A stretch of 64,000 nt of DNA, from NCBI GenBank assembly GCA_963665095.1, contig OY762069.1, positions 96,001-160,000 on the forward strand. Direction: 5' to 3'. This DNA is from an uncultured Desulfobacter sp. GTDB lineage: Bacteria > Desulfobacterota > Desulfobacteria > Desulfobacterales > Desulfobacteraceae. The position numbers were made by a program, and so were the translations under genes. Positions within the stretch are counted from its first letter, which is position 1. Every line of letters starts with the position of its first letter. Shown here piece by piece: positions 1-64,000 of this stretch. The notes below the pieces were generated by a model. It worked only from the letters and a program-made list of their open reading frames with translations. It was not told where the DNA came from and ran no database searches.

Positions 1-511
1 CCCTGATCCTTAAATATTGAAATTTGCAGCCGTCAATCTGGATCAAAGCAAATACCGGCACCGACTTGAAAGCATGCATCACCGGGACTTGCTCCTGATC
101 ATCCTCTTTTTCCAGGTAAAATTTAAGATTTTCCCTTTTGACACATCTGCGAAGTGCCGGAAGACTGATGGTTCTGCCCAGCTCTTGTTCAAGCCAATAG
201 TGATAATTTTTAATGGTCCTGGCTTTCCGGGTGATAAAAATGAACCCCTGGGATGAGGGATCACATGACGCCTTGACCATCTCAATAAACCGTTTTTTGG
301 TTTGCTCATCTATTGCCCTTGGCCGTCCGCTGCACTTGCGGCCTTCCATAATTCCTTTTTCAACCAGCAAAAGGGGTGCCGGGATAATCCCGGTTTTCCT
401 GTACTGGTCCTTGTAATATTTTTTGGATCGTCTCTTGGCAGACCCGGTTTTATTCATGACTTTTTTATGAAGCAGTAGATTAAAACGGTCATCAATGGTT
501 AGATCATCCAT
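1..511 (-). CDS. DDE-type integrase/transposase, N-terminal part (runs off the window)
   Basis: Manual translation from ATG 511: MDDLTIDDRFNLLLHKKVMNK...CSGRPRAIDE...ALIQIDGCKFQY, open to the window edge. It has a GRPR motif and an IQIDG first-Asp-like motif, and overlaps the stop of 504..1076. Confidence 0.65.
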   Translation of the reverse strand, partial: MDDLTIDDRFNLLLHKKVMNKTGSAKRRSKKYYKDQYRKTGIIPAPLLLVEKGIMEGRKCSGRPRAIDEQTKKRFIEMVKASCDPSSQGFIFITRKARTIKNYHYWLEQELGRTISLPALRRCVKRENLKFYLEKEDDQEQVPVMHAFKSVPVFALIQIDGCKFQYLRIR

Positions 512-1076
512 TATCTGCCCCTTTTGATACAATCTTTTCATATATGACCCGGTGCCATGGCAACGCTGCATGGCGGGAGGTCTTCTGCCAATGATCATGC
601 TGCGCCACACGGACCTGTTCAAGCATTGACTTTACAACAGCCATGTATTCATCGGTAATTCGATCTGTCAGATCCGGTTTATTTACCGGAACCGTTTTCC
701 GGGCCTCAATATATTTTTTGATATTTCGTGCGGCCAGTTCCATGCCGCTGTTTATAATCTCCCTCCAGATACGGTGTTGTTCTATGGAGTCCATTTGAGT
801 AAGGGGGCGGACCTGGGATTCGTTGGCAGACAACTTGTCGCCAATTAGCGACAAGTTGTAGATCGCTTCATAGGCCCTGATCAGACGGTAGGCATACGCC
901 TTGCCCATATCCCTCCGCTGCCTGGTATATGTTTCAAGTGACTCAAACAAAGCCTGTTTGTACAAACGGTTATCTCGAATTTCCTTCAAGGCCTGGCCGA
1001 TTTTGTAAAAACATTCCTGATTGCGACCAATCAGGGTTTCAAGCTTAAGCAGCGGTTCCATACTCACTGCCCTCAC
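504..1076 (-). CDS. Transposon/phage-type accessory protein (DUF3102-like N-terminus)
   Basis: FYKIGQALKEIRDNRLYK...AYRLI pattern seen in mobile-element proteins; no methyltransferase motifs visible. Confidence 0.55.
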   Translation of the reverse strand: MRAVSMEPLLKLETLIGRNQECFYKIGQALKEIRDNRLYKQALFESLETYTRQRRDMGKAYAYRLIRAYEAIYNLSLIGDKLSANESQVRPLTQMDSIEQHRIWREIINSGMELAARNIKKYIEARKTVPVNKPDLTDRITDEYMAVVKSMLEQVRVAQHDHWQKTSRHAALPWHRVIYEKIVSKGADNG

Positions 1077-1110
1077 GGCATGGGCTTGCCGACCATAGCG
1101 GCAAGGGCCG

Positions 1111-1419
1111 TCAATTTTGCTGCCTGAACCTGGGGTCGGTATTTATTTGTTTCAAAAACATGACACTGTCCTTAAATCCATAGCCCTTGATTTTCATGAC
1201 AAGGCCGATGGTATTAAAATTCTTTTCGCATCTGAAGCACCTGGCCAGGTTCGTGGCTGGATTGACAGCGGTTTGAAACTCATTGCACAAAGGGCATAGA
1301 AAACGAAAATAGCCATCCCTGATCTTGGATGGAATCTGTAAATGATCCCTGATCAGCATATCACCAGGGATATTATTTCTCAGTTCAAATAGTTGCCTGG
1401 ATAAAAATCTGTTCTTCAA
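1111..1419 (-). CDS. CHC2-type (primase-like) zinc-finger protein
   Basis: CPLC...ARCFRCEKNFNTIGLVMKIKGYGFKDSVMFL; GGAGG RBS upstream. Confidence 0.75.
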   Translation of the reverse strand: MKNRFLSRQLFELRNNIPGDMLIRDHLQIPSKIRDGYFRFLCPLCNEFQTAVNPATNLARCFRCEKNFNTIGLVMKIKGYGFKDSVMFLKQINTDPRFRQQN

Positions 1420-1493
1420 AAGACCCCTCCTTGTTTTTTTGATTTCAGGTGTCTTTTTTATATCATCGGCCAGAACCGTCTGTCAGTTGCCTC

Positions 1494-1769
1494 TTAAAAC
1501 CAATACTCGATTAGTCGATTATGCCAAAGGGATATTTTATGGAAACCCCCGGATGTTTATTGCTCCTCAGCTTCTTCAAGCTTTGTTGCCAGGCAGTTAT
1601 TTTTACAGACAGCTTTGTTTTGCCTGTTCCACTCTTCACTTCACCTCCGGTGAAGCTCATTTTGGCAAGCCGGGCTGCATGTTTTCTGCCGTCCTTTTTG
1701 CCTTACATCAGGAGTGAACCATTTACGGCAAATAGAGCAAGGACGTTTTCCTCGTGAATTTTTTGCCAT
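1494..1769 (-). pseudogene. Zinc-finger protein with premature stops
   Basis: ATG 1769: MAKNSRGKRPCSICRKWF...KTCSPACQNELHRR, then TGA at 1641-1643; the frame continues SEEWNRQNK. 3' end approximate. Confidence 0.55.
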
Positions 1770-1976
1770 TATTTCTTCTCCAAGATTTGAATCAGGGAGA
1801 TTTTATGTGTCAAATCTTGAAGGATGCAGCAGCGGGGTCTGTCGGCGGGATAGGCGGGGTATGATTTTTATTTTATTTGCGGGGCATAGCTGCGTGATGT
1901 CTGCCCGTTACATTATTTCGTCATGAATCTGCGGGGTAGGCGTTACATTATTTGAATCTTACCAGTCGTCCATACA

Positions 1977-2807
1977 TTAATTATCCACAACCCCGGAATA
2001 CATTGTATATGTAATCATCCCGGTATAGTGTTCGTTGTTCAGTATACACTTTGGTGAAACCGGATCTGATATGCGTTTGAACTTTTCCCAGGTCTCTTTG
2101 GAAACTTCTGTTTCAACCTGTGATGTCCAGAACATATTGATTATAGAGGTTAAGTCTGCTTTGTTCTGTTCAGTCAGCGGTCCCTGGATATCGGCTGTAA
2201 AAGTCCTGGCTTTAATATTGACAAAGCCTGCTTTTCGCAGCCATGCAGGGGCACACATAAAATGCAGTTTTGGGTCGGTACCCGGGTTAAAGGGCAGGGT
2301 TGCCGATTCTGCGGCATTCAATAGGGCTTCAAGATAAGGATATCCGGGAAGCAGTTTTTTGGAAGACAGAAAAAGAAGCGCCGCCATGCCCCCTTTTTTC
2401 GTAATCCTGTGCATATGTTTTAAAATTTCATGGGGCGTTTCAGCAGGACATCCTGTTCCTTTGGGTCCGGGGTACAACCCATCGCAGCACCAGACCAGGT
2501 CAAAGGTATTGTCAGGAAACTCAAGGTGGTTCATGTCGCCTGCAAGAAATCGGAATGAATCTGTTTTATTTGACTGGCAAAGTTTGCTTTCTGCATATTC
2601 AATATGCGCCCGGGAGATATCCACACCTGTGATACAGGCATCGGGATAGGCTTCCAGCATCCACTGCACATGGTTGCCGATTCCACAGGGCAAATCAAGA
2701 ATTTGGGCGCCATTTATCAGTTTCAAAGACTTAATCGCCCTGCGTATGGCCGGCCCGGTCAACCGGGCCGACATTTCCAATGCCGCTATGTATGCATTAT
2801 CATTCAT
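1977..2807 (-). CDS. Class I SAM-dependent methyltransferase
   Basis: ILDLPCGIG, GVDIS and GDMNHLEFPDNTFDLV motifs. Confidence 0.9.
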   Translation of the reverse strand: MNDNAYIAALEMSARLTGPAIRRAIKSLKLINGAQILDLPCGIGNHVQWMLEAYPDACITGVDISRAHIEYAESKLCQSNKTDSFRFLAGDMNHLEFPDNTFDLVWCCDGLYPGPKGTGCPAETPHEILKHMHRITKKGGMAALLFLSSKKLLPGYPYLEALLNAAESATLPFNPGTDPKLHFMCAPAWLRKAGFVNIKARTFTADIQGPLTEQNKADLTSIINMFWTSQVETEVSKETWEKFKRISDPVSPKCILNNEHYTGMITYTMYSGVVDN

Positions 2808-2822
2808 GGGTGATTATTTCTT

Positions 2823-4985
2823 TTAGAATCTGTAATTAAAGGTCAGGCTGATGGTCCGGGGATCTCCCACTGATCCCACCCATCCGATCGAGGTCCCGCT
2901 GTCATAGGCTTCCACAAAGTATTGCTCATCGGTCAGGTTCTGGGCTGCCAGATAAATATCCCAGGTTTCCCGTTCATATCCCAACTTCATATTGTAAAGG
3001 GCATAAGGACTCTGTTCCTGGGTATTTCCCCTGTCAAAGTAGGTGGTTCCGATATATTGCATTTCAGCCCTAGCAAACAGGCCAAACCGATTTCGATATT
3101 CCAGAAAGAGACCGGCATCATATTCCGGGATGCAGGTGACTCGATTCCCATCGTAGTTAACCAGGGTCATAGGGTCAATATATTCGCCGTACTCAGCATG
3201 GGTGTATCCGATGAAACCGTTCAGGGACAGGGTCTCGGTCAGACCATAAGATGCCTCCAGTTCAAAACCGTAAATATCGGTTTCCGTGGCATTGGCCTGG
3301 ATCACTGTCGTGGCGCTGAGCTCAACTCTGTCCTGGTAATCATCGACCTTGGTATAAAATCCGACCAGATTTACTCTCAGTTTCTGTTCGGGAAATTCCG
3401 TTTTAAGACCCAGCTCAAAAGCGGTTGAGACCTCGGGGTCGAAAGAGGCAAGTTCGGGATCATCCACTGCATAGGAATATCCTCCGGCTTTATACCCCTT
3501 TGCCACGCTTGCATATGTCATAAGGTTCTCATTGATTCGATAATCCAAAGCAAACTTGGGAAGAAGTTCGGAATCTGTTTGTTCCATATCATCCGTAAAA
3601 ATGGTTTCGCTGCCTATGCTGCGGTGCTGCCGGTCCTCCAGCGTTCTTTCGGATTGTTCAAAACGAAGGCCGGCTGTCACGCCAAGTGCGTCATTGAAAA
3701 ATCTTAAAGTAGACTGCCCAAAGACGGCCATATCCTGGGCGTCCATGGTTCCGGATGCCGCGTCCATTTCAGTATACAGCGGGACTCTGTAATAATCGGC
3801 ATAAACCTGGTCCAGGTTGTATACATATCCGCAGGTTTCAGTTGAATCACCATAATAGAGCCCTAAAAGCCATTTGAACGACTCATTTGAATCCTTGGAC
3901 TGTAGCCGAAGTTCCTGGGAGAAGCTTTCTGACTCCATTGTATTGATCCCGGCATACAAAGCGCTTGGCGAAAAATCGCCATCCAGTGCATCTTTATTTT
4001 CCATGTCCCTGTATGCCGTCACTGAAACCAGGTCAAATTGATCCCATTCATATTTTACCCGCAGGGAGGTGGCGTTGCTTTCAGAGGTGCTGTATCCCAC
4101 GTAATTTGTTGAGGTTTGAAAGTCATCCAGACCTGTTAAACCCGTGGCCGACTGAAATTGGGTCTTATCGCAGGGCAGGATTGAAAATCCGCCGTCATCA
4201 TCAAGTTCATAGATCCTGAATTTCAGGTCAAAAGACAAATTGTCACTGGGTGTAAAGAGCAAGCGCGCATTGGCCGCGGTTGTTTCCTGGTTATCGATAT
4301 CCTCGCCGTTGAACAGGTTCTCAACGTAACCGTCACGGGCGGACTTTAAGGCAGACAGCCTGAAAAAAAATTTGTTTTCCACTATGGGGGTATTTAAAGA
4401 GGCGCTGATGCGCCATGCATCATAATTTCCGACTTCGGTGCCCACACTGGCTTCAAACTCATTTCCCGGGGGTTTTGTGATAATATTGATCGCACCGCCT
4501 TCGGTGTTTTTGCCATATAAAGTACCCTGGGGACCTTTTAAAACTTCAATTCGTTCGATATCAAACAACGGGGAATTAAAGGCATATAAACCGGCATAGG
4601 AGACATCATCAATATACAGTGCCACGGCAGGCTCTCCAAAGCTTGCATTTGAAATGCCCCTTATCTTCAGCCGGCTGTAATGGCTTCTTGCCCCGGTGTA
4701 TGATGTGGACATATTGGGAACGTACTGCCATATGTCTTTTGTGGATTCAATGGAAGCATCCTCTATTGTCAGATCAGACAAAACCGTTATGGAATTGGTC
4801 ACTTTCTGAACATCTTCTTCTCTTTTCTGGGCTGTGACTGTAATCATTTCCAATGATGTTTCCCCGGATGCAGGGTCGGTTTCGGACGCTGAACAGGGCG
4901 GATGTATAGAGACCCAGAACAGACTGGTAAGAAATAAAACCACAACTGATTTAAACTTTGAGACTCGTCTTTTTTTAATGGGCAT
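2823..4985 (-). CDS. TonB-dependent receptor (FyuA-like)
   Basis: Signal peptide, ITVTAQKREE TonB box, DIERIEVLKGPQGTLYGKN plug, C-terminal YRF. Confidence 0.95.
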   Translation of the reverse strand: MPIKKRRVSKFKSVVVLFLTSLFWVSIHPPCSASETDPASGETSLEMITVTAQKREEDVQKVTNSITVLSDLTIEDASIESTKDIWQYVPNMSTSYTGARSHYSRLKIRGISNASFGEPAVALYIDDVSYAGLYAFNSPLFDIERIEVLKGPQGTLYGKNTEGGAINIITKPPGNEFEASVGTEVGNYDAWRISASLNTPIVENKFFFRLSALKSARDGYVENLFNGEDIDNQETTAANARLLFTPSDNLSFDLKFRIYELDDDGGFSILPCDKTQFQSATGLTGLDDFQTSTNYVGYSTSESNATSLRVKYEWDQFDLVSVTAYRDMENKDALDGDFSPSALYAGINTMESESFSQELRLQSKDSNESFKWLLGLYYGDSTETCGYVYNLDQVYADYYRVPLYTEMDAASGTMDAQDMAVFGQSTLRFFNDALGVTAGLRFEQSERTLEDRQHRSIGSETIFTDDMEQTDSELLPKFALDYRINENLMTYASVAKGYKAGGYSYAVDDPELASFDPEVSTAFELGLKTEFPEQKLRVNLVGFYTKVDDYQDRVELSATTVIQANATETDIYGFELEASYGLTETLSLNGFIGYTHAEYGEYIDPMTLVNYDGNRVTCIPEYDAGLFLEYRNRFGLFARAEMQYIGTTYFDRGNTQEQSPYALYNMKLGYERETWDIYLAAQNLTDEQYFVEAYDSGTSIGWVGSVGDPRTISLTFNYRF

Positions 4986-5103
4986 TATGTCGCTCCTAAT
5001 ATTATATTATTCAGCTAAATATATTTGACAACGCCATAATGTTTATCATAATCTGACCCGGCGTGTTTGTGGTGTATTAATTTTTTTTTGCTCTGGGTTC
5101 ATT

Positions 5104-6108
5104 TTGAACTATTCAGGATTGCGGCAGGGAGCCAACGATATGATTTCAATGGATATGCAAACAATCGTCAAAGGCGATTTTTCCCAATATGATGGACAAC
5201 TTCAGCCCATTGAAGTCAATCCCGACTACGGTACCGGCCACCTGACCCGGTTCGTTTCTTTTCAAAGCGGCATTTCTGTAGTCATTCAGGATTTTGTTTT
5301 GCATGGCAAAGGAAAAATCCGATTGTTCCCGATAAAAAAACAGCCGCAGCTTATCAGCTTTTTCAACGATTTATCTGGCATTGATCATTTCTCTTATACC
5401 CGGCCTCGGATTCCCTTAGGGACGGGATTTTCTACCATTAATTTCCCTGAATACGAACCCGCTCTTTATATTGACGTCAGGGCCAATATTCCTGTCCAAA
5501 CTTTTTTTGTATGCATGGAACCTGCTGTCTTTACAAGATTGACGGGAACCAGCAGCAGCGAACTGGTAGATTCTCTGGATTGTCTTGACAGGGGACTCAA
5601 CAAACAAAGCGTACTGGGGCGGGTAAAAAACATTGATTTTGCCCAGAAAACATGCGGGCATCAAGCAATGGCGGCTTTTATGGAAAATTTCGTTGATACA
5701 CTTTTTCTGGAAGCCAAAGCCCTTGAATTTGTATCATTACAGCTTAAACAATTGGCAGTCCTGACAGGCAAAGCGCCCCGACAGGAGAGGATTGAAAACC
5801 GTGCGGAAAAGATCGGCTTTGCCTGTGAGATTTTACAAAAAGAGATGGCAACCCCGCCAAGGGTGCTGGATCTTGCCCGCAGGGTAGGGCTCAACCACAA
5901 TCACCTGACCCAGGGATTCAAAGAGATGTTTGGGCTGTCCCCCTTCGAGTACCTGCGGGTCATACGCCTTGAAACGGCGCGTGAACTGATTTCAAGCCAT
6001 GAATGCAGTGTATCAGAAGCCGCTTACAATGTGGGATACGCAAGCCTGAGCCACTTCACCAAGACCTTTCGAAAAGAGTTCGGGATAAACCCCAAGGCAT
6101 GTGCATGA
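5104..6108 (+). CDS. AraC family regulator (PchR/YbtA-like)
   Basis: LFLEAKALE and VSEAAYNVGYASLSHFTKTFRKEFGINP. The true start may be ATG 5140. Confidence 0.92.
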   Translation: MNYSGLRQGANDMISMDMQTIVKGDFSQYDGQLQPIEVNPDYGTGHLTRFVSFQSGISVVIQDFVLHGKGKIRLFPIKKQPQLISFFNDLSGIDHFSYTRPRIPLGTGFSTINFPEYEPALYIDVRANIPVQTFFVCMEPAVFTRLTGTSSSELVDSLDCLDRGLNKQSVLGRVKNIDFAQKTCGHQAMAAFMENFVDTLFLEAKALEFVSLQLKQLAVLTGKAPRQERIENRAEKIGFACEILQKEMATPPRVLDLARRVGLNHNHLTQGFKEMFGLSPFEYLRVIRLETARELISSHECSVSEAAYNVGYASLSHFTKTFRKEFGINPKACA

Positions 6109-6130
6109 CAATGATAATGGCGTATCGCAT

Positions 6131-6208
6131 ATGATCATTCTTCTTAACGGGCCGTTGGGCATTGGGAAGACGACAATTACCGAGGCGCTCATGAAGCGCT
6201 ATCATTAA
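6131..6208 (+). pseudogene. P-loop kinase/ATPase N-terminal fragment
   Basis: MIILLNGPLGIGKTTITEALMKRYH then stop; Walker A only. Confidence 0.5.
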
Positions 6209-6269
6209 GAGTGTAATGCCCGGTCGCCTATTGGGTCGCCGCCAATCCTGGGCCGCTCAATGGGCTTGA

Positions 6270-6464
6270 GCCTTTGCATTCCTCCATTGGGGCTTGAAAG
6301 ATCCCTGGGCCCTTGAAACCTGGCAACCCGGCATCCGGCTTTTCGATGTCTGGGACTACACCGATTACTGTAAAAAACGCTGGGGGCTTTTCGGCGTGGT
6401 GGCAAGAGTTCCCTTTGTCCGTCCTAAGCTCTCCTGCAGGATTGTTTACCTCTCTTTCATCTAA
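6270..6464 (+). pseudogene. C-terminal fragment of an LCM/TcmP-like O-methyltransferase
   Basis: Manual translation FLHWGLKDPWALETWQPGIRLFDVWDYTDYCKKRWGLFG...RIVYLSFI*; no start codon. Confidence 0.5.
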
Positions 6465-6668
6465 ATAATTCAAATATTTCAGCCGATTTTCTTTTTTAAA
6501 GGCAGGCTTGGCCAGGTTGTGATTAACCACTTTCTTATTTTCCAAAATCTGCCCCTCCCGGGTTGAATTTTTTATGGCTTTTATTGTTGCTGTAGGCTAA
6601 CATAATAAATCTATACTGATTTATGCTGTGATGTTTCAAACACTGCTTTTTTAGGCCGGGGAACAAGA

Positions 6669-7670
6669 ATGGATATTGATTTTAAAATTGATCTGGATCA
6701 TGGAGCTCACCAGGAACACTACTGTCCGGTCCCGCAAAATAAAAGTCCATATGAAACCTGCTGGTCCCTGACCAAAGACGTTGGGTCGGGCACCATCACA
6801 AAAATCGAACCCCAACCGGGGTTTGTCATTTATGTGGCAGATTTTGAGCTTAAAAAGACCATGATCACATCTTTTGCATCAAGCGACTCCGCCGTAGGAT
6901 TCGGTTTTCTTCTGTCCGGTTCCGGGTGGGCCAGGGCTCATGCGGTACCATACCGTGGGGATTTCATGGCCGGTAAAAGCTCGGTGTTTTTCTATCCGGA
7001 CCAGTGCGGTGTTATGAAGGATATGAAAAATTCCAGACGGCGGTCCATTTCCCTTATCGTGGAGCCTGAGCGGTTCAACCGCCTGCTTAAAGGCAGTCTG
7101 GATGGCATTCCCAGGGAATTCAGGACGTTTCTGGACGGCACAAGCCGGTTGGGCGGATACAGCCTGGACCGCGGGATGACCTCCCTGATTTCCCAGGCCC
7201 TGGAACCGTTTTTTCTGTGTCCCTTTACAGGGGCTGCCCGGCTGCTTTATCTTGAAAGCAAAGCCATGGAACTGATTGCTTTAAGGCTGTCGCAACTGAC
7301 GGCAGAAACTAAAGATCAGACCAGGATCAAGGAATTAGGCGCCCTGGATATCAACAAGGTGCATCAGGCAGCTGCACAGCTTCACCTTGACCTTGAAAAT
7401 CCGCCATCCCTGTTTGAACTGGCTGCTTCCCAGGGTATCTCCCATGCCAAACTCAACCGTGGTTTCCATCAGGTTTTCGGCACCACAGTATTTGGATATC
7501 TAAGAACTATCAGGCTTTTCAAGGCAAAACAAATGTTGGAGCAAGGCCGGTTCAATGTAACGGAAACGGCCATGGCGGTTGGTTATTCATCCCTTTCCTC
7601 CTTTGCCAGGGCTTTTTACGCCCAGTACGGCATGGCACCGAACCAATGCCTGGAAAAAAGGGCTGTGTAG
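6669..7670 (+). CDS. AraC family regulator
   Basis: LYLESKAMEL and NVTETAMAVGYSSLSSFARAF. Confidence 0.93.
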   Translation: MDIDFKIDLDHGAHQEHYCPVPQNKSPYETCWSLTKDVGSGTITKIEPQPGFVIYVADFELKKTMITSFASSDSAVGFGFLLSGSGWARAHAVPYRGDFMAGKSSVFFYPDQCGVMKDMKNSRRRSISLIVEPERFNRLLKGSLDGIPREFRTFLDGTSRLGGYSLDRGMTSLISQALEPFFLCPFTGAARLLYLESKAMELIALRLSQLTAETKDQTRIKELGALDINKVHQAAAQLHLDLENPPSLFELAASQGISHAKLNRGFHQVFGTTVFGYLRTIRLFKAKQMLEQGRFNVTETAMAVGYSSLSSFARAFYAQYGMAPNQCLEKRAV

Positions 7671-7810
7671 CCCGCAACCGGCGCTAAAAAATTCACCTGT
7701 TCATTTCAGATTCAAAATAGTTCAAATGGGATTAGCCGCCCTTTTTGTTTTCATATTATAGCGTTCATGGATGAAATTACTGAACAGATCAACAAAGAGG
7801 GGAAAAAAGA

Positions 7811-9925
7811 ATGAAGAAAAGAATCACCATGATATGCAAATCGCAATTGTTGAAACTTGGAATTGTTTGGGGTGTTATGACAATTACCGCGGCTGTGTTT
7901 GCCGCTGAAGCCAAGGAGACTTCCTTGCAGGCGCAACCCCCGGCACTGGAGGAGACCGAACTTACAACCATGACCGTGACGGCCCAGAAACGCACCGAAG
8001 ATGTCCGGGATGTCCCCATCAGTATGAGTGTCTTTTCGGATATGTATATTGAAGATGCCGGCATCAAAAATCTTAAGGAGCTGACATTTTTTACCCCCAA
8101 CCTCTACAGTCAGCAGGTGGTTAATCAGAATATGCTGCTGATCAGAGGCGTCTCTTCCCACTCGGTTGCCTTGAATACCCCGGTGGGACTTTTTGTGGAT
8201 GACATCAGTTATCCGCTGACCTTCATGCAGAATCCGGACCTGATGGATATTGAACGTATTGAGGTGCTCAAAGGCCCCCAGGGAACGCTGTACGGCCGCA
8301 ATACCGAATCCGGGGCCGTTAATATCATTACAAAGCAGCCTGATAATAATATGCGCGGCAAAGTATTTATAGAACCTTCATTTTATGATGTGCCTGGCAA
8401 GGACGTATTCAGTATCAGGACCGGGGCAAGCATCAGTGGTCCGATCTTGAAAGACAAACTGTTTTTCGGTGTCTCCTATCAGTATGAAGACAGTGACGGC
8501 TACACCGAAAATATATACAACAACGATGATAAGGCAGGAAAAATCAACCATAATAACGGCCAGGCCAAAATCCGCTGGACCCCCAGTGACCCTTGGGACA
8601 TTACCATGGTGGTCAATGGCTATGAAACCGATGACGGCTACGGCTATCTTCGGTACATTGACGGGGCTGCCCAGTCCGACCGGTATACCGTTAACTGGGA
8701 TGGCAGCAACGAATGGACAGATAAAAATAACGGCCAGGCCCTTCGTGTAAACTATTCGGCAGGCAGCTACCGGTTGACCTCCATCACCACCAGAAATGAA
8801 TATTCCACCTATTTCATCAATGACGGGGAATTTGGCCCAACTGTCTATCCGGATCAGGTTTTTGACTTTGACGATACTATTTACAGCCAGGAGCTGCGGT
8901 TTTCCTCGGCAGATGAAAGCAGCCCGTTTGAATGGATTGCCGGTGTTTACGGGTTTTCAGAAGAGGTGGATGCCCTTGCGCAGTATTTTGGTGCCTCATA
9001 TATTACAAATTATGAAAGCCAGGGCTTTGCCATGTTCGGGCAGGCAACCTACACCGTTTGGGACCGTCTTCACCTGACGGCAGGACTGCGGTACGACTAC
9101 CAGGAATACGAAGGAGAGCAGGCAGCAAGCGCATATGCCGAGCCCTACAGCGCCGAATTCGACCATGGGGAGTGGCTGCCAAAAGCATCCGTCTCCTATG
9201 ATTTCAATGCGCCGGTCATGGGCTATGTTTCAGTCACCAAAGGCATGCTTGCCGGGGGATATGATTATGCCTTTGCCTCAAGTTCCGATACCCTGACCTT
9301 TGACCCGGAATTTTCCTGGAATTATGAAACCGGACTAAAAACCTCCTGGTTTGATGACCGGCTGATGATCAATGCCGCTGTCTTTTATATCGACATCAAG
9401 GACAAACAGGTACAAGAGTACATCAATGGCGGACCCTTACGGGAAATCAGCAATGCGGCAAGAGCCTCATCCAAGGGCGGTGAACTTGAAATCACGGCCC
9501 GGCCGCTTCCGGGATGGCAGATATTTGCCGGGGGCGGTTATGCTGATTCACAATTTGAAGAGTGGGTATCGGACCTGAACGGCGGCGGCACCTATGATTT
9601 TGACGGCCACCACCTGACCTATGCCCCTGAATACACTTTTAATGCCGGGATACAATACAACCATGCTTCCGGGTTTTTCGGCAGAGTGGACATGACCGGG
9701 TGCAGCAGTTTTTACACGGATGCAAAAAACACGGTGAAAGTTGACGGCCATGAAACCGTGAACCTTAAAATTGGATATGAAACCGACTCATTTCAAATCA
9801 GCCTGTGGTGTGAAAATCTCTTTGATGAAGCGTATATCGTAACCAAATCCTACTATTTTGGGGGGCATATTGCCCAGGACGGGTCCCCCAGGATCATCGG
9901 GACAACTCTTGTATACCGGTTTTAA
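7811..9925 (+). CDS. TonB-dependent receptor
   Basis: MTVTAQKR, DIERIEVLKGPQGTLYGRN, C-terminal YRF. Confidence 0.95.
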   Translation: MKKRITMICKSQLLKLGIVWGVMTITAAVFAAEAKETSLQAQPPALEETELTTMTVTAQKRTEDVRDVPISMSVFSDMYIEDAGIKNLKELTFFTPNLYSQQVVNQNMLLIRGVSSHSVALNTPVGLFVDDISYPLTFMQNPDLMDIERIEVLKGPQGTLYGRNTESGAVNIITKQPDNNMRGKVFIEPSFYDVPGKDVFSIRTGASISGPILKDKLFFGVSYQYEDSDGYTENIYNNDDKAGKINHNNGQAKIRWTPSDPWDITMVVNGYETDDGYGYLRYIDGAAQSDRYTVNWDGSNEWTDKNNGQALRVNYSAGSYRLTSITTRNEYSTYFINDGEFGPTVYPDQVFDFDDTIYSQELRFSSADESSPFEWIAGVYGFSEEVDALAQYFGASYITNYESQGFAMFGQATYTVWDRLHLTAGLRYDYQEYEGEQAASAYAEPYSAEFDHGEWLPKASVSYDFNAPVMGYVSVTKGMLAGGYDYAFASSSDTLTFDPEFSWNYETGLKTSWFDDRLMINAAVFYIDIKDKQVQEYINGGPLREISNAARASSKGGELEITARPLPGWQIFAGGGYADSQFEEWVSDLNGGGTYDFDGHHLTYAPEYTFNAGIQYNHASGFFGRVDMTGCSSFYTDAKNTVKVDGHETVNLKIGYETDSFQISLWCENLFDEAYIVTKSYYFGGHIAQDGSPRIIGTTLVYRF

Positions 9926-9986
9926 AAAGCATTGCCGGTCAAGTTTTTTAAAAACCCAACCATATAAACGTCACAAGGAAAAAACT

Positions 9987-11003
9987 ATGCAAACACCTGA
10001 TAACATAATGGCTCCCAAAAGACTGTTCGATCTTTTTTATGGAACAACAAAGTCATGGATATTGACCACTGCAGTCGAGTTAGACGTGTTCGATATAACA
10101 ATTGAAAAGAAGACCGCACCTGAAATCGCAGCCTCTCTTGGCACCCATGAGACCAATACAGCCCTTTTTTTAAATGCCCTGTGCTCCCTTGACCTGCTTG
10201 AAAAAGAGAACGGCGCATATATCAACACGCCCTTGTCGGACACATTTCTGGTCAAGGGAAAGGCATGCTACCTGGGGCAGTTCCTGATCCTGGGCGACCA
10301 GTGGAACTTTACCTCCAAACAAGAGATGAAAGATTGTATTATAAACGGCCCTAAGCCCCCAAAATTAGATTTCAACGATATGGGCAAACTGTTCGCACCT
10401 TATGTAAAGTCCATGAGAAATTTTTCCCGCACCGGTGTTTCACAGCAGATGGCAAAACAGATCAGCAAACTGCCCGCATTTATGGAAATGAAAAAGATGC
10501 TTGAACTAGGGGGTGCCCATGGCATGGACTGTATTGCCATGACACAAAAGAACCCTTCCCTGAACGGCGTTATTTTTGATAAACCCGCTGTCATAGAGGT
10601 CACCCGGGAAATCATTGCCGACCACAAGATGGAAGACAGGGTTACGACCATGGAAGGCGACTATGGAACAGATCCTTTGGGCAGCGGATACGATCTGATT
10701 TACGCAAAAGCAACACTGAGCATGTTTAGGGATGATTTGAATCCGTTATTCAAAAAAATTTATGATGCCCTGAATCCCGGGGGGTTTTTTGTCTCTGTTC
10801 ATGACGGACTTACCAACGAAAGCACAAGACCCACGGACATGGTCATCGGCTGGCTTCCCACCGGCCTTTCTTCCCTTGATTTGTCTTTTGACCGGGATGT
10901 TATCCCCGATGCCATGCTTGAAGCCGGGTTTAAAACTGTTAAGATTAAACCCATACCTTTTTCCATGGGGGAAACCATGGACATGTGCATCGGGAAAAAA
11001 TAA
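9987..11003 (+). CDS. O-methyltransferase (dimerisation domain plus Methyltransf_2)
   Basis: AVELDVFD, LELGGAHG and ALNPGG motifs; start at ATG 9987 after AAGGA. Confidence 0.9.
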   Translation: MQTPDNIMAPKRLFDLFYGTTKSWILTTAVELDVFDITIEKKTAPEIAASLGTHETNTALFLNALCSLDLLEKENGAYINTPLSDTFLVKGKACYLGQFLILGDQWNFTSKQEMKDCIINGPKPPKLDFNDMGKLFAPYVKSMRNFSRTGVSQQMAKQISKLPAFMEMKKMLELGGAHGMDCIAMTQKNPSLNGVIFDKPAVIEVTREIIADHKMEDRVTTMEGDYGTDPLGSGYDLIYAKATLSMFRDDLNPLFKKIYDALNPGGFFVSVHDGLTNESTRPTDMVIGWLPTGLSSLDLSFDRDVIPDAMLEAGFKTVKIKPIPFSMGETMDMCIGKK

Positions 11004-11119
11004 TTTCAAGATCACATCGTTTTGGGGGACAGCGTTTTGGGGGACAGCATACCGATTATCAAAATTTGATCCTGTTCCCCTTAGTTTGATAAAACACACT
11101 GGAATTGTTGGACTTGAAT

Positions 11120-11160
11120 GCCAAAAGGGGCTGATTGAAAAACCAATCAGCCCCTTTGGC
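11120..11160. terminator. Hairpin between convergent genes
   Basis: GCCAAAAGGGGCTGATTG-AAAAAC-CAATCAGCCCCTTTGGC. Confidence 0.7.
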
Positions 11161-11182
11161 AGTTGTATTATTCCTCTGCTGT

Positions 11183-13213
11183 TTAAATCGCCACGTTCAA
11201 ACCGATCAGCACATTAAATCCCGATAACGGGTAGAGTGTTTCACTGCCGGGATCTCCACCGCCGTAACCAACAGCGCTTTCATCAAAAATGTTGTTGGCA
11301 GCAGCATAGAGCTCAACTTTGCCGAATTGTTTTGCATATCGGGCGTTTAAAAGCCAAAAGCCTTCTTCTTCATTGGTGTTGGCATAGTTGAGATATTGCC
11401 TGCCTGTATAAACAGGATTAATTGAAATATCGCCCAAAGTTTTGTGGCGGTACCCCAGCCTCAACGCAAATATTATTTCCGGCACACCGGTCAGGTGATT
11501 CCCGGAATAGCCCACGCCTTCGCTGATAAAATCATCAAACTTGGACTCCTGCCAGGTAAAACTGGCCGATGAATAAAAGCCATGGGGCAGTGTGGCATGG
11601 GCCCCCATTTCCACACCCTTGGTGCTGGTTTCTCCCGCGTTTTCATATTGTCCGGTCCAAAAGTCTGCGGTAGGCCTGACAAATTTATCGGTTACTTTTT
11701 GCCAGAAAACAGCGACATTGTAATCCAGCCAATGGGAAATATTGCCGCGAAAACCAACTTCATAAGCATAAAGCTTTTCCGGTTCCAGCTCACCATTGGT
11801 GAACCATTGCCGTAATCTTACCGGGCTTTTTATGCCGCTGTTAAATCCTGCGAACAGGTTTACTTCATCACACAACTGGTAGGTAAGGCCGATCTTGGGG
11901 CTGACAGCGTCGTGTTCTGAAGACCAGGTAGTGGAACTTGCCATATTGGCGACCTGGGCCAGATCAAAATAGTCGTAGCGAATGCCCGCGCTGATGGTAA
12001 GTGCCTCGGTTATTCCCAGCTCATCCTGCAGATACGCCGCATAACTTTTGTCTTCCCGTGAAAAGTCTTTGTTTTTGGATGTCAGGTCATGAAAACTTGT
12101 GGCAATATACCTTATTCCATGAAGATCATGATACCGATACTCCCCGCCAATCACCAGCTTGTTTGCCATGCCCCCGATGTCATGGTTAACGGTCATGCGT
12201 ACTTCCGGGTGCACCACCGTTGAATCAGCACCCATATAAAAATAACCGCTGAAGGATCTCCAGCTTGTATCCTGGGCCTCCAATTTGCACATGAGGTCAT
12301 GGTCTCCAAGGCTTTGGTCATAAACAAGGGCGCCTAAGCTTTCTTCGGTTTCAAAATAGTAATCAGGCCCGGCATTGGGATTCTGGGTGGGATCTTCATC
12401 AAATTGTTCCCGGGTCAGGCTTGCCGTGTAATTCCCCTTTGAATCCTTGTAGGACCCATGGAGAGTAAGGCTGGAATTATTGTTCAGGGTACGCTTCAAG
12501 GTGGTATATACATTGTTGACATCAAAATACCCCTCATCCTGATAGGAATCTTCACGTGATACGGAAGCGTCAACGTAGTATTCCCAATTTTCATTGGCGC
12601 CGTTTATCACGGTGTAGCCGCTGCCGCCACCCAGGCTGTTATAGGCAATGCCGGCCTTGGCTTCCAGGGGCGCCTTGGCCTGCCGTGTAATGATGTTGAT
12701 AACGCCGCCCAGGGCCTGGTCCCCATACTCAGCCGACGGGGTTTTGATGATCTCAATGCGCTCTATATCATGCACAGCCAGGCGCCCGGCCCTCATGGCC
12801 CCAGTGCCATTATTGAATTCAATGCCGTTGACCATCACCAGCATTCCCCACTGGGAAACTTCACTGCCCCTGCTGCTCACCGAAATATCGGCATCCACAG
12901 AGTTGGCGGGGAAAAAAAGGCCTGGTATATTCATCTCCCGCAGCAGGGTGAGCGGGTTGTAATGGCCCGGATATTTTTCTATCTCTTCTTTGGATATGAC
13001 GGTGATATTGGTGGGTATTTTATCCACTTGGGTGTTCATTTTGGTTGAGGTGACAATGATTTCGCCAAGATCGGCAGCGTTTAAATCGTTTTTATCATCC
13101 CGGGCCCACCCGGCAGGGCCGGATAAAAATAGGATCATGAGGGTGATAAAGGCAACGTAAAATATTGATATACGGTTACTGCGTAATCCTTTCTCCTTAA
13201 CTGCGTCAAACAT
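11183..13213 (-). CDS. TonB-dependent receptor
   Basis: EIIVTSTK, DIERIEIIKTPSAEYG, LEPEKL; start at ATG 13213 after AAAGGA. Confidence 0.9.
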   Translation of the reverse strand: MFDAVKEKGLRSNRISIFYVAFITLMILFLSGPAGWARDDKNDLNAADLGEIIVTSTKMNTQVDKIPTNITVISKEEIEKYPGHYNPLTLLREMNIPGLFFPANSVDADISVSSRGSEVSQWGMLVMVNGIEFNNGTGAMRAGRLAVHDIERIEIIKTPSAEYGDQALGGVINIITRQAKAPLEAKAGIAYNSLGGGSGYTVINGANENWEYYVDASVSREDSYQDEGYFDVNNVYTTLKRTLNNNSSLTLHGSYKDSKGNYTASLTREQFDEDPTQNPNAGPDYYFETEESLGALVYDQSLGDHDLMCKLEAQDTSWRSFSGYFYMGADSTVVHPEVRMTVNHDIGGMANKLVIGGEYRYHDLHGIRYIATSFHDLTSKNKDFSREDKSYAAYLQDELGITEALTISAGIRYDYFDLAQVANMASSTTWSSEHDAVSPKIGLTYQLCDEVNLFAGFNSGIKSPVRLRQWFTNGELEPEKLYAYEVGFRGNISHWLDYNVAVFWQKVTDKFVRPTADFWTGQYENAGETSTKGVEMGAHATLPHGFYSSASFTWQESKFDDFISEGVGYSGNHLTGVPEIIFALRLGYRHKTLGDISINPVYTGRQYLNYANTNEEEGFWLLNARYAKQFGKVELYAAANNIFDESAVGYGGGDPGSETLYPLSGFNVLIGLNVAI

Positions 13214-13352
13214 GTTTTTTCCTTTCAAACCATATCCGATTGTTATGAACCAGCTATTCCATTCCAGATGATCATTCGGATAAACATATATATGGGCAAT
13301 GGTTGACGCGGCTATCACATCCGTTCAATTATTTATCATCCGCGTTCATTTT

Positions 13353-14357
13353 TTATACATGTTCATTCTGGCGGTAATGGCTTGGGGGCATGCCAAAAAA
13401 ATCCCGGAATGCTTTTGCAAAATGGCTGGAACTTGAATAGCCTAACGAATACGCGATCTGTGTCATGCTCAGGTCTTGGTTTTCAACCATCCGCCTGGCC
13501 TTTTCAATGCGTTTGATGCGAAGATACTCCATGGGAGACATGCCGAACAGCTGGTTAAACCCATGGTATAACTTGGTTCGGGATACACCGATTGTCCTGG
13601 CCAGTTCCATGACATCGGGAGGAGAGGAAAGATTTTTTGACAGCAACTCCCCTGCAAAGTGAATTCTGTCGGCGTCATTGGATCTGACTGTTACGTCTTT
13701 TTTGAAGGTTTTCCCGGTTGGCCTGATCTGATCAAGTTTACAGGCAATCAGTTCCATTGCCTTGCCTTCAATAAAAATACGGCGGGCAGCACCCTGGTAG
13801 GGGCATGCAAAAAGCTGCTGCAAAATAACCCGCATGGAAGGCGTTAAAACCCCCTCGGTATGATAGGGTTCGAAAACGTCCGCATTGGCACCGGGTGACA
13901 TGTTCAACTTAAAAGGCAGGCAATCTTTTTCTTCTTCCAGTAAAGGAAAAAACAAAGACGGTTTAATAAGGATCAGGGCCTTGTGAATATGTGTTTTGGG
14001 CATATCCTCATGGGAACTTATCATGTTGGGTGAATAAAAAAATCCACTGTCATCGGAGGTTACCGTCAAAGGGGTTTTGAAGCACTCAAATTTGAGTCTG
14101 GTGTGTCCTGAAAGGCAAAAGCGAAAGCCAAAACAAGGTGAACCGCCGTTATTGTAAGAGCCTAATGTTTCAAACGTTTGATAGTTGTGAAGCAAGACGG
14201 CAAGGCCGCTTTTAAAATGAAACTCTTTTAATGTCCCTGTTCCTATCCCGGGCCGGATGCCCCAGCAGGTTTCAAAACCAGTGGTCTTTAATTTAAAATA
14301 GTCCAACGACGTCATATCATTTATCGATTTTCGCCCACCCCTTTTTTTTCCATTCAT
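13353..14357 (-). CDS. AraC family regulator
   Basis: IFIEGKAMEL and IAYSLGYSSSSHFAKAFRDFFG. Confidence 0.93.
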   Translation of the reverse strand: MNGKKRGGRKSINDMTSLDYFKLKTTGFETCWGIRPGIGTGTLKEFHFKSGLAVLLHNYQTFETLGSYNNGGSPCFGFRFCLSGHTRLKFECFKTPLTVTSDDSGFFYSPNMISSHEDMPKTHIHKALILIKPSLFFPLLEEEKDCLPFKLNMSPGANADVFEPYHTEGVLTPSMRVILQQLFACPYQGAARRIFIEGKAMELIACKLDQIRPTGKTFKKDVTVRSNDADRIHFAGELLSKNLSSPPDVMELARTIGVSRTKLYHGFNQLFGMSPMEYLRIKRIEKARRMVENQDLSMTQIAYSLGYSSSSHFAKAFRDFFGMPPSHYRQNEHV

Positions 14358-14445
14358 TTTTATCCCCTTGCAGCGTATATCGGCTGGTTTTTATTGGCAG
14401 CTCTGTGTTGAAACCGGTCAAAAATCAATTTGAAACGCGGGGCAT

Positions 14446-14497
14446 AAAAAAAGCCGGGAATACCGGATGGAGTTAATACCCCGGCCTTCCTGGCTTT
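14446..14497 (-). terminator. Hairpin plus U7 in the leader of the AraC gene
   Basis: Minus strand AAAGCCAGGAAGGCCGG...CCGGTATTCCCGGCTTTTTTT. Confidence 0.6.
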
Positions 14498-14762
14498 AGC
14501 TGTTACTATTTGGTTGGTAATTAATTGTTTGGTATCAACGGTTTCAGCACCGTCATTTAAGAATTGTTAGGTACATCACTTTCCTGTTGGTGTCAAGAAA
14601 TACCAGGGCAATCACAAGTAATCTGTGTACAGGTTATTAAATTAAATTTTCGATCGGGAGGGCCACCCCAATATATTGTGGTTTCAGAATTCAGGCCCCA
14701 GGCGGCCACTGATACCAATATCTGTCGCTCTGCTATTCCTTAAAAATTCTGATTTTTTGCGA

Positions 14763-14814
14763 TCTTAACGGTTCAAAATCACCGGCTTGCCCGTGTGAAT
14801 TTTGTTTGTTGAAA
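14763..14814 (-). other. attC-like site (52 bp)
   Basis: TTTCAAC-AAACAA-AATTCACA-CGGGCAAGCC-GGTGATT-TTGAACC-GTTAAGA, 8 bp after the ATPase stop. Confidence 0.65.
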
Positions 14815-14822
14815 ATCAATTT

Positions 14823-15956
14823 TCAGGATAAGGTTAATTTTGACAACCATTTTGATGCAAGCCTGATTTCTGCTCCGTTTGGAAAAGTCTTTTCCCTATT
14901 AAGTTTTTTAGAAACTTGGACCATTTTTATTTCAGGGAAGAATTTTTTAAATAAATCAAAATTGGGGCTCAAGTTATTGTCGTTCCATTTGACCTCTACT
15001 AATAGAGAAGGGGTGTTGTTTTTTGAAATACAGAAATCAATTTCTTTGCCATCCTTATTTTTCACATAATACAAATTCCCTTCTTCTCCCAGGCAATCTT
15101 CCAAAAAATGTAATTCCTTCTGGATTGCACAGGCCACTGCATTTTCCAGTTTAATACCCTGCTCACCTAAAACCTGCCCCGTATCATAAAAGTAAAATTT
15201 AGGAGCTTTTTGAATAGCCCTGGCAATATTTTTATGGAAGGGCGGGACTTTAAAAAGCACATACATGTTTTCAAGTATTGTTAACCACCTTTTTACTGTT
15301 TTATCTGAACATTGCAGATCCTGGGCCAGGGAACTATATGAAACTGGACTCCCCACACGATGCTTTAACAATTGGATCAATGTTTCAATCTGAGTGATCT
15401 GCTGAACATTCTCTATTTCAATGAGATCCTGTTTTAAAATGATATCAAGATGGGATTTTTTCCAGCGATTATAAAAACGGACTGTCCCGTTTAAAAAAGG
15501 CTCTGGAAATCCACCAAACGATAGAAGCTTGTCCAGTTCAACTTCAGGGTCATCTGGTTTTAATACCGTATGGATTTCTTTAAGATCCAATGGATGCAAT
15601 CTGAATTGGAAAAATCGACCTGCCAGAGAATCTCCAACTTTTTTATAGGTGTCTAACCTGGCACTGCCTGTGACAAGTAATGACGGAGGAATGCCTTCCT
15701 TATCATAAATTCCCTTTATCCATGATTTCCAATTTTTCAGCTTATGCAATTCATCAAAGATAATAAGAGGTTTTGACCTGTCCCATGATCTTTCCTGTAA
15801 GCCCAATCTATCATCAACATTGTCATAGTTGAAATAATCAAAGTCATCCTTAAGCATTTTTGACAATGTTGTTTTTCCAGTCTGGCGCGGCCCGGTCAGC
15901 AGGATGATCTTTTTATCTAAATCGGCTTTAATATATTTTGTGAGATATCGTTTCAT
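14823..15956 (-). CDS. AAA_14/DUF4143 family ATPase (cassette gene)
   Basis: GPRQTGKTT, IIFDE, TGSA, SLAGR, GGFPE, KFYFYDTG, EIDF, EVK. Confidence 0.93.
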   Translation of the reverse strand: MKRYLTKYIKADLDKKIILLTGPRQTGKTTLSKMLKDDFDYFNYDNVDDRLGLQERSWDRSKPLIIFDELHKLKNWKSWIKGIYDKEGIPPSLLVTGSARLDTYKKVGDSLAGRFFQFRLHPLDLKEIHTVLKPDDPEVELDKLLSFGGFPEPFLNGTVRFYNRWKKSHLDIILKQDLIEIENVQQITQIETLIQLLKHRVGSPVSYSSLAQDLQCSDKTVKRWLTILENMYVLFKVPPFHKNIARAIQKAPKFYFYDTGQVLGEQGIKLENAVACAIQKELHFLEDCLGEEGNLYYVKNKDGKEIDFCISKNNTPSLLVEVKWNDNNLSPNFDLFKKFFPEIKMVQVSKKLNREKTFPNGAEIRLASKWLSKLTLS

Positions 15957-16039
15957 AAAGACTATTTTGGCATCTATTCCGAAATAGTCAAGACTTTTCC
16001 GGAAAGAAGTCCGAAATAGTCAGCTTTTACAAATCGTAA

Positions 16040-16087
16040 TTTTAACGTGAAAATCACCGGTTTATCCGGTGCATTTTCTGGTTAGAA
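16040..16087 (-). other. attC-like site (48 bp)
   Basis: TTCTAAC-CAGAA-AATGCACC-GGATAAACC-GGTGATT-TTCAC-GTTAAAA; L'' carries one extra base relative to L'. Confidence 0.8.
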
Positions 16088-17041
16088 TTAAGTATTGTGT
16101 CCCCCGAATTTCCCGCATCTCCAATCAGACCGGGCCTCTTTTTTAAAAACTGTTCTCACCTTATCCATAAAGCTTCTCAAAATAGGCGAGATCCATTTTC
16201 CCCGATACCATATCATCAAGACAGCAGTTTCAAGGGGCTCCTGTTCCCAATTCAGAGATGTCAGGTTACCTTCAGAAATCTCTGCTGCCGCTGCAATATC
16301 GGGCATTATGGTAATTCCGAGACCCTTTGAGACACACTGTTTAATCGCCTCTATACTGTTCATTTCCACTAAAGATGCTGTTTCAATTTTTTCTTGCATG
16401 AGCCACTGTTCAACAATCATCTTATAACTGCAATCATGCTTAGGTAAAAAGACGATTTCACCAGATAAATCTGTAATCAAAACGCTTTTCTTTTGGGACA
16501 GGTAATGAGTAGGGGAAGCAAACATTGCCAGAGTTACTGTTCCTAAAAACTCAGTTTTCAGTTCTGAAAAATCAACAGAGTCAGCCAACAGAAAAGCAAT
16601 GTCGGTAATTCCGGATTTAAGCTCATTGGGCAGGTTTTGATATTCACAGCTAGCCACGTCAAAGTCTATATTGGGATAGGATTTGTAAAATTCCTGTAGG
16701 ATATCAGGAAGAAAATAGGTTCCAAGGGTTTGGGGAATTCTTAAAGACAGTTTCCCTTGGGGTGTTTTTACTTCAGAAACTGTTGCCAATGCTTCTTTTT
16801 CCATCGCACAGATTTTCTGTGCATATTGTACCAGATCCCTGCCAGCCCCTGTTAATTCAATGGTTTTTCCCTTCCTCTGAAAAAGGCGCTTTCCTAACTC
16901 CTCTTCCAAAATTTTAATCTGGGCAGATATGGTGGACTGGGCATAGTTCAATGTTTCGGCAGATTTTCTAAAATTGAGCAACCTCGCCACAGTTAAAAAG
17001 GTCTTCAGGTTTCGGATCTCCAAGCAGCCCCCTCTGATCAT
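16088..17041 (-). CDS. LysR family regulator
   Basis: NFRKSAETLNYAQSTISAQIKILEEELG. Confidence 0.93.
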   Translation of the reverse strand: MIRGGCLEIRNLKTFLTVARLLNFRKSAETLNYAQSTISAQIKILEEELGKRLFQRKGKTIELTGAGRDLVQYAQKICAMEKEALATVSEVKTPQGKLSLRIPQTLGTYFLPDILQEFYKSYPNIDFDVASCEYQNLPNELKSGITDIAFLLADSVDFSELKTEFLGTVTLAMFASPTHYLSQKKSVLITDLSGEIVFLPKHDCSYKMIVEQWLMQEKIETASLVEMNSIEAIKQCVSKGLGITIMPDIAAAAEISEGNLTSLNWEQEPLETAVLMIWYRGKWISPILRSFMDKVRTVFKKEARSDWRCGKFGGHNT

Positions 17042-17204
17042 AAAATTCGATCAAAAGCTTCAATTAATTTCATTGGACACAAAAATATCGATAATATATA
17101 CAGGCCTGAAAATCAAATACTTTTTGTGGACATTTAAAATGTTCGGTCTGACGATGTCTTATGACAGACGTCATTTACTATGAAAAAAGAAAAAGGAGAA
17201 AATC

Positions 17205-17726
17205 ATGAAAAAGCAAGTATCTTTAACATTTTTGCTGATTGTTAGTATCGTCTGTTCTATTCCATTGGCGGCCTTGTCTGGAGAAAACCCTCCGCCTTAT
17301 CAAGTAAAAGTTAAAAGCCGTGAAGTAACAAACAGGATTGTTGAATCCTATGTCCGAGGCCATAAGGTGTTGGCAGATCAGCCTAAAAATTTTGGAGCCG
17401 ATGATTTGGCACCGACCCCGCCGGAATACTTGGCCGTAGCCTATAGCACCTGTGTTGTATCCACCCTTCGGTTCGTGGCGATGCTGGACAAGCTGGACAT
17501 CAAAAATATTGAAGTCCAAGTGGAAGGAGAGGTTGACTTCTCAAAAGCAATGGGGCTTGATACGACGAAAAGGGCTGGACTTTTTGGCTTAAATGTCAAG
17601 ATCAGCTTTGAGTCGACCATGACCAAAAGCGAACAGCAAGCATTTGTCGATAAAGCAATGGAACGGGGTGCTGTTCTTGACAATGTTCGTAACAAAACAC
17701 AAGTCTTATATGAAATTATAAACTAA
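17205..17726 (+). CDS. OsmC family protein with signal peptide
   Basis: DQPKNFGADDLAPTPPEYL...STC. Confidence 0.85.
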   Translation: MKKQVSLTFLLIVSIVCSIPLAALSGENPPPYQVKVKSREVTNRIVESYVRGHKVLADQPKNFGADDLAPTPPEYLAVAYSTCVVSTLRFVAMLDKLDIKNIEVQVEGEVDFSKAMGLDTTKRAGLFGLNVKISFESTMTKSEQQAFVDKAMERGAVLDNVRNKTQVLYEIIN

Positions 17727-17841
17727 TTTGAAATACCGGCTTTTATTTATACTCTGCAACGCGACAAATCACGGGTCGGGTGCAAATTGGGTCAAATGGG
17801 GTACATTGTCAATGACCGCACAAAATTGATCCAGTTGCCCA

Positions 17842-17930
17842 AAAAAACGTTGAGTTAAGCGGAAAAATTATAACCCAAAAACAACGTAAAACCCGGCGGG
17901 TACTTTTCCGTCTTCAACTCTTTGTTACAT
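17842..17930 (-). other. attC site (89 bp) of IS91-transposase cassette copy 1
   Basis: ATGTAAC-AAAGA-GTTGAAGA...GCTTAAC-TCAAC-GTTTTTT. Confidence 0.8.
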
Positions 17931-19654
17931 TAACCGGGTCGAAGCCTCGCAGTTGATTTCTTGGGTAAAAGCAGGGGAATCCTTATTTTCAAACTTAGAT
18001 TTAACAGCACAGATTCTAAAATTTGCCTGGTAAAATTGAGTGAGCATTAAGATTCTTCCTTCTACTTAATCCGGTCAGGCTTGAAAAAGAGCCGAAAAAC
18101 CTGGTACCGGAGCGGATTGCCGATACGAGTCCCTGACAGGGAACTGCCTATTTTGATATCGGTAATTGTTTCCAAAGTAAAGCTTTTTATAGTTCCCCTG
18201 ATTTAGCCGGAATTTGCTTGGCCTTGGTTTTTGGTAAGTCGTCTTTCACCACGTTGCCATGACCGTCCAGCACCAGGATCGTTATCATGTTCCCTTTGCC
18301 GCAGGCCGGGCATTGAGGCGTCTGTTCTTTCAGGGGTTCAGGATCAGGGGTATCCCGGTCATTCAATGCCTGGCGTATTTCCGATATATTTCGTCCTGCC
18401 TGCCCGTTGGCCAGAAACCCATAATATCTGATCCGATGAAAGTGTTTTGGAAGAACATGCAAAAGGAAACGATCAATGAAGCTCATTACCGGTAAAGAAG
18501 TTGTTTCCCACTTGGATTTATTCCGGGTGTTTTTAAACCAGAACTCCACAGTCTCGTTGTTAACGGATATAATCCTGTTGTTGCTGATGGCTGTTGAATG
18601 GGTGTATCTACCGATATATTTAACGACTTCGGCTGGACCTGAGAATGGTGGTTTGGAATATACCACCCAGTCTTTTGGAGCGGTATGGTACAGCCATTGC
18701 CTGAATGCGCAGGGTTTTGAAAGATGAGCCAGTTCATCCGGGATGTTTAATCGTCCTCGACCGTGGGCTGCAATAAGGCCGCTAAGGAACTTTGCCCTGA
18801 ATACATTTGAAAGCGCTTTGACCGGAAACAGGAATGTTGAGCTGTACTTGGGCTCCACCCATTCCCCATAAGTGTTTATTCCGCCTGCAGTGACAATGAA
18901 ATGGATGTGGGGATGCAGCCAGAGTTTGCCGCCCCAGGTGTGGAGGATACCGTAGAACCCGATCTTGGCTCCAAGACGCTTTGGATTCTCCCCGAATTCC
19001 AGCAGGGTCTGGGAGGCGCTTTCAAACAACAGGTCATACATTACCCGCCGGTTGAACCGGCACAAAGGGTTGAAGATATCCGGCAATGTGAAAACGCAGT
19101 GGTGATAGGACACCGGAAGCAGATCGTTGATCCTGGCCGTCACCCATCTGTGACGGGCGATATTGTTTCAACCCGGACAATGGCGGTTCCGGCAGGAGTT
19201 GTATCCTTTTTCAAGGTGGCCGCATGTGTCGCATAGCTCCCAGTGGGTGCCAAATTCTCCGCGTCGACAATGCTCGATATCGTACATAACCTTGTGTTGC
19301 CTGGGGTGCAGGCGGTGTGCTGATCTGAAGGGAGGACCGTATTTTCTAAATATATCTCCGACGCTTGGACCGGTTTCGGGTTTTTCAGGGAGCTTGGTAT
19401 GGCTGCAAAGTGTTTTCATCGGTTATCGAAGCCCGCAGCGTAGGAGAACGGGAGGCGCAGGCTGCAATGATTTATGACAGGCGTGGCATTTGCGCAGTTT
19501 GCAAATGACATGACTGGCAGAAATCTTGCGTCTGGGCGTCCCCCCGTTCTCCGGAAAAGTTTGCACCATAGATTATGAAGTCCTTATTTTATAGGCGTTT
19601 CGAGCTCTGCAGTTGGCTTCAAGATGTTGCATTCACCGTCCAGGTTTAATGTAA
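17848..19654 (-). mobile_element. Gene cassette carrying an IS91-family transposase, copy 1 (1807 bp)
   Basis: Near-identical to 37795..39420; identity ends at the GTT cores on both sides. Confidence 0.8.
18187..19419 (-). CDS. IS91-family (Y2 HUH) transposase, 410 aa if the in-frame TGA at 19168-19170 is read through; otherwise a pseudogene
   Basis: CDTC...NSCRNRHCPG*, HHCVFTLP, LHTWG, HPHIH, YIGRY, HRIRYYGFL. The two listed ORFs are in the same frame. Confidence 0.85.
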
Positions 19655-19674
19655 CGTCAAAATCTGCGGTTTAT

Positions 19675-21803
19675 GCCAGGTAGCCGGGGACCGTTACCGG
19701 TCCCAAGCCCCTTAAGAACCGGACGTGAGACTTTCACCTCATCCGGCTCAAGCATTGATAAGGCGTGTTGCCACACCCAACAGTTGTCTTCGTTTCCAAC
19801 GAGCTTTGAGATAGTCGGCCCATGCAGGATCGTACGGGTTAACATTCGCTCTAATCTTGATATGTCTGGTAAGCCGGGTCGCGCCTAGTAAAATCAGGGG
19901 TTCGGGATTACCTTTTTCCATGAATCGCCAGTCTCGACCTTTGATTCTCCGGTAATACTTGTTTTTAACCCATCCTTTAGATTTCTTTGGATGCCTTCGC
20001 CTGGCCCATTGCCATGTCATTTGCCAAAATGCATGGTCCAAATCCCCAAACACCTTCCGGCTTACGACGTGTTTGTAATAATTTGCCCAACCGCGTATGA
20101 TACTATTCAGTTTGGCAATAACAACATCGGTTCGCAGGGTTTTATTGGCATGCAGATAGTCTCTGACTTTCGCTTTTATGCGTTTAATGCTGGATTTTGA
20201 AGGTTTTATCAGAAGTTTGCCTTTGTATTTTCTGACATTGAAGCCAAGGAAATCAAAGCCATCATCAATATGTGTGATAATGGTTTTCTCTTTTGATAGT
20301 TCAAGTCCCCTTATTTTAAGGAACTCTTCGATCAAAGGCTTGACTTTATGTTTGAGCATTTCCGGAGAACGGCCCGTTACAATGAAATCATCAGCACACC
20401 TGACAAAATGAATTTTGTCAGGCTTCTTGAAGTTATCATCAAGGAGGGGCTGGATACCGTCAAGAGCCATATTGGCAAGCGTCGGTGAAATTATTCCACC
20501 CTGTGGAGTCCCTTCATTTGTCGAATTAAATATATGTTTCTCAAGATAACCGCACTTGAGCCATTGTTTTAATTTCTTCTTGTTCATGGGAATGTTTTCA
20601 TCCAACCATTTATGATCGATAAAATCAAAACAGCCTTTGATATCTGCCTCTAAAATCCAGTCAGCACTACCTTTCCGTCTTAACGCATTGTAAATCGCTC
20701 CTATGGCATCCTGGGCCGAGCGGACTTTCCTGAATCCATAGGAATGATGATCCGCTGTGGATTCAGATACCGGATCAAGCCCTAATAAATCAAGGGCCTG
20801 TTCCACCCGGTCATGCATGGCCGGTATGCCTAATGGTCGTTTCTTACCATTTTTCTTTGGGATATAAATACGTTTCAGCGGCTTAGCCTTATATTCGGGA
20901 AGATTAAGATTCTTGAGCGTTTCCCATCGCTTCCGAGGTGTATCAATTAACATATTGTCAACACCTGGGGTTCGTTTTCCACTATTGGATATTACCCGTT
21001 TGATAGCAATAAGTTTTGCCGCAAGCGAGTTGGACAGCAGCCTTTGAAGGCCGCGTACCTTTTGTTTTAATCCTTGCTTAACTGCCTTCACGATACGCGC
21101 TTGTATACGGAATACTGTCTGTCTGTGCTTATCCCAGTCAATGAGATCCCACACATTCTTCAAGCCCATACGGCCGTCAACATCATGTAATGATATCATC
21201 CATCCACACCAGTATAGTTATTCCGTTCAAATCATTTCCCGTGATTCAACACCGTGCCGGAAGTCTGCACACTTTCGTGTCCGGGCAAATTTTGAACCCG
21301 TATCTGATCCATTACAGAACAGCATTCGCTTTCTCCAGCGTTCCTCTACCCGCATCCCCATAGGCCACCCTTGCGGCTGGCTGTCCTTACGGGGAAGGAG
21401 AGATACGGGCTTACCAAGTTCCACTTTCAACACACAATGGGTTAGCGTCTGTCTATCCGCCGGAGGGATCATTGATTACGTGAAGCAACTACGGAATACT
21501 CCAACCATACCTCTTGCCTTTTGGCCCAGGCCTGTCAGCATCTTTGGCCTGTCAAACATAACGACGTTTATTAACAGTTCACATATGTTACGCATACCAT
21601 CGTTCCTAGCTCCCATCCGGGTTGATGCTCCCAGAGTTGAGGTCCTCTTACGATTATCTCTTCCGGCCATAGGCCAAGGGCTTCATTGTCATCCGGGCTT
21701 CACACAAAAACATTACTGCTAGTGCATGCCGGAGTAGAAAACTGCCGGTAATACGGCAGGTTGGGGCGAGCCCAACATTATTAAAAGCGACTTCTTGTCG
21801 CAA
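19675..21803 (-). mobile_element. Group II intron (chloroplast-like/IIB-type features)
   Basis: 5' end TTGCGACAAGAAGTCGC; domain V GAGCCGGATGAGGTGAAAGTCTCACGTCCGGTTC; domain VI ends CTACCTGGC; internal RT ORF. Confidence 0.9.
19748..21199 (-). CDS. ltrA: Group II intron reverse transcriptase/maturase without an endonuclease domain
   Basis: TPGVD, RPLGIP, YGFR, DIKGCFD, GTPQGGIISP, RCADDF, IRGWANYY, NPYDP. Confidence 0.93.
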   Translation of the reverse strand: MISLHDVDGRMGLKNVWDLIDWDKHRQTVFRIQARIVKAVKQGLKQKVRGLQRLLSNSLAAKLIAIKRVISNSGKRTPGVDNMLIDTPRKRWETLKNLNLPEYKAKPLKRIYIPKKNGKKRPLGIPAMHDRVEQALDLLGLDPVSESTADHHSYGFRKVRSAQDAIGAIYNALRRKGSADWILEADIKGCFDFIDHKWLDENIPMNKKKLKQWLKCGYLEKHIFNSTNEGTPQGGIISPTLANMALDGIQPLLDDNFKKPDKIHFVRCADDFIVTGRSPEMLKHKVKPLIEEFLKIRGLELSKEKTIITHIDDGFDFLGFNVRKYKGKLLIKPSKSSIKRIKAKVRDYLHANKTLRTDVVIAKLNSIIRGWANYYKHVVSRKVFGDLDHAFWQMTWQWARRRHPKKSKGWVKNKYYRRIKGRDWRFMEKGNPEPLILLGATRLTRHIKIRANVNPYDPAWADYLKARWKRRQLLGVATRLINA

Positions 21804-21965
21804 CCGTAGTATGTTTTTGTTAGGGGAATCTCAATTCTTATTCATTTTTGTGTTTAATCAATTCAACAGCTGTTGCATATCTTCAATAACAACCAGTAGT
21901 TGCCCTCATCCTGAACAATCCCAACCCCACCTTGATACACCTGGAAAACTTAATTAATTTTATAA

Positions 21966-22225
21966 GTGTGTAATGGCCAACAGGCAATAAGCAATATTAA
22001 TGTTTACAAACCGCGTACCCCCAAAGAAAGCGCATATTACAAGCGTGTTGAGAATCATTTTGAAGAGTTGGAACGGGTGTGGGATGATATGTATACCCCC
22101 CGATACGGCTATTGGCGAACATACGTCATGACCGTAATTTACAGATATCTCGATTGTGGAAATCTTCATATGGGGTTTGCCAGGGTCCGCTGTGAAGAAT
22201 GCGGCCATGAGTACCTCCTGGCATT
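21966..22225 (+). pseudogene. N-terminal Zn-binding fragment of a second IS91-family transposase type
   Basis: YRYLDCGNLHMGFARVRCEECGHEYLLA, after which similarity ends. Confidence 0.75.
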
Positions 22226-22240
22226 AGCATGTCGTTCAAA

Positions 22241-22420
22241 CTACACCTCCTTTTGTTATGGCATATTGAAAAATCGAATGCCGGGCTGTGTCGCTAATTG
22301 CCACAACCGCCGGGTGCTTGAGTATACACTCCACACAGATGGCGTAAAATTTTTCTTTAATGTTGTCATACCTGCTGATAACCTCTACCTGGTACTGGGT
22401 TTCCATAGGACGAGGAATAG
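22241..22420 (-). pseudogene. C-terminal fragment of an NhaR-like LysR regulator
   Basis: Manual translation QYQVEVISRYDNIKEKFYAICVECILKHPAVVAISDTARHSIF. Confidence 0.55.
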
Positions 22421-22435
22421 CGTTTACCCGTTACC

Positions 22436-22740
22436 ATGAAAAACCTTTCCCTGTATGGGTCTCTTTCCTACAACAGGTTCTACTTTGCCCAGGACATTGA
22501 TAACGCCTCCGGCGGCAAGGTTTCCGTTGACGGCCAACAGGTACCGGGTGCGCCGAAGTTTCTCGCCAAGGGGATTGTCAGTTATACAATCGGGGATTTC
22601 ACCCTGTCTCCCAGTGTAAAATACTTTTTCGAGAGATACGGCGATGTCCTTCATCGGGAGCGGATTGATGATGCGGTGATTTACGATTTCGACCTGAGCT
22701 ATGCAACGACCCTGCCTCGGTTCAAGATCAAGAAAGCCGT
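22436..22740 (+). pseudogene. TonB-dependent receptor C-terminal fragment
   Basis: NLSLYGSLSYNRF...QVPGAPK...IYDFDLSY. Confidence 0.7.
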
Positions 22741-22793
22741 CTCAAAACCTGTTGCCGATAATTTTTTCTGCTGGCCGTTTTTCAGGCGGCAGC

Positions 22794-23807
22794 CTAACCT
22801 GTAGCGCTTTTATAGATTACGGCTTTTCTATATTCGGAAGGCCTGAGTCCGTACGCTTTGAAAAAAGACGCTGCAAAATGACTTGAGCTGCAAAATCCTG
22901 ATTCATATGCAATTCGGGTCAGATCATCAGGATTTTTCTCGATCAGCTTACGGGCATAAGACAACCGCTTTTTTCGAAGGTATTCAAATACCGTACATCC
23001 GAAAACCGTCTTAAACCCTCTGGTAAGCCAGACGTGGCTCATCCCCACCATCGCGGCCAGTTCTTTGAGTGACGGCGGGGTTAAAAGCCTGCCGTCAAGT
23101 ATGTCCCTGGCCCTGTAAATCTGTTCTCGTTTTTCATGGCTCATTTGGGTGTATTTCTGATCAGGGCAGCCTTGATATACCTGCTCCAATTTTAGGGCAA
23201 TGAGTTCAAGCGCCTTGCTTTCCAGGTAGATTTTGCCGATTCTTCCCCTGTGCGCATTACTCTGAACCTGCAGAAAAGCCGTTGCCATCTCAGGCGTCAT
23301 GATGTGATTTACGTAGAAACAAGAGGAGGAGAGAGCTGTTTCCAGAACGTTATGGAATGGCCCGTCCGGCTGCTGGACAGAGGCGAGCAACTGGGCCAGG
23401 TAATCAGGGGGAACACCTATGGAAAGCGTCAGCATTTCCTGTTCTCCCGGTATGATCCGTTCGTATACAGGATCTTTTGAAAAATAGATGGACGCAAAGC
23501 CCGGCGCCAAGACCAGAGAATCAGAGTGGCAGGAATTTCGGGAAAGCGTTTGTCCCTTAATGCTGAAGACAAAATAAAACAGCGGGCCTGGCGATGCAAC
23601 TTCAGCGGTATAATCGCGATTAAATCGGCCTGAGCACATTCCCATGCCCAGGCCGTCTCCTAGCGAGACGCTTACAAAGCGGCCTGTACCGATCTGTTCC
23701 GGCAGGGGGCGGATGCGTTGGTAGGATTTTGCATAATCGTCATCAGGGACAGACGCGTTGAACCGGATATGGTTTCCGCTTTTGTCTTTGATCAGAACCC
23801 GGGGCAA
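22794..23807 (-). CDS. AraC family regulator downstream of a cobalamin riboswitch
   Basis: IYLESKALEL and IAYESGFCSSSHFAASF; TTG start with AGGAG RBS. Confidence 0.92.
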   Translation of the reverse strand: MPRVLIKDKSGNHIRFNASVPDDDYAKSYQRIRPLPEQIGTGRFVSVSLGDGLGMGMCSGRFNRDYTAEVASPGPLFYFVFSIKGQTLSRNSCHSDSLVLAPGFASIYFSKDPVYERIIPGEQEMLTLSIGVPPDYLAQLLASVQQPDGPFHNVLETALSSSCFYVNHIMTPEMATAFLQVQSNAHRGRIGKIYLESKALELIALKLEQVYQGCPDQKYTQMSHEKREQIYRARDILDGRLLTPPSLKELAAMVGMSHVWLTRGFKTVFGCTVFEYLRKKRLSYARKLIEKNPDDLTRIAYESGFCSSSHFAASFFKAYGLRPSEYRKAVIYKSATG

Positions 23808-23980
23808 GACGGAAATCTCCTAAACAACCGGATCATGGCAACCGGCCATGCTGTTTTTTCCCGGGAGAAACCGCTGAGATCTTTCATATAACGGCCATGG
23901 GCCGACCTGGTCTGTCGCGTCAGGTTTGCCCACAACAAATCATGTAAGAATTCAATCCGTTTATCTGATTCTTTCATATA

Positions 23981-24019
23981 AAAAAAATCCCGAACCTATT
24001 TTTACAATAGATTTGGGAT
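23981..24019 (-). terminator. Terminator of the riboswitch expression platform
   Basis: Minus strand ATCCCAAATCTATT-GTAAA-AATAGGTTCGGGAT followed by a T run. Confidence 0.7.
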
Positions 24020-24082
24020 GTCCCTTTTTTATCCGCAGAATCTGCTGGCGTATCCCTGCCACGGGTATGCGCCGGTTTCAAA

Positions 24083-24245
24083 GGCTATGGCAGGTCTTCT
24101 GACTTCCGGATCATCCTAATCTGCCGCGCCTTCCCGTCCTTAAACAGTGGCATTTTGCGGTGTTCGTCCCCGGTTACAGCGGCGGGCCCATCCCTGATTC
24201 TCACAGGGTTCCCTGTTCGGCTTTAAACAGCACCATCACCTGTAT
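24083..24245 (-). promoter_or_regulatory. Cobalamin (B12) riboswitch
   Basis: GGTGC...AGGGAA...GTGAGAATC...CCCGCCGCTGTAA...GCCACTG...GGGAAGG...AAGTCAGAAGACCTGCC. Confidence 0.93.
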
Positions 24246-24367
24246 GATTTATGAGCCATCAGATATATCCGTAAACTGCGGATACTGTCAAGTGATTTGT
24301 TAACTATTTGAATTAGTTGAAAAAATTAAATAAGTTGCAACGGAAAATCATTTTTCTTGACATTAAC

Positions 24368-24924
24368 GTATGGATACCATACTTATACCTTGAAAGGACA
24401 ACCATTATGCACAAAATAGCCAGAAAATACCTCCTGCTGTTTGAAAAGATTTCCAACACGAGCCGTCAGTCCAAATCCTTTGATACGGACGTTGACATAT
24501 ACCGCAGCGAGATCCATATCATCCAGTTGATCGGGGAGCGCTCGGAACTCTATATCTCAGAGATCTCCAAACTCATCGGCGTGACCAAGGGAACGGTTTC
24601 ACAGATTGTCAAACGGCTTGAGGTAAAGGGGTTGGTAAGGAAAAAAAAGGATGCAGCCAACAATACCCGCCAGCTGGTGTGGTTGACCGACAAGGGGCAG
24701 ACGGCCTATAAGGCTCACAACCGTTACCACCATGAGCAGCACGCTGAAATGGAGAACTATCTGAGTTCTTTGGATGCCGCGCAGATTGAGGCGCTTGAAA
24801 CCTTTCTCAATCTTGCCCAGGAAATCATAGAAGACCATATTTAAGTAGTCCCCTTTTTTTTTATTTCAAACGTATGGATACCATATGTTTGTTCTTTTTT
24901 GTTTTTAATGTATGGACACCATAC
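24368..24924. promoter_or_regulatory. Three copies of the palindrome GTATGG-N3-CCATAC (likely MarR operator)
   Basis: Copies at 24368-24382, 24872-24886 and 24910-24924; the first follows TTGACA. Confidence 0.75.
24407..24844 (+). CDS. MarR family regulator
   Basis: ISEISKLIGVTKGTVSQIVKRLEVKGLV...LTDKG; ATG 24407 after AAAGGA. Confidence 0.92.
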   Translation: MHKIARKYLLLFEKISNTSRQSKSFDTDVDIYRSEIHIIQLIGERSELYISEISKLIGVTKGTVSQIVKRLEVKGLVRKKKDAANNTRQLVWLTDKGQTAYKAHNRYHHEQHAEMENYLSSLDAAQIEALETFLNLAQEIIEDHI

Positions 24925-24946
24925 GTTAACTATTAAGGAGTTTAAT

Positions 24947-26134
24947 ATGAGATTGGAAAATAGAATCATCTGGACCGCAGCCTTGATCCAGCTGGTCAAC
25001 ATCATAGATTTCATGATGGTCATGCCTCTGGGGCCGGACATGGCGGCAAGTCTGCCGGTCACCAACGCCGATATCGGCATCATCTGCGGATGCTATACTC
25101 TATCCGTTGGTTTTTCCGGAATCGTTGCCGCCAAGTTCCTGGATGCATTTGACAGGAAAACCGCCGCCATTGTGGCTGTGGCAGGCTTGTCCCTGGGCAC
25201 GCTCAGCGCAGCCTTTGCCGGCAACCTGATCTCACTGATCGGAGCCCGGGTGCTGGCCGGAATTTTTGGAGGCCCGGCCGCAGCGATTTCCCTTTCCATG
25301 GTCACCGACACCGTTCCCCCGGAACGGCGGGGCAGAGCCATGGCCATTGTCATGGGAACATTTTCGGTTTCCTCTGTTGCCGCCATCCCCTTTGGGCTGG
25401 AGCTTGCCCGGAGGGGATCGTGGAAAACACCGTTTTACGGTATCTTCATACTCGGCTGCATTGTACTGGCGATTCTCTGGTTTTCGACACCTCAGATGAA
25501 AGCGCACCTGAACGGAAAAAAAGAACCGGTCCTGTTTCGAAATTTCCTGGGCAAGCCCCACTATCTTTTTGCCCTTGGCCTGCTGCTGACCGCAATGATC
25601 TCGACTTATTCGATCATTCCAAGTCTTTCGGCCTTTCTTCAGTTGAACCTGGGGTATCCACGGGAATCCCTCGGGTTTCTTTACCTGGTCGGCGGTGTGA
25701 GCAGCCTGGTTCTCATCCAGATCGGCGGCAGGTCTTCAGACGCCATCGGCCCTGTTCCAACCAATGTCGTCGGGACCGTTTTTTACGTTCTTTTTCTGTA
25801 TGACGGTTTTATCCACACCCCGGTTTCCCCGGTGATGCTGGTCTTTGTCATGTTCATGGGAACCGCCTGCTTCAGGAATGTATCCGCAACCACCGAGGCG
25901 TCCCAACTTCCCCTGCCACACGAACGGGCCGCATTCATGTCTCTTTTGACCTCGATGCAGCACATCGGCAACGGCATCGGAGCTCTGTCCGCATCCGCCA
26001 TTTTAACGACAGATCAAAAAGGACAGCTGCTGCACATGGAATGGGTGGGCGTTCTGGCCATTGTCATGGCATTGTTTCAGCCGCTGCTCCTGATCCTCAT
26101 ACGCAGATCAAAAAGAACAGAACCGTTTAACTAA
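24947..26134 (+). CDS. MFS transporter
   Basis: About 12 hydrophobic segments; LDAFDRK, ARVLAGIFGG, PPERRGRAM. Confidence 0.92.
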   Translation: MRLENRIIWTAALIQLVNIIDFMMVMPLGPDMAASLPVTNADIGIICGCYTLSVGFSGIVAAKFLDAFDRKTAAIVAVAGLSLGTLSAAFAGNLISLIGARVLAGIFGGPAAAISLSMVTDTVPPERRGRAMAIVMGTFSVSSVAAIPFGLELARRGSWKTPFYGIFILGCIVLAILWFSTPQMKAHLNGKKEPVLFRNFLGKPHYLFALGLLLTAMISTYSIIPSLSAFLQLNLGYPRESLGFLYLVGGVSSLVLIQIGGRSSDAIGPVPTNVVGTVFYVLFLYDGFIHTPVSPVMLVFVMFMGTACFRNVSATTEASQLPLPHERAAFMSLLTSMQHIGNGIGALSASAILTTDQKGQLLHMEWVGVLAIVMALFQPLLLILIRRSKRTEPFN

Positions 26135-26156
26135 GCAAAATATAAGGAAAATAATA

Positions 26157-27185
26157 ATGGAAAAACACGACAGTTTAGATGCAAATAAAATCATAAACAC
26201 AGGGCATTCTGAGTCCCGCGATAGCTTCGGTGAAGTACGGGCCGTAAACATCCGCTGCATATCTGAAACCGGCTGGTTTGACAACACTATCCTGGCAAAT
26301 GATGTGGCTGCGGCCGGCGGGGTGAGGACCAGCCAATACAACATCGCCTATACTAATGATAATCTTGGCGGCTATGCCGCCCTGGTTGAGGTCGAAGCCC
26401 TGGACGGGGAAAAGACCCTTTACCTTCTGGACAGCGGCTGGAGTACGGACTGGATGGATCATGCCTTTGCCAAAGCCGGCGTGGACAGGCTACTTGCAGA
26501 CCAGAAGATCCGGACCATGGTGATCTCCCATGACCACAACGATCATTTTTTCGGCATTGAAAGCACCCTGAGGCATTCCCGGGACCTTAAATTGTATTTT
26601 CCCTCCACGGCAATGCCTCAAAGCGTTGCACTGCTTGACGGGGCGGATTTTTCCGGCACGCCGGGCTGCCCCAAAAACAAGTTCCCCCATACCGGCGAAC
26701 GGATCATTACAGAGCCGGATACCCTTTATACCCTTCAGGACGGGGTCGCCCTTGCCTTTTTTGATATGCCCATCACCCTGGGGGTACGGGGGGAGAATGT
26801 CATGTATATAAAAGTTCAAGACAAGGGGTATGTCATCATCACGGGCTGCGGCCATCCCGGCATCCTGAACATCATCAATTATGCCCGCACCCGCCTGAAG
26901 GACGGGGAGCATCTGTACGGCTGCTACGGCGGCCTGCACATTGATCCATTTGAACAATGGGGCCCTGGCACAGACGATATCCTTGCCGGGATCAGCCGAT
27001 GCGGCATGAAAAAAATCGCCTGCAACCACTGTACCGGACGGCTCTGGGCGCAGAAAGCCATTGAAGCCGGTCTGCCTATTGTCAAGGGGTCAGATGCGTT
27101 CCTCTCATATAAGAGGGTGGCAACCCAGGCAGGCGACGGCAGTTCAAACCTTTATGCCGGAAACGGGGACATGGTCTCTTTCTGA
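26157..27185 (+). CDS. MBL-fold metallo-hydrolase
   Basis: LLDSG, SHDHNDHFFG, TGCGHPG, GGLH, CNHCTG. Confidence 0.88.
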   Translation: MEKHDSLDANKIINTGHSESRDSFGEVRAVNIRCISETGWFDNTILANDVAAAGGVRTSQYNIAYTNDNLGGYAALVEVEALDGEKTLYLLDSGWSTDWMDHAFAKAGVDRLLADQKIRTMVISHDHNDHFFGIESTLRHSRDLKLYFPSTAMPQSVALLDGADFSGTPGCPKNKFPHTGERIITEPDTLYTLQDGVALAFFDMPITLGVRGENVMYIKVQDKGYVIITGCGHPGILNIINYARTRLKDGEHLYGCYGGLHIDPFEQWGPGTDDILAGISRCGMKKIACNHCTGRLWAQKAIEAGLPIVKGSDAFLSYKRVATQAGDGSSNLYAGNGDMVSF

Positions 27186-27359
27186 TGCATCCGGAGCTTT
27201 TTTTGTCTCTGGATTTGTTTCCTTAAATGCTCTGCCTGTTTTCTTCGATGATATTTTTTTAAAAAAAAATGTGTGAGAATCCCCCCTGTTTAATTAGGCT
27301 GTTGCCGCGGTGAAGACCGCCAAAAACGAAAAAATGAATCAAACGAAAAGCACCCGTCT

Positions 27360-28418
27360 ATGGAAAAATTCGGAAAAAGCATGATGAAACACCTTCCCCA
27401 CACTGATATCCCGTATCCGTCAATGGTGCCCTTATTTGACCTTTTGGTTGCCCCGGTCAAATGGGCCGTTCTTGAACATGCAATGGCGCTGGGCCTGGCC
27501 GATATTCTTGCCGATACCTCCAGCGTGGATGAGATCGCCGCAAGGCTCGGCGTTCAGAACGGTACAACCGCCCTGGTCTACTTTCTGGACGCCATGGCGG
27601 CCCTCGGCCTGGCGGAAAAGAAGAACAATACATACCGCAATACTGAATTCGGAACACATTTTTTATGCCGGAAGAGCCCGGTTTACATGGGAGCGCTTTT
27701 GGCCAACATGAAAGCCATGCAGCACAAAAACCTGTCACGCTTTTCAGACATTGTAAAAAACGGGTTGCCCGAGGCGTCCCGGTCAGAGTCCCTGTGCACC
27801 GAAAAAAGGTGGGAACAGGCCATTGCCCATCTGGCAGCCTATCAGAAGGCCGGCATGGGAATGCTATGCGCAGATCTTGTGGAACAGCTGCCGGAACATA
27901 AGCGTATCAGAAAAATCCTTGACCTTGGCGGCGGACCAGGCCTGATCGGAGCGGAAATCCTTCGCCGGATCCCAAAGGCAGAAGGCGTGCTTATGGATCT
28001 GCCGGCCATTATCCGACTGGCTGAGCAGGAAATAAAAAAAGAAGGAATGGATCACAGGATATCCACCATTGCCGGCGATTACAATGAAACCGGCCTGGGC
28101 TGCGGCTATGACCTAGTCTGGGCCAGCCACAATCTGTACTTTGTAAAGGAGCGTATTCCTTTTTTTCGCCGGGTCAGGCAATCGCTTACCGAAAGCGGTG
28201 TCTTTGCCTGCCTGCATGAAGGGTTGACCCAAGAGCGGACAACTCCGGCAAATATCATCCTGATGCGGCTTTCCCTGGCCCTGGAAGGACAGGCTTTTTC
28301 CTTTGCACAGGGGGAAATTGCCTCCGGCCTCAGGCAGGCGGGGTTTGTGCGCGTGGAATCCACCCCGGTCGACTTGCCCGTCGGCCCGGGCGAATTGGTT
28401 GTTGCAAGGAAGAATTGA
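27360..28418 (+). CDS. O-methyltransferase
   Basis: ILDLGGGPG and IAGDY motifs; N-terminal dimerisation domain. Confidence 0.9.
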   Translation: MEKFGKSMMKHLPHTDIPYPSMVPLFDLLVAPVKWAVLEHAMALGLADILADTSSVDEIAARLGVQNGTTALVYFLDAMAALGLAEKKNNTYRNTEFGTHFLCRKSPVYMGALLANMKAMQHKNLSRFSDIVKNGLPEASRSESLCTEKRWEQAIAHLAAYQKAGMGMLCADLVEQLPEHKRIRKILDLGGGPGLIGAEILRRIPKAEGVLMDLPAIIRLAEQEIKKEGMDHRISTIAGDYNETGLGCGYDLVWASHNLYFVKERIPFFRRVRQSLTESGVFACLHEGLTQERTTPANIILMRLSLALEGQAFSFAQGEIASGLRQAGFVRVESTPVDLPVGPGELVVARKN

Positions 28419-28421
28419 TAA

Positions 28422-29507
28422 ATGGAGAACAAAAGCATGAAAAAAAGAATCGTTGCCGCCTGCTGTCTTTTGGCAGGCCTGTTTTTGGTTTCACAAGGTC
28501 CTACGGCTGCCGTAGCGGACAAGGGCTTTCGCACCATCACCGATCTTCGGGGGAACAGGGTCGCATTGCCACAGGCAAAGGACCTTCACCGTGTGGTGAT
28601 TATTTCCCCGCCCCTGGTCTCGATTTTTGCCTCCCTTCACATCACCGGTGTAAAGATTGTCGGCGCACATAAGTTTGCTTTTGAAAACGCGAATAAGAAA
28701 CTGCTGGACCTGTTGTTGCCTGAGTGGCGGAACATTTCCACCGGATTTATTAGCGGGTTCACGTCCAATGCCGAAGAACTGCTCAAACTGAAGCCGGACG
28801 TCATCCTTGTCTACGGAAAATTCCAGCAGGAAGGGCTCCAGGGAATTCCTGTCCCCGTCCTGGACTTCTTCATTAAAAAACATGATGACGAAGTCTGGTC
28901 CGTATCTGTTGAGAACCTGATGCGGGAGATCTTTGCCGTCGATCCTGCAGCGCCTTCCCTGCAGGCGGAATGGGATCTTGCCAAGGAAACGGCGGCCACC
29001 CTTCTTGCAAAACGCAAAGGCCCCCGGAAAAAGGGCTTGATGATCATGAGCAACACAGGAGACAAAATAATGGTTCGGGGCAACAACCCCTCCGGCGACG
29101 ATTGGCTGACACCGAGCGGAATTGCCAATGCCGCTGGTCTGAAGGGCCTGAACCGGGAAGTTTCCATGGAACAATTTTACGCCTGGAACCCGGATGTTAT
29201 TTTTTCCTTCATGGGAATGCCTGCGTCAAGGTACATCAAGGGCGATATTCCCGGCCAGGACTGGCGCCACATCAAAGCTGTTCAGGACAGGGCCGTGTAT
29301 GACACGCCAAAGGGGCTCATGACCTGGGCCGCTCCCTGTACCGATTCGCCATTGGCGCTTCTCTGGATGGTCAGTAAAAATTATCCGGAACTTTTGAGCG
29401 AATCGGATTTTATTGACATGATGAAGGCCTTTTATTCCCGCAGGTGCGGTCTTGCGCTTTCCCGTGATCTCATTGATTCGATCCTTTATCCCCATGAAAG
29501 AGGATAG
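28422..29507 (+). CDS. Fe-siderophore/B12-type ABC substrate-binding protein
   Basis: ITDLRGNRV, EELLKLKPDVI, WNPDVI. Confidence 0.9.
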   Translation: MENKSMKKRIVAACCLLAGLFLVSQGPTAAVADKGFRTITDLRGNRVALPQAKDLHRVVIISPPLVSIFASLHITGVKIVGAHKFAFENANKKLLDLLLPEWRNISTGFISGFTSNAEELLKLKPDVILVYGKFQQEGLQGIPVPVLDFFIKKHDDEVWSVSVENLMREIFAVDPAAPSLQAEWDLAKETAATLLAKRKGPRKKGLMIMSNTGDKIMVRGNNPSGDDWLTPSGIANAAGLKGLNREVSMEQFYAWNPDVIFSFMGMPASRYIKGDIPGQDWRHIKAVQDRAVYDTPKGLMTWAAPCTDSPLALLWMVSKNYPELLSESDFIDMMKAFYSRRCGLALSRDLIDSILYPHERG

Positions 29508-30504
29508 GAATTACAGGCTGATATACGCATTGCTGGCGGTCAGCCTTCTGGCATTGATGTTTCTGTCGCTTTTCATGGGCAGATATTTGATTCCGCCCGG
29601 CACAGTGGTTTCGGTTTTGCTGGGAAAACTGTCCGGGATGACTGCGGGCAGCGGGACCGAGCTTACAGTGGTCTGGGATATCCGGCTGCCCAGGGTGCTG
29701 CTCTGTGTGATGGTGGGGGCAGGATTATCCGTTTCCGGCGCAGCATTCCAGGGCATATTCCAGAATCCCCTTGTCAGCCCCGATATCCTGGGCGTCAGCT
29801 CCGGTGCCGGGTTCGGCGCAGCTCTGGGGATATTGCTCACTTCCGGCGGCACAGGGATCACCATTGTTTCTGCTTTTGGCTTCGGGCTTTTGAGCGTCAT
29901 GATCGCCTACGCGATCTCAAAAATAAAAGAGGTGCCTTCTCCGGTTTCTCTGGTTCTTTCCGGCATGATTGTCGCCTTTTTCTTTAACGCGCTCATATCG
30001 CTGATAAAACTTCTCGCAGACACTGATTCCGAGCTTCCGGCCATTACCTACTGGCTGATGGGGAGTTTTGCCAACACCACCTTCCAGGAACTGGCCTTTG
30101 TCTCTCCCCTTATCGCCGGAGGGACCCTGGTGCTGCTTCTTCTGCGGTGGAGAATAAACATTTTGTCCATGGGAGACGAAGAGTCCCATTCCCTGGGCAT
30201 TAACCCCAAGCGTTTACGGCTTTCCATAATCACCCTGGCAACGGTTATCACCGCGGCAAGCGTCATGGTTTCCGGTATTGTCGGCTGGGTCGGCCTGATC
30301 ATTCCCAATATCTGCCGGATGTTTGTGGGTGCGGATCATAAGCATCTTCTTCCGGCTTCGTTTTTTATGGGCGGTATTTTCATCCTTCTCATCGATCTTC
30401 TGGCCAGGGGATTGACCGTTGCTGAAATTCCCATCGGCATTCTGACGGCCATCGCAGGGGTGCCGCTGTTTATCTATGTCTATAAATGTTCCGGAGGCAG
30501 ATGA
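29494..30504 (+). CDS. FecCD family ABC permease
   Basis: IRLPR, FQNPLVSPDILGVSSGA, GIVGWVGLIIP. Confidence 0.93.
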   Translation: MKEDRNYRLIYALLAVSLLALMFLSLFMGRYLIPPGTVVSVLLGKLSGMTAGSGTELTVVWDIRLPRVLLCVMVGAGLSVSGAAFQGIFQNPLVSPDILGVSSGAGFGAALGILLTSGGTGITIVSAFGFGLLSVMIAYAISKIKEVPSPVSLVLSGMIVAFFFNALISLIKLLADTDSELPAITYWLMGSFANTTFQELAFVSPLIAGGTLVLLLLRWRINILSMGDEESHSLGINPKRLRLSIITLATVITAASVMVSGIVGWVGLIIPNICRMFVGADHKHLLPASFFMGGIFILLIDLLARGLTVAEIPIGILTAIAGVPLFIYVYKCSGGR

Positions 30505-31292
30505 TGGAAGTTGAAGTCCGAAACGGCCATTTCAGATATTCCCCTGAAGAGGAAATTCTCACGGATATTTCTTTTGGCCTGCCGCCCGGGCAGATTCTGA
30601 CCATTCTCGGTCAGAACGGCATCGGCAAAACCACGCTGCTGAAATGCCTTCTTGGCATCCTGCCGTGGGAAAGGGGGCAAACCCTGATCGACGGGGAGAA
30701 GATGAACTACAAACGGCACATGGGGCGCATCGGTTACGTTCCCCAGGCATATAAGTTTGTTTTTCCCTACACCGTCGAAGAAACGGTGATGATGGGGCTG
30801 GCCGGAAGGATCGGGGTGTTTTCCAGCCCGTCCTTAAGGGACAGGAAACAGGTCGAGGATGTCCTGGCTGAAATGGGGGTGGCGCATCTGAAAAAAAGAC
30901 CCTGCTCCCAGTTGAGCGGGGGGCAGCTTCAGCTTGTTTTCATGGCACGGGGCCTTGTGAAAAATCCTGAACTGATGATTCTGGATGAACCTGAATCCCA
31001 TCTGGACTACAAAAATCAAATTTTCATTTTAAAGACGCTTCAAAAATTGACAAGGGAGCGCCACATCTCCTGCATCATTAATACCCATTATCCCGACCAT
31101 GCGCTGAGGATCTCCGATATGACGCTCATGCTGAGGCGGAATGCGGCAGATCAAAGAAATTATATATACGGCCGGACCCGTGACATGATCACGGAAAAAA
31201 ATATCCGGTCTTTTTTTGAAGTGGAGTCGAAAATCATCCCGGTTGAACAGCCGGGTCATAAAAAATTCAAGGCCATTGTCGTTATGGAGTAA
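30501..31292 (+). CDS. ABC transporter ATP-binding protein
   Basis: GQNGIGKT, LSGGQ, ILDEP. Confidence 0.93.
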   Translation: MMEVEVRNGHFRYSPEEEILTDISFGLPPGQILTILGQNGIGKTTLLKCLLGILPWERGQTLIDGEKMNYKRHMGRIGYVPQAYKFVFPYTVEETVMMGLAGRIGVFSSPSLRDRKQVEDVLAEMGVAHLKKRPCSQLSGGQLQLVFMARGLVKNPELMILDEPESHLDYKNQIFILKTLQKLTRERHISCIINTHYPDHALRISDMTLMLRRNAADQRNYIYGRTRDMITEKNIRSFFEVESKIIPVEQPGHKKFKAIVVME

Positions 31293-31331
31293 CAACCAAT
31301 AAAAATTCACATCGGAGGACAAACAGAAACA

Positions 31332-33389
31332 ATGACGCTATCACTGAAAACATGTTGGACAGGGCTGATCACTGCAATGGTTTTGGCGGGGACCTGCCTG
31401 GCCTTTGGGCAAGAGGGTGACCCCGATTCGTATACACTCGAATCCATCACCGTGACCGCAGACAAGCGGGCTGAAAACATACAGAAGGTACCGGCGGCGA
31501 TCACAGCGTTTACCGCAACCGAGCTTGAAGACGCCGGCGCAAAAACGATTTCAGATGTCATCGAAATGGTGCCGGGCCTGAGCCTGGACCATTGGACGTC
31601 ATCCTGGCAAAGCGTTAATTACAGGGGGATCGGCATGAGTGTCTTCACAGGGAAAAATCCTGTTGTTATCTATGTGGACGGCATTCCTCTGGACGACCGG
31701 ACAGATTACAATTCAGACCTGTTGAATGTCGAACGGGTGGAATTCCTTCGCGGCCCCCAGGGAACGCTGTACGGAAAAAATGCTATCGGCGGGGTCATCA
31801 ATATCATTTCTAAAAAACCGGACAATGCCGTTTCAGGCAAGATAAGCGGGGAAATAGGGGAGAACGCCACCTATGGTGTGAAAGGCGTTGTCAACAGCCC
31901 CCTGATCAAGGACAAGTTGTTTATGACGCTTTCGGCCGGGCATAACGAATCCGATGGCTACATGACCAATGACGATCCAGGTGAAAACACCTACGACTAT
32001 ATAGAGGAAAAACATGCCAAGGCACAGCTTCGCTGGCTTCCGGCCGACGGCCTGGAGATCAATTTCCAGGGCGGTGTTGATCAGAGCCGCAACGGCGTCG
32101 GCCCCATGGTTTCCTCGATGGATGAGGTGGTCTATCACGAGTACAGGAACCCCGATAACAAGAACGACGCCGATGCCTTTGATTCCGCGTTGAACATCAA
32201 CTATTCTCTTGGGTTTGGCGAGTTCATATCCACAACGACCTACAGGAAAAAGAAATCTGATTTCAAAGAGTATTTAACGGACTTGAGTTCGGGACGGGTT
32301 GCCGATCTGGAAAACCGGACCTTTACCCAGGAATTCCGACTGCAGTCTCCTGACAAGGCTTCCGGTCTGAAATGGACGCTCGGCTTGTATTATGCCGACG
32401 AAAACGTCATGGCTAATGAATTCGGACGGACCATCAACATGAACAGCGTGCTGGGCTACTCATTAAGAAGGGACTGGCCCTACGATCAGGACGAAACCAC
32501 CATGGCCGCTTTTGGACAGGCCACCATCCCCCTCTTTGCCAATGTCAACTTTCTGGCGGGCCTGCGATATGAAAAAGATAAAAAAGCCTTGAACTATACG
32601 GGGGTGACGACCCGAATGGACACGAACCAGCGGGTGTCGCAGGCAGAATGGTACGATGAAGATGACTGGGATGCCCTGCTGCCCAAAGGCGTTCTCTCCT
32701 GGAACGTCACCCCGGATGCCATGCTTTATGCCAGTGTGGCTAAGGGATATCTTGCCGGCGGATACAATAAAATGACAACCGGTACGGATATAGAGGACGC
32801 CAAGTTTGACGAGGAGACTTCCATTAACTATGAACTTGGCGCCAAGACAACCAGGCTGGACAACAGGCTTTCCCTGAATGCCTGCCTTTTTTATGTCGAC
32901 ATTGAGGATATGCATGTTTACAGCCAGCCGATGCCCGGCGTCATGATCGCGTCCAATGCGGCAAAGGCCCATAGCCAAGGAATTGAACTGGAAGCCAGGG
33001 CAAGGCCCTTTGAGGGGATGGACATTAACGCGTCATTTGCCTGGACCCAAGCGGAGTTTGACGAGTATGGCGCCTTTACCGGAAAGACCCCGACCAGTAC
33101 GCCTGATTATTCCTTTTCCATGAGCGCCCAATACCGCCATTCCACAGGGGTGTATATCCGCTGTGAGATGCGGGGCTTCGGCAAAATCTACTATGACGAG
33201 GCCAATACAATTGAAAGGGATCACCTGGAATTGTTCAACGCCAAAGTGGGGTATGAACGGGACAGCTTTGATTTTTATGTATACGTAAACAACTTGACGG
33301 ATGAAAAATATTTTTCAGGCATGTCACCCCAATGCATCATGGTTGGGGCACCGCGCACAATGGGGGTGATGACGTCCATACGTTTCTGA
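31332..33389 (+). CDS. TonB-dependent receptor
   Basis: ITVTADKR, VERVEFLRGPQGTLYGKN, C-terminal RF. Confidence 0.95.
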   Translation: MTLSLKTCWTGLITAMVLAGTCLAFGQEGDPDSYTLESITVTADKRAENIQKVPAAITAFTATELEDAGAKTISDVIEMVPGLSLDHWTSSWQSVNYRGIGMSVFTGKNPVVIYVDGIPLDDRTDYNSDLLNVERVEFLRGPQGTLYGKNAIGGVINIISKKPDNAVSGKISGEIGENATYGVKGVVNSPLIKDKLFMTLSAGHNESDGYMTNDDPGENTYDYIEEKHAKAQLRWLPADGLEINFQGGVDQSRNGVGPMVSSMDEVVYHEYRNPDNKNDADAFDSALNINYSLGFGEFISTTTYRKKKSDFKEYLTDLSSGRVADLENRTFTQEFRLQSPDKASGLKWTLGLYYADENVMANEFGRTINMNSVLGYSLRRDWPYDQDETTMAAFGQATIPLFANVNFLAGLRYEKDKKALNYTGVTTRMDTNQRVSQAEWYDEDDWDALLPKGVLSWNVTPDAMLYASVAKGYLAGGYNKMTTGTDIEDAKFDEETSINYELGAKTTRLDNRLSLNACLFYVDIEDMHVYSQPMPGVMIASNAAKAHSQGIELEARARPFEGMDINASFAWTQAEFDEYGAFTGKTPTSTPDYSFSMSAQYRHSTGVYIRCEMRGFGKIYYDEANTIERDHLELFNAKVGYERDSFDFYVYVNNLTDEKYFSGMSPQCIMVGAPRTMGVMTSIRF

Positions 33390-33689
33390 CCCCTGATGCT
33401 TTTGTTTTGACGCTGCCCAATGGGTGACCGCAAGGCCCTAAAGGCAGCCCCAAAACCATTTCCGGCAAAATTCACCGGCCAGGCCAGGGATACATCCAAT
33501 GCCCAGGCTACAAGAGGAGACGCCCCCTCCCGAAGGAAGTTATTATGACGGGTTTTAAGACGATGTTTATCCTGCCTGGCCCATCTCGCGGTTTTCGATG
33601 TACTCATCATAGGACATGAGTCGGTCGACGATTCCGCCGGACGTTGAGCGTATTGGAAGGTACAACGTGGGTGAGTCGCACATGAAAAC

Positions 33690-33795
33690 TTGGTGCGAGT
33701 GGATTGTTGAATACGATAGGATTGTCCAAAATTTGATGGGCAGCTCGCATCATCGCAACTCTATTGGCCGTAAGACTGGGGTTGTTCAGTTTCAT
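33690..33795 (-). pseudogene. N-terminal fragment of an LCM-family SAM methyltransferase
   Basis: PSLTANRVAMMRAAHQILDNPIVFNNPLA, followed by unrelated sequence. Confidence 0.65.
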
Positions 33796-34658
33796 ACATC
33801 CTCCAAGGATTTGGGTTGTATACCAAACTTGTTGTCTGATTTCCCCGTTATTGACTCACTGAAGTCTGTGATAAAATGACCAAATTCAATGCCATAAATT
33901 TTCTTAAAAATTTTATCATGGTCACTGATAGTTGTGAGTTCTTTCATATATGATAAAAATTTTTCCTTTCCAAATTTTTCAATTAGATAATCAACTATGC
34001 ACGCAAACTCGGAATACATGAATGTAATTCTGTACTGAACATCAAGCTTGATCCGGTCCTCGTTCTTAGTCTTGAAATATTCAGGAGGCATAAAATTGCC
34101 TTTTTGAATATAATCATAGGTTTCCTTTTTTGAAGGATACCATGATGTTCCCATTTGATTGGCACTATAAACAGCGATCCCCTCAAGCAACCATTCCGGG
34201 TAATTATAAGCTCTTGAAATACCGGAATGCTGATGAAGCAAACAATGGGATAACTCATGTGTAAGATAAATTTCTAATGAAATTTCGCCATTTTCAGCTT
34301 CTTTTAATGCCCATGGAGAAATAATTAAATCTCCATTATAAAAAGCACAAAACCGCGCTTTTGATATTGAACGTTTATAGTAACTGTTTTTGTCCTTAAA
34401 AATGAATATTCTTGGTTTCTTTAAAAACTTCCATTCATGAAACTTTTCAACGTTAGGGATTAAAGAATCAATTATTTTTAAATCAGGGTATTCTGCACCT
34501 TTTTGAACATAAACAATTGTGTTTGTTAATTCCTTTTTAGAAAACCCGATTATGAGAGGGGAATAAGGGAATAGCTTACCAAATAGAAAACTATAGACAA
34601 CTAGTCCCAAGATAAGAATGAAGCCAATTGCGATTGAATATTTCAGTTTATTCTTCAT
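33792..34658 (-). CDS. Peptidase MA-like metalloprotein (cassette gene)
   Basis: HELSH...WLLEGIA; N-terminal TM segment; AT-rich. Confidence 0.75.
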   Translation of the reverse strand: MKNKLKYSIAIGFILILGLVVYSFLFGKLFPYSPLIIGFSKKELTNTIVYVQKGAEYPDLKIIDSLIPNVEKFHEWKFLKKPRIFIFKDKNSYYKRSISKARFCAFYNGDLIISPWALKEAENGEISLEIYLTHELSHCLLHQHSGISRAYNYPEWLLEGIAVYSANQMGTSWYPSKKETYDYIQKGNFMPPEYFKTKNEDRIKLDVQYRITFMYSEFACIVDYLIEKFGKEKFLSYMKELTTISDHDKIFKKIYGIEFGHFITDFSESITGKSDNKFGIQPKSLEDV

Positions 34659-34684
34659 TTCAAAAACATCAGTTTTTTATTCTG

Positions 34685-34733
34685 GTATAACGCAAAAATA
34701 ACCGGCATCATCCGGTTCATTTTTTTGTTGAGT
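34685..34733 (-). other. attC-like site (49 bp)
   Basis: ACTCAAC-AAAAA-AATGAACC-GGATGATGCC-GGTTATT-TTTGC-GTTATAC. Confidence 0.8.
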
Positions 34734-34759
34734 TCCAATGTTGTATCACTCAGGAATAG

Positions 34760-35671
34760 TTATCCAAACAGTACATTTTCCAATTTGTGAGTTGCTTTGA
34801 GCCGTTTGCGCGGTGCCATCCTTTCCAAATTCAGCAGCTTCCACTGGATGGCAGGCAACATCTGCACATCGGGCAGTGGAAATTTTTCCCAATCCGCATT
34901 TCCCTGCTTGAGATCAAGCAAAAAGCGCCTGTCATCGTTATTCAGGGCTTTATGGATTTGAATAACCAGTTTTGGCAAGGTATTCTGCAACCGCTCAAGA
35001 TTTACTGGTTCATATGCCATACCCTCAAACTCTGTTCTGTACAACGGAGAAATATCCTGAGATTTGGGTGCCAAAAGTTCAGCCATAGGCCGGTTATGGC
35101 CCATGAGATAGACCATGAACGCGTTTTTTAAAGTCTGGGTAATCCCCTCATGCTGGAGAAGCCAGTAGGTATCATATAGGTCTCTGGGGTGCTGCCGATC
35201 TAAAGTTGCGCAGATTTTTCCGGCAAAAAGATCTTCAAAACTCATCAAAGTCATGCTGGCAAATCCAAAGGTATTCTCTGCATTTTCTGATATTCTGCAC
35301 GTCTGGGACGGGTAGACGCTGCCCCGCAGAACCGGTGTTACTTCAATTTTGACATGAGTTCCACCTTGTTGCACCAGCAGTTTATACCGCTTATCTGTAC
35401 CTTTCAATTTCACTGCCTTTACCTGAGCCCGTGGAATTCGTTTTTGAATATCCTCAATGATATTTCCTAGTGCTGTATCAATTCCCTCAAGGCTTTGGTC
35501 ACGCCCTTCTACCGGCAGATAGGCCAGATCAATATCCACAGATAAACGTGGCATATCTCTTACGAACAAATTTATGGCTGTGCCGCCTTTTAATGCGAAA
35601 CAGGTCTGCTTTTCCACAAAGGGTAAAAGATTCACGAGCAGGCGCACTTGATCAGAATAGGGAGTTTTCAT
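34760..35671 (-). CDS. abiEii: AbiEii nucleotidyltransferase toxin (type IV TA)
   Basis: LKGGTAINLF...RLSVDIDL, GKICATLDRQHPRDLYD. Confidence 0.92.
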   Translation of the reverse strand: MKTPYSDQVRLLVNLLPFVEKQTCFALKGGTAINLFVRDMPRLSVDIDLAYLPVEGRDQSLEGIDTALGNIIEDIQKRIPRAQVKAVKLKGTDKRYKLLVQQGGTHVKIEVTPVLRGSVYPSQTCRISENAENTFGFASMTLMSFEDLFAGKICATLDRQHPRDLYDTYWLLQHEGITQTLKNAFMVYLMGHNRPMAELLAPKSQDISPLYRTEFEGMAYEPVNLERLQNTLPKLVIQIHKALNNDDRRFLLDLKQGNADWEKFPLPDVQMLPAIQWKLLNLERMAPRKRLKATHKLENVLFG

Positions 35672-36434
35672 TTTCTTTGACCATTTGTCTCGGAATCGTT
35701 ATCTGATAGGCAGCATCAAACACACCGCCCTTGACCAGCATGCGCTTGCCTCGGCCCAAATCAATACCTTTGGTTTCCAGCTCTTTGTGCCAGGAATGAT
35801 CATGGCGATCACTAAACCATAAAAACAGCCGTTTTGCTTTCACCTGTTTGCAGCGTGTCAACAACTCGCCAAGCAGTTTCGGCCTTAAATTAACGGCGCC
35901 TTCAAAAAACGTATCAGCTACTGAAAAATCAGCCGTTTCCCGTACATCTGCTAATAATTCTAGCAGGGCAAGTTCCGGGGTACTAAAGGGAATCGACCAA
36001 TCCCAGGGCCCATAGGGCCGGGTGGTTAAGCCAGGTTTGGGAAGTTCTTCAAACAGTCGTTTGATATGGATTTCAAATCTGAAAGAATCTGAGAAAATGT
36101 GGGTCCAATCCGGTATTTTCCCAGTGCTGTACAGGCCAATCCGTTGCGTATCACCCAACGGCAGATAGTGGGCCAAACCCTGCAATTCAAGGGCACTGCG
36201 GCCGCCTACGTGTACTGCATATCCCATTTCATTCAGGGAAAAGACCACATGCTCCCACTTAAGTGGGGGGCCTGGACGTCTATATATGCCATGACTTAAG
36301 GCCACGAGCTTACCAGCCCGTAAGGCGTAGTCCACCCTGGGCCTGTTAAACCCTCGTTCCTTTAACCAGGTACGATTCACTAATTGCCCATCCGGGAGGT
36401 GTTGCTCAAGTCTTTTTATATTTTTAGGTGGCAT
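35652..36434 (-). CDS. abiEi: AbiEi antitoxin
   Basis: GIYRR, HVGGRSALEL, STPELALLE, VKAKRLFL, IDLGRGKR; overlaps the toxin gene. Confidence 0.9.
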   Translation of the reverse strand: MPPKNIKRLEQHLPDGQLVNRTWLKERGFNRPRVDYALRAGKLVALSHGIYRRPGPPLKWEHVVFSLNEMGYAVHVGGRSALELQGLAHYLPLGDTQRIGLYSTGKIPDWTHIFSDSFRFEIHIKRLFEELPKPGLTTRPYGPWDWSIPFSTPELALLELLADVRETADFSVADTFFEGAVNLRPKLLGELLTRCKQVKAKRLFLWFSDRHDHSWHKELETKGIDLGRGKRMLVKGGVFDAAYQITIPRQMVKENENSLF

Positions 36435-36630
36435 GGTTTATAAATTCTCTTAAATGCATATTGTATACATGCATTTAAAGAAAATTTCAAACCGCTTGTT
36501 TGAAATTTATATGAATTGCATAAATATGTAACGCAATTCATTTCTTTTATAAACTATGAATTGATTTCAATCGCGGTCCTGACCTGCATCAAGTTTAGTG
36601 TCACTATCATTTTATCTCATATCGTCATAT

Positions 36631-37176
36631 CGGGTCGGACCAAGCTATATCCTTTATTCATAGGCATCTTGCTGCCAAATCACGGTGTTATTAGGGGCTA
36701 TATTGCTGTTTTTGCCCCTTTTCGATAATTTTACGACCTTTTGCCCTCAAACCCAATTGAGACAGAATATCATTTATGAAATTGTTACTACCAACTGCCA
36801 GGCTTTCGGTTCATCTTTCCTTTCTCTTGATAATATCAGCTTTTAATGCACTATCAATCCAATTCTTGTGAGCTGTTTGAAAAGCATTAAAAGTATCAAA
36901 TATAATCAAGGACGACAAGGTGATATCTTTTCTTGGATTGATAAAGCCACTGCATCCATCGGTGTCGATCCTTAGCGAATTTGAATAGAAATTCCCTTTT
37001 ATGACAACAATGGGTTAAGTGCCAGATGTGTCCTGGAATATAATGTCTATTCGCTCTTGCCATTTTTATTCCTATATTGCTCTTTTTGGCCCCCAAAAAT
37101 CAATTATAGACCCGTTTTAGAGGGTATTTATTAAGTTATTTCCTTAATTGACAGCCTTTTTGCTCGGTCCGACCCG
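36631..37176 (-). mobile_element. Internally deleted RAYT (Y1 HUH transposase) remnant with inverted ends
   Basis: MARANRHYIPGHIWHLTH from 37063; TESLAVGS C-terminal piece; ends CGGGTCGGACCAAGC and GCTCGGTCCGACCCG (14/15 complementary). Confidence 0.7.
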
Positions 37177-37273
37177 CTTCCGCTAGTTTAAATTTTCATT
37201 AACCAGACATCTTCGAAAAAGCCGCGCAGTAAGCCCGGTCGGGTTCATTGGTTTGTTTGCTCATTGCTTATTG

Positions 37274-37756
37274 TTAACCAACTGGAATTCCGGTATTTTT
37301 ATCATAGAGCAAAATCATATTGACTATTTCATTTTCTCGATTCCATTGATGATAAAACCAATTATTACCTGATGACTCTATCAGCTCTCGTAGCTGATTT
37401 TGAATATTCAACTCCCCATCGTATCGTTCAAACAATGTTGGGAAATTATCCTGATTAGGATTTCTTGTGTGAATATAGATTGCATCTTGACTTGAATCAT
37501 CAATATCTATGATACAAAAAGTTTGAAAATCTTCTTTTCTATCTGATAATTTTCTTTTCAGAAACTCAAAGCGCCTCAATAGGGCTTTTAAGTGTGGCTC
37601 CCTTGCTTTCCATGATTTTTTCCCAAGACCATACCAATCTGGATGATCATGCCAGAAATCAAACCAAGAATTAAATGCAAGCCGGTCAAAATATTTTTCA
37701 AGATCACCATTCAACAGCGTGTTGAAGTATCTTCTTTGTCCTCGGATTTTTCTCAT
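37274..37756 (-). CDS. Hypothetical protein (cassette gene)
   Basis: 160 aa, AT-rich. Starts about 32 bp after an R' box and is followed by R''/L'' boxes at 37242-37261. Confidence 0.75.
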   Translation of the reverse strand: MRKIRGQRRYFNTLLNGDLEKYFDRLAFNSWFDFWHDHPDWYGLGKKSWKAREPHLKALLRRFEFLKRKLSDRKEDFQTFCIIDIDDSSQDAIYIHTRNPNQDNFPTLFERYDGELNIQNQLRELIESSGNNWFYHQWNRENEIVNMILLYDKNTGIPVG

Positions 37757-37788
37757 ATCTTGTATAGTTCATTTCATTGTTTTTGTAC

Positions 37789-37877
37789 GCTAAACGTTGA
37801 GTTAAGCGGAAAAATTATAACCCAAAAACAACGTAAAACCCGGCGGGTACTTTTCCGTCTTCAACTCTTTGTTACAT
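37789..37877 (-). other. attC site (89 bp) of IS91-transposase cassette copy 2
   Basis: Same as 17842..17930 except that R' reads GTTTAGC. Confidence 0.8.
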
Positions 37878-39420
37878 TAACCGGGTCGAAGCCTCGCAGT
37901 TGATTTCTTGGGTAAAAGCAGGGGAATCCTTATTTTCAAACTTAGATTTAACAGCACAGATTCTAAAATTTGCCTGGTAAAATTGAGTGAGCATTAAGAT
38001 TCTTCCTTCTACTTTATCCGGTCAGGCTTGAAAAAGAGCCGAAAAACCTGGTACCGGAGCGGATTGCCGATACGAGTCCCTGACAGGGAACTGCCTATTT
38101 TGATATCGGTAATTGTTTCCAAAGTAAAGCTTTTTATGGTTCCCCTGATTTAGCCGGAATTTGCTTGGCCTTGGTTTTTGGTAAGTCGTCTTTCACCACG
38201 TTGCCATGACCGTCCAGCACCAGGATCGTTATCATGTTCCCTTTGCCGCAGGCCGGGCATTGAGGCGTCTGTTCTTTCAGGGGTTCAGGATCAGGGGTAT
38301 CCCGGTCATTCAATGCCTGGCGTATTTCCGATATATTTCGTCCTGCCTGCCCGTTGGCCAGAAACCCATAATATCTGATCCGATGAAAGTGTTTTGGAAG
38401 AACATGCAAAAGGAAACGATCAATGAAGCTCATTACCGGTAAAGAAGTTGTTTCCCACTTGGATTTATTCCGGGTGTTTTTAAACCAGAACTCCACAGTC
38501 TCGTTGTTAACGGATATAATCCTGTTGTTGCTGATGGCTGTTGAATGGGTGTATCTACCGATATATTTAACGACTTCGGCTGGACCTGAGAATGGTGGTT
38601 TGGAATATACCACCCAGTCTTTTGGAGCGGTATGGTACAGCCATTGCCTGAATGCGCAGGGTTTTGAAAGATGAGCCAGTTCATCCGGGATGTTTAATCG
38701 TCCTCGACCGTGGGCTGCAATAAGGCCGCTAAGGAACTTTGCCCTGAATACATTTGAAAGCGCTTTGACCGGAAACAGGAATGTTGAGCTGTACTTGGGC
38801 TCCACCCATTCCCCATAAGTGTTTATTCCGCCTGCAGTGACAATGAAATGGATGTGGGGATGCAGCCAGAGTTTGCCGCCCCAGGTGTGGAGGATACCGT
38901 AGAACCCGATCTTGGCTCCAAGACGCTTTGGATTCTCCCCGAATTCCAGCAGGGTCTGGGAGGCGCTTTCAAACAACAGGTCATACATTACCCGCCGGTT
39001 GAACCGGCACAAAGGGTTGAAGATATCCGGCAATGTGAAAACGCAGTGGTGATAGGACACCGGAAGCAGATCGTTGATCCTGGCCGTCACCCATCTGTGA
39101 CGGGCGATATTGTTTCAACCCGGACAATGGCGGTTCCGGCAGGAGTTGTATCCTTTTTCAAGGTGGCCGCATGTGTCGCATAGCTCCCAGTGGGTGCCAA
39201 ATTCTCCGCGTCGGCAGTGCTCGATATCGTACATAACCTTGTGTTGTCTGGGGTGCAGGCGGTGTGCTGATCTGAAGGGAGGACCGTATTTTCTAAATAT
39301 ATCTCCGACGCTTGGACCGGAAAAGTTTGCACCATAGATTATGAAGTCCTTATTTTATAGGCGTTTCGAGCTCTGTAGTTGGCTTCAAGATGTTGCATTC
39401 ACCGTCCAGGTTTAATGTAA
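37795..39420 (-). mobile_element. IS91-transposase cassette, copy 2 (1626 bp; 181-bp deletion)
   Basis: Aligns to copy 1; the deletion lies between CCGG repeats and removes the start codon. Confidence 0.8.
38134..39320 (-). pseudogene. IS91-family transposase, 5'-truncated, with the same in-frame TGA (39115-39117)
   Basis: Protein identical to copy 1 except for the last residue and the missing N-terminus. Confidence 0.8.
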
Positions 39421-39462
39421 TGTGAAAATCACCGGTTTATCCGGTTCATTTTTTTGTTGGAA
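39415..39462 (-). other. attC-like site (48 bp; GTT core reads ATT)
   Basis: TTCCAAC-AAAAA-AATGAACC-GGATAAACC-GGTGATT-TTCAC-ATTACAT. Confidence 0.75.
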
Positions 39463-39793
39463 TTAAGCATCGTGCTCCCGGAATTTGCTGGCGAAAAGCA
39501 ATGTCCTGTCAATTACATATATTGTCCCCGGAACTCATAGCCCCCGGAACTCAAAATTTTTAAACCGTTGGTGCTGCCAAAAGACGATACTCAAGGTTCG
39601 CGCCTCCTTTACTAATCATCTTCTAACAATAGATCTTCATTTTGGTATTATATTATTCCTATAGATGCCCATAACTATAACCGCCATGGGATGATCTGGC
39701 CTTGCCAACATCCGGAATCACCCCTGATAAAATATAAAAGCAACTGAATAGCTTATTGAAATTTATATATAAAACCTGCCAAAGGAGAAACCA

Positions 39794-41494
39794 ATGGAAC
39801 GCTGTTTTAAACCTGGGATAATTGTATTGGCCTGGGTGTTGATTTTTATAGTTGCCGTTCTGGCACCGGGCTGCTCAGACAATTCCGGGCAAAATAATCA
39901 GCAGGGCTCCGGCACCTTAAATGATTCGTCCGGAAACTTTGTTGTCTATGCCGGTTCGGAAATGAGCGGTCTGGAGCCCATGATCAAAAAATGGGCCCGA
40001 AAACAGGGGGTGAACATTGAGATTCATTATCAGGGATCCATAGACATGATGCGCATGATGACAGACGGTACCGCCACTGTGGCTGATGCATTCTGGCCGG
40101 CCCATACCATCTGGTTTATCCTGGGCGACACCGGGCATGTGGTGAAAAATAAACGCAGCATCATGGTCTCCCCCATCGTGGCCGGCTTAAAGAAGCATGT
40201 GGTCAAGCAGCTGGGCTGGGACAAAACAAGCCCCACCATGGAGCAGTTCCTGGCTGCCGCAAAACAAGGCAGGTTTAAATACGGTAAAACCAGCTCGACC
40301 CAGTCCAACTCCGGTGCGCTCTTCCACCTGGCAGCCTGGTGGGCATTTGCCGGGAAACCCGAAACCTGGACCATGGATCTGGTGAAAAATCCTGACATCC
40401 AGGCCCGGGTCAAGGAGATGGAGTCCACAGTGGCGGCCACGTCTGGCAGCTCGGGATGGCTGAAATCAAAAATTGTGGAGAACGCCGGCAAACTGGACGG
40501 CATGATCAACTATGAAGCCATGGTCAGTGAAGCCAATATCGGCTGGACCACAATTGATAAACATACCGGAAAAGAAGTCCGCCACCCGGGCCTGATTAAA
40601 AAAGGGCTTGAGCCGTTGCATGTGGTCTACATCTGTGATGCCACCATGATGGCGGACCACCCTTTAGGCTATGTGGATAAAGGCGATGCTGCAAAGGAAA
40701 AGATATTCAATGACCTGCAGGCCTATCTGCTCTCAGCAGATGCCCAGAAAGAGATGATCACCAAGGGCAGGCGGAACAGACTGCTGGCCATGGACCCCTC
40801 CCTGGCAGATAAAAAGGCGTTTAATCCGGACCACGGGTTTGATGTAAAGAGGGTGATCGCCCCGATTCAGCCGCCCCGGGAAGATGTGCTTACTGCCATT
40901 CTGGACCTTTACCAGGAAGAGGTCAGAAAGCCGTCTGCCACGGTGTGGGTCATTGACGATTCAGGCTCCATGTATAACAACGGCGGCAAAAATGCGGTCC
41001 AGCAGGCCATGTCCATTCTGCTTACCCCGGACAAGGCAAAAGCGTATAAACTCCAGCCCACTGCCAAGGATATTCATGTGGTGCTCCCCTTTAGTGATGC
41101 CCCGGGAAGACCGCTCACCGCAGAAGGCAACGACCCGGCTGTTCTGGGCTCCCTGATGAATAAGGTTGCCCTCATGCACCTTGGATCAGGCACGGATATG
41201 TACGCAGGAGTTGTGGCAGCCCTGGAATATATCAAACAGAACGAGAATTTGATCAAGGACCATTTCCCGGCCATTGCCGTGCTCTCTGACGGGCAGTCCA
41301 AAGGCAGCCTTGACAGTGTCAGGCAGGCGGTTGCACGCCTAAACCTTGAAGATATCCCCATTTTTACACTCAGTTTCGGGGACAAGGCAGACGAACGCCA
41401 GCTCAAGGAGCTTGCAACCACCTTTGGCGGAAGATATTTTTCAGGACAACATAATGTCGCCAATGCATTCAGGAAAATGAAAGGCTATAATTAG
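39794..41494 (+). CDS. Lipoprotein with substrate-binding and vWA domains
   Basis: LAPGC lipobox-like, SNSG, VIDDSGSM MIDAS motif, LSDG. Confidence 0.88.
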   Translation: MERCFKPGIIVLAWVLIFIVAVLAPGCSDNSGQNNQQGSGTLNDSSGNFVVYAGSEMSGLEPMIKKWARKQGVNIEIHYQGSIDMMRMMTDGTATVADAFWPAHTIWFILGDTGHVVKNKRSIMVSPIVAGLKKHVVKQLGWDKTSPTMEQFLAAAKQGRFKYGKTSSTQSNSGALFHLAAWWAFAGKPETWTMDLVKNPDIQARVKEMESTVAATSGSSGWLKSKIVENAGKLDGMINYEAMVSEANIGWTTIDKHTGKEVRHPGLIKKGLEPLHVVYICDATMMADHPLGYVDKGDAAKEKIFNDLQAYLLSADAQKEMITKGRRNRLLAMDPSLADKKAFNPDHGFDVKRVIAPIQPPREDVLTAILDLYQEEVRKPSATVWVIDDSGSMYNNGGKNAVQQAMSILLTPDKAKAYKLQPTAKDIHVVLPFSDAPGRPLTAEGNDPAVLGSLMNKVALMHLGSGTDMYAGVVAALEYIKQNENLIKDHFPAIAVLSDGQSKGSLDSVRQAVARLNLEDIPIFTLSFGDKADERQLKELATTFGGRYFSGQHNVANAFRKMKGYN

Positions 41495-41507
41495 GAGTGA
41501 CAACCTT

Positions 41508-42131
41508 ATGCAGGTAAACTGGAAGGTTAATATGGTGATCAGCGCCCTGGTGACGGTGGGCGCTTATTTTGCAGCAGATACGATTCTTGGTTTCAAATTG
41601 TGGGTGGATGTGGTCATCGCGCTTTTTTTCGGCGGCATTGTCAATCAGCTGATTTTAAGGGATAAAAAAGAGGATTCTGAAATTGAGGTGGTGCCCGGCC
41701 TTTCCCGGCAGGAGTTAAAGCAAACCCTGGTGCTTGGCCGGGACTGGACAAAAAAGCTGGAAAAGCTTGCCAAACAGCTGGAGCGGCCCCGCCCCGGTAT
41801 TTCAGAAGCGGTCCGGGACATTTCCGAAACCGTGGCCACGCTGTTTGCAAACTTTGAAAAAGACCCCAAAGATCTAACCACCAACAATGCCAGACGTCTG
41901 ATCAGTGACCACCTGCCCCGGGCCTATAAATTTTTGTCTGCCTATGCTGATCTTGCCACTGCCGGGCGGCTCACGGAGAATGAGACGGCAAAGTTAGCTG
42001 CCATGGAAAATAGAATCACCACCATTAAAGAGAGCTTCTCCCGGCATCTGGAAGCGTTTAGAAGCAACGATTTCACCCAGCTTCAGGTGGAGGGACAAAG
42101 CATGGAAACAATTTATAACCTGGATATATAA
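41508..42131 (+). CDS. XpaC-like membrane protein
   Basis: Two N-terminal TM segments, FEKDPKDL...ARRLISDHLP; adjacent to TelA. Confidence 0.75.
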   Translation: MQVNWKVNMVISALVTVGAYFAADTILGFKLWVDVVIALFFGGIVNQLILRDKKEDSEIEVVPGLSRQELKQTLVLGRDWTKKLEKLAKQLERPRPGISEAVRDISETVATLFANFEKDPKDLTTNNARRLISDHLPRAYKFLSAYADLATAGRLTENETAKLAAMENRITTIKESFSRHLEAFRSNDFTQLQVEGQSMETIYNLDI

Positions 42132-42266
42132 CAACCGATACATATAACAGCCACGGGCTGACTTGACATATCTTCTGCCAGGCACAGCCCACAACAAAGA
42201 TAAAAAGTTTCTCAACGACTTAACGAGACTTTCTTATAAAACTTCTGATTTTGGAGATCACAGCCA

Positions 42267-43367
42267 ATGAATAAAAAAAGCATGCTCGGCATTGTCATCG
42301 CCCTTGTGGCCATCGGGGCCATTGCCGTATTTCAGTTTCTTGGGGACAGTGACATGCTCAAAGAGGTCAAGCAACCTGACGCCATCACCGTGAAAGGGTA
42401 TGTGGGTGGTGAGAAGATGGGCTTTCTGGCCAATGAAGAGGTCATAAAAATTCTGAATAAAAAATACCGCATCACCATTGACGCCCACAAAAAAGGTAGT
42501 GTCGAAATGGTCAAGGATCCGGTCTACCGCACCCCGGACACCGACTTTTTCTGGCCCTCCAACTTTGTCTGTGTGGAGTGGTTCAACCAGACCGGCGGAT
42601 CATCCAAGGGGGCGGACGTTATTTTTAACTCTCCCATTGTCCTGTACTGCCCGGCCAAGGTGGCGGAAGCCCTGATTAAAATCGGGGTGGTCAGTATCCA
42701 GGAGAATGTCCATTATATTGTTCATTTTCCAAAACTTGTGGACCTGGCCGTCACCGGCACAAAGTGGAAGGATATTGATCTGCCCATGATCCCGGGCAGC
42801 ATCAAGATTTTGTCCACAGACCCGTTTGAAAGCAACTCCGGAAATATTTTCTTTGGCCTTTTGGCCAATGTACTGTATGGGGATGTGGTCAGTGCCGGCA
42901 CCCTTAACACGATTCTGCCTAAAATCAAATCCTATTACGACCGCATGGGATTTCAGCAGAAGTCCTCCGGCGATATTTTTGATCTGTTTATCTCCAACCC
43001 CTATACCTACCCGATACTGGTGGGATATGAAAATCAGCTCATTGAATATGCCATTCAGAACAGCGATGACTACAGTATCGATTTTCTGAAAAAAAATATC
43101 AGAACCCTTTATCCCCAGCCCACGGTGTGGTCCTCCCATCCGCTGATTGCGGTGAACGATAAAGGACTGCGGCTCATGGAGGCGCTCAAGGATCCAAAGA
43201 TTCAAAAGATCGCCTGGGAAAAGCACGGGTTCAGGTCCTCGGTCAAAGGGGTGAGAAACGATCCCACCAAACACAAGGTCGCAGGTCTTCCCGAGGTGAT
43301 CACCTCCATTATCCAGATGCCGTCGGCAAAGACCATGGACATGATTTTAGATACGATTAAGCAATAA
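42267..43367 (+). CDS. Periplasmic-binding-fold protein of TelA-type operons
   Basis: GGEKMGFL, IFNSPIV, STDPFESNSGN, GYENQLIE, LYPQPTVWSSHP. Confidence 0.75.
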   Translation: MNKKSMLGIVIALVAIGAIAVFQFLGDSDMLKEVKQPDAITVKGYVGGEKMGFLANEEVIKILNKKYRITIDAHKKGSVEMVKDPVYRTPDTDFFWPSNFVCVEWFNQTGGSSKGADVIFNSPIVLYCPAKVAEALIKIGVVSIQENVHYIVHFPKLVDLAVTGTKWKDIDLPMIPGSIKILSTDPFESNSGNIFFGLLANVLYGDVVSAGTLNTILPKIKSYYDRMGFQQKSSGDIFDLFISNPYTYPILVGYENQLIEYAIQNSDDYSIDFLKKNIRTLYPQPTVWSSHPLIAVNDKGLRLMEALKDPKIQKIAWEKHGFRSSVKGVRNDPTKHKVAGLPEVITSIIQMPSAKTMDMILDTIKQ

Positions 43368-43392
43368 AAAAATATTTTAAGGAGGACCACCC

Positions 43393-44631
43393 ATGTCAGA
43401 CAATGACTTCAACCTGCTTGACGAGATTAATGCCAGGAAAACCGCAACGGCCACACCCGAGCCGTCAAATGATCAAAAAGCATCCCACATCCCTGACCAG
43501 GCCTTGGCCAACCTGCCGGCCACGGTCTCGTTGTCCATGCTGGAACCCCAGCCCAGCGTTTTAACCTATGACCAGCTGGACGAAGCCCAGCAGGCCACAG
43601 CCCATGGATACGCAGGCAGCGTGGATTTTGTGGACCGCAACAGTATCCGGTTTTACGGGTATAATGAAGAGAAGGCCATGTCCGACTTTCTTGATGAACT
43701 CCTAGACGGCATCAAGGCCAAGGATTCGGATCTGGCAGGACACCTGCTCATCTCCTTGAACCGCAATATTGACGACCTTAAACTGCAAAAATTCCAGGAC
43801 ATCCTTGAAGGCAAAGAGGGCGGGGGATTTTTTGGCATGTTCACCAGCAAGGCCAAGGAACTTGGCAAGATGATCCAGTTTCTGGTGGACCGGCAGAAAG
43901 ATGTCCGTACCCAGTTCGACAAGATGCAGATGCAGGCCGAAGGCGAGCGCAATACCCTGATTGAGGACAACACCAAATACCAGCTGCTGTTGAACCGAAC
44001 CATTGACCAAATTTCCCTGGTCATGCCCATCATTGTGGGTGGGCAGATTGCCTTAAAACGCGGGCTCAACGAGTTTACCGAACTCAAAGAACAGGCCGTA
44101 CAACAACCGGCCAATACCCTGCTGGCCTCCCAGGTCCAGGATTTTGCCAACAGTCTGGAGGCGTTCAACCACCGTCTGGTCAACCTGCAGATCTCCTTTA
44201 CCAAGCGGGCTGCCACCACCATCCCCAAAATCCGTGCTATCCAGGATGCCGTCAACATTGAGATGGACAACCTGGTAGATAAGATCATCTTTGTGATCCC
44301 GGCCTTGAAAGAGGCGGTAATCGACATCGTCACAACCGCCCGTCTGCGTAAACTGCAGCTGGGCCGCAAGGATGAGGAAGCGATGATGAAGCGGGTGGAG
44401 GAACTCCGCAACCGCACCATGAAAGACGCTATCCTGGAAGCCAAACGTTCGGAAGGAGATTACGCCACCAAGATCGCCCTGCTGGTCTCCATGAAAGACA
44501 ACCTGGTGCAGATCTGCGATGAGGGCAAAAAGATCGTGGAAGAGAACCGCCAGAAACGGGTGGAAGTGATTGAAAGTCTTAAGTCCGTCAAACAGGAGAT
44601 GGAAACCGCACTGCGGGAGAGTGCGGGTTAA
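43393..44631 (+). CDS. TelA/KlaA toxic anion resistance family protein
   Basis: Coiled-coil, GGFFGMF, TTIPKIRAIQ; operon context. Confidence 0.8.
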   Translation: MSDNDFNLLDEINARKTATATPEPSNDQKASHIPDQALANLPATVSLSMLEPQPSVLTYDQLDEAQQATAHGYAGSVDFVDRNSIRFYGYNEEKAMSDFLDELLDGIKAKDSDLAGHLLISLNRNIDDLKLQKFQDILEGKEGGGFFGMFTSKAKELGKMIQFLVDRQKDVRTQFDKMQMQAEGERNTLIEDNTKYQLLLNRTIDQISLVMPIIVGGQIALKRGLNEFTELKEQAVQQPANTLLASQVQDFANSLEAFNHRLVNLQISFTKRAATTIPKIRAIQDAVNIEMDNLVDKIIFVIPALKEAVIDIVTTARLRKLQLGRKDEEAMMKRVEELRNRTMKDAILEAKRSEGDYATKIALLVSMKDNLVQICDEGKKIVEENRQKRVEVIESLKSVKQEMETALRESAG

Positions 44632-44710
44632 GTCCAGGTCCTGATCCTGATATTCTTATTTTATCCAAAAAATCACCCGATCCCCGGTCAGGGGATCAAT
44701 TAAAAAAAAA

Positions 44711-44837
44711 AGTGTTTGGGTGAAACGTTGCCCAAAGGCAAGGCAAAGAAAAATCTGAAACCGAGGCGTGCTAAAATACGTAAGGGTTTCAGATTTTTCT
44801 GTAACGCCGCAGATGGGTGCCTTTTAGCCCAAACACT
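44711..44837. repeat. MITE/REP-like palindromic element
   Basis: Terminal inverted repeats AGTGTTTGGG/CCCAAACACT; inner inverted repeat AGAAAAATCTGAAACC/GGTTTCAGATTTTTCT. Confidence 0.7.
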
Positions 44838-44868
44838 GAATATTAGGCTACGACTGAATATTCCGCAT

Positions 44869-45240
44869 CTATAATATCATCATCCTGGGACGCTTTACTG
44901 CCTGCGGTTCCACCGGGCCTGAAGCCCCGCCTGGGCCCTGCTTCCGGGCATATGCCGCCTGGCTCATGGTGCTTACAGCCTGGTTCAGGTGATCCGCCGC
45001 CGTGTTGAACCGGTTCACATTCTCTGACTTGACGGCCTCTTTCAATTCGTTGACCAGACCTTCCAGGCGGCTGCGGGTATCCGCATCCACAGCGATCTGT
45101 GATCCTGACATTACTTTCTCAGTCTGGTATATCAACTGGTCGGCCTGGTTCCTGGCAGTGATCAGCACCTTTTTGCACTTGTCCTCTTCGGCATGAAGTT
45201 CGGCATCTTTTACCAGGGCATCGATATCCTCTTCACCTGC
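44869..45240 (-). pseudogene. dnaK: DnaK C-terminal fragment
   Basis: EEDIDALVKDAELHAEEDK...ARNQADQLIYQTEK. Confidence 0.8.
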
Positions 45241-45306
45241 TTTGGGAGACACTTGATAGACATCCCTATCACTCTGCTATTCCTCAAAAATTCTAATTCT
45301 TCGAGA

Positions 45307-45390
45307 TTTTAACATTGAGTTAAGCGGCTGCCGAACAGCCAAAAAAATGCCTCCGACGGTTGATGCCCGTCTTCAACTCATTTGTTAAAT
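45307..45390 (-). other. attC site (84 bp)
   Basis: ATTTAAC-AAATGA-GTTGAAGA...GCTTAAC-TCAAT-GTTAAAA. Confidence 0.8.
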
Positions 45391-45410
45391 TAGCCCATCA
45401 CCGTTTAAGC

Positions 45411-45428
45411 TTGGCACCTGGTTTGCAT
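45411..45428 (+). promoter_or_regulatory. Sigma-54 -24/-12 promoter consensus
   Basis: TTGGCAC-CTGGT-TTGCAT. Confidence 0.7.
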
Positions 45429-45473
45429 TATAGAAAAAGTAGATTCTACCTCCTCGTCCGCCCGAAGGGCTTA

Positions 45474-45523
45474 ATTTAACGCAAACATCTGCGGCTTGTC
45501 CGTCAGCATGTTTGTTGTTAAAT
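45474..45523 (-). other. attC-like site (50 bp)
   Basis: ATTTAAC-AACAAA-CATGCTGA-CGGACAAGCC-GCAGATG-TTTGC-GTTAAAT. Confidence 0.75.
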
Positions 45524-45556
45524 TTTTTCACGATGGTTTGGATTTTTTGAATCTGA

Positions 45557-46006
45557 TTATATTTCTTTTGAAATAGCTTGAAATAGTTTAAGTTTTAGTA
45601 CTTCTGAATCCATCTCTTCGTTAAGAAATGCCGTTAAAATCTCATGTAATAAGTCTTTACCAATTTTTCCATCGGCCACATGATAACTGATGTTTTCCAT
45701 TTCCCGCAAAAATTTCTCAGCACAATAAAGATAACCGTTTAGCAACAAAAATTGGGTACACAATACGATCGCAATTCGTTTGTTTCCATCAAGAAAACAG
45801 TGAAATTTACAAGTGCTAAAAAACAAATGGGTTAATTTATCAACAAATGTTGGATAATAGAGATCATTTTGAATATTCCCTAAAACGCCCTCAAGTTTGC
45901 CAAGCTCAAGATGGCCGACAGCTCCACCTCCACTTTTTTCAACAGTTTTTTCATGAATCGTAATAGCCTGTTCAATCGTAATATATTGGATAGACATGCA
46001 GTTCAC
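45557..46006 (-). CDS. Fic/Doc family protein
   Basis: HCFLDGNKRIA. Confidence 0.9.
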   Translation of the reverse strand: MNCMSIQYITIEQAITIHEKTVEKSGGGAVGHLELGKLEGVLGNIQNDLYYPTFVDKLTHLFFSTCKFHCFLDGNKRIAIVLCTQFLLLNGYLYCAEKFLREMENISYHVADGKIGKDLLHEILTAFLNEEMDSEVLKLKLFQAISKEI

Positions 46007-47049
46007 CTATCCTTAAGTCGTTTCAAAACATCTTTGGATTCTTCCAATCTTTCTTCTAATTCCTTACTCTTTTCTCCTAAAAATCGCTCAAACTCTTCTG
46101 CCTGGATTGGAGTGATATATTTCTCTAATTGCAGGTGCAATGCATCCCTGAAAGCAAGGTCTCTGCTTGCCATTTGATGGCGAGCTCTTTCAAGAAGAGG
46201 TTTCCATAGGGGAAGTGATTCAAATTTTTTAAATATTTTATCTACTTCAAATGAGGTAAGTTTTCTGCCGATTTTATTATACTCAGATTTTAATTCCTGG
46301 CTAAAACCATATTCATAAGAAGCTACAAGGTCAAGAATCTCAGAATAAAATGTATCCCGGAGTTTTTCTTTTGCATTCAATTTTAAGATTTTTCGATATT
46401 CTTTTGCTTTTTCTTTAAAAATGCTGACATAAATTTTATCCGTATAAAGTGGATACTTAAAATTACCCATGTTGACGTAATCTTTAAGGGCATCTGTAAA
46501 TCCTTTCCGGTAATTTTCTTCATGAAAATATGCCAGAATAAATTTTTCATCCCTTTGGTTGATATATTTTGTACCGCCACCCGTTTTTTGATTTATCGTA
46601 TCGATAACGATATCCAAAATTGTGCTACGCAACAATTGTGCTCTTTGGCTTTCAACCATTATCATGGCCAGATTTAAGAAGGCCCTGAACCCAAAAGCCC
46701 CTAATTGCGGGCTTTTGGCGATGTTCCCGAAATCTGTTTCGGGAACATCCAGTGCAGAAATAGATTCTTTCAATATTTTCAATCTATTACCCTTGATAAC
46801 CTCGTAACCACTTTGGCTCAATTCCGTTTCATGGCTTTTTAAATAATTTTCAATGGTTCGTGTCGTCACCTCGAAAAATGAAGCCACTTGTTCTTTGAGA
46901 ACAACCGTTTTTCCCTCAAAAGGAATTCCTTTGATATGAACAGCCTTTTCAATTTCCTTAATGGCATAGGGGTTGTTCAAAATATTCTGACGATCAACCG
47001 TTGAAACAGTTAGGTCTTTACTTTCAGAAGGTGATTTTTGTTCATTCAT
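46003..47049 (-). CDS. Putative DNA-binding partner of the Fic/Doc gene
   Basis: HTH-like QVASFFEVTTRTIENY; ATGA overlap with the Fic gene. Confidence 0.7.
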   Translation of the reverse strand: MNEQKSPSESKDLTVSTVDRQNILNNPYAIKEIEKAVHIKGIPFEGKTVVLKEQVASFFEVTTRTIENYLKSHETELSQSGYEVIKGNRLKILKESISALDVPETDFGNIAKSPQLGAFGFRAFLNLAMIMVESQRAQLLRSTILDIVIDTINQKTGGGTKYINQRDEKFILAYFHEENYRKGFTDALKDYVNMGNFKYPLYTDKIYVSIFKEKAKEYRKILKLNAKEKLRDTFYSEILDLVASYEYGFSQELKSEYNKIGRKLTSFEVDKIFKKFESLPLWKPLLERARHQMASRDLAFRDALHLQLEKYITPIQAEEFERFLGEKSKELEERLEESKDVLKRLKDR

Positions 47050-47170
47050 TTTAAACTCTCTTTAAAAATTTGACTGCCTCTAATTTTTAAACTGTAACAT
47101 TTTATCAGGTAATTGCCCACCGGTGACCGACTGAACGGTTCGCTGAAAGGTTTCGAAGCGCCAGCGATGG

Positions 47171-47650
47171 TTAAAAGTCATTCCCAAGGGATGCCCAGTT
47201 TTCTGAAAAATATGTCTCAATTCCTTTCCCAGGGTTATATCGGGGATAAATTTGTTCGAATTCAGACCTTGCATTTGCATAGGATTGGTCACTTATAGTT
47301 GATAAACCCTTTGCCATAAAAAGCAATGCCAGTAAAGGTGCTCTTGATTCTCCTTGGTTGCAATGAATAAGCAATTTCCTGCCAGCATCCCAGTGTTTGC
47401 CAGAAAAAACCATAAAGCTCGTAAAGAGTGGGGGCATGAATAGCGGAACTGGAGGATCTATCATGTTGAGATAAAGGTCAAATTCTTTTTCAAAGACTAA
47501 ATAATTGGGATGTGTTTTGGGCAAACTCCCTCTATAACCTACGATTCGTTGATGGCATGGACTTTTACACGCGTGAACGACCACTAATTCATCTGTCCCA
47601 TTGGTGCAAGATACCAACTGGACCGCAGTCTTTGCAGTTTTGCGCAGCAA
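47171..47650 (-). CDS. Protein tyrosine/dual-specificity phosphatase-like protein (start uncertain)
   Basis: LIHCNQGESRAP matches the CX5R motif. Confidence 0.7.
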   Translation of the reverse strand: MLRKTAKTAVQLVSCTNGTDELVVVHACKSPCHQRIVGYRGSLPKTHPNYLVFEKEFDLYLNMIDPPVPLFMPPLFTSFMVFSGKHWDAGRKLLIHCNQGESRAPLLALLFMAKGLSTISDQSYANARSEFEQIYPRYNPGKGIETYFSENWASLGNDF

Positions 47651-47907
47651 ATTTAGAAGTTGTACAAACGGATTTCAGCGAACGACAGGCAGGTGGTCTG
47701 GAACGGGTTGAACCGCAGATTTGCATTCAACTTTATTGAAGATTAACCATATTTTTACATGCGATTGCCCTGGGGTAAACAAAAAAACGCTTTTGACAAA
47801 AAAAATGGACGTTTTTGATATCCGGGTCTGATCCTCAGGGCCTATAGTCATTGTAACATTTATTATTAGTCAGATATGACAAGACACTTGAGTGAAACTA
47901 TAATGCC

Positions 47908-48924
47908 ATGAAAAAAATACCTGAAATCCGCCATTCATGGGCACGGCTCTATTCGCTTCTGAGAATGGACCCGGCCGGGGATGTCCTGGTAACGGCTGTT
48001 AAACAAAAAATATTTGACCATCTTAGGGAACCTGAGCCTGCGGACCGGATTGCCCGGCTGTTGAACTCCCATCCCGGCAATACCAGTGTTTTTCTCAATG
48101 CACTGGCCGGTGTGGGGGTCATTCACAAAAAAAACGGGCAGTTTTCCAACACGCCTGAAAGTGATGCCTTTCTGGTCAGTACAAGCCCGTCGTACCTGGG
48201 GCCGTTTTTCTGCCGGGTCCGGAATTTTTTCACACGGTGCCGGTCCCCGGAACATATAGAATCGTTGCTCATGAACGGCCCGGCAAATAGCATGGCCACC
48301 AGGGATGATTCCGAGTGGGTGGCCTATACCCGGCAGGCCTCGGCCCACCAGTTTTGCGGCCCTGCACAGAGAACGGCAGAATTTCTGGCTTCCCTGCCTG
48401 AATTTCCGGGCATGAAGAAAATGCTTGATCTCGGGGGCGGGGCGGGGTTTTACACCATGTTAACGGTCATGGCCCATAAAACCATGACAGGTGTTGTTTT
48501 TGATCTTCCCCCGGTTGTTGCGGTCGCCCGTGAATTCATCAGGGAGTACGGGTTTTCAGACCGGGTATCCACCATGGGAGGCGATTACACAAAAGACCCC
48601 TTGGGCGATTCCTATGACCTGGTTTATGCCGGGGGCACGTTCAACTTTGCAAAGGCCCATATTGATACGGTCTTTCAAAAAATATATGCAGCCCTTAACC
48701 CTGGGGGTGTTTTTATATCCCAGCATGGCTCAGTTTCCAAAGACCGGAATGAGCCAGGCGATCAGACCCTGGATTTTTTGTTTGATGAACTTAGCGGGAT
48801 GGATATCTTTTTCCCCAAAGGCATGATTGCCAAAGCAATGACCCGGGCAGGTTTCAAGGCCGTCACCAGCACAGTCCAAAAAAGTGAGTTTGGTGGCGCG
48901 GAAATTGACATTGCAAGAAAATAG
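47908..48924 (+). CDS. O-methyltransferase
   Basis: MLDLGGGAG, VFDLP, ALNPGG. Confidence 0.9.
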   Translation: MKKIPEIRHSWARLYSLLRMDPAGDVLVTAVKQKIFDHLREPEPADRIARLLNSHPGNTSVFLNALAGVGVIHKKNGQFSNTPESDAFLVSTSPSYLGPFFCRVRNFFTRCRSPEHIESLLMNGPANSMATRDDSEWVAYTRQASAHQFCGPAQRTAEFLASLPEFPGMKKMLDLGGGAGFYTMLTVMAHKTMTGVVFDLPPVVAVAREFIREYGFSDRVSTMGGDYTKDPLGDSYDLVYAGGTFNFAKAHIDTVFQKIYAALNPGGVFISQHGSVSKDRNEPGDQTLDFLFDELSGMDIFFPKGMIAKAMTRAGFKAVTSTVQKSEFGGAEIDIARK

Positions 48925-48933
48925 GACCAGAGA

Positions 48934-50149
48934 AATGATGATGACTAAACTCTCCTGCCACAAACCACCCCTTGTTTTCCTGTTTGCACTGATTTTTATT
49001 CTTTTGGTTTCAAAAAGTGCCCTATGTTCCGACACCGATTTTACCACAATTAAAGACCATAGGGATAAATCCGTCAGGATTCCCAAAACCATAAACCGGG
49101 TGGCAACCATCAGTGACGGTATGATCGCCCAGGTGATGACCTGTTTCGGTATGGCCGGAAAAATTGTTGCCGCAGGTTCTGAATGCATCCCGCGGACATG
49201 GGCGCCCACCTATCCGGGAACCGGGGGAAAAACAGTTTCATACCATGGAGGCATGAATACGGTGACCTATCTGAATCCGCGGCTAATGGAGATTCCACTT
49301 ATTGCAAAATACGGCTCTGCCATCAACTATGAAAAACTGGCAACTCTTAAACCCGATCTTCTCATTGCGCGCATGGGGTCATGTACCCTTTCTTCAGGCC
49401 GGGATGTGGTTAGAAAAAGCCTTGATCTTGTGGCGTCCTTAGGAATACCGGTGGTGATGCTGTCCGGTCAGCAAGCCGCAAAGGTCCCCGACGTTTCAGG
49501 CATGTACCGTGAAATCAGCCTTTTGGGAAAGGTGTTCGGCAAAGAAGTGCAGGCCGGTCAATTAATTGATTTCCTGGAACAGACCCTTGGATTTATCAAG
49601 AACCGCACAGACCGTATCCCGAATGCTGATAAAAAAAGAGTCCTGTTGCTGGGGCTTTCCCCCAGAGCCAGAAGTGACGGTGCCGCAGGACATACAAAAG
49701 GTACCGGCACCCTTCAGGGCATTTTTTTAAGCCAGTTTGTCAATGCCGCCAATGCCTATGAAGGCCCGGGGGCGTGGGCTGTTTTAAATGCGGAACAGAT
49801 CCTTTCCATGGATCCTGATGTCATCATACTTATTACAGACTGGGGGTACCATCCCCCACAGGAACTTTACGATGCTTCTTATTACAAGAGTCTTAGACAT
49901 CTTAAGGCCGTGAAAAACCGTTGTGTGGCCTCACTTCCCTTCACCCCCTGCAATTGCGAAAAAAGACTTGAATTTCCTATCGACATCATGGTTATGGCCA
50001 AAACAGCCTATCCCCGGCTGTTTGAGGATATAGACCTTGGCGACTGGATTCTTAAATTTTATCAGGACCTTTACGGCGTTGACGCCCAAACTGCAAAGGA
50101 ACTTATGTGCTGCCAGTTTTTGGACTGGACCTTATCCAGTAAAAATTAA
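48934..50149 (+). CDS. Fe/B12-type ABC substrate-binding protein
   Basis: IKDHRDKSVRIPKTINRV, NYEKLATLKPDL, EQILSMDPDVI. Confidence 0.88.
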
Positions 50150-50200
50150 GGCTGGTTGTACTCAGGGGCTGTATTGCAGCTTAAGGAATTGAAATGCTTG

Positions 50201-50570
50201 TCATTTGGGCTCCTTGGTGCTTGGCCGTAAACCATATTGTTTTTTAAAGGCATCGGAGAAACGGCCCGGGTATGTAAACCCCACAGCCCATGAGACTTCC
50301 TTGATATTCATATGTCCCTCTTCCAGGAGCTGTTTTGCATGCGCCATCCGGGTCTGCCTTCCGGTTTGCACAAAATTCACTGATGCCCCTTGTTTTTGGC
50401 AGGCAGGAGATATAATGGGTGCAGTCCGTAATGGTCATTTTCAACCCCGGCCGCAACTCAATCTCCCGGGCCCATTGGGGCAGGGGATGGCGGTTTTCCT
50501 GATATGTCCCGGAATGCCTTATATTCTTTTTTCTTTCAGACGGGTTTACAATTGAGACTATTGGATTCAT
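50201..50570 (-). pseudogene. Internally deleted AraC regulator
   Basis: N-terminal IELRPGLKMTI, and in another frame RMAHAKQLLEEGHMNIKEVSWAVGF...FKKQYG. Confidence 0.75.
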
Positions 50571-50767
50571 AAGCGTATTATTTCTTCATTCTTTAATCTT
50601 TTGAGGTTAGGTTGCTTTGTCTTTGAACAAATAATTATATCGCTTACATTTATTTGTTGACAGGAATAATTTCTTGATCCTAACTTATGGGCAAAGTTTT
50701 ATACAGCCGAAGGACATTGGCTGAAAAATTAATGAAAGAAGGGTTTGCCTAAGGGGCATAAGCTTAA

Positions 50768-51745
50768 ATGAAAAACAGTACACATATTGAATTATGGGGC
50801 TCAGGCAAACAACATGAGGTTATCAAAGAAACGCCATGTGCCCATGAACTGGATACGCCCTTTGAATCCTGCTGGCCCATGGCAGACGGTTATCTGAAAA
50901 AAATTAATTTAAAGCCCGGGCTTGACCTTTATATCATGGACTGGGATCCCGGGACCGGATTTACCATGAACGCATCGGTCTGGCCTGCCGGATTTGGATT
51001 TAAGTTCTTTATTTCAGGGAAAATGAAATATCAGAACTGCGCCGTCAACGACGAAATGATCATGTCGGCAGGGCTTAACCGGTTTTCGTTTTTTCCTGTT
51101 TCCAAGGGTTCCGGCCAATGCATGTCACAGGACAGAGTAAAAGTTGTAATCATCTCCATGGTCCCATCCTTTTTTCTTTCCCTGTTTCAAGATACCCCTT
51201 CCGGGATACCGCCAACCCTGCCTGTTCCTGCATTGAACAAGGCGTTTTACCATATCAGCCCCAATTCCCCTTCCATGGAGACCGCTGCCCTGGATATCTT
51301 TAACTGTAGTTTTCATGGAAATTTGAAAAAAGTCTTTCTGGAGGGCAAAGCACTGGAGCTTGCCGCCTGCCAGCTCCACAGCCTTATCCCGTGCCAGAAG
51401 CCAGCCCGGCTTTCCGGGCAGGAACGTGACAAAATACGGGCAGCCAGGGAAATTCTTGTCCGCTATATTGATGCCCCGCCTGCTTTTGTAGACCTTGCCG
51501 GAATGGTGGGGATGCCCCACAACCGTCTTTCCATGGGGTTCCAGGCCATGTACGGCACCACTCCCTTTGCCCTGCTTCGGGATCTGAGACTGGAAAAATC
51601 CCGGACCCTTCTCAAATCACAAACCTTTAATGTAACCCAGGTGGCCATGGATGTGGGCTATGCATCCTTAAGCCACTTTGCCAAAGCCTTTAAAAAAAAG
51701 TACGGCATTTCACCAAAGCAATACCAGCTTAACGCCCTATCCTGA
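50768..51745 (+). CDS. AraC family regulator
   Basis: FLEGKALEL and VAMDVGYASLSHFAKAFKKKYG. Confidence 0.93.
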   Translation: MKNSTHIELWGSGKQHEVIKETPCAHELDTPFESCWPMADGYLKKINLKPGLDLYIMDWDPGTGFTMNASVWPAGFGFKFFISGKMKYQNCAVNDEMIMSAGLNRFSFFPVSKGSGQCMSQDRVKVVIISMVPSFFLSLFQDTPSGIPPTLPVPALNKAFYHISPNSPSMETAALDIFNCSFHGNLKKVFLEGKALELAACQLHSLIPCQKPARLSGQERDKIRAAREILVRYIDAPPAFVDLAGMVGMPHNRLSMGFQAMYGTTPFALLRDLRLEKSRTLLKSQTFNVTQVAMDVGYASLSHFAKAFKKKYGISPKQYQLNALS

Positions 51746-51886
51746 ATTTTTCTTTCCAAGGCGCCTTTTTTTTCTTTTTATTACGGAATCATCCAAAAAA
51801 GGGATGGGTTCGTTAGAAATAATCGGCGGTTTTTTGTACATCTGTTCCGGACAGTTCATAAGCACAAGCTAACTTTTAGGACAAAG

Positions 51887-53137
51887 ATGGAAACATCCGT
51901 ACAAAAAAAACGTAAACCGTTAAGCACCTGGCTGCTTTTGGCCAGCCTCTATATGACCCAGTATCTGGGCCTGGGATTTTTCTGGATCGCTCTTGTAACC
52001 ATTATGCGGCAGCAGGGCATAGCCCTTGAAAAACTGGGGATCATCTATTCTCTTACACTGTTCTGGGTGGTTAAATTTTTATGGGCCCCCCTGGTTGACC
52101 GCTTCAGCATTAAACGGCTGGGTCATTACCGGACCTGGCTGCTGTTCACCCAGACCGGCATGGTGGCTTGCCTTGTTCTTATTGGTTTCTTTGACATTAC
52201 AACTCAGTTTTCGGCTGTTTTTGCAGGATGTGTGGGCCTGGCCTTTTTATCCGCCACCCAGGATATCGCCGTTGACGGACTTTCCTGCTGCCTGCTGTCT
52301 AAAAAGGAACGGGGCATGGGCAACGCAATCCAGGCCGCCGGCGGCATGGTGGGCAACATGCTGGGGGGCGGGGCTGTCATCATGGCTTATCCCTTTCTGG
52401 GCTGGTCAGGCTGCATGGGGATACTGGCCGCAGGCACATTGCTCTCCCTGGTCCAGGTGATCTGTTTTCGTGAGCCTTTCCATCCTGTGGAATCAACTGA
52501 TAACAAACCATTTCTTAACCGTTTCCACAGTTTCTGGCTGGTCCCCGGGCATAAACAATGGCTGATGGTCATTTTGATTTTTCCTGTGGGCAATGCATTA
52601 GGCTTTGCATTAATCACCCCCATACTGGTAGATGCCGGCTGGCCCATGGCGCGCATCGGCATGCTGGTCAATATGCTTGGCGCAACCTTGAGTGTGCTGG
52701 CCGCGCTTTTAACCGGAAGGCTTTTGCGGCACCAGACCCGGTTTGCCGTAACAACCGGCACGGCTGCAGCCCAGATTCTGGGGCTTTTTGCCCTGGCATG
52801 GCTGTTGACCGGCCCCTGCACAACCCTAAGGGTTTATGGTGCGGCAGGCCTGTATTTCCTCAGCCGGGGGGCCTTGTTTGCCCTGCTGAACACCCTGATG
52901 ATGGACCGGGCCTCATTAAAAAGTCCTGCCACGGATTTTACCCTTCAATACAGTGTTTCCTCCTTTGCCATGCTTCTGGCCGCCATATCCGGCGCAGCAC
53001 TGGCAGGCCGGACAAGTTACCTTGCAGTCATGTCGGGTGCCTGCGCCATCGCCTGTCTGGCCATGGCGGTTTCCATATATGCGGCCCCACCTGAATCAGG
53101 AAAGAATTTTTCCACAACCAGAAAGGAAGGTATATAA
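51887..53137 (+). CDS. AmpG/RhtX/FptX-type MFS transporter
   Basis: WVVKFLWAPLVDR, SATQDIAVDG, ATDFTLQ. Confidence 0.88.
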   Translation: METSVQKKRKPLSTWLLLASLYMTQYLGLGFFWIALVTIMRQQGIALEKLGIIYSLTLFWVVKFLWAPLVDRFSIKRLGHYRTWLLFTQTGMVACLVLIGFFDITTQFSAVFAGCVGLAFLSATQDIAVDGLSCCLLSKKERGMGNAIQAAGGMVGNMLGGGAVIMAYPFLGWSGCMGILAAGTLLSLVQVICFREPFHPVESTDNKPFLNRFHSFWLVPGHKQWLMVILIFPVGNALGFALITPILVDAGWPMARIGMLVNMLGATLSVLAALLTGRLLRHQTRFAVTTGTAAAQILGLFALAWLLTGPCTTLRVYGAAGLYFLSRGALFALLNTLMMDRASLKSPATDFTLQYSVSSFAMLLAAISGAALAGRTSYLAVMSGACAIACLAMAVSIYAAPPESGKNFSTTRKEGI

Positions 53138-53138
53138 G

Positions 53139-54164
53139 ATGGATCCATCTGCCCCGAAATTCAAACCCTTTTACAACCAGTTGACCCTGGGATACCTGCC
53201 CGCCATTGTCAACGGTGCACTCCAGGCCGGGATTTTTGAGGCCCTGGAAAAAGAAAGTGCAAGTGCCGGCACCTTAGCTCAGAAACTTCATGCCGATCCC
53301 GGTGTTTTGGAGGCAGTTCTGGAAGTTCTTTCGGCCATAGATCTTCTGGCCCGGGGCAAGGATGGCCGATATCACTTAACCAGGGAGGCAATACACTTTC
53401 TTCTCAAGGCTTCGCCGGCCGCCCAGATCAGGGAGATTCAATCCTTTTGCATGCGCCCCGGTCCCTTTGACAACCTGTCCGGCCGCCTGAAAAACCAGGC
53501 CCCTGATTTTGACTCTGCCGCCTTTGGTGACAAGGAGATGCTCCTGGATCTTGAACAAAGGGCCCGGGGCGGACAGATTCAGGAAGTGGTGGAATTTATC
53601 TGCGCGATCCCAAAGTTCGCATCTTTCAGGCTTATGTGCGATTTTGCCGGAAGTTCCGGATACTACTCCCGGGAATTGTTGAATAAAAATCCAGGCCTTA
53701 AATCAAAGGTTTATGACACGCCCAGGGTCGCTGCGCTTGCCGAACAGATGGTGGGGGACCGGGGAACCTGCGGCCGCCTGGAATTTATCGGTATTGATGT
53801 GGAAACCTGCCCGGATTTCGGCTGTGGGTATGACCTGTTTTTTGTTTCCCATTTTCTGTACCACTGGGCAGCGGCAGGCCGCTTGCCCCGGTTTCTCAAA
53901 AGAGTCAACCAGGCCATGCGCCCGGGAGGCATCTTTGTATCCAACCATATCGGCAATGCCGTGGATGAAAAGGCCCGGATTACCCAGTCAATTTTTGAGC
54001 TTTTGGCCAGAACCCAAGGGTACCCCACCCTGACCCTTGATGAATCAATATTAAAAGACGCCCTTTTGGCCGCCGGGTTCTCTGAGTTCAGGACCCGGCC
54101 GGCCCAGGACGGCACCCATTTGAACAACACCCTGTTGTCAGCAAAAAAAATAGAGGAGATATAG
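53139..54164 (+). CDS. O-methyltransferase (degenerate motif I)
   Basis: ALQAGIFEAL, CDFAGSSG, AMRPGG; ATG 53139 after GGAAGG. Confidence 0.85.
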   Translation: MDPSAPKFKPFYNQLTLGYLPAIVNGALQAGIFEALEKESASAGTLAQKLHADPGVLEAVLEVLSAIDLLARGKDGRYHLTREAIHFLLKASPAAQIREIQSFCMRPGPFDNLSGRLKNQAPDFDSAAFGDKEMLLDLEQRARGGQIQEVVEFICAIPKFASFRLMCDFAGSSGYYSRELLNKNPGLKSKVYDTPRVAALAEQMVGDRGTCGRLEFIGIDVETCPDFGCGYDLFFVSHFLYHWAAAGRLPRFLKRVNQAMRPGGIFVSNHIGNAVDEKARITQSIFELLARTQGYPTLTLDESILKDALLAAGFSEFRTRPAQDGTHLNNTLLSAKKIEEI

Positions 54165-54167
54165 ACC

Positions 54168-56279
54168 ATGAAAAAATTGAATTGCCCGGGGTTTCACTTT
54201 CTGATCTTTTTTCAGATCATTGCAGTGTTACTGCTCCTATTGTCAATGGCCCGGCCCGGACTTGCCCAAACCCGGACCGAAGATCCTGAAGTCATGGACG
54301 ACATAGTGGTTACCGCAGAAAAACGCAAACAATCCTTAAAAGAAGTTCCCGTGTCCATCACGGTGATCAACGATCTTGACATTCAGGACAGCAATGTCAG
54401 GGATGTGAAAGATATTTTCAATCTGGTGCCCAATCTGTCTGTCGGCGCCCAGAATCAGAATGTAACCTATGTGAACTGCCGGGGTGTCAGCCCCAGCATG
54501 ATAAACCGCCGTAACCCTTTTGTCATGTACGTGGACGGGGTCCCTTCCAGCAAAATCAGTGGATATAATGCCGATTTCACCAATGTTGAATCCGTTGAGG
54601 TCCTCAGGGGGCCCCAGGGCACCCTTTACGGTAAAAATGCCATGGGCGGTGTTATGAATATCACCACAAAAGCGCCGTCCAATGATTTGGAAAGCCGGGT
54701 GTCCATGGATATTTCAGAAAATGAGACCTATTTTTTTAACGCCGCCGTCAGCGGCCCCATTAAAAATGACACGCTGTTTTTTGGTCTCTGGGCCTCTGAA
54801 TATCAGACCCGGGGCTACATGGAAAACGATCATCCGGACCAGGACTACTACGATGACAGGGATATCTTCAACGTCAGGGGGCGGCTGCGCTGGGTGCCCA
54901 GTGAACAGTTGGAACTCAACCTGTTTTCAGGCAAAGAGATCCGGCAGGGCGGGGACGGCCCCATGATCGGGGATTCCCGGATCCGGTTTCATGAATACAA
55001 AAATCCGGATGATCATGTGGATGCGGACAATTTTGACAATGCCCTTCATGCCCGGTTCCATGCACAACATTTTGATATTGTGTCCACCACCACGTATAAG
55101 AAGGCAACCGAAGACTATGATGTGGATTATTCCTATGGCAGCCGTTCGGTGACCCACGGTATTCTGGATTATGAAGGCACCACCTTTTCCCAGGAACTTC
55201 GCCTTCAGTCCCCGGACGGCCGGGACGGCATCACCTGGATTGCCGGTACTTATTTTGAATATGACCAGGACAAGGACAAAGAGATGTCCATGCAATACCT
55301 TCCTTCAGCGATGATGAACTTTAACCGGAAAACCGACTGGCCCTGCACCACAACCGGGAAAACAGCCGCCCTGTTTGCTCAAGCCTTTGTCCCGTTTCTT
55401 AATGCCTTTAAATTCACCATCGGTGCCCGGTATGAAACTGTAAACAAGGAAATGGATTACCACAGGACCACCACCAATCTGGACACAGATACGGTGATCA
55501 GCACGGCAGACTATACCATTGAAGATGACTGGGACAGCTTTACACCGAAAGTTGCACTGGATTACCGGATCTCAGACAATATCATGACCTATGTCAGCGT
55601 GTCCCAGGGATATCTTGCCGGAGGATTCAACAACACCATTGATGATCCTTCTGCCACCACCTATGATCCCCAGACCTCGACCAGTTATGACTGGGGGGCT
55701 AAAACCTTTTGGCTCAACAACCGCCTGGCCTGCAACCTTTCTTTGTTTTATATGGACATAAAGGACATGCAGGTAACCGAGTATCCTTCAGCCTATGTCA
55801 TGGTGGCCTCCAATGCGGGCAGGGCCCACAGCTACGGCGGGGAACTGGAAGTTAAATACAGACCTTTGCAGGGGCTGCTGCTTTATACGGGTCTTGGGTT
55901 GATTCGGGGCGAATATGACGAATATATGGGATACGGCGGGGTAGATTACGCCGGAAACAAACTGAAAAACACCCCTGAATATTCCATGAATGCCGGCATT
56001 CAATACCGCCATTCTTCAGGCTTTTACACCGGCCTGGACATACAGGGGTATGGAAAAACCTATTTTAACGAATCCAACGAAAAGACCTCCGTACGGGATC
56101 CTTATCGTATTGTGAATGTAAAGCTGGGCGTGGAGCTTTCTAAATGGGATTTTTACGTTTACGTTAAAAATTTATTTGACGAGGAATATTACGCCAGTAT
56201 TTTTACCAGCAATATCAGAAATTCATATATGGTCGGCAGCCCCCGGACCATCGGCACTCAAATTGTTTTTCGGTTTTAA
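54168..56279 (+). CDS. TonB-dependent receptor
   Basis: DDIVVTAEKR, VESVEVLRGPQGTLYGKN, C-terminal FRF. Confidence 0.95.
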   Translation: MKKLNCPGFHFLIFFQIIAVLLLLLSMARPGLAQTRTEDPEVMDDIVVTAEKRKQSLKEVPVSITVINDLDIQDSNVRDVKDIFNLVPNLSVGAQNQNVTYVNCRGVSPSMINRRNPFVMYVDGVPSSKISGYNADFTNVESVEVLRGPQGTLYGKNAMGGVMNITTKAPSNDLESRVSMDISENETYFFNAAVSGPIKNDTLFFGLWASEYQTRGYMENDHPDQDYYDDRDIFNVRGRLRWVPSEQLELNLFSGKEIRQGGDGPMIGDSRIRFHEYKNPDDHVDADNFDNALHARFHAQHFDIVSTTTYKKATEDYDVDYSYGSRSVTHGILDYEGTTFSQELRLQSPDGRDGITWIAGTYFEYDQDKDKEMSMQYLPSAMMNFNRKTDWPCTTTGKTAALFAQAFVPFLNAFKFTIGARYETVNKEMDYHRTTTNLDTDTVISTADYTIEDDWDSFTPKVALDYRISDNIMTYVSVSQGYLAGGFNNTIDDPSATTYDPQTSTSYDWGAKTFWLNNRLACNLSLFYMDIKDMQVTEYPSAYVMVASNAGRAHSYGGELEVKYRPLQGLLLYTGLGLIRGEYDEYMGYGGVDYAGNKLKNTPEYSMNAGIQYRHSSGFYTGLDIQGYGKTYFNESNEKTSVRDPYRIVNVKLGVELSKWDFYVYVKNLFDEEYYASIFTSNIRNSYMVGSPRTIGTQIVFRF

Positions 56280-56395
56280 CAGCAACTATTGCAGCATCTT
56301 TCACCCGTCACTACGGGTGAAAGATGCTTTTCAGGCAGGTCAGGCGGGGATAGTTGCGCTTCCATGAAAATCAGCCCCCATTTAGAATTTCATTT

Positions 56396-57958
56396 TCATG
56401 ACAGCAGTTTGTAAATGATGAGTTCTTCTTCTTTTCCCTTAACCCTGACCGGCGGCAATTGTTCGGTCTGATAAGAACCGGTCAACAGGTCCCGGGTGGT
56501 TTTGCTCAGAATAATATCCGTGCCGTAATCCTTTGACAGTCCTTCAATTCGTGAGGCCGTGTTTACCGTATCTCCGACCAGGGCATAGGACATGCGTTTC
56601 CGGCTGCCGATATTTCCGGCCAGGACCGCTCCTGAATGAAGCCCTATGCCGTGTTTGAGCTTAACAAGGTTTTTCCCGGCGAGTTCCCGGTTTAGCCGGG
56701 CAAGCCCTTGCCTCATGTCAAGGGCGGCTTTAACCGCCCTTTCCGGATGATCCTCAACCGGAACCGGTGCCCCGAATACCGCCTCAATCTCATCCCCTAT
56801 ATATTGCAGAATCAATCCCCCATGGGCTTCGATGATCCCGGCCATTTCATCGAAATACCGGTTGATGATCCTGACCACCTCCCTGGGATGATTTTTTTCT
56901 ACCAGGCCTGTGAAATTCCGCAGATCACAGAACAACAGGGTCACCCGTTTCATTTCTCCTTCCAAAGAGACCCTGCCGGCCATGATTTCATCTCGAATCT
57001 CCCTGCCCACATACCGCCCCAAAGAATCCCTGACCATCTCATTTTCCTTGAGACTGCAGATCATGGCATTGATTCCCTGGGCCATGTCTGCCAGCTCATC
57101 ATTGGACATGATTTCCACCCGGGTCGAAAGATCATTTTTTTTCACTGCTTTCACAGCCGCCTGGATGCTTGACAGAGGCGCCAGAATACTGTCGGACAAA
57201 AGATAGGCCAAAGCCAGGCAAACGATCAGGGAGACCAGGGAAATATACCCCAGTTCCCAGAGCAACGCTGTCGTCAGGGCCTGCCTCGCACCGTCTCCCA
57301 CGGTGGTAATGGCCTGGATACGGGTCATTATGGCTGCGGCACTCATGGGAAGCGGAATCAGGATGATGCTCAATAGGACCAGAGTAAACCGTTTGCGTAC
57401 GCTGATCCTGAACCCATAGGCAATCCGGTTGGAACCGTTGGAAAAAAATGCCGGAATGTGGCTGCGCCAGGCCTTTTCCAGGCAGAAAAACAGCAAGAGG
57501 CAGGTCTCTCCTCCTCCCAAAAGGGCAATACCCATAAGGTCTTTAACGGAGGAGAATAACGAAGGAGGCATAAGACCGAACAATTTTGCCCTGATCAGGG
57601 GGATAACAAGCCCGAAGAGGAAACCGGCAAGAATCCATATCCCGAAAGAAATCATTGTCATGGACATGGGCAGTTGAAGTGCTTGCCGCTGGAGATAATA
57701 GACCGTTTCCTGATCAAAATCGTGTATGGCGCTTTTATTGTCAGCCACTTTGGCCAGCAGTCGGATTGATTTTGTCATCAATAAAAAAAAACTTAAGGCC
57801 AGAAAGGCGGAACCACCCAGAAAAAAAATAAGGTTCCACTCCCAGGGAACGCAGTCAGGACCGGACTTTTCAACCGGCAGAATCCCCCCGAAATAGACAA
57901 AGGTTGAAACGGCGCCAGACAGGTTGAGCAATATCAGAATGATTCTAAGTTTAAACAT
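56396..57958 (-). CDS. Membrane class III adenylate/guanylate cyclase with HAMP domain
   Basis: LFCDLRNFT, YIGDEI, GIGLHSG, GDTVNTASRIE. Confidence 0.93.
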   Translation of the reverse strand: MFKLRIILILLNLSGAVSTFVYFGGILPVEKSGPDCVPWEWNLIFFLGGSAFLALSFFLLMTKSIRLLAKVADNKSAIHDFDQETVYYLQRQALQLPMSMTMISFGIWILAGFLFGLVIPLIRAKLFGLMPPSLFSSVKDLMGIALLGGGETCLLLFFCLEKAWRSHIPAFFSNGSNRIAYGFRISVRKRFTLVLLSIILIPLPMSAAAIMTRIQAITTVGDGARQALTTALLWELGYISLVSLIVCLALAYLLSDSILAPLSSIQAAVKAVKKNDLSTRVEIMSNDELADMAQGINAMICSLKENEMVRDSLGRYVGREIRDEIMAGRVSLEGEMKRVTLLFCDLRNFTGLVEKNHPREVVRIINRYFDEMAGIIEAHGGLILQYIGDEIEAVFGAPVPVEDHPERAVKAALDMRQGLARLNRELAGKNLVKLKHGIGLHSGAVLAGNIGSRKRMSYALVGDTVNTASRIEGLSKDYGTDIILSKTTRDLLTGSYQTEQLPPVRVKGKEEELIIYKLLS

Positions 57959-58170
57959 TGTCTCGCCTTGAATAACGTTATGTATCCGTACCTATATACC
58001 CAGGCTATTTCCCACGGATCGTAACATCGTGTTGATCCTTTTGGAAACAAGGGTTGTCTTCCTTTGATTATAGTGATGATAAGTGTATCATTAAAAAAAC
58101 ATCAATGAAATGGGATGAATCGACAAAAACAGGGGATGAAAGAGATAATTTTTATTTAAAACGATAATAG

Positions 58171-58740
58171 TTAATTACCGGTAAACCGGTTAAAAAACAA
58201 CGCATCCGCCAGGCCAGGGAAATAGAGATCCAGAAAAGCAAGCAGCCGCTCTGCCGGGCCGGCCAGTATGATGTCATTTTTACCGCCGGCAAGTTTTCGT
58301 AAAAAATTTTTTGCTACCATGTCGGGCGCGGCAAGTTTGATTCGGTTCTTTTTCCATATCTGTCCGCGCTCCCGGCGTTCCGTGTCCGTATTGACGCCTG
58401 ATGGTGAAAACAGGATAAATCGAATATCGGTTGCCCGGTATTCCCTTCTCAGCGATCTGAACAGATTGGCCACACAGGCACGGGACGCTGCGTCGATTGA
58501 AAAATAAGGCATTGAAAGCCGGCCTGCCATAAAGCCGTTGATGTTAACAAAAATGCCTTTCCAGTTTTCAAAAAGAGTTTCAATCACCTGCTGAATTAAA
58601 AAAACTGTTGCTTCAAAATTAACAGCCATTGTATTTCTGATTTCGGTTTCATTAATCTGGCTTTCCCATGCGGGCCTGCAACTGTATACCCTTTTTCAAG
58701 CAGCAGGGAGGCAATCACCGTTTTCTGCATGGGAGGCATC
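58171..58740 (-). pseudogene. SDR oxidoreductase remnant
   Basis: MAVNF...PSGVNTD present; no TGxxxGxG or YxxxK motif. Confidence 0.6.
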
Positions 58741-58942
58741 TTGGGAAATTCAAGCCGGTAAAACCTTGCAAGGGCTGGCTGCGCCTTTTTTAGCCATTTT
58801 CATGGAAAGCATCAAGGTTCTTTCAACGTTGACACTGTTTGAATCACCTTAAAATATGTTTTCAACTGGGCAACGATCAGGGCGGGGAGATACTTGCCCT
58901 GAAATTTATCCCCGAACCTCTTAGCTGCCAACGGTTAAAATG

Positions 58943-59938
58943 TCAGGCTTGACCAGGACCTTGTTTTGCCTTTTTCAGGCACCCGGGATTGATGCTGAAC
59001 TGTTTTTTAAAGGCCCTGGAAAAGTGGCTGACATTAATGTACCCAACGGCATTGGCCGCCTGGGACACAGAATGATGTTCCTCCCTGATCAAAGCCCAGG
59101 CCTGTTCCATTCTCAGTTTCTGGACAAAGGTGAAAATGGTGGTGTTAAAGGTCCGTTTAAACTCTTTTTTCAAGGTGAATTCATTGAGGCCGCATCGTCT
59201 GGCCAGAACCGGGATGGTGGGCGGGTCCAGGAAATCTGCCGTTAAGATGGACTTTGCGTGGGCCAGCTGGTCCCGGATGTCAGGATTTAAGGCCGGGGTG
59301 CCTGGCCTGCCGGTATTCTGGCAGAGCAGCTCCACCTGACGTGACATCAAAAGCAGTGCCCGGCTCTGGTAAAACAGGTCAAGGGCAGGGCCTGAAAGCG
59401 GTGGCGGGTTCACGATCTCCAGGGCTGTTTTTCTTAATTCCGGGTCCAGGGGAAAAGATATATATTCATGCTTCCGGAACAGGCGAATCTGTTTTTCCCC
59501 TGACACATTGTAAATGAGATGGTCCGGAAGATAGCGGAGTAAAAGGCGGGGGTCAATGTGGAGTTCTACACAGGCGACCGGTAGCCCCGGGTCAATGAGC
59601 ATCTGCCCCCGGGCCCCTTTAAGGGAGCCGATGGTTGTGGTATTGGGGCCAATCTGCTGTTTTCTTTCCTTCCCGTCGTCAGCGCTTTTAAATGTACTGA
59701 AAAATTGGCCTGAAAGTGTCAGGCAGAAGGTGACAGGTGCGTTGCCAACCCTGAAGTCAATACGGGGATAGGCGGCAGCCGGCCCGGTCATTATGCTCAG
59801 GTAGAGCCCGGGGGCCACCGGGAAAATTTCAGGAAGGAACGCGGTGTCTTCCGCTCCTTTGATTTCAAAAATAAATTCCCCCGGCCGGCTTTCGGCCGGA
59901 TAGATAAAGTCGGATTCCATTTGAATAAAGGGGGTCAT
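58943..59938 (-). CDS. AraC family regulator
   Basis: CGLNEFTLKKEFK and AVGYINVSHFSRAFKKQF. Confidence 0.92.
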   Translation of the reverse strand: MTPFIQMESDFIYPAESRPGEFIFEIKGAEDTAFLPEIFPVAPGLYLSIMTGPAAAYPRIDFRVGNAPVTFCLTLSGQFFSTFKSADDGKERKQQIGPNTTTIGSLKGARGQMLIDPGLPVACVELHIDPRLLLRYLPDHLIYNVSGEKQIRLFRKHEYISFPLDPELRKTALEIVNPPPLSGPALDLFYQSRALLLMSRQVELLCQNTGRPGTPALNPDIRDQLAHAKSILTADFLDPPTIPVLARRCGLNEFTLKKEFKRTFNTTIFTFVQKLRMEQAWALIREEHHSVSQAANAVGYINVSHFSRAFKKQFSINPGCLKKAKQGPGQA

Positions 59939-60303
59939 GGGAGGAAATGCCTAAATTCACTGCAATTTTGGCATACATCAGAACCCACAAGAGGGGTGTT
60001 TAAGGCAAAAGTATGGGCGTTCAGGTTGTATGGCATAGACACCTGCTGTTTTTGTTAAATATCAGCAACTTTGTATATCTCAATAATAAGTTTGCTGCAA
60101 CTAAAAAATAGCGCTTGACATGGCGGGGCTCGTCGTCTAAATATTAGCTTAACATAACTTATTATGCCATAATTAATCAATGAATTTTTCTGAAGTGAAA
60201 CAATCAATCCAACGTAAAAAAAGTGGGTCATACGCAGATCCTCAGCGCAACAGCAGTGGAAATACAAAAAGTCTGCAGTAAAGACAATTGAAGGAGAAAA
60301 TAG

Positions 60304-60648
60304 ATGGAAAATAATTTCACCATGGAAACCTATGAGCAGGATAAAAAACTACATATCGATTTGAAAGGGACCTTTGACGGCGCATCTGCTTTTGCCTTGA
60401 TCCAGAAGATTGGAGAAGAAATTTGCGATAAAAACAACAGTGTGCATGTGGAGACCAAAGATATCTCAAAAGTCTATTCTTTTGGCCGGTCCATTCTGTC
60501 TTCAAATATCCCTAAAGCACAAAGAAAGAGTCTTTATTTCAGTGGTGCCATGGCGGATCAGATTGCCCCCGACGGGTGTGCTGTTGAAAAATGCAGTGGA
60601 GACTGCAAAAACTGTAAATGCAAAAAACTGTCAATGCAAAATAGATAA
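60304..60648 (+). CDS. STAS-like small protein with a Cys-rich tail
   Basis: LHIDLKGTFDGASA; CSGDCKNCKC. Confidence 0.7.
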   Translation: MENNFTMETYEQDKKLHIDLKGTFDGASAFALIQKIGEEICDKNNSVHVETKDISKVYSFGRSILSSNIPKAQRKSLYFSGAMADQIAPDGCAVEKCSGDCKNCKCKKLSMQNR

Positions 60649-60924
60649 ATAATCCCCCGTAAACCTTGTGCGCCGGGTTTGTCTGACCCGGCTGCAAGCC
60701 TTCTTTGACGCGTGACCGTTTCAGAGTGCAACCCTGAAACGGCCCGTCACACTGCTTCTTTGCTTATGCCGCAGACTTTACAATCCTTATATCTGTGTTA
60801 TTAATTTTAATGTGGCCGCAATCCTGATCCACCTGGGTCCACCAGGTTTTATCTTCAATTTATACCGGAGATTACCCCCATTAAAAAAATAATATACCAA
60901 CTCAGTGAATATGAGAAACAACAG

Positions 60925-61716
60925 GTGTCCGCCATTCGGGCATGGAAAACCGAAGAACCCGGTGTCATCAGTAAATCCCTGGGAACGGTTTTCGCACCGG
61001 TATCCTGGCTGGCCCAGAAGCTGATTCCGGAAAAAGCAATCCGGGGGGCCATCCATGCCGCGATGAAAACCGCGGATAAACTGACCGACAGTGGTGATAT
61101 AAAAAAATCGGGAAACGTTACGGAAATCAAAGAGCTGTTGAATAAGGACCTCTTATTTCTGGACAAACTTTCCGCCAAAGTCCACCACTGGGCCATCGGT
61201 CTTGCTACCACCGGCGGTGTTGCCTCAGGCCTGGGCGGTGCCATAACCCTTGCGGCAGATGTCCCGGCAACGGTTGCCCTGGCATTGAGAACAATCCATA
61301 AAATAGGCCTGTGTTATGGGTACCAGCCGGAAACAAATGATGACAGGCTGTTTATCCTTGCGGTTCTGGCCATTTCCAGCGCCAACTCCATTGGAGACAA
61401 AATGATTGCTTTGAATACGCTTCATGCGGCCGGTTCCGCATCAAAAAAGGCGTTGGTATCGTCATCCGGTGACACCCGTGAATCAACTGTTGAAATACCC
61501 ATCACCAAAAAAGATACGGATATTGGTATGGACCATCTTTCCAAGACCATCGGGCTGAACCTGACAAAAAGAAAAGTGCTCCAGCTCATTCCTGCTGTTG
61601 GGGCCGTTGTGGGCGGTTCAGTGAACGGGTGGTATTTAAAGGATGTCGGGTGGTCAGCCAAAAGAGCCTTTCAGGAGCGGTGGCTTGGGGATAATTATCC
61701 CGGGTTGGCGCTTTAA
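60925..61716 (+). CDS. EcsC family protein (start possibly slightly upstream)
   Basis: ADVPA...LRTIHKIGLCYGY, QLIPAVGAVVGGSVN, FQERWL. Confidence 0.85.
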   Translation: MSAIRAWKTEEPGVISKSLGTVFAPVSWLAQKLIPEKAIRGAIHAAMKTADKLTDSGDIKKSGNVTEIKELLNKDLLFLDKLSAKVHHWAIGLATTGGVASGLGGAITLAADVPATVALALRTIHKIGLCYGYQPETNDDRLFILAVLAISSANSIGDKMIALNTLHAAGSASKKALVSSSGDTRESTVEIPITKKDTDIGMDHLSKTIGLNLTKRKVLQLIPAVGAVVGGSVNGWYLKDVGWSAKRAFQERWLGDNYPGLAL

Positions 61717-61764
61717 TTAAAAAAGGGCGTTTCTGTTAGGCAGTTTAAAACGAATGGGGATGAT

Positions 61765-62277
61765 ATGGCAAAAGATGAAACACGCAGTGCAGCGGATTGG
61801 TTTGATGACGGGTTGATTTGTTTTCATCAACCCGATGGTATCGGCGCTGTCCGGGCATTTGAAGCGGTGATCGAGATAGATCCTTTTTACCGTCATCATG
61901 ATGGTGACAACCCTTATTTTTATCTGGGCAAAATCTGTGAAATCGAGGGGCGTATCGATAAGGCCATTCAGTTTTATTCCAGTGCGCTGACTTTGGACAT
62001 CTACGACGAAGAAAGCCTTATCGGCCGGGGAAGCTGTTATACTGTCCAAAAGGATCACCCACGGGCTGTGGCTGATTTTAAAAAAGTATTAACTTTTCCA
62101 CTTGAAGCCAGGAATGCTCCGATGGGGCATCTTCTGTACGCCATTGCAGAAAATTACCGTCAGCAGAAAGATTATTCAAACGCACTTGCCTGGGGGAAAA
62201 AAGCCCTTTCCCAAGACCCGGATAATGACAGGCACAAGGCTCTGGTTGCTGAAATGGAAAAGCAGGCGCAACTATAG
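61765..62277 (+). CDS. TPR protein
   Basis: Repeated TPR-like helices. Confidence 0.8.
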   Translation: MAKDETRSAADWFDDGLICFHQPDGIGAVRAFEAVIEIDPFYRHHDGDNPYFYLGKICEIEGRIDKAIQFYSSALTLDIYDEESLIGRGSCYTVQKDHPRAVADFKKVLTFPLEARNAPMGHLLYAIAENYRQQKDYSNALAWGKKALSQDPDNDRHKALVAEMEKQAQL

Positions 62278-62464
62278 TAGTGGGGTCCATTCTTGAAAAA
62301 CTGGGTGTGATGTCTTCGCTTTTTTCAAAACAAAAAGCTGTGACTCTATCACATCATTTACATTTAGCCTGCATTTCCCGCCTCAGTAGTGCTTAATCAC
62401 TATAAGGGGCTAAAACCAAATCAGAGATCCATGTCAATGATGAGGAAAAACGTGATCTTTTTTC

Positions 62465-63085
62465 CTATCGAATAAAGCTCATTTTTTCCCGGGGTTCAAG
62501 TTCAGGGTAGGGCACTTCGCCTTTGGCCTTGTCGATACAGGTTAACAGCCAGGCCATATTGCGACCCAGAATTCTCATGGTTTGAAGGCCTTCTTTGTCA
62601 AGCTGCGCCTCTTCCGCCTTTGTGCCATGGATGCCGTTCCAGTAGTGGGACGATACAATGGGCATCTGGGCAAAGGTAAAATATTTGTTCAGCCTGTCAA
62701 ATGTGGCACTGTTACCGCCTCTGCGGCTGGTGACCACGGCCGCCCCTGGCTTGAACGCATAGGCGTCCGCCTTTTGATAAAACATCCGGTCCAGAAAGCC
62801 GCACAAGGATGCATTGGGGCCGGCAAAATAGACCGGAGAACCTAAGACCAGGCCATCTGCTTTCTTTAGAAGGTCGATGCACTCATTTACCGGATCATCT
62901 TTATAGACACAATACCCGGTCTTTACGCAGCCCATGCAGGCTGAGCAGCCTTTGATCCCCTGTTTTCCAATGTGAAGGATCCGGCTTGAAACCCCGTTTC
63001 TGTCAAGTTCTTCAGCCACTTCATTCAGGGCTGTGTAGGTGCAGCCATTTTTATGGGGACTGCCGTTTATCATTAATACATTCAT
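62465..63085 (-). CDS. Flavodoxin-family / iron-sulfur flavoprotein
   Basis: INGSPHKNGCT, CSACMGC...C, GSPVYF. Confidence 0.9.
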   Translation of the reverse strand: MNVLMINGSPHKNGCTYTALNEVAEELDRNGVSSRILHIGKQGIKGCSACMGCVKTGYCVYKDDPVNECIDLLKKADGLVLGSPVYFAGPNASLCGFLDRMFYQKADAYAFKPGAAVVTSRRGGNSATFDRLNKYFTFAQMPIVSSHYWNGIHGTKAEEAQLDKEGLQTMRILGRNMAWLLTCIDKAKGEVPYPELEPREKMSFIR

Positions 63086-63439
63086 TTCTTAACTCCTCTG
63101 AAATTTGTATTGGGTTGTGTTCTGGCAGATATGGGAAAATCACTTCGATTTTTCACTGGCAAGCTGTCAAAAAGGACAAAATTATATTTAAAATGAGTCC
63201 TTTTGGGAAGAAAAATTTAATGGAATAAAATTAAATGCCATGCAAGGGCAAAATTTAAAGATATTGCCGTAACAGGGTATGACGCCCAGACTTGCCTGAC
63301 ACTTGCCAAATGCTGTGAATTTGTTTACGCTGAACTAGCTGAACTAAATGAAAAATAAGTGCCACACCAGCACATACCAGGCGTTTTGCCGACACCCGGT
63401 TAACCGGTGTCGCAGACATCAGACAATGGGACCTGCCAA

Positions 63440-64000
63440 ATGCGCATACTGCGTTTAATATTATTTATTATTGCAATACTTTTTGGGGCTTGCTGCCTGC
63501 CGTTTTCCGGTGCTTATGCGGATTTGATCAATAAAAAGATACTGGTTCTGCAGTCCTATGACAGTGAGTTGCCCTGGGTTAAATCAACCACCCTGGGCAT
63601 CCGGGATGCCGTAAAACAGGAGACGCGGGTCAATTTTTTATTAAACTTCGAATTTCTGGATCTGTCCAGGGAACACAAGACCTCCTACCGGAACCGGTTA
63701 AAGGAGTTGCTGGTGCTTAAGTATGCCCATGACCGGCCTGATCTTGTGGTGTGCATGGACTCCCTGGCAGCCATATTTGTCCTTGATTTCAGGTCAGAGA
63801 TCTTTTTTGATGTGCCAATGGTGTTTTCCATGGCAAGAGAAACATATAACCAACTGAATAGCGCGCTTCCTGCAGGCTGTGCCGTGGTTGTCCACGAGGT
63901 GGATCATGCAGGCTCACTTGCGCTGGCCCTTAAGCTGTTTCCTGACACCCGCAATGTTTACATGATTGCCGGTCAAACCAGAGCCGGCCGATTCTCCGAA
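63440..64000 (+). CDS. Periplasmic sensor domain protein (probable kinase or cyclase), partial
   Basis: Manual translation MRILRLILF...KKILVLQSYDSELPW...EFLD...KY...PDLVV; open to the window edge. Confidence 0.7.
   Translation, partial: MRILRLILFIIAILFGACCLPFSGAYADLINKKILVLQSYDSELPWVKSTTLGIRDAVKQETRVNFLLNFEFLDLSREHKTSYRNRLKELLVLKYAHDRPDLVVCMDSLAAIFVLDFRSEIFFDVPMVFSMARETYNQLNSALPAGCAVVVHEVDHAGSLALALKLFPDTRNVYMIAGQTRAGRFSE

Follow-up and report, generated by a model that had tools for sequence, protein, structure and literature searches.

Can sites of about 50 bp serve as integron attC sites, or do the small hairpins of this locus only resemble them? The question is raised by a 64,000-nt window of an uncultured Desulfobacter genome (the window being the whole stretch that was analysed), in which a first-pass annotation had proposed three dispersed, integrase-less cassette arrays with unusually short attC sites. 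The window sites behave as attC in comparative tests at the sequence level. With a probability of roughly 0.8, the short ones would be genuine minimal integron attC sites, one of them interrupted by a group IIB/CL1-like intron whose lineage homes to the top strand of attC.

Nine full attC sites are present, and all have the cassette (top) strand on the minus strand, in agreement with the co-oriented R''-L''-L'-R' arrangement described earlier. The six sites of 48-52 bp with a GG-N5/6-CC apex were also found again, including one split by an intron and one with a damaged core; the other three sites are 84-89 bp long. The sites and site fragments are:

14763-14814, minus strand: short attC, 52 bp, two bulges (structural descriptor, folding)
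16040-16087, minus strand: short attC, 48 bp, one extrahelical C (descriptor; folding z -5.7)
17754-17780, minus strand: half site, L'-R' arm only (sequence reading)
17842-17930, minus strand: long attC, 89 bp, closing an IS91-type cassette (R'' is a 7/7 complement of the cassette start)
19649-19674, minus strand: intron-split short attC, 3' part with loop, L' and R' (IBS3 is 19674)
21804-21825, minus strand: intron-split short attC, 5' part with R'', IBS2 (21811-21816), first extrahelical base (21810) and IBS1 (21804-21809)
34685-34733, minus strand: short attC, 49 bp, closing an AbiEi/AbiEii cassette
37185-37262, minus strand: long-type attC truncated to its R''-L'' half, following a 160-aa AT-rich ORF (37274-37756)
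37789-37877, minus strand: long attC, 89 bp, copy 2
39415-39462, minus strand: short attC, 48 bp, core triplet mutated (AAT)
45307-45390, minus strand: long attC, 84 bp
45474-45523, minus strand: short attC, 50 bp, two bulges (folding z -5.0)
47130-47176, minus strand: degenerate attC-like remnant, non-foldable

The split site (19649-19674 plus 21804-21825) measures 48 bp after removal of the intron, and the two 89-bp sites are near-identical copies. The site at 39415, with an R-box pairing of 0.09, is probably inactive because AAT replaces AAC in its R'. Of two reported half sites, the one at 17754 is indeed an L'-R' arm, whereas the one at 37242 comes from a long-type attC, of which it is the R''-L'' half, and does not belong to the short family; its positions 37185-37257 match three other array loci. 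The weak candidate at 47130-47176 had to be dropped, with no complementary inner stem, a z of -0.65, an R-box pairing of 0.08 and no match to either a covariance model or the structural descriptor. That descriptor recovered 7 of the 8 intact sites in the window plus one unrelated match, and gave 0, 2 and 0 matches in three locally shuffled windows, both matches being longer than 56 bp. On folding, the six short sites had z-scores between -2.0 and -5.7, and the 89-bp site reached only -1.1. Rfam returned a cobalamin riboswitch and two intron domains, with no match at the attC sites. Since a first descriptor scan of the whole genome yielded 52 matches, many clearly due to chance, covariance models were used; MAFFT misaligned long and short sites when combined, and model R1 was therefore limited to 11 of 15 seeds.

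Comparison among genomes, a check proposed with the original claim, involved the following cassettes and leaders:

14712-14768, minus strand: conserved non-coding 'leader' of ~57 bp, beginning at the G|TT of array 1's last attC
17848-19654, minus strand: first copy of the IS91-type transposase cassette (N-terminal part split off by an in-frame stop; Y2 domain 18187-19143)
34760-36434, minus strand: AbiEi-AbiEii type IV toxin-antitoxin cassette
37795-39420, minus strand: IS91-type transposase cassette, copy 2, with a 5' deletion
45255-45312, minus strand: leader, copy 2, with a C-terminal fragment of Hsp70 after it
45313-45479, minus strand: non-coding cassette, 167 bp, closed by the 45307 site

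Shared cassettes swap neighbours exactly at G|TT, as seen for the AbiE, IS91-type and non-coding cassettes and for the leader. The AbiE cassette carries the same 49-bp-type site at 5 of 14 homologous loci, and at those with a short attC the sequence beyond G|TT is different in each and from the window. One IS91-type cassette start is joined to three different short sites, with complementarity between this start and its own R'' of 7/7, 7/7 and, for a mutated site, 6/7. Such complementarity is strong in long-site cassettes and weak in most short-site ones (6, 5, 4 and 3 of 7). The 167-bp cassette has a 98% copy in genome G022 with GTT at both ends and other neighbours, and no intI remnant was found near it. 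The leader had 13 matches in 7 of 25 genus genomes; reading by eye, an attC-like end at G|TT comes before every one of them. Both array 1 and array 3 terminate in a copy of their own. From genome comparison, then, short sites would recombine at G|TT by means of ordinary IntI. A joint between 14765 and 19652 in sequencing runs X10 and X11 is a weak hint, most other joints being short-sided or explained by repeats.

The IS91-type cassette, with four copies in the genome, one of them truncated, has a published counterpart in the IS91-like ISShvi3, which adjoins attC in Shewanella (PMC9229058). Both combine an IS91-type transposase and an attC into a cassette-like unit; going by the cited passage, the four copies in one genome, the cassette-type junctions and the R''-start complementarity set the present element apart.

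No IntI match or remnant was detected in the window (blastn; tblastn, E<=1), so that the absence of intI from the window stands. The system, however, is integrase-less only locally, because an intact and an IS-split intI lie elsewhere in the genome. The intact gene, which the annotation had advised looking for, is at G000:C1:910169-911113 (471 bits, cut-off 265), 0.77 Mb (770 kb) from the window arrays, and its product aligns to VchIntIA with no large gap. The 60 kb beside it yielded no site of 52 bp or less; the array of the IS-split intI holds three short sites, and next to an uninterrupted intI in G020:C3 the first attC found is one of 48 bp. All three window clusters can properly be called CALIN-like, each having at least two attC less than 4 kb apart and no intI nearby. 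CALINs are themselves ordinary, and the co-oriented clusters without adjoining intI resemble CALINs and SALINs as these are presented in parts of PMC5371416, PMC2727003, PMC4889954 and bioRxiv 2022.09.11.507474. These three are eroded remnants containing a transposase, an intron and non-cassette genes. They had been thought to be built on a minimal attC family; short sites are present, but intermixed with long ones, so they are not minimal alone. Covariance models had been suspected of missing this family, but IntegronFinder may well detect the short sites, because the variable loop is handled as a gap region in the description cited here (PMC4889954).

As to origin, the clusters could have been formed by IntI acting in trans at secondary (attG) sites instead of by decay of one intI-less integron, a possibility to which we give somewhat less than an even chance. 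Short sites are spread over about eight genome loci, mostly far from intI, arrays 1 and 3 have separate leaders at their ends, and attG insertion is published (bioRxiv 2022.09.11.507474, in the part cited). On the other hand, one orientation is shared by all sites over 32 kb, an IS91-type cassette is common to the window and the split-intI locus, and the DNA right of array 3 is nearly identical to DNA behind the split intI:

47613-50150, plus strand: block sharing 99.25% identity with the sequence directly behind the IS-split intI (G000:C1:3356335-3358872)

The third cluster may be what remains of an integron after loss of its intI. The three clusters would be eroded CALINs whose IntI is encoded elsewhere in the genome.

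The short sites belong to a type that is widespread in one family of sulfate-reducing bacteria. The short-site covariance model matches 91 of 120 genomes of this family and 7 of 149 elsewhere in the phylum, with about 670 matches in the family, and the type persists in 17 of 19 genera; as the sites were collected with a model built from themselves and the genomes are kin, these counts, and likewise those for the kin introns below, are not independent. Of 44 short sites measured, 43 are 48-52 bp long and one is 54 bp, below the 55/57-141 bp given in the cited parts of PMC5371416, PMC2727003, PMC4889954 and bioRxiv 2022.09.11.507474. Co-oriented attC of 57-130 bp alternate with them, and the intermixing seen in the window recurs in the arrays of relatives. 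The core triplets are GTT in 45/48 and AAC in 44/47 family sites, and the R''/R' triplets pair in 5 of the 6 short window sites. The first extrahelical base lies on the R''-L'' arm, 8-9 nt from R'', in 44/44 measured sites and is a bottom-strand C in 39/48; VCR tolerates a G>C change at this base, according to the passage cited (PMC2727003). The canonical second one (a T, 6-8 nt further up the stem) was not found at that place: a second base is absent in 20/44 and lies 2-4 nt from the first, at variable positions, in 24/44. The last loop base was considered as a conserved T in its stead, which holds for about half of the sites without a second base (11/20). The stem shows two-sided changes in 75 cells, where shuffles gave 27 and slid controls 7-30, in an alignment fitted to the model. 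The more stable fold is that of the bottom strand in only 17/48 sites.

The likeness to known attC (aadA7 type, VCR), as far as the cited descriptions go, comprises the G|TT crossover, the AAC-GTT box of R''/R', an unpaired spacer and an L box whose extrahelical base lies 8-9 nt from R''. The differences, within the same limits, are the length, the first extrahelical base (mostly C, not G) and the absent or displaced second one; between the L boxes we calculated ~8-12 nt, compared with 14-102 (PMC7370490). A minimal attC would keep the R box, unpaired spacer, L box and first extrahelical base, followed by six further pairs and a terminal loop of 5-6 nt, without an apical stem. Judged by these sequences, the short type is a real, family-wide attC variant below the published size range. 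If the sites recombine, the known natural minimum for attC drops by 7-9 bp, attC can do without the apical stem and the second extrahelical base, and the family's model matches offer natural variants for probing the requirements of IntI.

Short sites might instead be decayed attC relics or passive repeats that IntI recombines poorly or not at all, which we regard as unlikely. They could have been spread by transposons (Y1/TIRYT, IS91 or IS21 types) or by recombination between neighbours. Y1-related features of the window are:

16087-16110, minus strand: GGGGACAC motif that agrees with the inverted-repeat consensus of TIRYT (Y1 transposase) and abuts R'' of the 16040 site
36899-37063, minus strand: truncated Y1-transposase-like remnant (by-eye likeness to a Y1_Tnp protein of G004; no Pfam match of its own)

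The GGGGACAC motif provides the final codons and stop of a LysR gene. A TIRYT-like repeat abuts 5/47 short sites, against 0/47 downstream and a 2% background. Such decay would also fit the lack of a second extrahelical base (for IntI1 its spacing of 6 bp is important; PMC7439510, in the part cited), the loss of AAC in 3/47 short sites and the lack of short sites found beside the genome's intact intI. It is opposed by junctions exactly at G|TT in several cassettes, the 48-bp site that comes first in the complete integron of G020, compensatory stem changes and persistence of the type in so many genera.

The intron that splits one short attC consists of the following parts:

19675-21803, minus strand: group IIB (CL1-like) intron, 2129 nt, cassette-sense
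19748-21199, minus strand: intron RT/maturase, no endonuclease domain found
21489-21494, minus strand: EBS1
21554-21559, minus strand: EBS2
21478, minus strand: putative EBS3

Judging by its sequence, the intron is probably of the group IIB/CL1-like type: the ribozyme triad is AGC, an RVT_N domain is present and the best structure match of the RT is PDB 6me0 (479 bits, GsI-IIC 123 bits), which we take to be a IIB/CL intron. Pairing with the exons is complete (EBS1-IBS1 6/6, EBS2-IBS2 6/6, EBS3-IBS3 1/1), and EBS1 lies in a hairpin loop in both predicted folds, the fold of the whole intron not being significant (z -0.57). We examined 206 intron loci, of which 106 (97 distinct) had a usable 5' boundary; 10 close ones without a 5' exon were dropped. 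The window intron lies 15 nt after the AAC of R''; AAC precedes the insertion by 15-16 nt in 25 of 36 distinct close relatives and in 0/69 distant rows. Of the 11 out of register, 8 have a different target sequence and 3 a degenerate one. In the 18 of 25 in-register introns whose EBS positions could be mapped by motif, 188/216 EBS-IBS pairs form, compared with a permutation mean of 129 (maximum 165) and 75-96 on shifting; the putative EBS3 pairs in 9/10 introns. Pairing of EBS2 and EBS1 flanks the first extrahelical base.

This covariation suggests that the lineage finds its place in the top strand of attC through base pairing, and it would be mobile. EBS2 would read the six bases before the first extrahelical base, leave that base as an unpaired gap, and EBS1 would read the next six, giving insertion at the stem-loop junction. 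Insertion should block DNA folding of the split attC; the intron would have, on the transcribed strand, a target that recurs between genes, and would travel with cassettes. A homologous site without the intron was found on one contig of run X11. Among in-register relatives, L154, L197, L281, L285 and L289 have a 3' flank that fails to complete an attC. In the 1.5-kb flanks of intron loci almost no other attC was counted, a count that is uninformative, and a covariance-model search gave short sites in 2/12 intron loci.

An ordinary CL1 intron that met an attC once, with relatives owing their position to descent with the cassette and not to targeting, seems improbable. The relatives are kin, and the wider CL1 group has many other targets. 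However, the in-register targets are different attC sites (48, 50, 51, 68, 75 and 86 bp) with differing L'', EBS sequences vary along with the targets, and the register is kept over three well-supported clades and several families.

The proposed homing differs from that of group IIC-attC introns (S.ma.I2 type; PMC7923331, PMC4424553, in the parts cited), which share the repeated attC targets and the lack of an endonuclease. Those have a CGC triad and a class C RT, and insert antisense into the bottom strand at TTGT/T in R'' behind a hairpin, whereas the window intron is AGC and CL1-like, in cassette-sense in the top strand, at the L''/loop junction by EBS1 plus EBS2. Closer is UHB.I2, a IIB1/CL1 intron of a soda-lake cassette array (Sonbol and Siam 2021, PMC7923331), which resembles the window intron in its probable CL1 class, UUGCG start, cassette-sense orientation, attC association and lack of endonuclease. 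In the cited account it is a single case immediately after an attC, with no target rule, unlike the window lineage, which sits inside attC at a fixed distance from R''. We found neither the short attC type nor this intron's target register in attC described in the literature. The lineage would add another group II route to exploit integrons, beside the bottom-strand insertion of IIC, by reading the L'' arm, a part of attC thought to be constrained in structure and not in sequence.

A bolder idea is that minimal attC newly attached to resident genes represent cassette birth, with the sense intron as agent through splicing and reverse transcription: splicing would restore an intact attC behind a gene in RNA, and the intron RT could copy the gene-plus-attC cassette. 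We consider it doubtful. Genes beside short sites of the window are:

14823-15956, minus strand: AAA_14/DUF4143 ATPase gene (cassette 14769-16045)
16088-17726: divergent pair of LysR (16088-17041, minus) and OsmC (17205-17726, plus) between sites, unlike a typical cassette
33792-34658, minus strand: AT-rich peptidase MA-like gene, start 27 bp after the 34685 site
45557-47049, minus strand: 348-aa ORF and Fic/Doc gene, in front of the 45474 site

Short attC lie 0-33 bp behind the stop of the ATPase, AbiE, Fic-region and LysR genes here and are absent in homologues of 70-91% identity. They occur at 2/9 homologous loci of the ATPase and 0/3 of the Fic/Doc region; the sole LysR/OsmC homologue found (77%) is without attC, and no attC was found behind the peptidase MA-like gene. 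Gene pairs with and without a short attC are material on how cassettes arise.

Returning to minimal attC, most sites had been said to follow a stop codon, which applies to only 4 of the 9 full sites (14763, 16040, 34685 and 45474): the 89-bp sites lie ~260 bp behind the IS91-type transposase, the 45307 site stands at the end of a cassette without coding sequence, and the 39415 and split sites adjoin no gene end. In the family, a same-strand ORF ends before 21/42 short sites and an opposite-strand one before 7/42 (random places 71/400), so that half (21/42) lack a preceding gene end. On the other side of the short sites, ORF starts (27/45) are not commoner than at random places (56%). It is very improbable that these hairpins, small, GC-cored and close to gene ends, are intrinsic terminators or mimics of the REP type. 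One of the two intact short sites in 14500-22500 does score terminator-like, but this sole scoring site has its T run on the strand opposite to the genes, and the AAC/GTT box, one-sided bulge at 8-9 nt, G|TT junctions and co-oriented alternation with 57-130-bp attC are features of attC. The neighbouring genes had been called AT-rich, and five of them are, with 32-37% GC against 48.7% for the genome, whereas AbiEi/AbiEii, LysR and the transposase have 41-49%.

The clusters in the window are made up of real attC sites in ordinary CALINs. Every site named in the first-pass annotation was found at its position. On the minus strand, which is the cassette strand, eight intact R''-L''-L'-R' hairpins measure 52, 48, 89, 49, 89, 48, 84 and 50 bp, and a group II intron interrupts a ninth site, which is 48 bp long without its insert. 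A structural descriptor recovered seven of the eight intact sites plus one unrelated match, and returned 0, 2 and 0 matches, none of them short, in three shuffled windows. The six short sites gave folding z-scores from -2.0 to -5.7; the core C is gone from the site at 39415. The statement that most sites follow a stop codon did not hold, as this applies to only four of the nine full sites, and a weak candidate at 47130 was rejected because its sequence does not fold. IS-end-like repeats at 17781-17840, which we take to be of the IS21 type, stand in place of the 5' half of the site near 17754. The insertions and mobile cassettes relevant here are the following (G000:C1, the window's own contig; L323, a locus from the searches).

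19675-21803, minus (cassette) strand: group II intron splitting the 48-bp attC site
17848-19654: IS91-type cassette copy
37795-39420: IS91-type cassette copy
G000:C1:3330452 and 933698: IS91-type cassette copies
L323: IS91-type cassette

The IS91-family transposase moves in the form of an integron cassette, equipped with an 89-bp attC of its own. In all three copies checked, the Y2 domain is preceded by an in-frame stop, and depth in sequencing run X6 suggests five or six copies.

The 48-52-bp sites represent a new, family-wide variation on the known attC. At E<=5e-4, model R1 (11 seeds) returned 14 sites in the window's genome, including three new ones, and matched 21 of 24 genomes of the same genus versus 1 of 16 from other families. 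Model R2, built on 48 sites, gave about 670 matches in 91 of 120 genomes of the family (17 of 19 genera), with rough E-values for both models and kin genomes that are not independent. In the rest of the phylum, where only 39 candidates per genome were scored, it matched 7 of 149 genomes; one of these seven has near-identical 48-bp sites, and some of the other matches are 57-82-bp relatives bearing an apical extension. The host family is probably Desulfobacteraceae, since named records belonging to it group with same-family loci in the intron tree.

AAC is present in 44 of 47 distinct sites, and 43 of these 44 measure 48-52 bp. C occupies the first extrahelical position, 8-9 nt away from R'', in 39 of 48 sites; the second bulge is absent in 20 and in 24 is variable and located 2-4 nt further up. 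Two-sided stem changes numbered 75 versus 27 in shuffles, in an alignment fitted to the model. Published lengths, as given in the accessible parts of the sources, are 57-141 bp, or 56-141 in mobile integrons (PMC5371416), and 55-141 bp with 14-102 nt separating the L boxes (PMC7370490). Canonical sites are described there as having two or three extrahelical bases, with little effect of G>C at the first (PMC2727003) and, for IntI1, a spacing of 6 bp between the two that matters (PMC7439510). The short sites therefore miss two textbook features. Literature searches found no report of a 48-52-bp family; judged from the accessible part of PMC8352920, its Deltaproteobacteria attC model may contain such short sites.

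Comparison between genomes points to recombination at the short sites. The AbiEi/AbiEii cassette has homologues in 14 loci, and the same short site is present in five of them. Beyond G|TT, the crossover point in R', each of the five continues in a sequence of its own, also unlike that of the window, i.e., the AbiE neighbours change at G|TT; two more loci retain only an R'' stub, and the others lack the site or are cut short. At the R' crossover position, one and the same IS91-type cassette start follows three different short sites of the window's genome, and this start is the exact complement of the cassette's own R''. A relative (G022) has a 98% copy of the 167-bp non-coding cassette that follows the 45474 site, with GTT at both ends and other neighbours. 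Next to an uninterrupted intI in another relative (contig G020:C3), the first attC found is a 48-bp site. Short sites lie in co-oriented clusters in four of six mapped stretches of relatives; in three of the four, sites of 60-104 bp are interspersed.

Counting against recombination, half of the short sites have no gene end in front (21 of 42 do, versus 7 of 42 for the opposite strand and 71 of 400 random places), no enrichment of downstream gene starts was found behind them, only 17 of 48 fold more stably as the bottom strand, and complementarity between R'' and the cassette start is weak for most short-site cassettes. A role as terminators is unlikely since the T run, as scored in window 14500-22500, is on the antisense strand. 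If the short sites recombine, IntI would fold and recombine the bottom strand of the minimal hairpin, and the first extrahelical base together with the spacer would serve its strand choice.

Recent cassette formation and attC loss fit equally well with the distribution of genes with and without a short attC. The ATPase gene has one right behind its stop in two of nine homologous loci (72-89% identity), the 348-aa/Fic region in none of three, and LysR not in its single homologous locus. A TIRYT-like repeat abutting R'' supplies the last codons of the window LysR. Such repeats, matched with the consensus in the accessible part of bioRxiv 279083, precede 5 of 47 short sites. TIRYT-like inverted-repeat ends abut short-attC R'' at window 16087-16110 and 39463-39490, at G000:C1:1984118 and at loci L106, L120, L129, L156 and L178; Y1 elements may target or supply this junction.

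The intron splitting the 48-bp site has an AGC triad and encodes a 483-aa RT/maturase in which no endonuclease domain was found. Among solved structures the RT is closest to 6me0 (479 bits; GsI-IIC 123), presumably a IIB/chloroplast-like intron. A 59-bp part of the ORF (window 20237-20295) matches G000:C1:5837091-5837149 at 95%. Around the first extrahelical base of the site, EBS2 complements the preceding six bases and EBS1 the following six, 6/6 in each case; the extrahelical base itself is left unpaired between IBS2 and IBS1, and IBS3 is the first loop base. One contig of run X11 with a homologous intron-free site confirms the 3' boundary. The intron's mode of entry would be reverse splicing into the top strand; with 2.1 kb placed in its loop, the split attC should be silent, so that the two flanking cassettes would be movable only together.

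Searches yielded 206 loci of intron relatives. Of the close relatives, 36 distinct ones had a 5' exon that could be read: in 25 an AAC sits exactly 15 or 16 nt upstream of the insertion point, a register that occurs in none of 69 more distant rows, and three have degenerate targets. The other eight (L024, L160, L177, L275, L278, L279, L282, L287) make up a separate clade, a sister to the window intron with retargeted EBS; their target resembles the antisense of a domain of another group II intron, which we take to be domain 5. Flanks of in-register relatives rebuild attC sites of 48, 50, 51, 68, 75, 86 and 86 bp where both were present; those of L154, L197, L281, L285 and L289 do not. At least three ORF-less in-register relatives of 783-798 nt sit in short sites. 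For 18 introns with mapped EBS, pairing with their own targets reached 188 of 216 versus a mean of 129 and a maximum of 165 in 10,000 permutations, a test inflated by relatedness of the introns, and fell to 75-96 with the register shifted by 1-2 nt.

An intron lineage that probably homes to the L'' arm of attC is a new variation on the known intron-attC association; no such lineage was found in the published literature, in a search that was thin on subscription journals. IIC-attC introns insert in R'' of the bottom strand, whereas the window intron is on the cassette strand in the L'' arm. UHB.I2 (CL1) is reported immediately after attC in the accessible part of PMC7923331, in contrast to the position of the window lineage within attC; that of PMC9229058 mentions a CL1 intron in a Shewanella integron without giving its position. 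In the more distant CL1-like L035, L037, L038, L043 and L056, the 5' exon ends at the top-strand attC R' box, as for UHB.I2. CL1-like introns of Vibrio and Shewanella, and related ones (L052, L057, L065, L067, L071, L072, L074, L092, L093, L094), are inserted in sites of about 34 bp with little hairpin, about 12 nt downstream of an AAC; a GTT follows after about 8 nt in those with a 3' flank that was read.

The description of the arrays as integrase-less applies locally, there being no intI in the window, and fails genome-wide: the window lies within a 6.9-Mb single contig, and the genome has an intact and a split intI. The intact gene (C1:910169-911113; 471 bits versus a cut-off of 265) shows no large gap when aligned to the integrase structure of V. 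cholerae, and its product (G000:C1:910166-911560) has about 150 additional N-terminal residues before the integrase domain. In the 60 kb beside it only sites of at least 57 bp were found, and no short ones. The second intI (3348309-3354689) is split by multicopy insertions and adjoins an array with three 50-52-bp sites among sites of 58-128 bp. Because window 47613-50150 and the DNA immediately behind the split intI share 99.25% identity, and the IS91-type cassette is common to both loci, array 3 (the 45307/45474 cluster) may be the stump of an integron minus its integrase; trans insertion at secondary sites is the alternative origin. Cassettes would have entered the island via an integron since lost or via IntI in trans, and the arrays would then have decayed through insertion of IS91 and Y1 elements and introns. 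GC skew places the bottom strands on the lagging-strand template, an orientation that the accessible part of PMC5371416 links to more excision and small arrays.

The island hosting the arrays (window 1-60000) is dense in TonB receptors, AraC regulators, O-methyltransferases and iron/cobalamin ABC parts, and includes a cobalamin riboswitch at 24072-24252. A second IS91-type zinc-finger domain survives as a remnant at 21966-22439, and a Y1-like transposase as one at 36899-37063. Directly behind array 3 is an Hsp70 C-terminal fragment (44869-45252) with 76% identity to G000:C1:6649827-6650214. In 7 of 25 genus genomes, 13 attC-like ends of various kinds continue after G|TT into a conserved non-coding leader of about 57 bp (window 14712-14768 and 45255-45312; loci L138-L150), beyond which the DNA is unrelated. 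The leader may represent an element end, or else an ancestral attI-like site of which it is the right half; in the relative G024, two copies face each other.

Follow-up and report, generated by a model that had tools for sequence, protein, structure and literature searches.

A repeated unit with the outline of an integron cassette carries an IS91-family transposase gene in which a zinc-finger cysteine codon is replaced by an in-frame TGA

How does a transposase gene come to lie in a unit that has the outline of an integron cassette, and which enzyme moved it? An earlier note on the window, the whole 64,000-nt stretch of DNA analyzed here, had described a duplicated unit that begins with G/TTACAT, closes with an 89-nt attC-like hairpin of its own whose R'' box is ATGTAAC, and stops being identical at the GTT cores on both sides. 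The repeat is real and these features hold for each copy, but the copy number does not: whole-genome comparison of the 6.9-Mb genome found four copies at 99 to 100% identity instead of two, two of the four being within the window (Table 1). The description applies to the minus strand, which is the sense strand of the transposase gene. Chance is excluded as the source of a 1.5- to 1.8-kb repeat at an identity of at least 99%. Copies A and B align with 5 mismatches in 1525 nt and then 5 in 124 nt, and copy B lacks 181 nt that match positions 19370 to 19550 of A, a loss that includes a palindrome and the first 15 codons of the transposase gene. Damage is found in three of the four copies, as deletions in B and C and a truncation in D.

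The borders of the unit are uniform. On the low-coordinate side of all four copies, unrelated flanking sequence is followed by AAC-GTTGAG, the AAC being at 17846 to 17848 in A. On the opposite side, the shared sequence ends at ATGTAAC (19649 to 19655 in A), the final C of which is T in B. Beyond ATGTAAC, copies A, B, and C each meet a differing but related short attC, and weak similarity persists for about 19 nt past that left core; otherwise, the flanks are unrelated on both sides across the four copies. Boundary mapping in the genome thus placed the ends of all four copies at GTT cores, bounded by G/TT crossover points like a cassette, and relatives in other genomes have the same ends. Each copy lies directly behind another attC, as had been claimed, and for A that upstream site is interrupted by a group II intron at 19675. 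No target duplication was found at the unit and no repeat beyond GTT. We conclude that this is a discrete mobile unit, with four copies at four different attC cores, all of them in integron or attC-cluster settings. The stretch is present whole or in part in 20 of 21 listed public runs, all as contigs and with no RNA run among them, and neither circles nor empty sites were found in the contigs of four public runs, which break at the repeat.

At its right end, the unit has a hairpin that shows all the structural hallmarks of an attC and the same polarity as the host sites. Positions 17842 to 17930 (89 nt) fold as a single hairpin closed by AAC/GTT, with two unpaired bases on one arm. On the minus strand, the site begins with the R'' box ATGTAAC (17930 to 17924), a 3-nt unpaired spacer, and an L'' arm that holds the two unpaired bases, and a loop of about 45 nt then leads to the L' arm CCGCTTAACTC, which is followed by the spacer AAC and the G of R' at 17848. 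That G is the last base of the unit, and the TT that follows (17847 to 17846) is derived from the target. Boxes, spacer, unpaired bases, and variable loop are all in place, and ATGTAAC departs from RYYYAAC at one position. The arms covary in relatives, in which the loop varies in length. The unpaired bases are on the same arm as in four host sites of the window and two sites of the IntI array, and the hairpin of copy D was found by the same scan as the host attC sites (48 to 130 nt), oriented as the IntI-defined array. The R'' box is complementary to the first bases of the unit, as the earlier note had pointed out and as an excised circle requires, so that a circle joined end to end would carry a complete attC.

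The left end is bound to the right end by more than an R box. Its sequence, TTACATTAAACC, is an inverted repeat of GGTTAATGTAAC at the opposite end, and the repeat, at 12 to 13 nt, is longer than the box. The end reads GTTA in 11 of 12 sequences and ATTA in copy B. The palindrome that separates the left end from the transposase gene is kept in eight relatives, where it shows compensatory changes, and is deleted in copies B and C and in the relatives L021 and L022; a search of Rfam at a permissive threshold returned only chance-level matches to it. The group II intron ahead of copy A carries a reverse transcriptase open reading frame (19748 to 21199) and points in the same direction as the cassettes, and the attC that it cut has lost its 5' half, which a search of the window did not recover.

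Table 1. Positions of the unit, its parts, and neighboring sites (window coordinates unless marked as genome)
Feature	Position	Strand	Remarks
Copy A, unit	17848-19654	minus	Aligned span 17845-19674
Copy B, unit	37795-39420	minus	Aligned span 37792-39440; own attC 37793-37877; TGA 39115-39117
Copy C, unit	genome 3330452-3332170		
Copy D, unit	genome 933698-932249		5'-truncated
Y2 (HUH) transposase gene, copy A	18187-19419	minus	410 codons if the single in-frame TGA is read through
Own attC-like hairpin, oriIS-side end	17846-17930	minus	Copies identical in 4/4 up to here; single hairpin fold
Left (terIS-side) end, cassette start G/TTACATTAAACC	19642-19655	minus	Kept in 12/12 sequences compared
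Imperfect palindrome, 110 nt	19443-19552	minus	Between left end and transposase start codon; -38.6 kcal/mol (DNA parameters)
In-frame TGA, codon 84	19168-19170	minus	Replaces last Cys of CPxC knuckle in zinc-binding domain
Candidate SECIS hairpin	19137-19156	minus	11 nt after TGA; perfect 7-bp stem CCGUCAC/GUGACGG, loop AGAUGG
3' half of host attC before copy A	19656-19674	minus	By comparison with intact sites before B and C; loop cut by intron
Group II intron in attC upstream of A	19675-21760 (5' limit approximate)	minus	RF00029 19675-19751; RF02012 21609-21760
Intact short host attC upstream of B	39421-39462	minus	TTCCAAC ... CCGGTGATTTTCAC, then A (normally G) and TTACAT
Unoccupied short-family host attC	16040-16087	minus	Fold scan
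Other unoccupied host attC sites, same short family	14763-14814, 34685-34733, 45474-45523		

The unit is predicted to encode a full IS91-family Y2 transposase with a zinc-binding N-terminal domain, provided that ribosomes read through the TGA at codon 84. The predicted protein matches NCBIfam NF033538 over positions 2 to 355 of 356 with 397 bits (cutoff, 125), and it matches Pfam families PF04986 (Y2_Tnp; 2.6e-57) and PF14319 (Zn_Tnp_IS91; 1.5e-27). Apart from the TGA, the full frame is open in copies A and C. Between the relatives L007 and L109, dN/dS is 0.056 upstream of the TGA and 0.112 downstream, and these ratios indicate that the transposase is under strong purifying selection, which would not be needed for a passenger gene moved by IntI only. 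The best plasmid-borne relatives in the plasmid collection are 43 to 46% identical, none of them in a cassette context, and no solved structure of any relative was found. Gene callers split such genes into pieces of about 80 and about 270 to 320 amino acids or label them pseudogenes; the 83-amino-acid N-terminal fragment, used as a protein query, gave only three matches and was uninformative on the ends of such fragments.

The setting of the copies is that of integrons. The genome has a single intact intI gene, at genome positions 910169 to 911113 (471.6 bits), and none was found within the window. Two copies lie about 800 kb from it, in an attC cluster without an integrase. Copy D is downstream of IntI, and its gene points along the array. 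The same direction is found in the relative L109, which occupies the first cassette slot, 128 nt away from a divergent gene for an integron integrase and at the expected position of attI, where the insertion site has no hairpin. For comparison with L109, we sought attI beside the genome's own IntI; it was not located, and another open frame directly adjoins. Two relatives have no upstream attC, L022 being on a short contig and L024 being degenerate. No copy outside an integron-type context was found with certainty.

What moved the unit is best approached through the ends. In a published description of the IS91 family, tnpA lies between an upstream terIS and a downstream oriIS that is palindromic; oriIS adjoins an essential tetranucleotide (GTTC, CTTG, or GTCC), a similar one is present at terIS, no target duplication is made, and a functional single-strand circle is formed, only one circle strand being competent for insertion (PMC13181058). 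The unit likewise has a putative terIS upstream, a palindromic hairpin directly after the gene that is a predicted oriIS, and a flanking tetranucleotide. We tentatively favor, at somewhat less than even confidence, the reading that the 1.81-kb unit is an IS91-family insertion sequence of the rolling-circle HUH/Y2 type that lacks a tyrosine recombinase gene, is specialized on integron sites, and is shaped like a cassette. The Y2 transposase would nick the strand opposite its gene after xAAC, beside the hairpin, and would peel that strand off up to ATGTAAC at terIS, freeing a single-strand circle. The circle would then be reinserted before a 5'-GTTY that lies either at attI or at the foot of an attC hairpin. 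The proposed geometry is the one reported for IS801 and IS1294, with GTTC in both places, and its junctions would fall no more than one invariant base away from the IntI crossover. Because the IS91 and IntI cut points are one invariant base apart, sequence cannot separate them. The earlier note had held that IntI moved the unit and that IS ends did not. Its cassette anatomy is real and conserved, but the exclusion of IS ends is unsupported, since the boundaries have IS91 geometry too. For its further suggestion, that a cassette-borne HUH transposase could mobilize arrays in trans, we found no evidence.

The choice of target bears on the enzyme. The tetranucleotide flanking the oriIS side is GTTT at 7 of 11 junctions, GTTC at 2, GTTG at 1, and another sequence at 1. 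Behind the element, the base after GTT is never A (0/11), yet 8 of the 10 unoccupied host attC sites have A there, a difference with a p value of about 2e-4 in a hand-computed Fisher test on a small count, 11 junctions and 10 host sites chosen by fold scan. The difference points to target choice by the transposase. Moreover, a core of the form GTTRRRY is scarcely represented behind the element, where GTTA or GTTG was found once in 11 junctions.

Other features fit the favored reading less well. The hairpin has features that IntI reads, namely, unpaired bases on the correct arm, a spacer, and boxes, that are of no obvious use to a transposase; L109 sits where attI is expected, at a site without a hairpin; and no copy could be placed with certainty outside an integron-type context. 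A rival account, along the lines of the earlier note, makes the unit a true integron cassette with the transposase gene as a passenger; host IntI would have excised and inserted every copy through recombination of attC with attC or of attI with attC, the transposase being uninvolved. The G/TT borders on both sides of all four copies, the canonical attC in host polarity, the R'' box complementary to the cassette start, copy D pointing along the array downstream of IntI, L109 as the first unit beside intI, and an intact IntI in the genome all agree with such a cassette. Moreover, the copies would have been incapable of self-transposition if the TGA simply terminates translation, and if IntI moved them, their spread says nothing on transposase function. 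Nevertheless, we consider movement by IntI alone unlikely. It leaves the purifying selection on the transposase unexplained unless the enzyme serves the unit, and it does not account for the long inverted repeat and the conserved 110-nt palindrome. Four near-identical copies are rare for cassettes, GTTA is missing behind the unit despite its prevalence in unoccupied host sites, and two copies lie far from the only intact intI in a cluster that has no integrase.

Perhaps both enzymes take part, the Y2 transposase making a single-strand circle that is the attC bottom strand by rolling-circle replication and host IntI pasting it into attI or attC. The element would then be a recombinase-less relative of those IS91 elements in which a tyrosine recombinase gene accompanies the transposase gene. 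Many IS91 elements, including most of those that bear the TGA, have a tyrosine recombinase gene directly upstream, 25 to 33% identical to IntI, and the present element is resident in integrons even though it has no such gene. The strand predicted to be released, the plus strand of the window, carries its unpaired bases on the 3' arm like host attC strands of the same orientation (5/5 sites in the window and 3/3 in the IntI array), and for IS91 one single-strand circle alone was reported to be insertion competent (PMC13181058). The attI position of L109 and the selection on the transposase are accommodated as well. However, if IntI picked the site, occupied sites would not be expected to show their bias toward GTTY, and neither a circle nor an empty site appeared in the contigs of the public runs. 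Division of labor between the two enzymes seems to us improbable.

The TGA is what is new at this locus: in all four copies it replaces a conserved zinc-finger Cys and is followed by a hairpin placed like the genome's own SECIS elements. All four copies were inserted after the TGA arose. The position is Cys in 31 of 32 other aligned IS91 loci, and the one exception, L027, also has TGA. The hairpin matches the SECIS elements of the genome's own fdh genes in spacing and stem length, the spacing being that of fdh2 and fdh3. Its stem is perfect in three of three TGA-bearing members of the lineage and in none of six Cys-bearing members, and it was reached via different substitutions. The AGAUGG loop does not have the GGU or GGC start of the genome's six known SECIS loops. 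The genome has the means for selenocysteine insertion, that is, tRNA-Sec, selA, selB, a TGA-containing selD, and five TGA-containing FDH genes; selB was not found in the host metagenome-assembled genome G431 of the survey. Within this lineage, the TGA arose at least twice, and an unrelated element of the same genus has TGA at the same codon. A separate IS91 clade, 66 to 83% identical, has kept the TGA, and 14 of 16 TGA-type rows fall in one subclade of 22 rows. In that clade, dN/dS is 0.06 to 0.21 on both sides of the TGA, and synonymous variation is 0.12 to 0.17 in the 12 codons after the TGA compared with 0.45 overall.

With a UGA aligned to Cys, a frame kept on both sides of it, and selA, selB, selD, and tRNA-Sec in the host, the UGA is probably read as selenocysteine, aided by the hairpin 11 nt downstream. 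Alternatively, the TGA may be an ordinary nonsense mutation, the hairpin a by-product of coding, and the four copies dead ones spread in trans or by IntI. This alternative applies to the TGA alone and does not depend on the mechanism by which the unit is moved. A single change turns TGY into TGA, and the TGA form is rare: it was absent from 400 other genomes sampled from the order, and one scan across 185,579 species genomes yielded four true cases. Further stops occur in 10 of 30 assessable TGA-bearing genes, and of the copies in this genome, all but A carry other damage. Folding downstream of the TGA showed no general excess of structure, with a median z of -0.67 for 30 distinct TGA-bearing sequences and -0.60 for 20 Cys-bearing sequences (P = 0.50), and Rfam at a permissive threshold gave only chance-level matches to the hairpin, none of them to SECIS. 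The Rfam result is uninformative, however, because the genome's true selD SECIS was also missed, although an fdh SECIS was matched. Moreover, a chance stop is hard to square with the same codon being affected in at least two branches of the lineage, each with a repaired stem, and in the unrelated element of the genus, or with a diverged subclade in which the TGA is kept, the frames are intact, dN/dS is low, and synonymous change is suppressed in the codons that follow; the full frame is also open in copies A and C. We regard a plain nonsense mutation as possible but doubtful. Selenocysteine read-through, if it occurs, would hold transposase production at a low level and make it depend on SelB. 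Literature searches found no paper on a selenocysteine transposase.

The most far-reaching account joins these parts. A selenocysteine-gated transposase would copy the element out as a single-strand circle that is the folded bottom strand of an attC, host IntI would insert it at attI or attC, and the UGA would act as a recoding switch across the family, shared by several IS91 lineages whose hosts are selenium-using anaerobes. We put this forward as a speculation with little probability as a whole. A transposase-bearing unit that is cassette-like in outline blurs the line between cassette and insertion sequence, offers a possible route by which a cassette-shaped unit can multiply (to four copies here), and may supply single-strand attC-like DNA inside the cell. 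If both enzymes do take part, integron cassettes would have a means of replicative multiplication, and with a selenocysteine-gated transposase, transposition would be tied to selenium supply and SelB. If the UGA is recoded, it would make a new kind of selenoprotein and a new throttle on transposition, beside the frameshifts of other IS families.

Among known systems, the IS91 family (IS91, IS801, IS1294, and IS1294b) is like the unit in its Y2 HUH transposase with an N-terminal zinc-binding domain. A published account of the family adds terIS upstream and palindromic oriIS downstream, paired tetranucleotides, no clear target duplication, and an expected single-strand circle (PMC13181058). The present element differs in that the sites observed are all integron attC or attI-region cores rather than any GTTC or CTTG, its oriIS hairpin has full attC anatomy, its flank is mostly GTTT, and a TGA replaces the zinc-finger Cys. 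The IS91 transposase is also common to the plasmid-borne pairs annotated as IS91 family transposase and tyrosine-type recombinase, a two-gene type that includes many of the TGA-bearing transposases found, whereas the element here is 1.8 kb, has no recombinase, and lies forward at the R' core in the manner of a cassette. A Shewanella integron holds a further IS91-like element, ISShvi3, which its source mentions in passing.

Integron cassettes share the R''/R' and L''/L' boxes, the unpaired spacer, the unpaired bases on one arm, and the variable loop of the unit, as well as an attC placed at the 3' end of an array-directed gene and an R'' box complementary to the start. They differ in cargo, which here is a selected transposase whose family cuts at the same positions, and in the four near-identical copies, the inverted repeat of 12 to 13 nt, and the GTTY rather than GTTR behind the unit. 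The enzyme of IS1111-attC elements is a DEDD transposase, and the group IIC-attC intron is a ribozyme with a reverse transcriptase. Both are, like the present unit, mobile elements specialized on attC (PMC9229058, PMC7923331). They interrupt the site instead of adding a whole cassette-like unit that has an attC of its own. In-gene stop codons of transposases have a precedent in the UAG (amber) codons of Methanosarcina (PMC1976440, PMC1242214, PMC1914089). Finally, bacterial selenoproteins such as FDH and SelD have, as here, a UGA where homologs have Cys, a hairpin 11 to 14 nt downstream, and sel genes in the host; unlike in those proteins, the residue here is a zinc-finger ligand of a transposase and not a redox center, and the loop is unlike the SECIS loops of the host.

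The 1.81-kb unit is an IS91-family element that has the form of a cassette and is specialized on integron cores. A whole-genome search (6.9 Mb in one contig, of which the window is positions 96001-160000) found four copies, A to D, at 99 to 100% identity. Thus, the duplication described in the earlier note was confirmed and now extends to four copies and to relatives in other genomes. Copies A and B differ at 5 of 1,525 nt across 17845-19369 and 37792-39316, a second block aligns 19551-19674 with 39317-39440, and copy B lacks 181 nt relative to copy A. All four copies share the low-coordinate boundary, where unrelated flank gives way to AAC-GTTGAG with the AAC at 17846-17848. At the other boundary, shared sequence stops at ATGTAAC (19649-19655), beyond which A, B, and C each run into a different member of one short-hairpin-site family. 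On the minus strand, the transposase's sense strand and the one described in the earlier note, a host attC comes first, followed by G/TTACAT, the gene, and then a hairpin of 89 nt, R''(ATGTAAC)-L''-loop-L'-G/TT. The hairpin lies inside the repeat, on its low-coordinate side, and is the unit's own attC, so that the unit stands as first drawn, with the same coordinates. The L boxes of this site, GTT-N-AAGC and GCTTAAC, are similar to the classical 59-base-element consensus. The attC preceding copy A is interrupted in its loop by a group II intron that runs in the same direction as the cassettes, and the missing 5' half of this attC was found neither beside the intron's 5' end nor elsewhere in the window. 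The cut 5' end of copy D (genome 932249; locus L004 1-1500) adjoins a Fic-domain gene with the motif HPFxDGNGR at that gene's 3' end, and the same junction occurs in contigs from runs of two other strains.

Relatives of the element share its ends. The transposase protein was found by six-frame search in 28 of 61 genomes (G000 and 60 relatives), the same genus and family contain elements with 66 to 87% identity (loci L020-L025 and L047), and pattern scans added L085 and L109. Plasmid-borne relatives of the transposase reach at most 46% identity. The left end is GTTACATTAAACC or a near variant in all 12 sequences compared. In the 10 alignable sequences, GGTTAATGTAAC or a close variant marks the right end and precedes a hairpin; L085 (not alignable) and L047 (end unclear) were left out of this comparison. 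The hairpin shows compensating changes in its arms and a variable loop length, and it closes with CTYAAC/GTT in nine of the 10, the exception being L025. A well-folded attC lies directly upstream of B, C, L020, L021, L023, L025, and L085, and none was found at L022 (a short contig), L024 (a degenerate copy), or L109. The upstream neighbor of L109 is instead a divergent integron integrase gene (433.5 bits) that starts 128 nt from the element, such that L109 is the first unit next to intI, at the expected position of attI. Behind copy C, L021, and L022, in three genomes, a similar GC-rich hairpin (ACGGCGGCT.CGCC...) follows directly after GTT, even as the upstream attC sites differ. Moreover, a 110-nt imperfect palindrome (GGAGAACGGG...CCCGTTCTCC) sits just upstream of the transposase start in copy A and is deleted in B and C. 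It is kept in eight relatives down to 66% protein identity, with compensating changes in the outer stem and a nearly invariant inner sequence, and has been lost independently in four elements. The palindrome had no match in Rfam and may act as a regulator in the 5' UTR or as an origin for single-strand DNA.

Only one integron integrase in the genome is intact (TIGR02249, 471.6 bits; cutoff, 265), and no integrase gene was found within the window. At 21 kb downstream of the intact intI, copy D has the orientation of the array, and copy C lies near the broken integrase. The window's four unoccupied short sites form an IntI-less attC cluster that lies about 800 kb away from the intact intI. They belong to a family of 47- to 52-nt hairpins with xxxxAAC, an AAAAT-rich stem, and GTTAxxx. 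Unpaired bases fall on the plus-strand 3' arm in each of the four and likewise in the hairpin of the unit, and in the IntI-defined array they fall on the top-strand 5' arm in two host sites and in the hairpin of copy D. Thus, the unit's hairpin has the polarity of the host attC sites. Units between the short sites include a LysR-type gene together with its neighbor. A scan for AAC...GTT folds also returned two strong hairpins outside the short attC family.

Coordinates of the unit, its surroundings, and related features
Feature	Coordinates	Strand	Remark
Copy A	window 17848-19654	minus	
Copy B	window 37795-39420	minus	
Copy C	genome 3330452-3332170		
Copy D	genome 933698-932249	opposite strand	truncated at equivalent of 19295
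Transposase ORFs	window 19419-19168 and 19143-18187		one shared frame
Candidate SECIS	window 19156-19137		
Palindrome, copy A	window 19443-19552		110 nt
Group II intron	window 19675-21760	minus	single copy in genome
Unoccupied short attC-like site	window 14763-14814		same family as host sites of unit
Unoccupied short attC-like site	window 16040-16087		same family as host sites of unit
Unoccupied short attC-like site	window 34685-34733		same family as host sites of unit
Unoccupied short attC-like site	window 45474-45523		same family as host sites of unit
LysR-type gene	window 16088-17041		
Neighboring gene	window 17205-17726		
Strong hairpin	window 11089-11187		-22 kcal/mol (DNA parameters)
Strong hairpin	window 56280-56359		-25 kcal/mol (DNA parameters)
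Intact integron integrase	genome 910169-911113	minus	
Broken integron integrase pieces	genome 3348672-3354683		
tRNA-Pyl (anticodon CUA)	genome 900717-900790		about 10 kb from intI, outside window

The most unexpected part of the element is an in-frame UGA. The two transposase ORFs are separated by a single TGA, and reading through it gives a 410-residue product that matches positions 2-355 of the 356 in the NCBIfam IS91 family transposase model (397 bits; cutoff, 125) as well as Pfam Zn_Tnp_IS91 and Y2_Tnp. No solved structure of a relative was found. The TGA is codon 84 in all four copies, a column at which 31 of the 32 other IS91 loci in the alignment have cysteine, the last of the CPxC knuckle. 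The sole exception, L027 (same-genus genome, 41 to 45% identical), has TGA as well. Two further stop codons were seen in relatives: in the 87%-identical L020 (genome G006), the frame is full apart from a single in-frame TAG, and the IS91 gene at L049 (G023:C1:4441300-4443000), which is truncated, carries TGA at the first cysteine of the zinc-finger CxxC pair, query position 63.

Across the wider family, UGA appears to be a used codon in a related clade, a reading that is well supported. The motif C-x-[ND]-R-H-C-P-x-TGA-x7-W returned 16 matches from 185,579 species (one genome each) and 36 from a metagenome collection, of which 4 and 33, respectively, were IS91 genes; the four were recorded as Thermodesulfobacteriota, Desulfobacteraceae, Desulfobacterium, and one "Pseudomonadota" MAG. 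The 39 TGA loci in all, which include some duplicates of one sequence, comprise 20 with full frames on both sides, 10 with further stops, and 9 that run off a contig end. Seven full-length sequences, all TGA, form a group with 66 to 83% mutual identity, and its nearest database relatives include many full-length Cys forms and seven clusters of 271-aa C-terminal fragments, which are gene callers' rendering of the TGA form. On a quick IQ-TREE tree, one 22-row subclade holds 14 of the 16 TGA-type rows with 8 Cys rows nested, and the Cys label requires 6 changes versus 14.7 in shuffles (0 of 500 as low). Within the seven-sequence group, dN/dS is 0.06 to 0.21 on both sides of the TGA, and the share of synonymous differences falls from 0.45 overall to 0.12 to 0.17 in the 12 codons after it, the lowest in the gene, coincident with an invariant hairpin (CCCGGC-AGUG-GCUGGG) 13 nt past the UGA. 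Together, low dN/dS, synonymous dip, and invariant hairpin are the pattern expected of a UGA that is in use and is followed by an RNA element. Most other TGA-bearing IS91 genes (L077, L079, and L092-L127) have on the same contig a tyrosine recombinase gene, 25 to 33% identical to an integron integrase and, in L096, where coordinates were checked, immediately upstream in the same orientation. Thus, both one-gene and two-gene IS91 forms show the stop-codon feature. The present unit lacks a recombinase and is placed at R' in the forward direction.

In the element itself, the UGA is probably read as selenocysteine. The genome has tRNA-Sec and tRNA-Pyl, selB (347.8 bits), selA (598.1 bits), and TGA-containing selD and five formate-dehydrogenase-type genes. 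A hairpin starts 11 to 13 nt past the UGA in three of these six genes (fdh1, fdh2, and fdh3), and the candidate SECIS of the transposase, with an 11-nt spacer and a perfect 7-bp stem, is like those of fdh2 and fdh3. In the six Cys-bearing close relatives, the stem is lacking or is broken by a G.G mismatch, and in L085 and L109, which carry TGA, it is perfect through another substitution than in this genome. On a quick tree, this genome's copy stands apart from L085 and L109, which implies at least two gains or losses of TGA. Of the four other distinct host genomes, three have selB above the cutoff, and the fourth, G431 (completeness unknown), gave none. Over the 45 nt after the codon, 30 distinct TGA sequences fold no better than 20 Cys-bearing ones (median z, -0.67 versus -0.60; p = 0.50), and many lone TGA lineages therefore may be plain nonsense mutants. 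The TGA form is rare, being absent from all 400 other genomes of an order sample, in which 137 of 401 genomes have the zinc domain. The loop, AGAUGG, lacks the GG that starts the six host SECIS loops. Rfam returned no SECIS match for the hairpin, a result of little weight given that fdh matches SECIS_3 but the selD SECIS of this genome likewise has no match. No description of a selenocysteine transposase was found in the literature searched, supplements excluded, and the only stop-codon transposases mentioned in the available parts of three papers are amber-containing ones of Methanosarcina (PMC1976440, PMC1242214, PMC1914089).

Which enzyme moves the unit is a matter of weighing. The transposase is predicted to cut after xAAC on the plus strand, one invariant base from the IntI crossover between AA and C, so the junctions cannot separate the two enzymes; among the contigs of public runs, no end-to-end joints were found. 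We tentatively suggest that homing driven by the transposase moves the unit, a quite possible route because the transposase is under purifying selection, with a dN/dS between loci L007 and L109 of 0.056 upstream and 0.112 downstream of the TGA at saturated dS, and because the 12- to 13-nt inverted repeat and the conserved palindrome are not needed by a cassette. The flank also bears on the choice. At 11 junctions the hairpin adjoins GTTT (seven), GTTC (two), GTTG (one), or another sequence (one), and the base after GTT, which is A at 8 of 10 unoccupied host sites, is A at none of these 11 junctions, again in favor of the transposase. The earlier note proposed IntI-type recombination rather than movement through IS ends, and part of that proposal holds up, as the unit's hairpin carries the features that IntI reads and L109 sits at the position of attI. 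Under IntI, however, the bases behind the element would be the target's old core and should resemble other cores, and the ends fit IS91 geometry. Movement by IntI alone seems unlikely, and we also doubt a hybrid in which the transposase copies the element out and IntI pastes it in. As the inserting enzyme, judged from sequence, the transposase is the better candidate and IntI a serious one.

The transposase reading can be compared with the IS91 family as described in the available part of one source (PMC13181058). There, the target is not duplicated, and a target tetranucleotide (CTTG for IS91, GTTC for IS801 and IS1294, and GTCC for IS1294b) adjoins oriIS, the right end, which lies behind tnpA with one or two subterminal palindromes. 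The left end, terIS, is cleaved at a tetranucleotide of its own, which is GTTC for three of the four, and the only insertion-competent form given is one single-strand circle. The unit agrees with the geometry in that part of the source on every point, with its hairpin behind the gene and a left end of GTTA.

Follow-up and report, generated by a model that had tools for sequence, protein, structure and literature searches.

An in-frame TGA that recurs at an invariant zinc-ligand cysteine codon of an IS91-family transposase lies within an inverted mimic of the element's own left junction

The window analysed in the current study, a 64,000-nucleotide stretch of the genome of an uncultured Desulfobacter sp. 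(contig OY762069.1, positions 96,001 to 160,000), holds two copies of an insertion sequence whose transposase gene is interrupted by an in-frame TGA (Table 1). In copy 1 the gene starts with an ATG at 19419 and runs for 83 codons to ...YNSCRNRHCPG, where the TGA (19170-19168) is followed by a frame that stays open for 326 codons to a TAA at 18189-18187; a readthrough product would comprise 410 aa. When codon 84, a TGA in the gene, is read as Cys, the PF14319 zinc-binding domain is matched at residues 23-112 (95.8 bits), while the PF04986 Y2 transposase domain occupies residues 154-338 (194.2 bits). The catalytic residues H169, H171, H173, Y268 and Y272 are invariant among 13 aligned sequences, as are C51, C63, C66, C76, C81, H59 and H80, and C84 is Cys in 13/13 aligned homologues, down to 48% identity. 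The HUH motif with its two-tyrosine Y2 domain, the IS91-type zinc-binding domain and the combination of a constant and a variable end place the element in the IS91 family, and it shares PF14319, PF04986 and the HUH/Y2 residues with the HUH-Y2 rolling-circle elements IS91, IS801 and IS1294. The initial annotation had recorded the TGA at the expected last Cys of the zinc motif, the more than 320 open codons behind it, and an 11-nt spacer leading to a perfect 7-bp hairpin with G as second loop base, all of which hold (spacer and hairpin at 19167-19137; arms CCGTCAC 19156-19150 and GTGACGG 19143-19137, seven Watson-Crick pairs); from these it proposed a selenocysteine (Sec)-dependent CxxU transposase, with an inherited nonsense mutation as the simple alternative.

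Table 1. Positions of the element, its transposase gene and the associated hairpins within the window
Feature	Position	Strand	Remarks
IS91-family element, copy 1, ~1809 bp	17846..19654	-	from alignment of the four copies
Left end of copy 1, TTACATTAAACC	19654-19643	-	same end in relatives with unrelated flanks
Right end of copy 1, ...CTCAACGTT	17854-17846	-	read from the sequence
Transposase codons 1-83	19171..19419	-	N-terminal part of Zn-binding domain, ending CRNRHCPG
In-frame TGA, codon 84	19168..19170	-	invariant Cys (TGT/TGC) in homologues
11-nt spacer AACAATATCGC	19157..19167	-	from TGA to hairpin
7-bp hairpin CCGTCAC-AGATGG-GTGACGG (sense strand)	19137..19156		candidate SECIS (as RNA) and mimic of a target hairpin (as antisense DNA)
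Pseudo-junction, antisense: GCGATATTG (9 nt, the last being G), then TTTCA	19157..19170	+	
Transposase codons 85-410 and TAA	18187..19167	-	includes HUH-Y2 catalytic domain
Copy 2	37793..39420	-	TGA 39115-39117; hairpin 39084-39103
Long stem-loop in 5' leader of copy 1	19442..19552	-	-55.9 kcal/mol, z = -3.98

The genome (G000), which is available as a single 6.9-Mb contig, harbours four copies of the element at four different sites, and the TGA and an identical hairpin are present in 4/4. Copies 1 and 3 are intact apart from the TGA, copy 2 is defective because a 178-nt deletion removed its ATG and about 15 codons, and copy 4 is without its first ~39 codons. The right end ...CTCAACGTT is common to all four, while the left parts are full, deleted or truncated, in keeping with the single conserved end and the 5' variable or truncated copies of the IS91 family. 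The stem-loop in the 5' leader has been cleanly deleted in copy 3 and is present in a relative in another genome of the family, G451. Half of the G000 copies, together with several in sibling assemblies, are further degraded. No IS91 genes other than these were found in G000 except ones ~34% identical to the transposase.

As the initial annotation had stated, copy 2 retains the TGA (39117-39115) and the same hairpin (39103-39084), and three of its codons ahead of the TGA are synonymous variants of those in copy 1 (AGG/AGA at codon 40, CAT/CAC at codon 50 and TGT/TGC at codon 51). Across all four copies there are six synonymous and three non-synonymous differing sites, a pattern for which a binomial calculation by hand gave P ~0.02 against neutrality; three of the synonymous sites are, however, crowded into 33 nt of copy 1 and could be a single conversion tract. 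The ratio of non-synonymous to synonymous changes is 25:60 on the branch leading to G000 and 28:48 on its Cys-coding sister branch, so that no relaxation is apparent on the former; since dN/dS on this long branch cannot date the TGA, this constitutes only weak evidence.

The host is well equipped for Sec incorporation. The check for selA, selB and selC that the initial annotation had called for was positive, as the genome encodes tRNA-Sec, SelA (598.1 bits), SelB (347.8 bits) and SelD (366.8 bits), and selD itself carries an in-frame TGA. Ten genuine Sec genes were identified, namely selD, five fdhA, two mvhD and two hdrA, with one in-frame TGA each at a position known for Sec; profile searches with PF00578 and PF10262 found no further Sec genes in G000. 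The SECIS stem-loops of these ten genes begin 11-19 nt past the UGA, and in fdhA2 and fdhA3 the arrangement of UGA, 11 nt and a 7-bp stem is exactly that of the transposase candidate. A further likeness to FdhA, HdrA, MvhD and SelD of G000 is that the UGA aligns with the Cys of homologues, with a stem-loop at the same distance, and HdrA also offers a CxxU-type context (CAMU). Since the two hdrA genes have a UGA followed by A, that context is no objection to Sec. The in-frame UGA aligned with a homologous Cys between conserved flanks is what is expected of a selenoprotein gene; the second expectation, a UGA kept across species under purifying selection, is not borne out in this case. The host machinery does not discriminate, because selB was also found in four of the five tested genomes that host Cys forms.

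The transposase differs from the selenoprotein genes of G000 in its hairpin loop, in the lack of conservation of the UGA across species and in the presence of the hairpin in Cys forms, and it can at most be listed as a Sec candidate. All ten genuine SECIS elements of G000 have GG within the first three loop positions (GGUCU, GGC, GGA/UGGAA, UGGAU, GGUCG, AGGU), whereas the candidate loop AGAUGG does not. The synonymous change AGA->AGG would supply the loop GG and has not occurred. The G at the second loop position fits the bSECISearch consensus. The minimum-energy fold of the region is in another register, UCGCCCGUC-ACA-GAUGGGUGA, at -12.8 kcal/mol compared with -11.3 kcal/mol for the hairpin originally described; folding of the 45-nt stretch has a modest z-score of -1.88, and the hairpin is unmatched in Rfam.

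Concerning the rarity and origin of the hairpin, its presence exceeds what chance would give, as a comparable structure lies behind a mere 0.28% of the Cys codons (38 of 13525) within long frames of G000, which speaks for Sec. It is, however, largely inherited in this IS lineage and is older than the TGA, and one of the outcomes that the initial annotation had named as refuting its proposal was obtained: the hairpin is equal or stronger in Cys-coding homologues (L013, L214 and L215, -13.0 kcal/mol). On the G000 branch three substitutions (CGG->CGT, R89H and A93T), two of which change the amino acid, turned a six-pair stem into seven Watson-Crick pairs; the chance of reaching seven pairs is ~4% and that of seven Watson-Crick pairs ~0.1%. 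All seven pairs are present in each of the three TGA lineages (copy 4 being merged into G000 for this count), against three of the 47 TGY lineages, the other 44 having at most six; a Fisher test by hand gave ~0.001 for this association between TGA and the complete hairpin.

The tally of TGA against TGY at codon 84, also called for by the initial annotation, went against recoding. In a class-level set of 401 genomes, 130 of them with a homologue, 28/28 loci outside G000 that have the motif read TGT or TGC; in L035 none was found. The genus set (25 genomes) gave TGY in 14/14 non-G000 sequences, and JGI metagenomes gave TGY in 40/41 instances of the motif, the exception being L224. An exact-pattern search that covered the whole family (161 species genomes) returned five TGA copies in two genomes (four in G000 and one in G451) and 22 TGY copies in 16 genomes, with never more than two of the latter per genome; in this set the TGA is confined to the species of G000 and one decayed independent case, which is a second outcome named as refuting by the initial annotation. 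The G451 copy bears further lesions, a frameshift and a TAG in place of Y192. A TGA at the same Cys also occurs in L165, from a Desulfobacteraceae metagenome-assembled genome, in an otherwise intact transposase of a distant subfamily (~41% identical) with a weak hairpin; it came from a targeted scan for C-R-N/D-R-H-C-P-x-TGA and is an anecdote that is unusable for statistics. Among the pattern-scan matches listed, 118 of 119 were out-of-frame noise from GC-rich genomes.

The sequences closest to the G000 element share 84-87% identity with it and encode Cys. A Cys version at 88% identity or above was not found in 5.8 billion proteins, nor was a full-length protein above 81% identity found among 5.8 billion clusters. 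The 99% protein cluster is made up of 13 C-terminal pieces of 99-318 aa, among them some from other assemblies that show extra substitutions, frameshifts and truncations. A search for N-terminal fragments ending in ...HCPG gave three matches in the protein collection, none of which ends there, and this search is insensitive because the 83-aa piece of G000 itself is absent from the collection. Near-identical DNA was detected in runs carrying six organism labels and in some marine metagenomes, from nine studies; none of the 22 runs listed was an RNA run. Contigs of four runs contain element variants that are 2-7% diverged, and 27 of the 36 displayed coding differences from such other-run variants, which may be TGA or TGY, are synonymous. 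A scan of viral contigs gave no match, and plasmid BLAST left the element unmatched.

In a tree of 20 sequences, the TGA lineages G000, G451/L268 and L224 are polyphyletic, each with Cys-coding sisters, and the TGA has arisen three times independently. No TGA lineage is of demonstrable age: L224 differs from its Cys-coding sibling L214 at only three of 1236 nt, and the G451 copy is decayed. Within the subclade of sequences that are at least 60% identical we counted ten independent nonsense events, three of them at codon 84 and the other seven at residues 60, 91, 192, 193, 232, 241 and 369, while the 12 other Cys codons received none. With mutation taken as uniform and 145 single-base changes able to produce a stop codon, the probability that at least two of the nine other events fall on codon 84 is 0.0005-0.0017.

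A feature of the DNA itself bears on this recurrence. All relatives share the left end TTACATTAAAC, and the base before it, recalling the G or CTTG-like base(s) at IS91-family junctions, is a G in 29 of the 32 different flanks. Nine of these 32 flanks have a hairpin with 5 bp or more that ends 8-11 nt ahead of the left end, compared with a mean of 2.1 and a maximum of 7 in 500 shuffles; insertion 8-11 nt beyond hairpins, in a good part of the cases, sets this subclade apart from the known IS91-family elements. The true junction is built of a target hairpin, 8-11 nt, a G and finally the IS end TTACATTAAACC. In antisense orientation the internal site comprises the 7-bp hairpin and GCGATATTG, followed by a pentamer that is TTACA in Cys-coding relatives (TTGCA in TGC forms) and identical to the first five nucleotides of the IS left end. 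The gene of this subclade carries in its interior an inverted mimic of that junction, a further difference from the known elements, as is the TGA that the G000 copies have in place of the last zinc Cys. The change of TGY to TGA reads TT(A/G)CA->TTTCA in antisense and alters the middle base of the pentamer.

Truncated copies of the element point to the same place. The copies L072 (in G402) and L255/L258 (in a metagenome) both break at GGCTGYAA|, at most 2 nt from the mutated base, and are independent truncations since their flanking genes differ; for L255/L258 the BLAST segment ends at nt 244, and reading of the sequence extends the homology to nt 254. Altogether, four of eight independent 3' breakpoints fall within nt 233-288.

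The match to the junction, the breakpoints and the position of the TGA change within the pentamer fit a hot spot made by the transposase, and our preferred reading, which we hold with about even confidence, is that the TGA is a nonsense allele arising from this self-made DNA hot spot and inherited by all G000 copies, rather than a conserved recoding signal. HUH enzymes are known for hairpin-guided nicking, and dislocation-type mutagenesis is likewise known. The coding-region hairpin, the nine nucleotides with their terminal G and TT(A/G)CA reproduce the left junction in antisense, and the HUH-Y2 transposase may nick the DNA at this mimic. Repair or priming that starts there would then slip on the TT/AA run, an event expected to convert TT(A/G)CA into TTTCA and hence TGY into TGA in the sense strand, and breaks at the same spot would yield the truncated copies. 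A single copy with the TGA would have been the ancestor of all four in G000; as the standard code gives an 83-aa fragment, with translation presumably ending there, these copies would be non-autonomous or dead. Such a DNA-level origin would explain, with recoding playing no part, why the TGA recurs, why it goes with a complete hairpin, which base is changed to what and where the truncated copies break, and also why Cys forms have the hairpin.

The copy number of the element does not sit easily with dead copies, as G000 has four whereas Cys relatives have at most two per genome. With no close Cys version and with other IS91 genes being only distantly related, a helper for dead copies is not in sight. 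The 6:3 ratio of synonymous to non-synonymous differences, the unrelaxed G000 branch and the stem that was perfected on that branch also stand against the hot-spot origin.

Sec decoding is no longer the best-supported reading, and we consider it doubtful. It holds that SelB and Sec-tRNA read the UGA with help from the hairpin, so that the zinc site would become CPGU and active transposase would be made in small amounts that depend on selenium; the Sec pathway might alternatively place Cys at this codon. The part of the original proposal that stands is the TGA at an invariant metal-ligand Cys, a host with tRNA-Sec, selA, selB, selD and ten Sec genes (two with UGA-A), the geometry shared with fdhA2 and fdhA3 and the second-position G of the bSECISearch consensus, to which may be added the rarity of such hairpins behind Cys codons, the restriction of the TGA to lineages with a complete hairpin, the perfecting of the stem on the G000 branch, and four copies, the highest count in the family, with no helper, a 6:3 pattern, mostly synonymous differences from the variants in other runs and an unrelaxed branch. 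What did not stand is the distribution of the TGA, which shows long-term maintenance in no lineage, and the specificity of the hairpin, which is older than the TGA and has greater stability in Cys homologues; the loop without the GG of 10/10 genuine loops, the absent AGA->AGG change and the more stable register with its ACA loop add to this, and the DNA pseudo-junction accounts for both the recurrence and the link with the hairpin. In addition, the main text and one supplement of the BSepDB paper contain neither 'transposase' nor 'IS91', and a Sec-containing transposase goes unmentioned in the passages of the selenoprotein and bSECISearch literature consulted, although the deep-Sep and bioRxiv supplements could list one.

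The two ideas may be combined, and we put this forward tentatively: the hairpin may owe its existence to its mimicry of the junction and double as a proto-SECIS, so that transposase nicking keeps making TGA codons that are decoded as Sec (or as Cys via the Sec pathway) in Sec-proficient Desulfobacteraceae, after which the stem would have been perfected and the element multiplied in the G000 lineage.

A function that does not involve Sec appears improbable. It could come about by near-cognate readthrough of the UGA at a low level, or by re-initiation at a GTG (19143) located 24 nt past the TGA, a possible start of a 318-aa product, in which case a zinc-finger peptide and the 318-aa catalytic protein together, or the latter alone, would still move the element. 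A frame started by this GTG does follow and is called as a gene in other assemblies (P0136), and the arguments from copy number and constraint apply as they do for Sec. UGA-A is not the leakiest readthrough context, a Trp at a zinc ligand should cripple the enzyme, as should loss of the whole PF14319 domain with C51, C63, C66, C76, C81 and C84, and a Shine-Dalgarno-like sequence before the GTG is not apparent by eye. Least probable of all is an ordinary one-off nonsense mutation beside a chance hairpin, the other TGA cases being coincidental. Nonsense and frameshift lesions are indeed frequent in the family, with internal stops in 10 of ~150 non-G000 matches listed, and stops lie anywhere from residue 8 to residue 369; codon 84 would, however, have to have been hit three times independently (P ~0.001), every time in a hairpin-complete lineage and at a site that coincides with truncation breakpoints.

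Two known systems invite comparison. Transposase genes of the IS1 and IS3 families employ programmed frameshifting, and if the UGA were decoded, recoding with a 3' stem-loop would similarly throttle transposase output; it would be stop-codon redefinition rather than a frameshift, and is putative in the present element. IS911 is treated in a section of PMC5009743. A family of methanogen transposases containing pyrrolysine (UAG) is mentioned in a passage of PMC1976440, and offers an example of a mobile-element gene in which a stop codon within the frame is translated as a rare amino acid. It differs in codon, amino acid, machinery and transposase family, and the stop is reported in that passage as a family trait, whereas the TGA described here is sporadic.

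If Sec decoding were true, the transposase would represent a new selenoprotein family in which the activity of a mobile element is tied to a trace element, and would show how a hairpin within a coding region comes to be co-opted as a SECIS. If the hairpin were indeed a proto-SECIS, the element would provide the first transposase among selenoproteins, its movement would hinge on the supply of selenium, and the birth of a new Sec codon would have been caught in the act. Should the preferred explanation of a DNA hot spot be correct, an IS91-type gene contains the element's junction in inverted form and time and again inactivates itself by a change at a single base. This would be either an inherent means of self-limitation for a rolling-circle element or its Achilles heel, and would warn those who search for selenoproteins that a TGA at a Cys position followed by a hairpin can have DNA-level causes.

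Occurrence of TGA at the zinc-ligand cysteine codon is also seen at L165, a more distant IS91 transposase locus of the CPKC type from a Desulfobacteraceae metagenome-assembled genome, in which the TGA occupies the same Cys position as in the element of the Desulfobacter genome under study and is the sole interruption of the frame between its start and stop codons. At 13 nt downstream of this TGA lies a small hairpin (AAGCC-AGGU-GGCUU), whose loop (AGGU) is similar to the GG loops of the host type. Comparison of the metagenomic TGA copy L224 with its Cys sibling L214 revealed that two of their three differences are separated by 6 nt (CCC GGC TGA versus CCT GGC TGT), a clustering consistent with patch repair, or with conversion, at codon 84.

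Concerning the remainder of the element, the transposase leader of copy 1 is predicted to fold into a perfect-looking stem-loop of -55.9 kcal/mol (z = -3.98), a stability that was equalled by none of 200 shuffled sequences. This stem-loop is also present in the related element of genome G451, and has been cleanly excised from copy 3; it may serve in the control of translation or, alternatively, as a DNA structure. The left end of copy 1 is adjoined by a group II intron, which stands in place of the flank that bears a target hairpin at other copies. Copies 3 and 4, located elsewhere in the genome, each lie within a few kb of two other IS91-like genes (approximately 34% identical).

Coordinates of features associated with the IS91-family copies, their host and the distant locus L165
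Feature	Location	Strand	Basis or source
Leader stem-loop of copy 1, ~110 nt	window 19442-19552	minus	folding
Group II intron	window 19675-21760	minus	Rfam RF00029 and RF02012
RF00029 match	window 19675-19751	minus	Rfam search
RF02012 match	window 21609-21760	minus	Rfam search
Reverse transcriptase/maturase frame of the intron, 483 aa	window 19748-21199	minus	
Region holding copy 4 and neighbouring IS91-like genes	C1:921116-927325		
Region holding copy 3 and neighbouring IS91-like genes	C1:3316294-3327614		
tRNA-Pyl gene, anticodon CTA	C1:900717-900790 (outside window)		
Distant IS91 transposase, ~41% identical	L165:1303-2445		genome_contigs

A tRNA-Pyl gene is situated beside the selenocysteine machinery of the host, an organism that may use the 22nd amino acid as well as the 21st. 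Among close relatives of the element, TAG stops are found at the position aligned to H232 in L011 (genome G123) and at W60 in L014 (genome G267). Since the genus may use pyrrolysine, the TAG codons of these two copies could merit the same scrutiny as the TGA.

Follow-up and report, generated by a model that had tools for sequence, protein, structure and literature searches.

Results of our analysis indicate that the examined 64,000-nt stretch of DNA (the window, to whose numbering all coordinates refer unless they are given in Mb or as genome positions) carries a group II intron within the hairpin of an integron attC, at the junction of the 5' arm and the loop and in the orientation of the cassette genes. 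With a probability of about 0.75, it represents a mobile, endonuclease-less lineage of IIB/chloroplast-like group II introns whose homing targets are integron attC sites, entered on the top (cassette-sense) strand. The relevant features are collected in Table 1.

Table 1. Features of the window as assigned from its sequence
Feature	Position	Strand	Remarks
Group II intron, 2129 nt	21803->19675	minus	Rfam matches; UUGCGAC at start, CUACCUGGC at end
Domain-I segment of ribozyme, Rfam group-II-D1D4-7 (RF02012)	21760-21609	minus	109.4 bits (cut-off 34), model 1-151 of 151
EBS2 candidate UAUGUUU, within 10-nt unpaired stretch	21554-21560	minus	Alifold of 14 introns
EBS1 loop UUCCGUAGU, 9 nt	21488-21496	minus	closed by covarying stem
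RT/maturase ORF, 483 aa	21199-19748	minus	RVT_N, RVT_1 and GIIM domains; no endonuclease domain
TGT codon in RT active-site motif	20396-20398	minus	CADD where relatives show YADD
Domains V and VI, RF00029 (D5/D6)	19751-19675	minus	60.8 bits (cut-off 40), full model length
D5, 34 nt	19749-19716	minus	
5' half of split attC	21804-21825	minus	R'' box CCCTAAC, spacer, L'' arm ending ...ACTACGG
3' half of split attC	19649-19674	minus	loop ATAAA, L' arm CCGCAGATTTTG, spacer, R' GTTACAT
Cassette boundary G/TT of split attC	19655/19654	minus	
IS91-like transposase unit bounded as gene cassette	17848-19654	minus	four genome copies
In-frame TGA in IS91-like transposase gene	19170-19168	minus	
Own 89-bp attC of IS91-like unit	17930-17842	minus	
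Unbroken short attC after LysR gene	16043-16090	minus	loop GG ATAAA CC
Unbroken short attC upstream of second IS91-like copy	39418-39465	minus	empty-site homologue of split attC
Short attC after AAA_14/DUF4143 gene	14766-14802	minus	
Short attC after AbiEi/AbiEii pair	34687-34730	minus	
Short attC	45471-45513	minus	
Long-type attC, same type as in integron arrays	37190-37257	minus	E 1.2e-6

The intron, its maturase and its ends

The original prediction of an intron at 19675-21803, with a TTGCG start, a GC end and a reverse transcriptase lacking an En domain, agrees in all these points with our results. Two ribozyme models match the element, and its ORF, in which a domain search found no HNH domain, scores 343 bits against TIGR04416 (cut-off 300). 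The RT is 46-53% identical to those of Shewanella and Vibrio introns. Its best solved relative is PDB 6ME0 chain C (479.5 bits, E 9.5e-143, residues 15-472), while it scores only 133 bits against LtrA and 123 bits against IIC RTs. The group IIB intron ribonucleoprotein of structures 6ME0, 6MEC and 8FLI, which contains this closest solved RT, resembles the window intron in EBS/IBS pairing with the target, but its RT is larger (562 aa vs. 483 aa). The description of the window RT as chloroplast-like is therefore supported indirectly, only through this relationship (479 bits vs. 123-133 bits).

Among 129 RTs that match the active-site motif pattern, the first residue of the motif is Y in 122 and F in 6, and C occurs only in the window RT. 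Because of this substitution of Cys for Tyr in the YADD motif, the window copy is, as far as its sequence tells, probably a resident that can no longer move by itself. Runs X6, X9, and X11 read at 20397 the base that gives TAT (Tyr). In contigs of runs X2 and X6 the intron is present at the same locus with 0 differences. Neither an empty allele nor a joint skipping 19675-21803 was seen in the assembled contigs of four runs. The genome contains only one full copy of this intron; full-length copies that are 88-89% identical to it are those of loci L018, L019, L020, and L043.

The intron DNA begins with TTGCGAC and ends with ...CTACCTGGC, and the branch A is likely the residue 7 nt from the 3' end. 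The ends UUGCG...GC depart from the group II consensus GUGYG...AY, as given in the relevant part of PMC7923331. Across the 82 introns for which both ends could be called, base 1 combines with the penultimate base as G..A in 71, U..G in 9, C..A in 1 and C..G in 1, and neither G..G nor U..A occurs (L053, L054, and L130, for which false 5' ends had been called, were removed by a length filter). Since U1 is accompanied by a penultimate G in 9/9 cases and G1 by A in 71/71, the ends of the window intron represent a covarying variant and not a mis-called end. A start one base earlier, conceivable in that every 5' exon ends in G, was ruled out, because the unbroken paralogues read CGG/ATAAA and because EBS1 pairs with that G.

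The split hairpin and its sister sites

The 48-bp hairpin is split exactly between the final base of its 5' arm and the first base of its loop. The 5' flank of the intron is CCCTAAC AAAAACATACTACGG (21825-21804), which serves also as IBS2 (AAACATA) and IBS1 (CTACGG), and the 3' flank is ATAAA CCGCAGATTTTGAC GTTACAT (19674-19649). Intron and cassette genes share one strand, and the intron follows the R'' to R' direction, with the junction CGG/ATAAA between L'' and the loop. Owing to this position, the R and L boxes are left intact, and the loop alone is enlarged, by 2.1 kb. An insertion in the attC loop in cassette sense had been proposed earlier, together with the restoration of a 48-bp site upon removal of the intron; both proposals hold, and the exact position can now be given as the 5' edge of the loop. 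The loop 9-mer GGATAAACC is shared with two uninterrupted sites (16059-16067 and 39434-39442, both on the minus strand), with whose left arms, at 16.06 and 39.44 kb, the 5' half of the split site aligns. The exact 9-mer alone is not diagnostic, as it has 113 matches in the genome, only a handful of them within hairpins. The left arm of the split site has three mismatches to the right arm, whereas in the sister site at 3.332 Mb the two arms are fully complementary.

As judged from its sequence, the split hairpin is an attC. This assignment is based on the architecture of boxes, spacer and loop, on the interleaving of such sites with long attCs, and on the G/TT breaks of the neighbouring unit. 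Ten uninterrupted paralogues share the architecture of the split site; when folded, they show AAC/GTT boxes, a spacer that stays unpaired, an imperfect L box with a single extrahelical base, and a loop of 5-6 nt. A profile built from the site recovers members outside its training set with E values of 1e-5 to 6e-3. The genome holds two integrons, one with an intI of 471.6 bits (cut-off 265) and a second with an interrupted intI. Short sites at genome positions 3329055 and 3332142 (minus strand) lie between long attCs at 3325545 and 3344632 (minus strand), in an array upstream of the interrupted intI at 3348672 (plus strand), and the same interleaving on one strand is found at 3.899 Mb and 3.666 Mb as well as in this array (3.329/3.332 Mb). 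Scanning the main integron region for foldable AAC...GTT stretches, a naive approach, yielded no usable attC calls. No integrase is encoded near the sites of the window, the nearest intI being about 0.8 Mb away, and the site that hosts the window copy is a degenerate attC in an integrase-less attC cluster.

All four copies of the IS91-like unit next to the intron end with ...CAACG/TT and start with TTACAT; they break at G/TT at 4/4 right ends and at 2/3 left ends, the third left end being A/TT. The G together with TTACAT is the exact complement of the R'' ATGTAAC of the unit itself. Read through its TGA, the transposase gene matches NF033538 with 397 bits. The copy at 39.4 kb has an unbroken hairpin at the homologous place, and all three copies with an intact 5' side are located directly downstream of a short hairpin. 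In L043, a transposase with 79% identity is followed directly by the hairpin that holds the intron. Such an arrangement would fit an intron that targets the mobile element, with the hairpin being no attC but part of the ends of the IS91-like element or some other palindromic repeat. We rejected this explanation and consider it very improbable, as 7 of the 10 unbroken short hairpins flank unrelated genes (ATPase, LysR, the AbiE pair, and others), short hairpins occur on the same strand in arrays with long attCs, and identity between the IS91-like copies collapses exactly at G/TT, the 20 nt of hairpin sequence containing 5 differences and the following 104 nt almost none.

Recognition of the 5' arm and insertion sites of the clade

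The recognition of targets by EBS/IBS pairing is the general scheme of group IIB introns. The Alifold of 14 introns and comparison with the exons allowed us to identify both elements in the window intron. The EBS2 candidate is complementary to AAACATA at positions -13 to -7 of the 5' exon, while CCGUAGU of the EBS1 loop pairs with ACTACGG, and the U preceding it faces the +1 A, i.e., the first base of the loop. Together, EBS1 (7 nt) and EBS2 (7 nt) pair with an uninterrupted run of 14 bases in the hairpin's 5' (R''-L'') arm, and their complementarity to IBS1 and IBS2 fixes the 5' junction. The predicted spliced junction is ...CATACTACGG joined to ATAAACCGCAG... (...ACGG/ATAAACC).

The EBS1 loop and the exon covary in 8 introns. 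Pairs of EBS1 and IBS1 include CCGTTG/CAGCGG and /CAATGG (L018 and L019), CGTATG/CATACG (L023), CGCATG/CATGCG (L048), CAGGTG/CACCTG (L129), CCGGT/ACCGG (L127), and CCGCTT/AAGCGG (L045); in L020 and L036 the match is poor, and L128 shows no such pairing. Pairs of EBS2 and IBS2 are exemplified by GGGTG/CACCC (L023), AGGTG/CACCT (L048), TAAGCGAC/GTCGCTTA (L024), AACGAC/GTCGTT (L051), and TTATTT/AAATAA (L043), and in L018, L019, L127, and L128 no convincing EBS2 partner was found by Alifold and exon comparison.

In a FastTree phylogeny of 166 RTs, the window RT belongs to a 14-row clade with an SH-like support of 96, and the lineage of the same genome that inserts after R' belongs to another clade (support 99). 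The 21 readable insertion sites of the clade comprise 12 attC-type hairpins, 4 cases of one conserved, attC-like transposon hairpin, one uncertain site (L026) and 4 sites elsewhere (L019, L020, L045, and L128). In the other genomes, attCs were called by visual inspection; two attC profiles built from the genome of the window do not transfer to them and recognised only L023 and L128 among 20 loci. The attC-type sites come from several genera and from metagenomes, and they share the geometry of the junction, with differing arms matched by differing EBS. The proposal of a distinct attC-targeting lineage is thus borne out as regards its separateness and the predominance of the arm/loop junction of attC-type hairpins, and not as regards exclusiveness, as 4/21 sites lie elsewhere. 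It is highly unlikely that we deal with a one-off insertion, in which an ordinary homing event or an ectopic copy of a lineage with no preference for attC landed by chance in an attC-like repeat. The single full copy in the genome, the 4/21 sites elsewhere and the mutated motif of the window RT could be read this way, but a chance landing does not account for 12/21 attC-type sites with the same junction geometry and with arms that differ in step with the EBS.

Minimum free energy folds of 13 restored sites (L020 was left out of this count, as its 3' end was mis-extracted) place the junction directly after the last paired base of the 5' arm in 9 cases. These represent at least four unrelated families, namely short attC, long attC, the conserved hairpin of L044 and L048, and the site of L018. 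Additionally, the intron of L128 is located in the loop of a non-attC hairpin and that of L045 in a hairpin outside any attC. Possibly, though we find it doubtful, the lineage targets the geometry of a hairpin rather than attC as such, the requirement being a stem with its 5' arm ending where the intron inserts. This would resemble the use of stem-loops by IIC introns, but on the top strand and at the arm/loop junction. The attCs would then merely be the most frequent hairpins of this kind in these genomes. However, IBS1 and IBS2 are in the 5' arm itself and can bind the intron only when unpaired, the site of L019 lacks a hairpin, and the covariation of EBS with the arm sequence accounts for the position without any reading of structure. 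Given the 4/21 non-attC sites and the 4 in the transposon hairpin, what the lineage recognises may be hairpins borne by integrons or no more than a sequence, and enrichment in arrays could result from survival in harmless places instead of targeting.

In the reading that we prefer, homing into attC, the intron RNA reads the 5' (R''-L'') arm by EBS1 and EBS2 base pairing, transcripts through the attC would be spliced with the help of the maturase, and the ribonucleoprotein would reverse-splice into new attC copies. As the ORF lacks an endonuclease, cDNA synthesis would presumably be primed from strands at replication forks. As the site is non-coding and the boxes bound by the integrase lie apart from it, the insertion would be harmless, and the intron may travel with cassettes. 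We did not adopt a model of self-priming, with the 5' arm folding back onto the 3' arm once the first step of reverse splicing is complete, since this would not yield an insertion in sense. According to GC skew, the sense strand of the intron is the leading-strand template, so the model of single-stranded lagging-strand DNA gains no support; the copies of the sister lineage are mixed in this respect.

Comparison with other introns of integrons

A review from 2015 assigns insertion at attC sites, in the part relevant here, to class C introns (PMC4424553). The occurrence of relatives of the window intron at the same spot of similar hairpins in other bacteria points to a second, little-described route of introns into integrons. 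What our results add to the published picture is a separate clade inside attC, on the sense strand, that follows ordinary EBS/IBS rules legible from sequence. Tentatively, one may go further and imagine an IIB/CL1-like clade with an integron parasitism of its own, in which EBS1 and EBS2 read the top-strand L'' arm, hairpin geometry is needed, and insertion is always at the arm/loop junction with the integrase-binding boxes intact. Such an intron might be carried with a cassette moved by IntI, or might freeze or fuse cassettes by parting the arms by 2 kb. In that case attC would be a target of three independent intron lineages, each with its own strand and position. The system offers natural material for asking whether hairpin DNA is a help or a hindrance to reverse splicing and whether recombination still takes place at an attC whose loop is 2 kb long, as well as a natural example of U1/G(-2) covariation at intron boundaries. 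In integron annotation, split attCs will go undetected and cassettes will be given wrong bounds.

The IIC-attC introns are described, in the sections of PMC3001079 and PMC7923331 that concern them, as inserted in the bottom strand, opposite to cassettes, at TTGT/T in R''. For S.ma.I2 and its relatives, the corresponding part of Leon et al. 2010 (PMC3001079) reports an EBS1 of 3-4 bp, no EBS2, and a stem-loop upstream of the insertion point. As far as these descriptions extend, the window intron is similar to them in that it is endonuclease-less and associated with attC sites, including those of integrase-less clusters. Unlike them, it occupies the top strand in sense, lies within the hairpin where L'' meets the loop, and has 7 + 7 nt of EBS1/EBS2, in line with the contrast drawn by the original prediction. 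It differs from IIC introns also in its RT (123 bits to IIC RTs vs. 479 bits to that of 6ME0), its D5 of 34 nt and the presence of EBS2.

The nearest published case is, going by the pertinent part of a single paper, UHB.I2 (Sonbol and Siam 2021, Mob DNA 12:8, PMC7923331), an endonuclease-less CL1/IIB1 intron that is sense-oriented in a cassette array, has UUGCG..GU ends, is located immediately after attC, and has a Shewanella CL1 intron as its nearest relative. Both introns lack the En domain, lie in cassette sense in an array, and combine U1 with a penultimate G. By the published description, they differ in that the window intron is inside attC, and the portion of that description dealing with UHB.I2 ascribes no role to the arm/loop junction.

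The sister lineage encoded in the same genome (genome position 928461-930707 and degenerate copies) is likewise a sense-strand, non-IIC lineage of integron arrays, with an RT 49% identical to that of the window. It differs in its separate RT clade, in its ends (GUGCG...GAU), and in its insertion point, which is outside the hairpin and follows the G of R' by 6-7 nt.

Structure, ends and target pairing of the intron

The group II intron occupies 2129 nt of the minus strand (21803-19675), and re-reading of this strand confirmed the coordinates and sequence letters of the original prediction. The minus-strand 5' flank reads CCCTAAC AAAAACATACTACGG, the intron starts with TTGCGACAAG and ends with GGCTACCTGGC, and the 3' flank reads ATAAACCGCAGATTTTGAC GTTACAT. 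The intron ORF scored 343 bits with the NCBIfam group II RT/maturase model. Among solved RTs, the nearest is that of a IIB intron RNP (6ME0 chain C, 479.5 bits); the scores of LtrA and IIC RTs are 133 and 123 bits, respectively.

Two segments of the 5' flank, ACTACGG and AAACATA, make up its last 14 bases without a gap and are complementary to the two intron stretches listed as EBS1 and EBS2 in the table. In relatives (L numbers denote loci in other genomes or metagenomes), loop changes track changed flanks. For EBS1/IBS1, CCGTTG corresponds to CAGCGG or CAATGG in L018 and L019, CGTATG to CATACG in L023, CGCATG to CATGCG in L048, CAGGTG to CACCTG in L129, CCGGT to ACCGG in L127, and CCGCTT to AAGCGG in L045. 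The EBS2 pairing is present in L023, L048, L024, L051, and L043, while a convincing EBS2 partner was sought and not found in L018, L019, L127, and L128. The EBS1/2 pairing with the flank that had been proposed for checking is thus complementary over 14 bases and covaries in relatives, with the exception of L020 and L036, where comparison of flank and loop gave a poor EBS1 match, and L128, where it gave none.

The first and penultimate bases of group II introns contact each other. Among the 82 introns of the wider group with both ends called, these bases are G..A in 71, U..G in nine, C..A in one, and C..G in one, and the pairs G..G and U..A do not occur (0/82). The unusual ends of the window intron (U first, G penultimate) are genuine, not an error. 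As indicated by EBS/IBS complementarity, covariation in relatives, and the end-pair table, the predicted intron ends are real.

The RT motif of the window copy is CADD (codon 20396-20398 (-)); among 129 RTs compared at this motif, 122 have YADD and 6 have FADD, and the window copy alone has Cys. Contigs of three other sequencing runs, X6, X9, and X11, contain near-identical intron copies with a base restoring Tyr, and those of a fourth run, X2, have the window base. In X2 and X6, the intron is at the identical locus, with 0 differences across the junctions covered; in X9 and X11, the intron and the 5' arm are kept, with divergence beyond. No contig skipping the intron was found among the contigs of these four runs.

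Positions of intron elements, attC sites and other features (in the window, unless marked as genome)
Feature	Position	Strand	Evidence or remark
Group II domain-I segment, RF02012	21760-21609	-	Rfam, 109.4 bits
Domains V/VI, RF00029	19751-19675	-	Rfam, 60.8 bits
ORF of 483 aa (RVT_N, RVT_1, GIIM; without HNH)	21199-19748	-	between the Rfam-matched segments
EBS1 loop, 9 nt, UUCCGUAGU	21496-21488	-	closing stem covaries among 14 aligned relatives
EBS2, UAUGUUU in a 10-nt unpaired stretch	21560-21554	-	complementary to AAACATA of the 5' flank
Unbroken short sites (n=5)	14.78, 16.06, 34.7, 39.44, 45.5 kb	-	profile search
Long attC	37190-37257		
Integron integrase	genome 910169-911113		471.6 bits, above curated cut-off
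Second integron integrase	genome 3348672-3354683		insertion-interrupted
Short sites	genome 3329055, 3332142		between long sites 3325545 and 3344632, same strand
Short site	genome 3898886		between long sites 3896181 and 3902695, same strand
Short site	genome 3666336		beside long site 3667600, same strand
Truncated N-terminal fragment of another IS91-type transposase	21966-22439	+	Zn_Tnp_IS91 only; strand opposite to the intron
TonB-receptor-like tail	22436-22804		after the truncated fragment
Cobalamin riboswitch	24072-24252	-	113.9 bits; upstream of AraC/TonB-receptor region

The split attC and its cassette

The site split by the intron is an attC. At 39.4 kb, where the downstream unit recurs, the equivalent place is occupied by an uninterrupted hairpin, to which the 16.06-kb hairpin is 86% identical over 69 nt. 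A profile of these short sites yielded ten unbroken members genome-wide, half of them outside the window. In order, they have YYYAAC and a spacer of three unpaired bases, an A-rich arm in which one base is extrahelical, a closing CGG or similar, a loop of 5-6 nt, the return arm, a second three-base unpaired spacer, and GTTA...; one member is without a clear AAC box. A profile of the long attCs adjoining the first integron integrase yielded 24 sites, which fall into the two arrays plus a small number of further clusters, all sites of a given array or cluster being on one strand. No integrase was found near the attC sites of the window, which by position form two integrase-less clusters (14.8-21.8 kb and 34.7-39.5 kb). 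The left arm of the split attC has three mismatches to the right arm, and thus this attC itself looks decayed. The sequence upstream of it looks like debris. TonB receptors, AraC regulators, and O-methyltransferases are abundant in the window.

The unit that follows the split site (copy A; copy B is that at 39.4 kb) encodes an IS91-family transposase with Zn_Tnp_IS91 and Y2_Tnp domains (NF033538, 397 bits with TGA read through) and has four genome copies of about 99% identity or more. All four right ends read ...CAACG|TT, followed by unrelated sequence, and the three intact left ends start with TTACAT. G and TTACAT together are exactly complementary to ATGTAAC, the R'' box of the unit itself, as would be expected of a circularised cassette. 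Copies A and B differ at five positions in 20 nt of the upstream hairpin and almost nowhere in the next 104 nt. The shared unit ends and this identity pattern place the cassette boundary at G|TT of R'. Since the transposase, ATPase, LysR, and AbiE-pair genes, the R''-to-R' direction, and the intron are all on the minus strand, the intron is in the cassette-sense orientation.

About 180 nt in the 5' region of copy A (19373-19551) are absent from copy B, and X2 contigs include forms with and without this stretch. The transposase gene contains an in-frame TGA at 19168-19170 (-), found also in the copy at 38134-39330 (-), at the site of the second Cys of the CPGC zinc motif in 9/9 motif-bearing orthologues (70-87% identical, other genomes). 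In both copies, a perfect 9-bp hairpin (19135-19158 (-) in copy A) starts 9 nt past the TGA, at the 10th base, and owes its perfect pairing to two codon changes not seen in the orthologues. The genome encodes selB (347.8 bits, above cut-off). The gene could encode a selenocysteine transposase or carry a nonsense mutation common to the copies. A second pairing of this intron type with an IS91-like transposase cassette occurs at L043/L211 (G080 contig 1, about 2507175-2510918), where a 79% identical transposase gene has an attC-like hairpin of its own after it, and an 88% identical intron copy lies in this hairpin at the same arm/loop junction.

Lineage and insertion sites of related introns

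Relatives were drawn from 151 same-family genomes, a large collection in which each species was represented by one genome, and metagenome contigs. The distinct lineage supposed in the original prediction was recovered in a FastTree phylogeny of 166 distinct RTs (local support values; tree in effect unrooted), in which the window RT belongs to its own 14-row clade (SH-like support 96), with a single En-bearing RT, L129, as sister. The other sense-strand intron type of the genome (928461-930707), which inserts 6-7 nt past the G of R', has an RT 49% identical to the window RT and placed apart, in a 27-row clade (support 99).

Insertion in attC, as expected of the attC-targeting lineage supposed in the original prediction, was seen at 12 of the 21 sites with at least one readable flank (clade members and fragments; masked L022 and contig-end L047 excluded). 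These 12 (window, L018, L043, L036, L040, L042, L127, L024, L049, L051, L021, and L039) were called attC-type by eye, from matching arms and the presence of AAC boxes, GTT boxes, or both. The L026 site has the right arm only (1/21), L023, L044, L048, and L055 (4/21) have one other conserved hairpin in common, with four unbroken copies in the window's genome, all within integron regions, and L019, L020, L045 (= L050), and L128 (4/21) are elsewhere, the last in the loop of another hairpin, 38 nt past a long attC. In MFE folds of restored sites, the junction is directly after the last paired base of the 5' arm in 9/13; L023 is homologous to L044, yet folds otherwise. The lineage of the window intron has the same insertion habit.

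The hairpin of L023, L044, L048, and L055, conserved over about 80 nt (genome 923191, 943997, 3346627, and 3905814), has received insertions of two kinds of intron, which lie on opposite strands with about 20 nt between their positions. One kind is the L023 subgroup of the window's clade, and the other comprises the introns whose ends are at genome 3903564 and 3914815. RT relatives of 47-50% identity from Vibrio, Shewanella, and Photobacterium (L076, L089, L091, L095, L096, L098, L114, L116, L117, and L118) interrupt very short palindromes midway (..YTAAC-8 to 12 nt|8 to 10 nt-GTTRRR); the L076 and L098 palindromes run outward past AAC/GTT, unlike attC. Relatives of about 50% identity from Bacillota and gut metagenomes (L071, L074, L078, L093, L100, L119, L147, L160, L167, L186, and L190-L199) are longer introns, of about 2.33-2.39 kb (L119 RT, 592 aa), all in one conserved protein-coding site (...FD.YLW|QT.ENKQ.FI...); they show the classic pattern of homing to a gene, unlike the clade of the window intron with its attC habit.

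Comparison with described introns and proposed mechanism

According to PMC7923331, PMC3001079, and PMC4424553, IIC-attC introns lie opposite to the cassettes, having entered the bottom strand of R'' at TTGT/T, and have a short EBS1 and no EBS2. The window intron is unlike them in strand, position, and pairing, and is not a IIC-attC intron. Beyond IIC-attC work, the accessible text of the group II intron/attC/integron literature offered one relevant report, that of UHB.I2, an endonuclease-less CL1/IIB1 intron with ends UUGCG..GU, located in sense orientation directly after an attC (Sonbol and Siam 2021, PMC7923331). No description of intron insertion within attC at the L''/loop junction, or of a clade repeatedly inserting inside attC, was found in this literature.

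Complementarity, covariation, position, and strand were observed directly for this intron. By analogy with the known biology of the family, as presented in PMC7923331 and PMC4424553, its mobility would involve splicing with the help of the maturase, insertion into DNA by reverse splicing, and, because the intron is without endonuclease, priming at replication forks. The arm/loop-junction position leaves both integrase-binding boxes uninterrupted. Cumulative GC skew, which places the origin near 4.66 Mb and the terminus near 1.06 Mb, makes the intron sense strand the leading-strand template here.
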